From Octopus sinensis (taxonomy: Eukaryota): DNA of 26,781 bases. Below the pieces are notes generated by a model, which saw only the letters and a list, made by a program, of their open reading frames with translations, ran no database searches and was not told where the DNA came from. Within the stretch, counting starts at the first letter, position 1. Each line of letters starts with the position of its first letter. The stretch covers positions 1-26,781 of the forward strand of contig NW_021836346.1 of NCBI RefSeq assembly GCF_006345805.1, given 5' to 3'. Made by a program: the position numbers and the translations under genes. Positions 1 to 26,781 of this stretch are shown here, one piece after another.

Positions 1-565
1 TACACAGAGACATATACGCATGCTAGTATATTTGTGTATGTATGTATATATATGTGTGTGTATATATGTATACACACACACTCACACACACGTACACACA
101 CATTTATGTGTATGTGTGTGTGTATACACGCACACATGCAAACATACTACCTTGCAACACACACAAATTTATACATTGTGATATTTGCTTTACATGAAGA
201 AACGTAATATTTTGGAATAGGCCGGAACTATTAAAACTATTTATTTCTCGAAGAACGACGACAAAGACTACCAATAAATGGTTCATGATGGTGCTTTATA
301 GCTGCATTCTTCAACATTGTTCTACATCTTTGTATTCGAATCAGTTCCATTTATTTCAGTGTTGTTAACGCCTCACTAAAGCCTTCACAAGTAATTCTTC
401 GTCAACTAATTCAGTCTGGTTGCAATTTAACCTTTTGCAAGCCAACAATGGAGTGTCAATGCAGTCATTCGATCGGCTAGAAATTGCAGCTAGCAGAAGA
501 ACAATATCAAATAAATGTAAATTGAGTACATAAACCTCGGTACTTGACTGGCTTTGCATTTAAAT

Positions 566-567
<2 letters not shown>

Positions 568-623
<56 letters not shown>

Positions 624-658
624 CATTATTATTATCATTATTGTTATTATTATTATTA

Positions 659-700
<42 letters not shown>
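568..700. repeat. (TAT)n microsatellite
   Basis: Direct reading; explains the poly-L/poly-Y ORF at 554..808. Confidence 0.97.
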
Positions 701-704
<4 letters not shown>

Positions 705-1073
705 TCCGCCTTAGCCAATACGGAGCTATTGTTCTCAGTCGCGTTTGTCTTTTTGTTTGTTTGTCCGTGGACAAGATATCTCAAGAACCACTGGATAGAT
801 TTGAATGAAACTTTCAGAGATGTTTGGCCTCGTGACTGGCACGAAGTGATTAAATTTTGGCGTCGATCCAGTGCTGGAAAAGAATTCTGGATTATTTTTC
901 TGCTTTTTTTTTACTTAACTTTTGAGAACGGTCGGGTTCATTTTTAGTATTCCCGTTTGTGACAGCAGTTGAGTTTATTTCAGATATTCTCATTTTAAAA
1001 TTATCTGTGGCTAATCTTTGAGAGGAAATTGGTGTTGTCTTGGCGGAGGTTTGCGCTCTCTGAGTGCTCTTGT
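701..1073 (+). mobile_element. Non-autonomous Helentron-associated element (HINE / DINE-1-like)
   Basis: Subterminal inverted repeats ACCTCCGCC (702-710) and GGCGGAGGT (1042-1050), an internal TTTG/GTTT short repeat near 744-765, and a 3' hairpin GCGCTC-TCT-GAGTGC (1053-1067). T-rich flanks. This is the established HINE layout. Confidence 0.75.
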
Positions 1074-1092
1074 ATTATTTTAGTTTATTCTG

Positions 1093-1526
1093 GGCGCAGG
1101 CATGGCCGCATCATTAAGATGCTCGCTTTGCGACCCCGTGGTTTTGGTTTCAGTTTCACTGCCCGGCACTTTTGGACAAGTGGTTTCAACTATTACTCTG
1201 GGACGACGAAGACCCATAAGTGAAAAATTTGGTGGACAGAAACTATGAGAAAGCACGTTGTCTATGCATTCATATATGTGTGTGTGTGTGTGAGTGTGTG
1301 TGTGTGAGTGCGTGAGTGCGTGTGCGTGTATGTGTGTAAGTGCGTGCGTGCGCATGTATGTGTGTGTGTGTGCGTATCTTTGTGTATGTGTACGTTCTCC
1401 ACAAAAGAGTGATAGAAGTACTAAACTTAAAAATAAGTACCGGGAGAGAATTCTTTGTCCAAACCATTCAAAGCAATGCCCCAGCGTGGCCACAGTCCAA
1501 TAAATGGAACAATCAAAAGATTAAAG
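1093..1526 (+). mobile_element. tRNA-derived SINE family A, old copy with internal (TG)n expansion
   Basis: Head GGCGCAGGCATGGC...GGTTTCAGTTTCACTGC...TTTGGACAAGT and tail CCAGCGTGGCCACAGTCCAAT...AAAAGA align by eye to the copy at 18083-18501. Confidence 0.75.
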
Positions 1527-1544
1527 CTTAAAGCTATTTTTTTT

Positions 1545-1840
1545 TCGTTTTTGGATTTGGTTTGCAAGATTCTTTATATGAGTTCGTGTATTGAAGCATA
1601 TTCTGTTGTGTCTGGGGAGAGTCATTTTCTTTTTGTGCCTTATAATGTAACACACTCACCGGTAAAATTTCCACTTTTTTTAATATTTATTTTCCTAAAA
1701 AAATAAGACTATTGAAAAGGTTGCAAGATGTAACGAAACTTTTTGGAAAATAAAAATAAAAAAAGTGGAAATTTTACCGGTGCGTGTGTTACATTATAAG
1801 CTACAAAAAGAAAATGACTCTCCCCAGATACAACAGACTA
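1545..1840. mobile_element. Palindromic MITE-like element with long inverted arms
   Basis: 1602-1700 (TCTGTTGTGTCTGGGGAGAGTCATTTTC...CACCGGTAAAATTTCCACTTTTT) is the imperfect reverse complement of 1741-1837. No ORF. Confidence 0.75.
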
Positions 1841-1974
1841 TTTTTTTTTTTTGGTTTTATGGAAGAATGAACTGTACACATGGCAGGCATTCGTTGGCCT
1901 TCCAAGATCGGTGCTATCGACTCGATCAATTTTTCTTTATTGCCTCTTAGTAAGAGAGGGAAAGGCAATAAACA

Positions 1975-2005
<31 letters not shown>

Positions 2006-2008
2006 GTG

Positions 2009-2045
<37 letters not shown>

Positions 2046-2163
2046 TATGTATATATATATATATATATTGATAGATAGATAGATTTAGATGAATATGGTA
2101 CTTGTTGAGGCACCAGAATTTAGTACGGTATTATCCATACAATTTCAAAGTAAGGTGATTAAA

Positions 2164-2280
2164 ATCAAAATAAGCAACAATGATATCCAGAGGTAATGCA
2201 GTACGATCGTTTCATTAAATGGAGTTGCATGAAACGATCGTACTGCATTATCTCTGGATATCCTTGTTACTTATTTTGAT
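2164..2280. repeat. Fold-back cassette: 52-bp inverted arms, 13-nt spacer, hammerhead 3' half
   Basis: 2164-2215 and 2229-2280 are reverse complements with 3 mismatches. The right arm contains GAAACGATCGTA. Abuts (TA)n at 2281. Confidence 0.85.
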
Positions 2281-2285
2281 ATATA

Positions 2286-2346
<61 letters not shown>

Positions 2347-2430
2347 ATTCGAGACAAAACCACTATTTTAAAACCAAACAAGGAAAGACTTAATCAATAC
2401 ATAAAATTTTAATATAAATTAAATAAACCG

Positions 2431-2473
2431 CCACTACAAATTTTCATGTCTGCTACCGACAATCTTCAGGTGG
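2431..2473 (-). ncRNA. Mirror copy of the hammerhead-like motif on the opposite strand
   Basis: Reverse complement reads CCAC-CTGAAGA-T-TGTC(GGTAGCA)GACA-T-GAAA-ATTTGTA-GTGG. Confidence 0.6.
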
Positions 2474-2536
2474 ATTTTCGATCTTCTAATCAGTATCAAA
2501 TTTTCAAAATTTGATACTGATTAGAAGATCGAAAAT

Positions 2537-2578
2537 CCACCTGAAGATGTCGGTAGCAGACATGAAAATTTGTAGTGG
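2537..2578 (+). ncRNA. Minimal type I hammerhead ribozyme-like motif
   Basis: CCAC-CTGAAGA-TGTC(GGTAGCA)GACA-T-GAAA-ATTT-GTA-GTGG: stem I CCAC/GTGG, CUGANGA and GAAA boxes, GUA triplet. Stem III is weak. Confidence 0.6.
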
Positions 2579-2750
2579 CGGTTTATTTAATTTATATTAA
2601 AATTTTATGTATTGATTAAGTCTTTCCTTGTTTGGTTTTAAAATAGTGGTTTTGTCTCGAATTATATTATATAATATTTTAATATAAAATTGGATTTAAC
2701 CCTAAATCTGATTTTTCCCTGTAATTTTGGATTCATTCCCTAATATTTAT

Positions 2751-2803
<53 letters not shown>

Positions 2804-3096
2804 CATACACACGCATCTATATTATATGTTATATAGAGTGTATATGTGAACTACCAATGCTTTGATGTGAAGAGAGATCTCTCAACAATAATCAAGCCAG
2901 CCACATGAGAACATTTGTACATGTCTTCATTTTGGAGACGAGAAACAACGTTACCATATGACAGGCTCCATAATTGTTATGAGATTCCTCTTGACATGAA
3001 ACCATAGGTAGGCTTGCTAACTAGCAAATAAAGAAAATATATCCATCAATGGGATGTTGAGCGCTTATTCCCACTGTTCGATATTAGCGTATTATC

Positions 3097-3545
3097 TAGA
3101 GAAGCGAGTTTTGTCTTGTGAATGTTTTTAAAAAAATGGGTGAATGTAACAAGGATGGCACGTATGAATGACGAAGCCACCTTGACTATGATCCTACGAA
3201 CCGTAAAAATTAATACAGAGAGTTGCTTATTTGTAAAAAAATATATGTGACTTCATTGACCGAGGTTACCGTGGTCTTTTCCGTAGGCTTTTCTTTCCAC
3301 GGGTAAACCTCACCTGTCCTCCCCTTTACACTTTATATTGACATTTCTGTGATAACGATCCCTATTGATCGATTTTTTCTTTTTCCTTTTATTTTTATCC
3401 CCCTTCTTTTTTTTACATTCCTCTTTCTTTCCTTTTACAATCCTTTTTGATCGAAAACGAAAACCCCTTTCTTTATCCCCCAAAAGAAAAGCTCTACCTT
3501 GTAATTTGTCCCGTCTGTGTGCAGCCCTGTGTGGCTAATAAAGAA

Positions 3546-3546
<1 letters not shown>
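3097..3546 (+). mobile_element. L1/Tx1-type LINE 3' end, diverged copy A
   Basis: Aligns to about 8616-9177 (GGATGGCACGTATGAATGACGAAGCCACCTTGA ... GTGCAGCCCTGTGTGGCTAATAAAGAAA), then (CTAT)n. Confidence 0.85.
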
Positions 3547-3585
<39 letters not shown>

Positions 3586-3607
3586 GTCTATCTATCTATC
3601 TATCTAT

Positions 3608-4260
3608 AACGGGAAGGAAGAGCTATTTTCATCATCCTTGTGGCTATGGCGAAAGAATGTATCTGGTGGACGCGTCTGAAAGGATTGGAGACAAACACTT
3701 TCCTCTCTGGTCAATCTCTCATCAACTTCTTCAAGTACCACTTGAAAAGGAAAGTGAGAGTAGAGAGGCAAGTTTTGTCTAGCGAATGTTTTTAAAAAAG
3801 ATGGGTGAATGTAGCAAGGATGGCACGTATGAATGACGAAGCCACCTTGAGCATAATCCTATGAACCCAGAAATTGAAAACAGAGGGTTACCCACTTGCA
3901 AACAAATGTGGTAACATATAACAATATTGACCAAGGTTACCGTGGTCTTTTTCGTAGGCTTTTCTTCCCACGGATAAACCTTATCTGCTTCCCCCTTTAC
4001 AGCATACATCATGACACTGTGATACACGATCCTTATTGATGGTTTTTTTCCTCTTCCCCTTTTTCCTCTTTTTTCTTCTTTTTTCTTTTTTCTTTTCTTT
4101 TGTTTCTTTACCTTTTTTCTTTTTTTCTTTTTTCCCTTTTACGATCCCTTTTGATCGAAAACTTACGCCACTTTACTTTTTTTTCATCCCCCAAAAGAAA
4201 AGCTCTACCTTGTAATTTGTCCCATCTGTGTGCAGCCCTGTGTGGCCAATAAAGAAACTT
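3608..4260 (+). mobile_element. L1/Tx1-type LINE 3' end, copy B
   Basis: Near-identical to 8462-9177 over the coding part. ORF2 stop at ATAATCCTATGA. Flanked on both sides by (CTAT)n. Confidence 0.9.
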
Positions 4261-4278
4261 ATCTATCTATCTGTCCGC

Positions 4279-4310
<32 letters not shown>

Positions 4311-4520
4311 CTATCAGTCTGTCTGTCTATCTATCAGTCTATCTAACTAACTAACTAACTACCTACCTACCTACCTACCTACCTACCTACCTACCTACCT
4401 ACCTACCTACCTATCTATCTATCTATCTATCTATATCTATCTATCTATCTATCTATCTCTATATCTATCTCTCCCTCTCCCCCCCCCTCTCTCTCTATCT
4501 ATCTATCTATCTATCGATCT
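4261..4520. repeat. Compound (CTAT)/(CTGT)/(CTAA)/(CTAC) microsatellite
   Basis: Direct reading. Confidence 0.95.
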
Positions 4521-5112
4521 ATTTTTGTCTATGTGTTTTGTGTGTATGTCTATATATGTACATGTAAAAATTTTATTAGCTGGTGCCATTGAATCATTTG
4601 ATTAACTCGCCATCTGCCTGCCAATGTGGTCCGCACCAGCGACATAGACGTGCAACCGATCGACACTCTTACTGGTTGGCGATTTTCAATTCAAAACACT
4701 TTATTTCACCGAATATTGATCACCTCGGAATGATCGTATTTGAATATACCAATGGAAATCGAGTTCAATAGATTCGAAGATTAGGCATCGTATTTGGCGA
4801 AAATAGGTAAGAACTGGAATTCCAAAATGAGTTAATTTAATGGCTGCGGTAATAATTGGTGGGTCATTCGTGGAGAGCCGTTTGAGAAGTTGACTGCGAT
4901 TAGTGTTTCAATTTGATGGATGGATGTAATATTATTTGATTCGTATTGTATAACAGAACGGAATGGCCGGCTACATTTATGTTTATTAAACCTCACTAGC
5001 ATCCATGTACGTATTATTTCGCTTTACGTATACATATACATATGTTCACATATACATACACATATAAGAATGTCTCATTCTATACGTGCGTGTATGTGGG
5101 TAGAGCAAGTCG

Positions 5113-5190
5113 CATATATATATATACACACACACACACATATATATATACATATACACACACACACACCACTATATATATTATATGTGC

Positions 5191-5238
<48 letters not shown>

Positions 5239-5239
5239 A

Positions 5240-5277
<38 letters not shown>

Positions 5278-5296
5278 GTGTATATAAATACATATA

Positions 5297-5329
<33 letters not shown>

Positions 5330-5606
5330 ATATATATATATATATATACATATATATATACATATATATATATATGTATATGTATATGTATGTGTATATA
5401 TATATATGTATAGGTATATATATATACATACATACATACATATATATATAATATAAGCAATATATATATATATATTATATACAATACGTATACATTATGT
5501 AAATACGTAAATGTGTATATGTGTGAGAAAATATGTGTACTTATACATATATATGCATATATTTATCCATGTATATATATATATGTATTCATATATATTA
5601 TATATA

Positions 5607-5648
<42 letters not shown>

Positions 5649-5705
5649 TATATATTATATAATATATATATATATATGTACAACATATATACATAATATA
5701 TGCAT
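5113..5705. repeat. (TA)n/(CA)n-rich microsatellite tract
   Basis: Direct reading; explains the YI-repeat ORFs. Confidence 0.95.
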
Positions 5706-5863
5706 ATAGGTATAAAGATAGGTATTTGTATTCGCTGCCGGTCATTATGTTTAGGAAATATATTGAGTTGCATTGACTAATTTCAGTTTCCTCGTGATTC
5801 TATTGTTTGCATTTTGTTTTTCTCAATAGTATTAGGAGAATGAACTTTTGTGCTTCTTTTCTT

Positions 5864-5913
<50 letters not shown>
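5864..5913. repeat. (TAG)n microsatellite
   Basis: Direct reading. Confidence 0.97.
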
Positions 5914-5914
<1 letters not shown>

Positions 5915-5919
5915 CTTAT

Positions 5920-6575
5920 TGTGGTTAACCTACAAGCTCAGTCCTGGCCGCGCAAATAAAGACGTTATGATCGTGACATTCTCGTTGCTTGATTTTCAGT
6001 CGTAGTGTACCTCGGACCAAATTATCCAATGTGACCCTATTTTCTTTTTGAAGTCAACAGTGTCTGATTTGAGGGACATTTTGCCACCCTTTTTAGTACG
6101 CACCGTAGAGATATTCACTAACACGCACAGGTTCCTTCGTGGTCTCAGCCCCGCATGAAATAAAATATAGCCATTACTGTTTAACTCAAAGCAAATCCCA
6201 TATCTGCGTTTTTGATCAAAGGCGTTCCAATGGTGATTAATCAGTCCAATTTTTTGACGCTGTGCATCTAAGAAACTTTACTGTATGTGCTTTTCCTTTC
6301 TTTAAGGCGTTTGTATATGATGTCAATGAAATTTGGTTGCTGTTTCTAGCCCATCCAACGACCAAATAAAGGTTCTCTTATTGGCACGGGTAAACCAGAT
6401 CGTTGTTGTCAATGTTAATGTTTAACCACAGGTGAAACCTGACCGTGTAAACCTATGATCAAAGGCATTCCATCCATGAACATCCCAACTTAGCAGATTG
6501 TTTCTGAGACAATAGTGTGTGATTTTGCTGCTGTTTCTAGTACACCTTGTGACCATGAAGAGTCTCATTGGAGTT
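5920..6575 (-). mobile_element. Three head-to-tail, highly diverged copies of an old SINE-like repeat (family C)
   Basis: Recurring motifs TTAAC..., TGATCAAAGGC(G/A)TTCCA (about 6213 and 6456; TGATCGTGACATTC about 5968) and TTTGG(T)TGCTGTTTCTAG (about 6332 and 6523). The orientation is inferred. An opposite-orientation fragment GCTAGAAATTGCAGC lies at about 476-490. Confidence 0.5.
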
Positions 6576-6995
6576 TTGATAAATACAAATAGTCACCAAA
6601 ATTCACATCCGATAAATCTTTAGTCTACACAACTTGCATGGACGAAAAGGTTGTGATTTATTTGAAGATTACTCATTAAGCTTTAATCAAATTATCCACC
6701 CAACTATCGATCGATCATTCATATTATCTAACGAGCTGTTTTTCTATCTACCTAACGTTCAATCAATCTACGTACGTATTCATTTATCGATCTATGTATT
6801 TATTGATCAATCTATCCAATTTTCCATCTGTGTATCCTTTAATCTTCCAAGCTACTCATCAATTGATATGTGTGTGTTTGTGAGGTGTATGTGTGTGTGT
6901 GTGTTTGTGTATGTATTTGTATTTGCATGTATGTATATATGTGTGTATATATATATATATGTGTGTGTGTGTGTGCGTGTTTGTATGTATGTATA

Positions 6996-7841
6996 CAAGG
7001 TCTGATCAATAAATATCCGGGCTGTTGCTTTAGTAATGAAGCTTAAGCACGCAGAGCAAAGTCGCTTGGCAAAAATTGACCTTGAACTCTGCTGTGCATG
7101 TACACTAAATTTTAACGTTCTTACTCACTTCCGCTGTTTACAGAAGTGCTTGGAAGGAAGGTGTGTAGCGTGTGATCGTCACATGGATAATGACAGAGAA
7201 AGTTGTCATGGCGATGCCTACTCAGGGGCCTACGCAAAGCTGCAAAAAGTGTATGGAGAGGAGTGTGTGGGCTACACATAAGTATACGAATGGTTCAGAC
7301 GTTTCCAAGATGGCCGAAAAGTGTCAATAGTAACGATCGTTCTTGGAGACCCGCAACCAGAAGAACTGAGGAAAACATCACAGATGTGTGTGCAACTGTG
7401 GGGGGAAATCTTCAAATCACAATCAGATGATGGCAGATTAGTTACGGTTCAGTTCAGTCTATTATCACTGAAGATTTGGGTATGAGAAGCGTGTCCGTTA
7501 AGTTTGTGTCAAAACTACTTTCAGCTGGCCAAAAGGATCTCGGGTTTCAGTTGCACAAGATCTCTTTGATTGTGTCGGGAGCGATGAACACTTTTCGAAA
7601 ACTTTGCGTAGAGCTTTGAGCAGGTATCACCAAGATTTTGGCAAAATTTGATCTAGCTTCTCTGCTCAACTTTCTGCCATGGTCAATGTGACGATCACAC
7701 ACTACACACCTTCTTTCGAAGCACTGCTGTAAACAGCATGCATAGCAGAGTACAAGGTCAATTTGTGCAAAGCGGGTTTACTCTGTATCCTTTAACTTCA
7801 TTGCTATGGCAACACTCCGGATACTTATTGATCAGACCACG
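6996..7841 (+). mobile_element. Mariner-derived non-autonomous element with long inverted arms and transposase N-terminal remnant
   Basis: TA-CAAGGTCTGATCAATAAATATCCGG ... CCGGATACTTATTGATCAGACCACG-TA (TIRs plus TA TSD). Frameshifted HTH-region peptides YAKLQKVYGEEC, VYEWFRRFQDGRKSV, RPATRRTEENI, GSVQSIITEDLGMRSVSVKFV. No catalytic domain. Confidence 0.9.
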
Positions 7842-7850
7842 TATGTATAA

Positions 7851-7943
<93 letters not shown>

Positions 7944-7952
7944 GTCTATCTG

Positions 7953-8025
<73 letters not shown>

Positions 8026-8028
8026 TTT

Positions 8029-8111
<83 letters not shown>
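7851..8111. repeat. (CTAT)n [(GATA)n] array, about 260 bp
   Basis: Direct reading. Confidence 0.97.
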
Positions 8112-9177
8112 GTACGACGACGAGCTCGGGGCGAACCTGGACGTCGACGAGGAGTACCTGACCCGCCTGTTCAGGACGACTTTCGGGCCAGGGCCCATGG
8201 ACAACTTCCAGAGATCCCTGGCCTGGCAGTGCTACCGAGAAGCGCTACCCGTTCGGGATAAGCTCTACAGACACGGCTCGAGAAACACGGGGCCGACCTG
8301 CCCGAGATGCGGTCAGGGCGACGAAACCGTTCTGCACGCACTCGTGCAGTGTCCAACAATTTCCGACCTGTAGGCTTATGTCGAACAACTGCTGTCACGT
8401 GTGGGACGAGTCGGTTTATCAGCTGAGTCTATCGTCAATATTGTCACGCCTCCTTCCTTCAAACGGGAAGGAAGAGCTATTTTCATCATCCTTGTGGCTA
8501 TGGCGAAAGAATGTATCTGGTGGACGCGTCTGAAAGGATTGGAGACAAACACTTTCCTCTCTGGTCAATCTCTCATCAACTTCTTCAAGTACCACTTGAA
8601 AAGGAAAGTGAGAGTAGAGAGGCAAGTTTTGTCTAGCGAATGTTTTAAAAAAAGATGGGTGAATGTAGCAAGGATGGCACGTATGAATGACGAAGCCACC
8701 TTGAGCATAATCCTATTGAACCCAGAAATTGAAAACAGAGGGTTACCCACTTGCAAACAAATGTGGTAACATATAACAATATTGACCAAGGTTACCGTGG
8801 TCTTTTTCGTAGGCTTTTCTTCCCACGGATAAACCTTACTTGCTTTCCCCTTTACACCATATATCATAACACTGTGATACACGATCCCTATTGATCGTTC
8901 TTTTTCCTCTTCCCCTTTTTTTCCCCATTTTTTCTTCTTTTTTCATTTCTCTTTCCTTTCGTTCCTTTTCCTTTTCTTTTTTTCTTTTTATTCTTTTATT
9001 TTATTCAATTTTTTTTTGTTTTTGTTCTTTTCTCCCTTTACGACCTCTTGATCTCGAAACCTACGCCACCCCCTTTTTTTTCTTTTGTTTTTTGTTCTCT
9101 TCATCCCCCAAAAGAAAAGCTCTACCTTGTAACTTGTCCCATCTGTGTGCAGCCCTGTGTGGCCAATAAAGAAACTT
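8112..9177 (+). mobile_element. 5'-truncated L1/Tx1-type LINE, copy C (ORF2 C-terminus plus 3' UTR)
   Basis: GC-rich coding segment, T-rich 3' UTR, ends AATAAAGAAACT then TATC repeats. Confidence 0.9.
8113..8720 (+). pseudogene. LINE ORF2 C-terminal fragment with CCHC zinc knuckle (zf-RVT-like)
   Basis: AWQCYREALPVRDKL..CPRCGQGDETVLHALVQC (C-x2-C-x8-H-x4-C) and AKECIWWTR, typical of L1/Tx1 ORF2. In-frame TAG at 8371-8373. One extra T near 8716 shifts the natural stop seen in copy B. Confidence 0.85.
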
Positions 9178-9360
9178 ATCTATCTCTCTCTCTCTATATA
9201 TATATATACTATATACATACACACATACATACATACATACATAAATACATACATACATACATACATACATACATACATACATACATACATACATAAAGAT
9301 ATGGAAAGAAAGACAGATTGGTATCTCTCAATCAATCTTTCTGACTGTCTGTATATATTT

Positions 9361-9820
9361 GCACAATTGTGGTTGTATAGTAAAAATTTTGCACCCCAAC
9401 CATATCGTTCCAGGTTTCAGTCCCACTGCTTGTCACGTTTGGCAATTTTCTCCTACTAAAACCCGGCACCGACGAAAGCCTTGTGGGTGGATTGGGTAAA
9501 TGAAAATTAAAAGAAACCCGTCATATACATGCACACACACACATGCACGCGCACACAAGCGCGTGATGTGTGTATGTTTGTATATATTTGTGTGTGTCTT
9601 TGTGTTTATGCTTGTCCCCCCACCACCGCTTGACAACCTATGTTGGTTTGTTCACATCTTCGTAACTTTGCAATCCGGCAAAACGGAACGATAAAATAAG
9701 TGCCTAGCCTGAAATAAAATATGCACTGGAGGCGATTCTTACGACTAAGTCGCCTGAAGGCGTTGCTGGAGAATGGCTGCAGTCCAATGACTGAAGCAGG
9801 TAGAAAGACAAAAGATATAA
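9361..9820 (+). mobile_element. SINE family A, diverged full-length copy
   Basis: GGTTTCAGTCCCACTGC, AAAGCCTTGTGGGTGGATT, CGCTTGACAACC and CAGTCCAATGACTGAAGCAGGTAGAAAGA match 18083-18501. Confidence 0.85.
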
Positions 9821-9897
9821 GCTAAAAAATAGATACAAACAGATTTAGAAAGACAGAATGACAGTTGCAGACAAATAGACACAGAGATTGATCGATA

Positions 9898-9955
<58 letters not shown>

Positions 9956-10023
9956 GTGTGTGTGTGTGGTGTGTGTGTGTGTGTGTGTCTGCATATGAAT
10001 TAGTGGGGTCTCTATGTATTTAA

Positions 10024-10104
10024 TATATAATCCGAAAAGTATAGTATTAAAATATTAATCGCGGCTGGTTGGATTTTTAATACTATCAATTTCGGATAGT
10101 ATAT
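10024..10104. repeat. Short fold-back (about 29-bp imperfect arms) between TA/TG tracts
   Basis: ATCCGAAAAGTATAGTATTAAAA versus TTTTAATACTATCAATTTCGGAT. Confidence 0.6.
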
Positions 10105-10277
10105 CCACTGACAGATATACGAGTGCATCTTTTCCCGATTTATGGTCTCTTAGACCACTCACGTGCATATATATATATATATATATATAATATTTATAAA
10201 TGTATATACATACACATGGAAACATACACACACACTCATTCACACAGACATATGTATATATATATGTGTGTGTGTGT

Positions 10278-11090
10278 TAAATAAAATGAGACAACAAAGC
10301 CAAGGCAGTGTGGAACTTTCAGGACATTTATAAAGAGAAAGTTAGTCTTATAGCTGTTTCTGGTGTATTAGGGATATTCCTTCATCCGAGACGATGTGAG
10401 ATGGTTGAATAAAGGGAACTAGAAGGAGTTATTTAGAAAAAGAGTGGAAATAAAAAGTATAAAGGGAAATAAGAGAATAAAAGTAAAAATAAAAATATGT
10501 GTAAGATGCTATAGTTGCAGTTCCATTATCCAAGGAATGTGGTGTGTAGAAGTGGTAGAAATGCTTCTTGTCCATGGCATGTAAATTCCAATAGGAGTTC
10601 ATATCTTATCATTAGAAATGGAAAGTGTGGAGACGTAGATTCCATGTGCTGTTCATTCAAAGTGGTCTTGTGGTATGAATGAAATTTTGAGAATGTAGTG
10701 GTAGTGTTAAGTAGATAAAGAGGAGAGAAAAAATGTGTATGTTAAAATGAGGAGATGGTCAAAAGGAATAGGTGAGAAAAGAAGAAAGAAACAAAGGGAA
10801 GAGAAAAGGAAAAAGGAAAACAGGATTGTTAGTTTGTGATCAATATATGATGAGGTGATGGGGAAGTAGGGGAGGGATAAGAATGTAAGGAATGAATATG
10901 TATGAGGAGTTGAAAGGCATAAAATTGGAGGGATGAGTACAGAAAAGTTACGGGGGTGGTTACGAAAGTGAGTTGTAAACCTCAAAAAGGAAGAGAAGAA
11001 TAGGATATAATGGTCAAGTTTCTAAAAAAATAGATGGAGGTGTTTATTGTACTTGCTAATGTAATAGTGGGGGCTAAGGAATCAGAGAGA
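10278..11090 (-). mobile_element. Probable Penelope-like 3' UTR / pLTR remnant
   Basis: Pyrimidine-rich minus strand that ends in a degenerate hammerhead and lies downstream of the GIY-YIG remnant. Confidence 0.45.
10345..10392 (-). ncRNA. Degenerate hammerhead-like motif
   Basis: Reverse complement: GTCT-CGGATGA-AGG...CCA-GAAA-CAGCTA-TA-AGAC. Stem I GTCT/AGAC. Core has U4>G. Confidence 0.5.
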
Positions 11091-11371
11091 GAGAGAAAGA
11101 AAGACGTATGCACGAGCGCACACACATACATATACGTGTGTATATGCACTATTATATAGGACCACATACTTATGAACTTAAAGCCATACACATATATGCA
11201 TATATATATATATATAAGCACACACATACCCATAGACAAATTCATATACACATACACGTGCGCACATATACACGCATAGACATACGCACATATACACGTA
11301 TACATACACACACACAATTACATCCGCACATATGTATGCATACATGTATACATGTCCCTATATGTATTATT

Positions 11372-12285
11372 AGACAATTAAAAATAAGATTGGAGAGGTA
11401 AACTATTTAAAAACGTAGATTATGGAATGTCAAATAGGGTTGTTGGAGATTACCTAAGAAGTGTTCGGGATATGTACTGTGTGGTGATTTAGGTTGCATT
11501 TAGAATTGTGGTAAAATCTTAAGGTATGGAAAAAGCGGTGATTGCATGTATCCAAAGCATTATTATATTCATTTAATAGTATCGAACAGTTGTATTTTAA
11601 TATGTGGAATGCCTCTTTTAGCCATAACTTACAGGCTGCGCGGTGACCCTATGGAAGCTCTGAATTTATTATGGACCATGACAAGATGTATAGAATATTT
11701 CTATATTTGAGATGATGTATGTGACCGGCGATGGTCGTGGATTTATTGTGTTTTTCATATCTAAAAAGTTGCGACCTGTTAAGAATTTATAATTGACCCC
11801 TACATATATGGTTGTAGAATTGTGCAACTTGTTGAGGACGGTACATTTGTAAATTAGGTTAGACGTTCTGCAACAGGAATGTAGAGGGCAGATGGTCCCA
11901 GGGCGGCAGTTACATGGTAGGGCATTGTGGGGATTATTCTCAGGAATGGAGAAGGGGTAAGAAATGGGGGTAGATTGGTCTATGTTATTAACATTATTAT
12001 TACTATTTCTATCGTTATTGTTATTTATCCTATCTGTAATAGTGGTGGAAGCTGGGGTGGTAGTATTCTGGTTAGTGTATGTGGGATTGGTTGGGGTTTT
12101 GTTGTGATCTAAAGTAAGGGGTTCGATATTGGAGCTATGAACATGTTGGGGGCTCATATATTCAAAGATGTTACAGTGTAAGTGTTGATAACAAAGAGAA
12201 AGTTGATAGAGAGGATGTCCTTCCATAACACTTATATAGCTTTTACCTGCCACCTTGGGTCTCCTGGATACCAATGCCTCTCATA
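11372..12285 (-). mobile_element. Penelope-like element fragment: Cys-linker plus GIY-YIG endonuclease
   Basis: ORF 11669..12274 has CNCRPGTICPLHSCCRTSNLIYKCTV...IYVG. A downstream frame (about 11510-11685) reads LSWSIINSELP*GHRAACKLWLKEAFHILKYNCSILLNEYNNALDTCNHRFF, matching the PLE GIY-YIG C-terminus pattern W.I...C.LCL.E...LN...C.H. Confidence 0.8.
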
Positions 12286-12354
12286 TACCTACCTACCTAC
12301 CTACCTACCTACATACATACAAACATACATACATACATACATATATATATATAT

Positions 12355-12387
<33 letters not shown>

Positions 12388-13568
12388 TATTATATATATA
12401 TATATAGACCGATAGATAGATAGATATAGATAGATAGATATACATGTATATGCGCATATATACATTCGTGCACTCACATACACAAACACACACAAACATA
12501 TATATATATGAATGGTTCTCCGTCGTTTTCAACAATGAAGGTTCAGTTGTTCAATCGTTAATGTGAGATAAACTTCTTACCCATTTGACTGTATATCTTC
12601 TTCGTCGTCGTCGTCATGATCATAATCATCATCCTCATCGTCGAAGACGAAGTTATCACCGTAACTGATATTAGTTTCGAGAGTCAAGGGAAGATTATTT
12701 TAATACAACAATTTACATATAAACAATCTTCTCCTAGTCAGGAGGGAAAAGTGATAACTCCGGGCATGTTTCGAGTATATCTGGACGTCGTCAGTGAAGG
12801 ATAGATAAAATATAGAGAACCACGCTGATAACTTTCTTCATCGTCTTCTTACATTAAAAAACCAACGTTTTTTCACAAAGTGACAACACTTCTAATACGC
12901 GGATATCCTCATGTTCTGTGGTATCGATATTTTGTTTCATTTGTCATAGTTATGCGATTTAATCAAAGCAAGGAATTTTACACTCGTTGCCAGAAACAGT
13001 GAGAAATCGGAGACTGTAAAATAAAAGAAAATATAAAAAAACAATAACTAATGCAAAAAGACTCAAGCTTACAGGAAACATTGATAATTTAATTTATCTC
13101 CCATCTTCTTTTTAAATTGATTCGTTTACGTGCATATATATGTAAATATACATGCATAAATACATACATAACATCATACATACATACATACCTACATATA
13201 TATATTATATATATATATTATATATATATTATATATATATATATATATATAGACATATATACACATATACATGCGTATATGTAAATGTATTATTTACATG
13301 TATATAATATACCTGCATGCATACTTACACATATACATACATGTACACGTGTGTGTGCTTTCTTTTCACACTCTTTGATAAATTGTTTTTATAAAACTTG
13401 TTACTGTTTTTCTTCTCCCTTAATACCATAGGCACGTAAACATCAGCATAACGTATGTACATACATATATATATACTACATACATATTTACAAAACACAT
13501 ATGTATGTATGTACATATATATAGATATATAATATATATATAAATATACATATAAATGTATATGCATT

Positions 13569-13602
<34 letters not shown>

Positions 13603-13613
13603 CATGCAGATAC

Positions 13614-13657
<44 letters not shown>

Positions 13658-13742
13658 AATACATATACACGCACACACACTATATACCACACACATACAT
13701 ACAAGAATAAAACACGTGCAGTAGTGTAAATATCATAACCTT

Positions 13743-13782
<40 letters not shown>

Positions 13783-14187
13783 AACACAAACACATACGCA
13801 ACACAAATACTTCACACATCGCGATAAACGACCATGCCCGCAGACGATCACATTTTACGCGAACCTGCAATTACATATGCGAAGCATACCAGCATTCCAG
13901 CACCTACATACAATCAGGAATACACGCACTCGTATACAATTCCCCAGACACGCGTAAACGGAGACAAGCTGTCACATAAACACAAGCATATTCTCTATTT
14001 AAACTGTCTCCGTCTCCACCACTTTCTCTCCCGCTCTTTCGCTTTCTCTCTGTCAGTGTATAATTTCTTTATCTTCTTCTTTTGTCTCACTATGCACCTA
14101 CCTGTCAGTGTTAATCACTTCATCTCGTCATCAGTCACACACCCAATCAATCATTCAATGAATGAAACAAGTAACCAACGAGGCAAA

Positions 14188-14188
<1 letters not shown>

Positions 14189-14258
<70 letters not shown>

Positions 14259-14343
14259 GCGATGCATCTAGCCAAATACGTATCTATAAATACATATGTA
14301 TGCGTAATATATATGCTCGGATATATAGATGTATAACTATATG

Positions 14344-14410
<67 letters not shown>

Positions 14411-14440
14411 ATTATATATATATATATATACATATATACA
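14189..14440. repeat. (CTAT)n followed by (TA)n tracts
   Basis: Direct reading. Confidence 0.9.
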
Positions 14441-14442
14441 TA

Positions 14443-15253
14443 CAGGGTCGGTGAATAAACCATCATCTAAATAACGCATAACGGAAAATAAAGCTGACAT
14501 CTCACTTTAACAGACATATTCAGTAAAATTGAACAAAATCGTCATTGACTTCAACCACGGCCTTCAGACGGATTCGGAAAGTCTTGCAACTCTTCAAGTT
14601 GGTGATTGCTGCCATAATCCATGTTTTCAGTTCATCTTTGGTGCTACAAGGAGATTTGTTGGTCTCTCAACTGCACCGCACCCAAAATAATCAAGGGGTT
14701 GCAGTCTGGGGAGTTAGGTGGCCAGATGTTAGGAAAGATGTCATCCGGAAATTGAAATTCATGACTGGTTTCTCCTGCTTGTGTTGCATGGTGCTGAGTC
14801 CTGTTACCAGACATAGGGTCTTCCAGCAGCCACCCTCTCGACCCAGGGCAGCACTACCTTCTCCAAGCATTTGATGTAGGCCTTCGTGTTAAGTGTGAGG
14901 CCGTGTGGGTAGATGAATGAGGCATAACGTCGCCATCAATAGTGATCACTCCAAACACCATGATGTTGACTGGATGTTTGATTTTTATCACTCTCAGTAC
15001 ATGTTTTAGGGACTCAGATTGAAACCCAACACCCTGAAAAGTTCGTACTGGAGCTTCCAGCGTGAATGCCAAGCAGCACAGCATGTCGTTTCCCAATTTT
15101 TGGCAGAATGAATTGCGTCATGGTGCTCTTTTTCTCATAGACAGTGCCCAATTGACTCTACTATACTGTAAAAATGACGAAATCAAATACAAACAATACG
15201 CACGCGCAAAATTAACAGAATATTAAATGGCGGCAATTTAACCATCGCACCTG
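14443..15253 (-). mobile_element. Internally deleted Tc1/mariner element (maT/DD37D-like)
   Basis: TA-CAGGGTCGGTGAATAAA ... TTTAACCATCGCACCTG-TA imperfect TIRs. Minus-strand peptides KHPVNIMVFGVIT, YIKCLEKVVLPWVERVAAGRPYVW*QDSAPC and WPPNSPDCNPLDY; the last acidic residue is D, as in maT. Confidence 0.85.
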
Positions 15254-15279
15254 TATAGTATATATATAATATATATATA

Positions 15280-15334
<55 letters not shown>

Positions 15335-15455
15335 ATATATATTATATATTTATATATCAAACGTGAGGATAAAATTCTTTTCGAAAAAAAAAATTTTCTC
15401 GAAAAAATCTTTATCAATGGCCAGCATATTAAAAAATACCTTTAACGGTTAAATT

Positions 15456-15789
15456 TATAAGCAATTCATAAATGAGGGCAAAGGAAAAAGTTTCTAATAC
15501 CAAATATGCCGAAAAATTGGACATATTGTCCATTAACCATATAATGTTTTCACAATACGCATGCTACTCGAAAAAAGGCTGACAGAAATTTCTTTAAAAT
15601 TCCATTATTACCATATCAGACCGATTTCAGAGTTAGCTACTAAGAGCCCTCTCTTCGTCAGTGATACATGTGGCAAAAGAAATAAATGAGATACTTACTA
15701 CTATACCATGGAAGTATCTCATTGGACAATATGTCCAATTTTTCGGTATATTTGGCATTATAAACTTTTCCTTTGCCCTCATTTATGAA

Positions 15790-15797
<8 letters not shown>
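15456..15797. repeat. Fold-back cassette: about 75-bp inverted arms around a 190-bp spacer containing a hammerhead
   Basis: AATTCATAAATGAGGGCAAAGGAAAAAGTTT...AAAAATTGGACATATTGTCCA versus TGGACAATATGTCCAATTTTT...AAACTTTTCCTTTGCCCTCATTTATGAATT. The unit 15358-15797 lies between (TA)n tracts. Confidence 0.85.
15613..15667 (-). ncRNA. Minimal type I hammerhead ribozyme (intact core)
   Basis: Reverse complement: GTATCA-CTGACGA-AGAG(18 nt)CTCT-GAAA-TCG-GTC-TGATAT. 6-bp stem I, 4-bp stem II, all core nucleotides, GUC cleavage triplet, vestigial stem III. Confidence 0.78.
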
Positions 15798-15843
<46 letters not shown>

Positions 15844-16155
15844 CTACACATATACACGCACACACTCACATACACACAAAATGTATACATGCATAAACAC
15901 ATGAATAGATAAATGCATACATACATATATATATTACATATACATATATAACATACATATATATATATACAGCATACATATATGCTACATACATACATAT
16001 ACATACATATATATATATATATATATACATACATATATATATACAGCATACATATATGCATACATACATACATACATACATACATACATACATACATACA
16101 TACATACATGCATACATACATACACATACAAACATGTCTGTGTATGTATGTATGC
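15798..16155. repeat. (TA)n/(TACA)n microsatellite tract
   Basis: Direct reading. Confidence 0.93.
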
Positions 16156-16518
16156 TTGAAAATGTGTTTGTTTATTGAAACCCACAAGAACAAACACAGA
16201 AAAACAGAAAAAGCAACCAGTAAATAACGAAATAAAACATTGTATATAGACTTATTATGTTTTTGCTGAAAAAAAATGGTGGGTTACTAACGAGGAGAAG
16301 CTTGTTTCATCTTACACTTCATTAGTGAATAAATGAAAGGAGAAAAGTAATTAATTCTCGAATAAATGCGTGGAGTTATTCACCTGGAGAAACCTACATG
16401 TTAACGGAAACAAGGCGGTGTAATAGATTTGCCTTGAGGTGTTATGCGAGGCGGGGGTGGTAGATGATTTAAATTTCTCCTAATCTTCATAGACACCGGA
16501 AAACTTGATAGCAATAAG

Positions 16519-16668
16519 CTTTTCTTATATAGGCGCAAGACCGGAAATTCGGAATAGAAAAGGGATAGCGCTGATTACAGCGACGCTCGGTGCTTAAAGG
16601 GTATTTATTTTATCGACCCCGAAAGGATGAATGGCAAAGTCGACCTTGGCGGAATTTGAACTCAGAAG
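16519..16668 (-). mobile_element. SINE family B, partial copy lacking the head
   Basis: Reverse complement TTCTGAGTTCAAATTCCGCCAAGGTCGACTTTGCCATTCATCCTTTCGGGGTCGATAAAATAA matches about 22307-22370. Confidence 0.85.
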
Positions 16669-16733
16669 GCAAATATACATACATGCATACATACATACAT
16701 ACATACATACATACATACATACATACACATACA

Positions 16734-16764
<31 letters not shown>

Positions 16765-16791
16765 TATATATATATATATAGACATACTCAT

Positions 16792-17008
16792 GGTGCGGCA
16801 GAAAGGTTACTCGATTTCAAAGGTTAAAAAACAAACACATGAAGATACAAGAAAAACGATGCTCTCCATTCCAGACGATGGTGGGTACGACCTGAAACAA
16901 AAAGAAATAGCATTTAAAGAACTTCAGAGAAATACTAAGTGTTTTCATGCATATTCATGTGTTTGTCATTTATTAACCTTTGAAATCGGGACACCTTTCT
17001 GCTGCATC
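16792..17008. repeat. Diverged fold-back cassette with degenerate hammerhead in the spacer
   Basis: TGCGGCAGAAAGGTTACTCGATTTCAAAGGTTAA...ACAAACACATGAA versus TTCATGTGTTTGT...TTAACCTTTGAAATCGGGACACCTTTCTGCTGCA. The spacer has CAGACGA-T-GGT(GGGTACG)ACC-T-GAAAC (16872-16898). (TA)n on both sides. Confidence 0.75.
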
Positions 17009-17030
17009 CTGATATATATATATATATATA

Positions 17031-17070
<40 letters not shown>

Positions 17071-17091
17071 TATATATATATATAGTTATAT

Positions 17092-18030
17092 ATCTTGATG
17101 TTGACGTCTAGAAGGAAAGTTCGTTATACCTGGTTTCCGTCGTAAAGTTGATAGAAGGGTACAGTGTGTTAAGGATGTTGTGGAATATTCGTAGATCTGT
17201 TCCAAAAGATGAAACAATCATCGAGGTAGAATTTCCTCTTTTTCTTGATGTTTTCTCTGAAGTCGTGTTCGAAGATTTTCCCTATTTCCTCGTCTAGTTT
17301 GTCCTCAAGGAAACCCATAACCAGGTTGGCATAAGAAGGTGCGAATTTCGTACCCATAGCCGTGCCATTTATCGGTCAGTATGTCTTGTTGTTAAATGTG
17401 AGTGTGTTTTCTTCAAGTATTAATTGGGTGGCTTTGGTGATAAATCTGTTTTGAAGCATTTATCTATGAATTCCTTGTAGTTTTCTACCCATTGTTTTAT
17501 CGCCTTCAGACCCAGGATGTGTAGTATGTTCGTCTATACGATTGTGACATCGAAGCTTGCAAGTATGGTGTTTTCCGGAACCGTATTTGGAATGTGTGTG
17601 AGAAAGTCTGTCATCCTTTATACAGCTTGCTATCAGTGGGCATAAAGGTTTGAGGAGTACATCTATGTAGTGGCTTAGTTGTTGTGTTGGTGCCCGTGAG
17701 GTCTGTGGGTCTTTGTATTCTTATATAATGGCTCCTCTGTTCTTTTATGGCTCTCTGTATTTCAGAGCTTTTATGAACTTTAGGTAGTCCATAAAATTGC
17801 CTTCTTTGGTTCTTGAGTTGCATAAATAGTTTTTCTCCTTGTCTGTAAAGGAGTCCTGGTATTCATTGACTAATGTTCCGATTTTTTAATGTAGCTTTCT
17901 CCGGTTGTGTTGATTCCTCTTCATAGTGTGTCTGGTTGTTAAGTATCTTTAGTATCTTTTCTTTGTAGCTATCTGTATCCATAATTACTATCGCTCCACC
18001 TTTGTCAGCTTCTTTTAAGACGATCGACTT
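17092..18030 (-). pseudogene. Penelope-like element reverse transcriptase remnant (frameshifted)
   Basis: Collinear PLE RT motifs on the minus strand: KEADKGGAIVIMD, FYGLPKVHK, DFLTHIP..ILASFDVT, GTAMGTKFAPSYANLVMGFLE, FYLDDCFIFW, INFTTE. Confidence 0.9.
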
Positions 18031-18082
18031 AAATAAGTAAAAATAAAAGACAAACATATTACCATCTAATGATATACCGACA

Positions 18083-18501
18083 TGCTCAGGCCTGGCTGTG
18101 TAGTAAGAAGCTTGTTTCCCAGCCTAATGTTTCCGGGTTCAGTCCCACTGCGTGGCACCTTGGGCAAGTATCTTCTACTATAGGCTCGGGCCGACCAAAG
18201 CCTTGTGAATGGATTTGGCAGACGGAAACTGAAAGAAGCCTGTCGTATATATATATATATAATATATATATATATATGTATATACTTGAGTGTTTGTGTT
18301 TGCCCTCCCCCTCCCTCCATCGCTTGACAATCGATACTGGTATATTTATGCCCCCGTAACTTAGAGGTTCGGCAAAAGACCGATAGAATAAGTACTAGGC
18401 TTACAAAGGATAATTTCTAGGGTCGATTTCTTCGACGAACACCCTTTAAGGCGGTGCTCCATCATGGCCGCACTCAAATGACTGAAGCAAGTAAAAGAGT
18501 A
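18083..18501 (+). mobile_element. tRNA-derived SINE family A, best-preserved copy
   Basis: Pol III A-box-like TGGCTGTGTAGT and B-box-like GGGTTCAGTCCC, a CORE-like CCTTGGGCAAGT, internal (TA)/(TG) tract and AAAAGAG tail. Four copies in the window. Confidence 0.9.
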
Positions 18502-18868
18502 TACCTCCTTTCTGATCTCACCCTCCAACCTTCTTCTTCCTCCTCCTTACACTCTTCAACGTCATACACATCTTACCTCTTACTATTATCTCACTCCTGT
18601 ATACTAGCACCTCCTACTACTACTCCCTACTACTATCTCCCTCCTCCTCTTTCTATCGCTGCCGTCATTTTGGTCCTCTTAGTCGCTAAACCTAACTATT
18701 TACCCATGTATGTGTCCTTACTTTATTATGTCCTTTGACTCATCCATTTTCTATTCTAAATAAATATATTATTCCGGAAATTTGGTTTTCAATATTTCCC
18801 TTATCCCCTCTTCATCATTTGCATCTCTCGACATTTTTATTATGTTCCTGTACCTTTCTCCCTCTCTT

Positions 18869-18911
<43 letters not shown>

Positions 18912-19589
18912 TTCCTATTTTCTTTCTATTATTTTTACTTCTCTCTCTGTATATACTACAAACACACCTTTACATGGAGAGTACATAATAAATATTTCTT
19001 ACTTAGTCACTCTTAGTCTATCTCCCCATCTTCTCTCTCTTTGTTTCACGCCATCTAAAAAACCTGCAAATTCAATAGTTTTCGTTTTTAATAGTATTCA
19101 GTTATTTTCGTTTTCTTTCATTTCACCAATTTTATATTCGTTTCCTTCCTTCCTATGTAGCTTACAATGTACAACAGCCAGCCTCTACACACACACACAC
19201 ACGCACGCACGCACGAACGCACACACACACGTACATATATATATATATGTATATATATATGTATATATATATATGTATATATATATATGTATATATATAT
19301 ATGTATATATATATATGTATATATATATCTACATGCATATATAGAGACATGTATCTGCGTGCTTTCACATGTATATGCGCACACACGCACTCATGTACAC
19401 AAGCACACATATATGCACGCATGCACTTAGGCAAGATTGCACGCGATAACTGAGACTCAGTATGGAACAACTAAGAATATCACGGAAAGGGGAAATGCCG
19501 TCATCACTATATATTCCGCCTACTCTTGAAGAGCATGCACTTAATAGCTTACAAAGATTTTGGGTGTTTTAAACAACCTGTCAATAAGT

Positions 19590-19728
19590 GACGGGTAGAT
19601 TATTTAATCGAATTCAGAAGGATTAAAAACAAAATTTACCTCAACAAAAAAAGAATGTAAAGAGCCGGAACAAATAACGGACACCATTTATTCCGATGTT
19701 CTGACGATTCTGCCTGCTTTGAGACCGT
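19590..19728 (-). mobile_element. SINE family B, very old copy
   Basis: CTGACGATTCTGCC is the reverse complement of the head GGCAGAATCGTTAG; TTATTTAATCGA..GAAGGATTAAA resembles the central domain. Confidence 0.45.
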
Positions 19729-19740
19729 AGAATAATCCAT

Positions 19741-19881
19741 TGACTGTCAAATCTGTGGTATTGAGTAGAATATTTGCTGTAGCCTATCTTTTATACCTAG
19801 ACAAACCAATGTACATGATAACACTTCCAATCAGTTAAGATCAGAAACCATGAGAACCACTACCTGGTACAGCGTCAGGGC

Positions 19882-19883
<2 letters not shown>
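19741..19883 (-). mobile_element. Fragment of a non-coding (TAA)n-associated interspersed repeat (family D), one terminus
   Basis: TCAAATCTGTGGTATTGAGTAGAATATTTGCTGTAGCCTATCTTTT is shared with about 22001-22045. Abuts (TTA)n at 19883. Strand is inferred. Confidence 0.65.
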
Positions 19884-19947
<64 letters not shown>

Positions 19948-20043
19948 AATGATGATGATAGTAATGGTGGTAACAATTACGATGATAAGGCTTATAACAA
20001 TCATGGTGAAGCTACTGGTGATGATGATGACGACAACCACCAC

Positions 20044-20076
<33 letters not shown>

Positions 20077-20185
20077 CATTACGACAGCAATGGTTGTCAC
20101 GATGTTAAGCAGCATCATGGCAACGATAGTGATGTTAGTTAGAATGGCGGTGATGGAGAAGTTGATGGCACAGTTGGTGATATGA
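19883..20185. repeat. (TTA)n grading into degenerate (GAT)n
   Basis: Direct reading; explains the poly-I/poly-M ORFs. Confidence 0.93.
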
Positions 20186-20803
20186 TCCTCTTCGTGATAA
20201 GATGTATTTATTATTTTTTATTATTTCTTCATTTGTCTTCTCTTTCTTTTCTTTTTTTTTCTTTTTTCTTGCAAATTATGCTGTGAGCTAAACATTTATA
20301 AAAGCAAAACTTTTTCGAAAAGAACCGAGACTGTGTTTCGCTATTACTGACGTCTGTTTGTTTACCTCCCAAAGATAGTAATAATAATGTTCAAACAGGC
20401 AGCATTCATTATCTTAACTTTGATCATGTTCGGTGGGGGTGGGCATGAAAACATTACCGTTTCGCACAAAATAAAGAACTACTAACTAAAAAAGCAAAAA
20501 AATTGGGAGTATGAACGCAGATTCACGCACTTTTTTTTCGGTAAATACACTTCTTGTTGCAGATAAACAAATTGATTACATAAAGATTTTGGAGTGTGTA
20601 CACATCGACAGCATTCACATAAACGAATAAAAGATGAAGAGACAGTGATAATGTGTGTATATATATAGGCATGTATACATGCATGTCAGTCTTCATATAT
20701 ACCCGTGTGTAGATATGTGCCTATGTATACGTGTATGTATATATGTATAAACATCTATCTATCTGTCTATCTATCTATATATATATATATATATATATAG
20801 ATG

Positions 20804-20885
<82 letters not shown>

Positions 20886-21486
20886 ATACTTATATGTACA
20901 CACACACATATATATACGCACATAGTTGCCTTAAAGTACGTATACATACTTGTACGCATCTACGTATTTCTACACACATATATGTGTATATTATTGTATG
21001 TATGTATGTATATATAATCTATATCTATACACATATATACATACATATGTATATATGTATCTTATATATATATATATATTATATATATATATATATATAT
21101 AATAATAATATATATATATTATATATACATATACATGCACATGTAAATGTATATGTCTGTTGATATGCATACAGAAAAGCACATGCTCAGACCTTCCCAT
21201 AATTTACGAGTAAGATGACGAACATACACATTGTTACACACATGCGCACTCACAGCAAGATGACAACGGAAGAAACAAACATTCAGCAATGTCAGGCGTC
21301 TGTAGGCAGGTTTCCAAATTCTTACTACGCATTTATTTGCCTAGAAATGGCTGATCAGTGCAGTGATATGCGACCAAATGGTTGAGTGAATCAGAAACAT
21401 TCACAAAAGTTGGGATAATACATGGTTTACTTCTGTTTTTATGGAAAACTAAAGGCATTTGAGCGGCAGGAGTTATTTCCTTTCAA

Positions 21487-21505
21487 TTATTATTATTATT
21501 ATTAT

Positions 21506-21587
<82 letters not shown>
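21487..21587. repeat. (TTA)n-(CTA)n-(TTA)n microsatellite
   Basis: Direct reading. Confidence 0.96.
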
Positions 21588-22045
21588 GAGTGAGAGAGCA
21601 GTGCATGCCATCAAAGTAACACTGGGGTAAAATATACGAAGCCCAATATACCCATCATGACTACCCGTCTGATAAGGGTACATCAGGCACATGCATCACA
21701 ACCATATGTGCGCGACATGGTGATCTCATATCAAGATAAACAGCACATGACCTGCAGGTGGGGACCAGTTAGAATTTTCTTCAGGTTGAGTAGCCCATCC
21801 CGCTCAAAAGGTCCCTGAATAAGGGTTGTTAAGGATGTTGAAAGAACCACCCATGTTTCCAGAGGTGAATTATTCAAACCCAAGAATCCCTCTCAACACA
21901 TGGTATGATGCTCCCCCACTACTTCTGCTCGTGATCAGAGATGCAATATCGTCAGCCACTAAGGGACATGCTCAACTGGTTAAGGTCAAACAACTGACAA
22001 TCAAATCTGTGTATTGAGCAGAATATTTGCTGTAGCCATCTTTTT
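21588..22045 (-). mobile_element. Non-coding (TAA)n-embedded interspersed repeat (family D), main body
   Basis: Complex, moderately GC-rich sequence sharply bounded by TTA arrays on both sides, with a second overlapping copy at 19741-19883. No recognisable protein. Strand is inferred. Confidence 0.65.
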
Positions 22046-22067
22046 TTTTTTATTATTATTATTATTA

Positions 22068-22101
<34 letters not shown>

Positions 22102-22166
22102 CATATAAGTCACCTCCACCACCTCCAGCACCACCACACCACCACCATCACCGCCACCACCACCAC

Positions 22167-22238
<72 letters not shown>

Positions 22239-22451
22239 GGCGGCGAACTGACAGAATCGTTAACACGCCGGACGAAATGTTTGGCGGTAATTCGTCTGCC
22301 GTTACGTTCTGAGTTCAAATTCCGCCGAGGTCGACTTTGCCCTTCATCCATTCGGAATCGATGAAATAAGTACCAGTTGAACACTGGTGTCGATGTAATC
22401 GACTAGTTCCCCCTCCCCCAAATTTCAGGCCTGTTGCCTTTTGTAGAAAGG

Positions 22452-22452
<1 letters not shown>
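22239..22452 (+). mobile_element. tRNA-derived SINE family B, full-length copy with (ATT)n tail
   Basis: Head GGCGGCGAACTGACAGAATCGTT, B box GAGTTCAAATTCC, central GGTCGACTTTGCCCTTCATCCATTCGGAATCGATGAAATAAGTACCAG (recalls the Meta/MESC-type SINE domain; not verified). Confidence 0.88.
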
Positions 22453-22520
<68 letters not shown>

Positions 22521-22538
22521 GTTATTATTATTATTATT

Positions 22539-23783
22539 CAGTAGTTTTATTTTTATAGCGTGCTTTCACTTCACTACCGAGCGCAGCTCTGTGTGCCTTG
22601 GGTATGTGCTGTGATTTGTTGTGATGCTCTGATGGTTATTGTATGGAAAGTGTTCTACGTAGGATGTGTGCAGTGCCTAGTAGTGCAATTTTCTGTATGT
22701 TATATGTGTTTGTAAGTCCTGGTGTTTTTGTTATGTATTTGTCTGAATATTTTTTTATCATGCCTAATGCACCTACTATGATAGGAATTGTTTCTGTTTT
22801 CAGATTCCACATTCTAGTTACCTCTATTTCCAGGTCTTTGTATTTTGAGAGTTTCTCCATTTCTTTTAGAGACACGTTGTCATCGGCCGGTATTGATACA
22901 TCAATTAGAAAGCATTTTTTTCTTCATGATCTCTGACAACTATATCTGGTCTGTTGGCCTTAATTTCTCTCTGTGTGTATCGGCATATCCCAGAGTATGT
23001 TTGCTTTCTCGTTTTCTGTGACCTTTTCTGGTGTGTGCCTATACCATCTTTTTTCTGTTGTTATTCCATAATGTTGGCATAGCTTCCAATGTATGTAGGT
23101 TCCAATTCTGTCATGTCTGTGAATATATTCCTTCTTAGCCAGGACTGGGCAGCTAGAGATAATATGATTTATTGTTTCTTGTCCATCTCCACATATTCTG
23201 CAGTTACTTGTAATATTTCTTTTCATTACATGTTTTTGGTAATTTCTGGTGGGGAGGCTTTGGTCTTGCGCTGCAATTAAAAATCCCTCTGTTTCTGCTT
23301 TGAGTCCTGAGCTTCTCAACTATTGCTGGGATTTTTCTTTGTTTATTTCTTTTGCGTTTAGTTTAGTGCAGTATTTACCATGAAGGGGCTTTTCTTGCCA
23401 TCGTTTTATCATGGTTCGTTGCTGTTCTATTTTTAGTTTGATTTCATTTGTTTTATAGCTTTGTTGTTTCTTCATCATCTTCTTCTTCTTCTTCGTGTTT
23501 ATTAGGTGGTATGATTTCTTGTTTGTATTTGTCAGCTTCCTTAAATACTCAGAACAGTTTTTTGTTTTGCTCGTGTTTTGCTGCTATCTGGATCAGTTTT
23601 CCTTCCTTCTGAAGTAGATATTTTTGCAGTCCTATGGTGGTTATTTTATAGTAGTTTTCCAGCTGTATAAGGCCTCTACCACCTTCTATACGTTGTATAT
23701 ATAGTCTTTCTATGTCAGATTTTGGGTGATGCATCCTAGATCCTGTCAGTATTTTTCTTGTTTTCCTATCTATTTTGGACAGT

Positions 23784-23785
<2 letters not shown>
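22539..23785 (-). mobile_element. 5'-truncated R4/Dong-clade non-LTR retrotransposon (RLE type) inserted in (TAA)n
   Basis: Both junctions are (TAA)n on the element strand; about 100-bp 3' UTR after the stop at 22636. Confidence 0.9.
22636..23785 (-). pseudogene. R4/Dong ORF C-terminus: end of RT, CCHC knuckle, PD-(D/E)xK restriction-like endonuclease
   Basis: HHPKSDIERLYIQRIEGGRGL; ETEGFLIAAQDQSL; CRICGDGQETINHIISSC; RHD; ILWD; (frameshifted) KANRPDIVV..CFLIDVSIP..EKLSKYKDL; PIIVGALG. Several stops and frameshifts. Confidence 0.92.
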
Positions 23786-23843
<58 letters not shown>

Positions 23844-23866
23844 TATTATTATTATTATTATTATTA

Positions 23867-23905
<39 letters not shown>

Positions 23906-23909
23906 CATC

Positions 23910-23941
<32 letters not shown>

Positions 23942-23952
23942 CATTACTATTA

Positions 23953-24014
<62 letters not shown>
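23786..24014. repeat. (TTA)n/(CAT)n microsatellite
   Basis: Direct reading. Confidence 0.96.
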
Positions 24015-24016
<2 letters not shown>

Positions 24017-24017
<1 letters not shown>

Positions 24018-24196
24018 CGGCGATCTGGCAGAACTGTTAGCACATCAAACAAAATGCTTCACGGCATTTCATCCGTCTTGACATTCTAAGTTAAAATTCT
24101 GTCCAGGTCCGTCTTGCATTTCATCCTCCTGGGGTCGATGAAACAAGTACCGGTTGCACACTAACCCCTACCCAAAATTTTCAGGCCCTCCCTAGT
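24017..24196 (+). mobile_element. SINE family B, diverged copy
   Basis: GCGGCGATCTGGCAGAACTGTTAGCAC...TTTCATCCTCCTGGGGTCGATGAAACAAGTACCGGTT...AAATTTTCAGGCC matches 22239-22452. Confidence 0.85.
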
Positions 24197-24197
24197 G

Positions 24198-24373
24198 TCT
24201 TCTCTTCTTCTTCTTCTGTCTTCTCTTTTTTCTTCTTCTTCTTCTTCTTCTTCTTTTTCTTTTCTTCTTCTGGCTTTCTTCTTTTCTTCTTCTTTTCTTC
24301 TTCGTCTTCTTTTTCTCTCTTCTTCTTCTTCTTCTTCTTCTTCTTCTTCTTCTTCTTCTCCTTAGTCTTCTTC
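24198..24373. repeat. (CTT)n-rich polypyrimidine tract
   Basis: Direct reading; explains the K/E-rich end of ORF 24181..24669. Confidence 0.93.
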
Positions 24374-25094
24374 ACCCTTAGTCGGTACCTAACACCGCTA
24401 ACCCTATATATATATATATTATATATATATATATATATAGATATATATATATATATATATGTATATATAAAGAGAGAAAGAGAAACGATAAGAAATGGAG
24501 CAATAATTGAGAATGAAAAGTTGATCATTGGTGTCCCCATTACCACTATTAGTACCAAATACAGAAACTTACGGACACGTGGAAACATAAAAGTCACTAA
24601 ATCTAGGACTATGGATTTAATGAACCTCTCTTTTATTCTCCTACTGACACGTTGAGTTATGTATGTCACTAAAATGTAAGACTATTGCTTTCACGAACAC
24701 TTTTCTTTTTTTTCTTCTATTTTTTCCTTCTATTTTTCCTTCTATTTTATCTTTGTCATATAATCGTTCTGAAGATATTTATCAATTGTAACGAGGTAAA
24801 TGCAAATTTGCCCCATTTTCATAATTAGAAACAGCTGTAAAAATACTCTTAATTTAATTAAAGAATGACTTTAAAACACCAATGATCCGCTTCTCATTGT
24901 TAATTGCTGCTCCATTTCTCATCGTCTCTATATATATTAAACCACGGTTTTACCTTTAAATTACCTATTACCGTATACCTTATAACGAGAACCATACATA
25001 CTGAGGTAATACACCAAGAGTCCCTCGGATACATCTATTCCTTAGATGGTTGCATAATCTCTAACTTATATCTTATATGTACATATATATAATA

Positions 25095-25134
<40 letters not shown>

Positions 25135-25237
25135 CATACATATATATATGTATATAAATATATATATATGTATATATATATAATATATATATAGATGTAT
25201 GTATGTATATGTTATATATATGTACATATATGTATAT

Positions 25238-25280
<43 letters not shown>

Positions 25281-25282
25281 TT

Positions 25283-25442
25283 GCAACGAGCTTCTTTCAG
25301 TTTCCGCCTACAGATCCACTAACAAGATTTTGGTGGCCCGAGGCTATAGTAGAAGATACTTGCCGAAGGTGCTACGAAGTGGCATTGAACCCGGAACCAT
25401 TTGGTTGGTAAGCAAGCTTCTCGTTACACAGCCACTCCTGTG
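25283..25442 (-). mobile_element. SINE family A, 5' half
   Basis: Reverse complement of 18083-18245 (CTTCTTTCAGTTTCCG...ATAGTAGAAGATACTTGCC...TGAACCCGGAA...AAGCTTCT..TACACAGCCA). Confidence 0.88.
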
Positions 25443-26082
25443 GGTATGTTTGTTTTATTTTCAGTTATAAAAACAAGTTTACATTAATCTGGTGGATTAC
25501 TCTATACTTTTGTAGAGGACAAATTTATTATTCTTATGCAAAAATGGAATCTCTCTGGTTTTCCTCAAACAAATTTTCTTATGTATCATTTGTACTTTTT
25601 GACACAGAATCCGAATTTGTTTTTCATTTATTCCAGAAAAATTTTGCTAGAATGTTAGAGGTATTCAAAGTTTGATAATTTTCAGAATTTTCAGCCAATC
25701 AGAAAACAGCACGTTCGCTTCCTCTTCCATCATCAGGGGAGAGGGGATCATCGGCATGTCAAAGCATTAAACTAGTATTTTATAAAACAAATTATTTTTC
25801 TCGTATCTCATTCTCCTCCTTGTACGCATGTGCAGTATCTTTGTTTACAATGGAAACAGTTCTTCGCAATCAGCTATGCAACACGTGGTGCTTCTTTGCT
25901 TTGGTTACTATGGAAATAGAAATTTTTTCGCTACGGTGATATGTAAAATACCCAAATTTTGCAAATTTTACAGGCTAACTTGTTAATTATCGATTTATAG
26001 GAAAATTAATATTAATCCATATTCCAAATTTTAAAACAATTTGAACAAAATTGTAAACTGTGACGAAAACCACCACGATCCC

Positions 26083-26180
26083 AAGAATGTTGATTAGTGA
26101 CTTCGAAGTTTTCACCGGTTTAGCCATTGTCCGACGATGGCTTAGCTGGCCGAAACTTCAAAGTCACTATCAACATTCTT
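26083..26180. repeat. Diverged palindrome centred in a hammerhead core
   Basis: AAGAATGTTGATTAGTGACTTCGAAGTTT...AGCCATTGTC versus GACGATGGCT...GAAACTTCAAAGTCACTATCAACATTCTT. The plus strand reads CCGACGA-T-GGC(TTAGCTG)GCC-GAAA-CTTCAAA-GTC. Confidence 0.75.
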
Positions 26181-26353
26181 ATATAAGAATAATATGTATG
26201 TACACACACACACACTTACACACACAGACATTCAAAAATACCCGCTACGTTATATACATATGCAAGCATGGCCTTATGATAACACATAGACGTTTCTCCA
26301 GACTATCTTCACTTCCCTCCTTTTCGTCGTCTCTGGACTTTTTCTGTTACAGA

Positions 26354-26628
26354 GAACTGTGTTGAGCCAAAAGTATTTTGTAATATTTTGGCAACTTCTT
26401 TGCCTTATTCGCGACGATTCATCGACCGAGAGGAAGCAGAGGCTTCGGTGAAGGAGTTCTTCTGCTCGAAGGACAAGAATTGGTATCAGCGTGGGATCAA
26501 AGAACTGGTCGAAAAAGTGGCTGCGCATTGTGCAAGACGATGGCCTCTCTGTTGAATACAAGGCTGCGTTTTTTGTAACTTGAATAAAGCAAATGAATTA
26601 CCAAAATATTGCAGAGCTCTCGACACAG

Positions 26629-26630
<2 letters not shown>
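26354..26630 (+). mobile_element. Mariner-derived MITE retaining the transposase C-terminus
   Basis: Peptide RRFIDREEAEASVKEFFCSKDKNWYQRGIKELVE/KWLRIVQDDG (1-nt frameshift) fits the mariner C-terminal pattern FF.SK...Y..GI..L...W. Degenerate TIRs ACTGTGTTGAG..TGTAATATTTTGG and CCAAAATATTGCA..CTCGACACAGT. Confidence 0.78.
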
Positions 26631-26705
<75 letters not shown>

Positions 26706-26781
26706 ATATCTATCTATCTATCTTTGTGAATATCTATCTATCTATCTATCTATCATCTATCTATCTATCTATCTATCTATC
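26631..26781. repeat. (CTAT)n array running off the window end
   Basis: Direct reading. Confidence 0.97.

Follow-up and report, generated by a model that had tools for sequence, protein, structure and literature searches.

Probable back-to-back stubs of Penelope-type elements in an Octopus sinensis contig, and the probable origin of one of them from a spliced leader RNA

Here we report that four of the five inverted repeats in a 26,781-nt stretch of the Octopus sinensis genome (contig NW_021836346.1, assembly GCF_006345805.1; hereafter the window) are back-to-back stubs of hammerhead-bearing families, likely left by Penelope-like elements (PLEs), as judged from their DNA sequences and those of their genomic relatives. 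PLE enzymes would have made these four cassettes (1, 2, 3, and 5, numbered from left to right) afresh with every insertion, and cassette 2 would copy the 5' end of the spliced, capped mRNA of its parent; we put the probability of this reading at roughly 0.8. Cassette 2, the youngest of the mirror-image repeats, corresponds to the terminal repeat of a PLE of the Hydra type and lacks exactly the intron that its long relatives keep, and this loss bears on the mechanism of PLE copying. Neither the layout of the cassettes nor the hammerheads as such are new. The copying of PLEs, the keeping of their introns, and the formation of head-to-head insertions are described as open questions in Arkhipova et al. 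2013 (PMC3846280) and in Craig et al. 2021 (PMC8557442).

Five inverted repeats from five families

All five inverted repeats were recovered by an inverted-repeat check of the window where the original prediction had placed them, and they show no mutual resemblance, as it had also claimed; they belong to five separate families. The limits first given were too narrow for cassettes 1, 2, and 3, each of which extends further by a tail on one arm (to 2080 on the left, 2753 on the right, and 15353 on the left, respectively). Cassettes 1, 2, 3, and 5 consist of head-to-head arms, one of them tailed, in or near (TA)n. A TA-rich neighbourhood had been proposed for every cassette; (TA)n lies at or near cassettes 1, 2, and 3, whereas in cassette 5 the TA units are few and confined to one end.

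In cassette 1 (family B), the tailed arm occupies 2080-2215 on the minus strand and is 96% identical to a genomic family copy; its tail part (2080-2163, minus), outside the earlier limits, is also present in other copies. The tailless arm (2206-2280, plus) ends in (TA)n. This cassette carries just the 3' half of a hammerhead, GAAA-stem III-GUA, with GAAA at 2231-2234 and a predicted cut after 2242, and in other family B copies the motif is complete (CUGAAGA...GAAAC...GUA) and has a stem I of 5 bp. The arms of cassette 5 (family E), defined by family comparison, are a decayed left arm at 26082-26135 (minus) and a right arm at 26125-26203 (plus). The right arm holds a hammerhead-shaped motif (core CCGACGA 26131-26137, GAAA 26152-26155, predicted cut after 26165), whose CCGACGA core is the common state in family E. 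Placed in family coordinates, the segment 25453-25546 (minus) extends the left arm and is likely its outer part with the tail, which a later insertion of ~530 nt would have moved off.

Comparison of family copies shows that cassettes 1, 3, and 5 have head-to-head arms, a single tail, and a variable centre. This is the layout of endonuclease-bearing PLE insertions, in which an inverted 5'-truncated copy lies beside a direct copy with a tail at one end, (TA)n targets, and palindromes at the junction (PMC3846280; PMC8557442). Cassettes 1, 2, 3, and 5 share this layout, whereas their tails of ~75-115 nt exceed the published 30-40 nt, and most short copies of family A, to which cassette 2 belongs, lack the intron and stop at the probable start of the RNA. 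The original prediction that PLEs of several families had left short, inverted insertions in (TA)n stands for these four cassettes and fails for cassette 4. PLE origin follows for the cassette 2 family from a linked reverse transcriptase (RT)/GIY-YIG ORF and is likely for cassettes 1, 3, and 5, where we infer it from layout. No such ORF was linked to these families in 55 family B, 28 family C, and 28 family E loci, which counts against the main reading; PLE pieces near these loci looked like separate insertions. The PLE remnants that had been noted in the window are indeed present (RT, 17096-18050; GIY-YIG, 11669-12280), and we rejected them as parents of the cassettes since their families have different ends.

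Cassette 4 (family D, 16789-17011) is likely a DNA transposon remnant, a MITE with ~65-nt terminal inverted repeats (TIRs), probably of the Tc1/mariner type and unrelated to the other four. MITEs of this type have fixed ends, TIRs, and TA on both flanks, and we take cassette 4 to match them in its fixed length, long TIRs starting with CAG, and TA on both sides. Family D measures 209-239 nt in the 19 copies with both ends, and TA flanks 16 of 24 copies at the 5' side and 16 of 19 at the 3' side. The cassette has no hammerhead, and CUGANGA is absent from all 24 aligned family copies. DNA-transposon TIRs, named beforehand as evidence against a PLE origin, are thus what cassette 4 has, with fixed ends and TA flanks. 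That all five repeats are MITEs or assembly artefacts can hardly be credited. Palindromes are prone to mis-assembly and cassette 4 is a MITE, but variable centres, one-sided tails, solo arms, a linked RT ORF, exact intron loss, and fold-back joints in short-read contigs all speak against it, and variable length together with one-sided tails rules it out for cassettes 1, 2, 3, and 5.

The probable spliced leader of a Hydra-type parent

In cassette 2, the tailless arm (2331-2507, minus; hammerhead core 2469-2463) has the spliced form, and its outer end merges into (TA)n at 2279-2346. The tailed arm (2503-2753, plus) is 98% identical to a spliced copy elsewhere in the genome (L390) and corresponds to positions +3 to ~+256 in the spliced leader of a PLE of the Hydra type, whose long copies run on into the ORF. 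It comprises leader exon 1 (2503-2527, plus), an exon-exon junction between 2527 and 2528, a type I hammerhead motif (2537-2578, plus; stem I 2537-2540/2575-2578, core 2541-2547, GAAA 2564-2567, predicted cut after 2574), and a tail of ~75 nt (2679-2753, plus) between the family end points ~+180 and ~+256, followed by (TA)n. Both arms have CUGANGA and GAAA and lack one stem III base that is present in other copies; the plus-strand motif is also one stem II base short of the family. The extreme 5' truncation that had been proposed is wrong for this cassette, whose 5' end probably marks where the spliced RNA begins. Contigs from four runs cover cassette 2, though they are uninformative on RNA start, strand, and level; short-read contigs of one run (X17) also carry varied fold-back joints.

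The order of elements in the family A parent is an initiator-like site (TCACTT), a 27-nt exon, a GT-AG intron of ~1.3 kb, the hammerhead, the ~+180 and ~+256 end points, and the ORF. Initiator, intron, hammerhead, and ATG form one contiguous unit at locus L305, a 637-aa open frame with a single-ORF layout from RT to C-terminal GIY-YIG is found at L304, and at L281 tandem RT and GIY-YIG units with a frameshifted ORF lie directly behind the family A repeat. Like the Hydra clade of PLEs with C-terminal endonuclease, as described in section 11 of PMC8557442, the parent has DKT instead of DKG, a CxCX5C linker, CxxC and CxH near its end, a C-terminal GIY-YIG domain, a hammerhead in its terminal repeat, and (TA)n targets. 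It differs in reading RIKWK at the N-terminal RWK position, in exceeding the Hydra norm of <3 kb (the tandem period at L281 is 5436 nt, possibly including foreign sequence, and the intron alone takes ~1.3 kb), and in its 5' intron, which that section does not mention; the Hydra placement is made from motifs. Pfam gave no match above cut-off for the Hydra-type proteins or the PLE pieces of the window. The 5.4-kb tandem unit of L281 has no match to exon 1, a point against the main reading.

Exact spliced junctions occur 277 times in the genome, and spliced copies, which are ~99% identical, outnumber unspliced ones at the junction by ~3:1 (277/365). The intron donor was found in 31 exact copies, the acceptor AG is visible in 25 of the 30 unspliced copies fetched, and intron length in such copies is 879-1314 nt. 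Four hammerhead variants occur in spliced and unspliced copies alike, which indicates that spliced copies arose repeatedly. This argues against a SINE-like master, that is, one ancestral intron-less retrocopy now spreading by means of PLE enzymes, which the excess and near-identity of spliced copies would otherwise suit. Such a master is also at odds with the fact that no spliced copy retains sequence past the tail, a region on which protein binding depends in the anole PLE, and we consider it improbable.

The intron-less copies number in the hundreds, are nearly identical, and share a hard 5' end, which favours a capped sense mRNA as template over the antisense template that PMC3846280 proposed together with intron retention. 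The hard end is the TCACTT site, where 39 arms reach +1. At position -1, 17 of these 39 spliced arms have G and 18 have the genomic C, and C is found in all 30 unspliced copies. The 17 G arms have nothing in common further upstream, and the 22 others match upstream parent sequence over at most 7 nt. About half of the -1 G bases could derive from microhomology with the partner arm, which, like the 18 arms carrying the genomic C, speaks against the main reading. Run-on into ORF-side sequence was seen in none of 89 spliced arms, compared with 5 of 39 unspliced sightings. Intron loss, the hard 5' stop, the lack of run-on into the ORF, the pairing of tailed with tailless arms, and the variants and splice state shared within pairs together point to copies that were likely made at each insertion from capped, spliced sense RNA. 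A spliced-leader origin of such stubs was not found in the literature searched.

A close parallel to the leader is Penelope of Drosophila virilis, which likewise has an internal initiator, a short first exon, and an intron ending near the hammerhead, and most of whose transcripts are spliced (PMC2377424; PMC4209133). Its intron measures 75 nt and is described as kept in copies, whereas here hundreds of genomic copies are without the intron.

Arm pairing and the formation of the stubs

Of 122 family A arms, 114 end in TA, against a background of 5.4%. A tailed arm is paired with a tailless one in 59 of 61 family A pairs, a count that leaves out the tandem array C905, where pairs with two tailed arms occur and speak against the main reading. 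Outer ends are fixed, each short copy ending within (TA)n at ~+180 or ~+256, and the 59 pairs have 52 different junctions. These observations leave unsupported, in family A, where it was tested in depth, the original suggestion that hairpins are amplified as a unit. A self-amplifying hairpin class would account for the recurrence of one junction at many loci, for whole cassettes in tandem at two loci (C4:145.86 Mb and C905), and for the ORF-less tandems of family C. 5'-truncated copies of a hairpin RNA would nevertheless differ in where their outer ends fall, the junction that recurs is seen with both loop variants, and family C repeats the arm rather than the hairpin, so that we regard this class as very improbable.

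In the mechanism that we favour, a PLE protein would bind the family A mRNA and nick (TA)n on both strands, and reverse transcription would start internally at ~+180 and ~+256, by analogy with the anole PLE in vitro. Both cDNAs would be copied from the same RNA, extending to the cap or stopping early, and would then be joined by microhomology; the long intron-keeping copies may arise by use of the downstream repeat of unspliced read-through RNA. For PAc, the Poseidon element of Anolis, two internal start points bound the tail in vitro, both strands are cut in AT-rich DNA, and the template is uncleaved RNA (PMC11167929). For family A the evidence comes from genomic copies; both start points precede the ATG, and every pair has one arm from each of them. 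The family A copies would be a genomic record of an internal priming hitherto shown only in vitro. With its fixed start site, its splice sites, and its two end points, the model lends itself to direct testing.

A single cDNA from the same spliced sense RNA may instead fold back on its own 3' end, copy itself, and then be cleaved at the inner, AT-rich site; the uneven centre would come from subsequent deletions. We hold this to be unlikely, although it has more in its favour than the other alternatives. The two arms of a pair agree in loop variant (27/27) and, as counted by eye among the first 100 of 365 matches, in splice state (23/23, with no mixed pair). The commonest junction coincides with a near-palindrome of 11 nt (+4 to +14), and in 43 of 59 pairs the tailed arm extends at least as far as the tailless one. 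Self-priming was also proposed in PMC3846280, there on an antisense template. Plain snap-back from a tailed strand cannot yield a tailless arm that is longer at its 5' side, as in 16 of the 59 pairs, and solo tailless copies at five loci (L003, L008, L014, L347, and L378) also speak against it. Against the main reading, in turn, stand a single 44-nt junction spacing in 8 of 17 spliced pairs among the matches listed and the lean of 5' reach toward snap-back, with the tailed arm further in 27 pairs and the tailless arm in 16. The agreement of variants between arms could also come from gene conversion or assembly polishing.

Taken together, the data allow a broader reading, slightly more doubtful than probable and drawn from the genomic copies, in which a Hydra-type PLE scatters strong-stop copies of its own capped, spliced leader, one enzyme dimer priming twice on one RNA at two fixed internal sites. 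Head-to-head insertions could then not come from an antisense template, and intron retention would be explained, with spliced RNA giving only short dead stubs and full copies coming only from unspliced read-through RNA. Family C, in whose tandem unit the same TCACTT motif occurs, may be such a leader closed into a self-sufficient retrozyme. For annotation, stubs of this kind resemble MITEs or miRNA hairpins and belong under PLE products.

Hammerheads and the retrozyme-like family C

Although every cassette had been credited with all or part of a hammerhead, the motif is intact in cassette 3 only, partial or altered in cassettes 1, 2, and 5, and absent from cassette 4. A strict descriptor found one intact hammerhead in the window, on the minus strand from 15661 in cassette 3, and one match in 30 shuffles of the window. 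The features of a type I hammerhead (CUGANGA, GAAA, UH, and stems I-III) are complete in cassette 3 and, for families A and B, in other copies; in the window, cassette 1 has half the motif, cassette 2 misses a stem III base, cassette 4 has no core, and cassette 5 has C at position 4. Minimal type I hammerheads of PLEs (PMC4209133) are similar in their short or palindromic stem III and the extra base after the core, and differ from the putative hammerhead of family E, whose core has C at position 4; pairs of hammerhead motifs on opposite strands 100-700 nt apart were already noted there. Rfam listed no hammerhead family among 150 of its 194 matches, those listed being hairpin or microsatellite matches below gathering scores. 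Minimum-energy folding of single motifs of families A, C, and the window copy of E did not give the hammerhead fold, a result that is uninformative, since such motifs are expected to act as dimers.

The proposed density of about one cassette per 5 kb was at least 10-fold too high. Among 80 evenly spaced 10-kb pieces of the genome (799,800 nt), we found 12 loci of the four hammerhead families, or about one per 67 kb. The same sample has seven strict hammerheads against 0, 0, 0, 1, and 0 in five shuffles, and only one of the seven lies within an inverted repeat. The hammerhead of family A is a passenger of the leader, and the cassette has no need of it. A template cut by the hammerhead was rejected for this family, whose 5' ends cluster at +84, in an AT-rich run 8 nt beyond the predicted cut at +76; because the two do not coincide exactly, the cluster was not counted as evidence of cleavage.

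The retrozyme-like, non-autonomous element that had been suggested as an alternative does exist in family C, with a single arm rather than a hairpin as its unit. In cassette 3, family comparison gives a tailed arm at 15353-15714 (minus; tail 15353-15455) that includes the intact type I hammerhead at 15615-15665 (minus), and the short tailless arm (15723-15804, plus) ends in (TA)n. The ORF-less family C unit of ~490 nt also occurs head to tail, with four units on C434 and two each in L101 and L102; each tandem unit contains a hammerhead, and a TCACTT motif lies 15 nt behind the tail end. Family A falls outside the class of non-LTR retrozymes, as no head-to-tail ORF-less units were seen among the family A loci examined. 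At the DNA level, family C resembles the metazoan non-LTR retrozymes (PMC7229834; bioRxiv 10.64898/2026.07.22.740005) in that its units lack an ORF, lie head to tail, and each carry a type I hammerhead; it differs in a unit length just over the 150-450 nt quoted for them and in its two-end, inverted insertions of the PLE type.

Inverted repeats of the window and their genomic families

Self-comparison of the window with simple repeats masked recovered all five inverted repeats of the original prediction, namely cassettes 1 (2164-2280), 2 (2341-2668), 3 (15456-15797), 4 (16792-17008), and 5 (26083-26180), as well as two extra ones at 1599-1840 and 24481-24929. The five have no sequence in common, as had been claimed, and each represents its own repeat family in the 2.72-Gb Octopus sinensis genome. 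First-look candidates numbered 1275 and 1151 for family A (cassette 2), 767 and 2750 for family B (cassette 1), 2407 for family C (cassette 3), 142 for family D (cassette 4), and 716 for family E (cassette 5); these are not copy numbers, and 40 candidates were scored in every search. The hammerhead motif, ascribed in whole or in part to all five cassettes, was found by a strict descriptor in cassette 3, and the other four failed in the window. Cassette 5 and its flanks have a near-identical copy on contig C3338 (locus L137), and at this place the window may represent a second haplotype or a duplication.

Cassette 4 is a MITE. Among 25 sampled loci of family D, the left end was aligned in 24 and both ends were present in 19; the latter copies are 209-239 nt long, and their terminal inverted repeats begin with CAG. 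TA flanks the 5' end in 16/24 copies and the 3' end in 16/19, and CUGANGA is absent from both strands of all 24 aligned copies. From its general features, the family is likely of Tc1/mariner type.

Cassettes 1, 2, 3, and 5 share one plan, in which two arms stand head to head; one stops at an inner point, and a tail extends the other. This layout matches Penelope-like element (PLE) insertions as described in PMC8557442, where a truncated copy lies inverted, only one end bears a tail, and the targets are (TA)n. Minimal hammerheads paired on opposite strands at distances of 100-700 nt were previously recorded in PMC4209133. Both the cassette layout and the ribozymes are already known. The proposed density of one cassette per 5 kb proved at least tenfold too high in 80 evenly spaced 10-kb genome samples, which contained 12 loci belonging to family A, B, C, or E, seven strict hammerheads (vs 0-1 in shuffles), and 39 short inverted repeats, 15 of them with TA at an end. 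The window is denser in cassettes than the genome at large.

The Hydra-type parent of family A and its probable spliced leader

At 78.08 Mb of contig C4 (locus L281), in tandem units spaced 5436 nt, the tailed repeat of family A leads directly into an ORF that encodes reverse transcriptase (RT) and, at its C-terminus, a GIY-YIG part. The parent proteins share DKT, CxCX5C, CxxC, and CxH with the Hydra clade as characterized in PMC8557442, and have RIKWK in place of its RWK. In the L281 ORF, RT and endonuclease are separated by a long asparagine-rich stretch that resembles inserts described for rotifer Penelope.

The 5' leader of cassette 2 was joined to the repeat in none of the best 30 of 415 ORF-side candidate loci. 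In long copies, a GT donor comes directly after the first 27 nt of the arm, with 31 exact matches, and 25 of the 30 fetched copies contain an intron of 879-1314 nt whose pyrimidine-rich AG end falls exactly where the arm resumes; no acceptor was found within 1480 nt in the other five. The joined junction has 277 exact genomic matches, while a pattern fitting both forms has 365, the first 100 listed comprising 68 spliced and 32 unspliced copies. One locus, L305, holds initiator, intron, hammerhead, and ATG in a single contiguous piece. The cassette 2 leader is likely a spliced exon. An identical promoter-exon-intron plan is described in PMC2377424 for Drosophila virilis Penelope, where transcripts are mostly spliced and the intron is described as kept on transposition. 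Full-text literature searches, which covered the main texts of mostly non-subscription papers, did not turn up any description of PLE leaders that occur as numerous copies lacking the intron; the passages of PMC13282606 consulted mention neither Hydra nor hairpins, and the supplements of PMC8557442 may list related families.

The A of a TCACTT initiator-like site (+1) is reached by 39 spliced arms, a number in which some insertions count twice, through both of their arms or through duplicate records. The preceding base is G in 17, C in 18, T in 2, and A in 2 of these, vs C in 30/30 unspliced copies. In the 22 non-G arms, the match to the parent continues for up to 7 nt upstream, and in the 17 G arms TA or the partner arm lies directly before the G. 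An extra G is expected from copying of the cap, as is established for retrocopies; about half of the G cases are also readable as microhomology. The 5' end of spliced arms looks like an RNA start. ORF-side sequence beyond the tail was present in 0/89 spliced arms vs 5/39 unspliced sightings. Spliced and unspliced copies have four hammerhead variants in common, and the intron-less copies therefore derive from several sources.

Formation of the paired arms

From 107 fetched family A loci, 25 were removed as same-insertion repeats or parts of two tandem arrays, and the 82 kept comprise 61 pairs and 21 copies that are solo or unpaired in range. A tailed arm (end point ~+256) is combined with a tailless one (~+180) in 59 of the 61 pairs, the remaining two having one arm cut short; solo copies of both end types are also present. 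Whole fold-back cassettes with TA between units are repeated in tandem at 145.86 Mb of C4 (L002/L045) and on contig C905 (L396-L398), and the C905 array, which was excluded from the counts, includes pairs with two tailed arms, in its inner units.

The anticipated (TA)n enrichment was borne out, with 114/122 arms ending in TA within 14 nt vs 5.4% of random positions scored under a different stringency, a TA tract within 30 nt. Breakpoints, considered in the original prediction as either shared or unique to each copy, are mostly distinct (52 different junctions among 59 pairs), and one recurs, in 4/59 pairs and in 8/17 spliced pairs among the matches listed. This junction lies on an 11-nt near-palindrome (+4 to +14) and likely arose more than once, because both loop variants carry it. 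Short-read contigs of sequencing run X17 contain many distinct fold-back joints, some with extra letters, so an artefact of long reads does not account for the layout.

The same loop variant occupies both arms in 27/27 typed pairs (chance ~4e-8 if independent), and mixed spliced/unspliced pairs number 0 of 23 head-to-head pairs (17 spliced, 6 unspliced; chance ~2e-6), counted by eye among the first 100 of 365 matches. On this sequence evidence, both arms of a pair likely derive from one template. Gene conversion or polishing could explain the shared loop variants and would hardly explain the shared splice state. It is the tailed arm that extends further 5' in 27 pairs and the tailless one in 16; in another 16, neither exceeds the other.

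In vitro, an anole PLE cleaves AT-rich DNA on both strands, initiates at two internal sites bounding the tail, requires RNA downstream of the start sites, and uses uncleaved RNA as template (PMC11167929). If this mechanism applies to the spliced mRNA, the only such start sites with ORF downstream would stand ~180 and ~256 nt behind the cap, and the products would be short stubs. If both nicks prime, one arm of each kind would be made, and microhomology would then join the two. We somewhat favour such double priming on a single RNA over snap-back. PMC3846280 put forward self-priming with antisense RNA as template and left the question open; in family A, the lack of the intron from head-to-head copies speaks against such a template.

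Families B, C, and E and other repeats of the window

Family C forms ORF-less head-to-tail units of ~490 nt, each of which contains a hammerhead (four units on contig C434), and in this it fits the definition of non-LTR retrozymes in PMC7229834 and bioRxiv 10.64898/2026.07.22.740005. Its insertion follows the same two-end pattern as family A. A TCACTT motif lies a short way behind its tail end, and the link to the leader model is a hint only, because copies run across this motif. In family B the hammerhead motif is complete, loop II is long, and tails reach ~115 nt, and most copies of family E have C at core position 4. TGCAG precedes the hammerhead core in both, positioned as a putative splice acceptor; in some copies (e.g., L066 and L149), a pyrimidine run with TGCAG ends at or inside stem I. 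By analogy with D. virilis Penelope, splicing might alter the ribozyme in these families. No parent ORF was found for families B, C, or E.

The 240-nt hairpin at 1599-1840, 85% paired and without a hammerhead, has a similar end in two random samples (L211 and L237) and is probably a MITE. The sixth inverted repeat (24481-24929) has 54-nt arms, a 341-nt spacer, and TA tracts on either side; its CUGAAGA at 24769 fails the hammerhead descriptor. Short inverted ends at 12646-12845 flank a decayed hammerhead-like motif (minus strand, core at 12794), probably one more old cassette. The 3' part of another Hydra-type PLE (10280-12280, minus strand) comprises a GIY-YIG remnant with a CxCX5C linker (11669-12280, minus) and a decayed hammerhead (~10345-10395, minus), intact versions of which lie behind the same gene in L186 and L187. 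A broken RT of a different, DKG-type PLE family (17096-18050, minus), whose relatives have a C-terminal endonuclease with CxxC, was rejected as parent of any cassette. Decayed transposase-like pieces, presumably of Tc1/mariner type, lie at 6993-7844 (with inverted ends) and 14443-15250. Three copies of a zf-RVT-bearing LINE 3' end are present (3097-4275 and 8112-9192), every one terminating in (TATC)n, and a broken non-LTR retrotransposon C-terminus, also with zf-RVT, occupies 22625-23842 on the minus strand.
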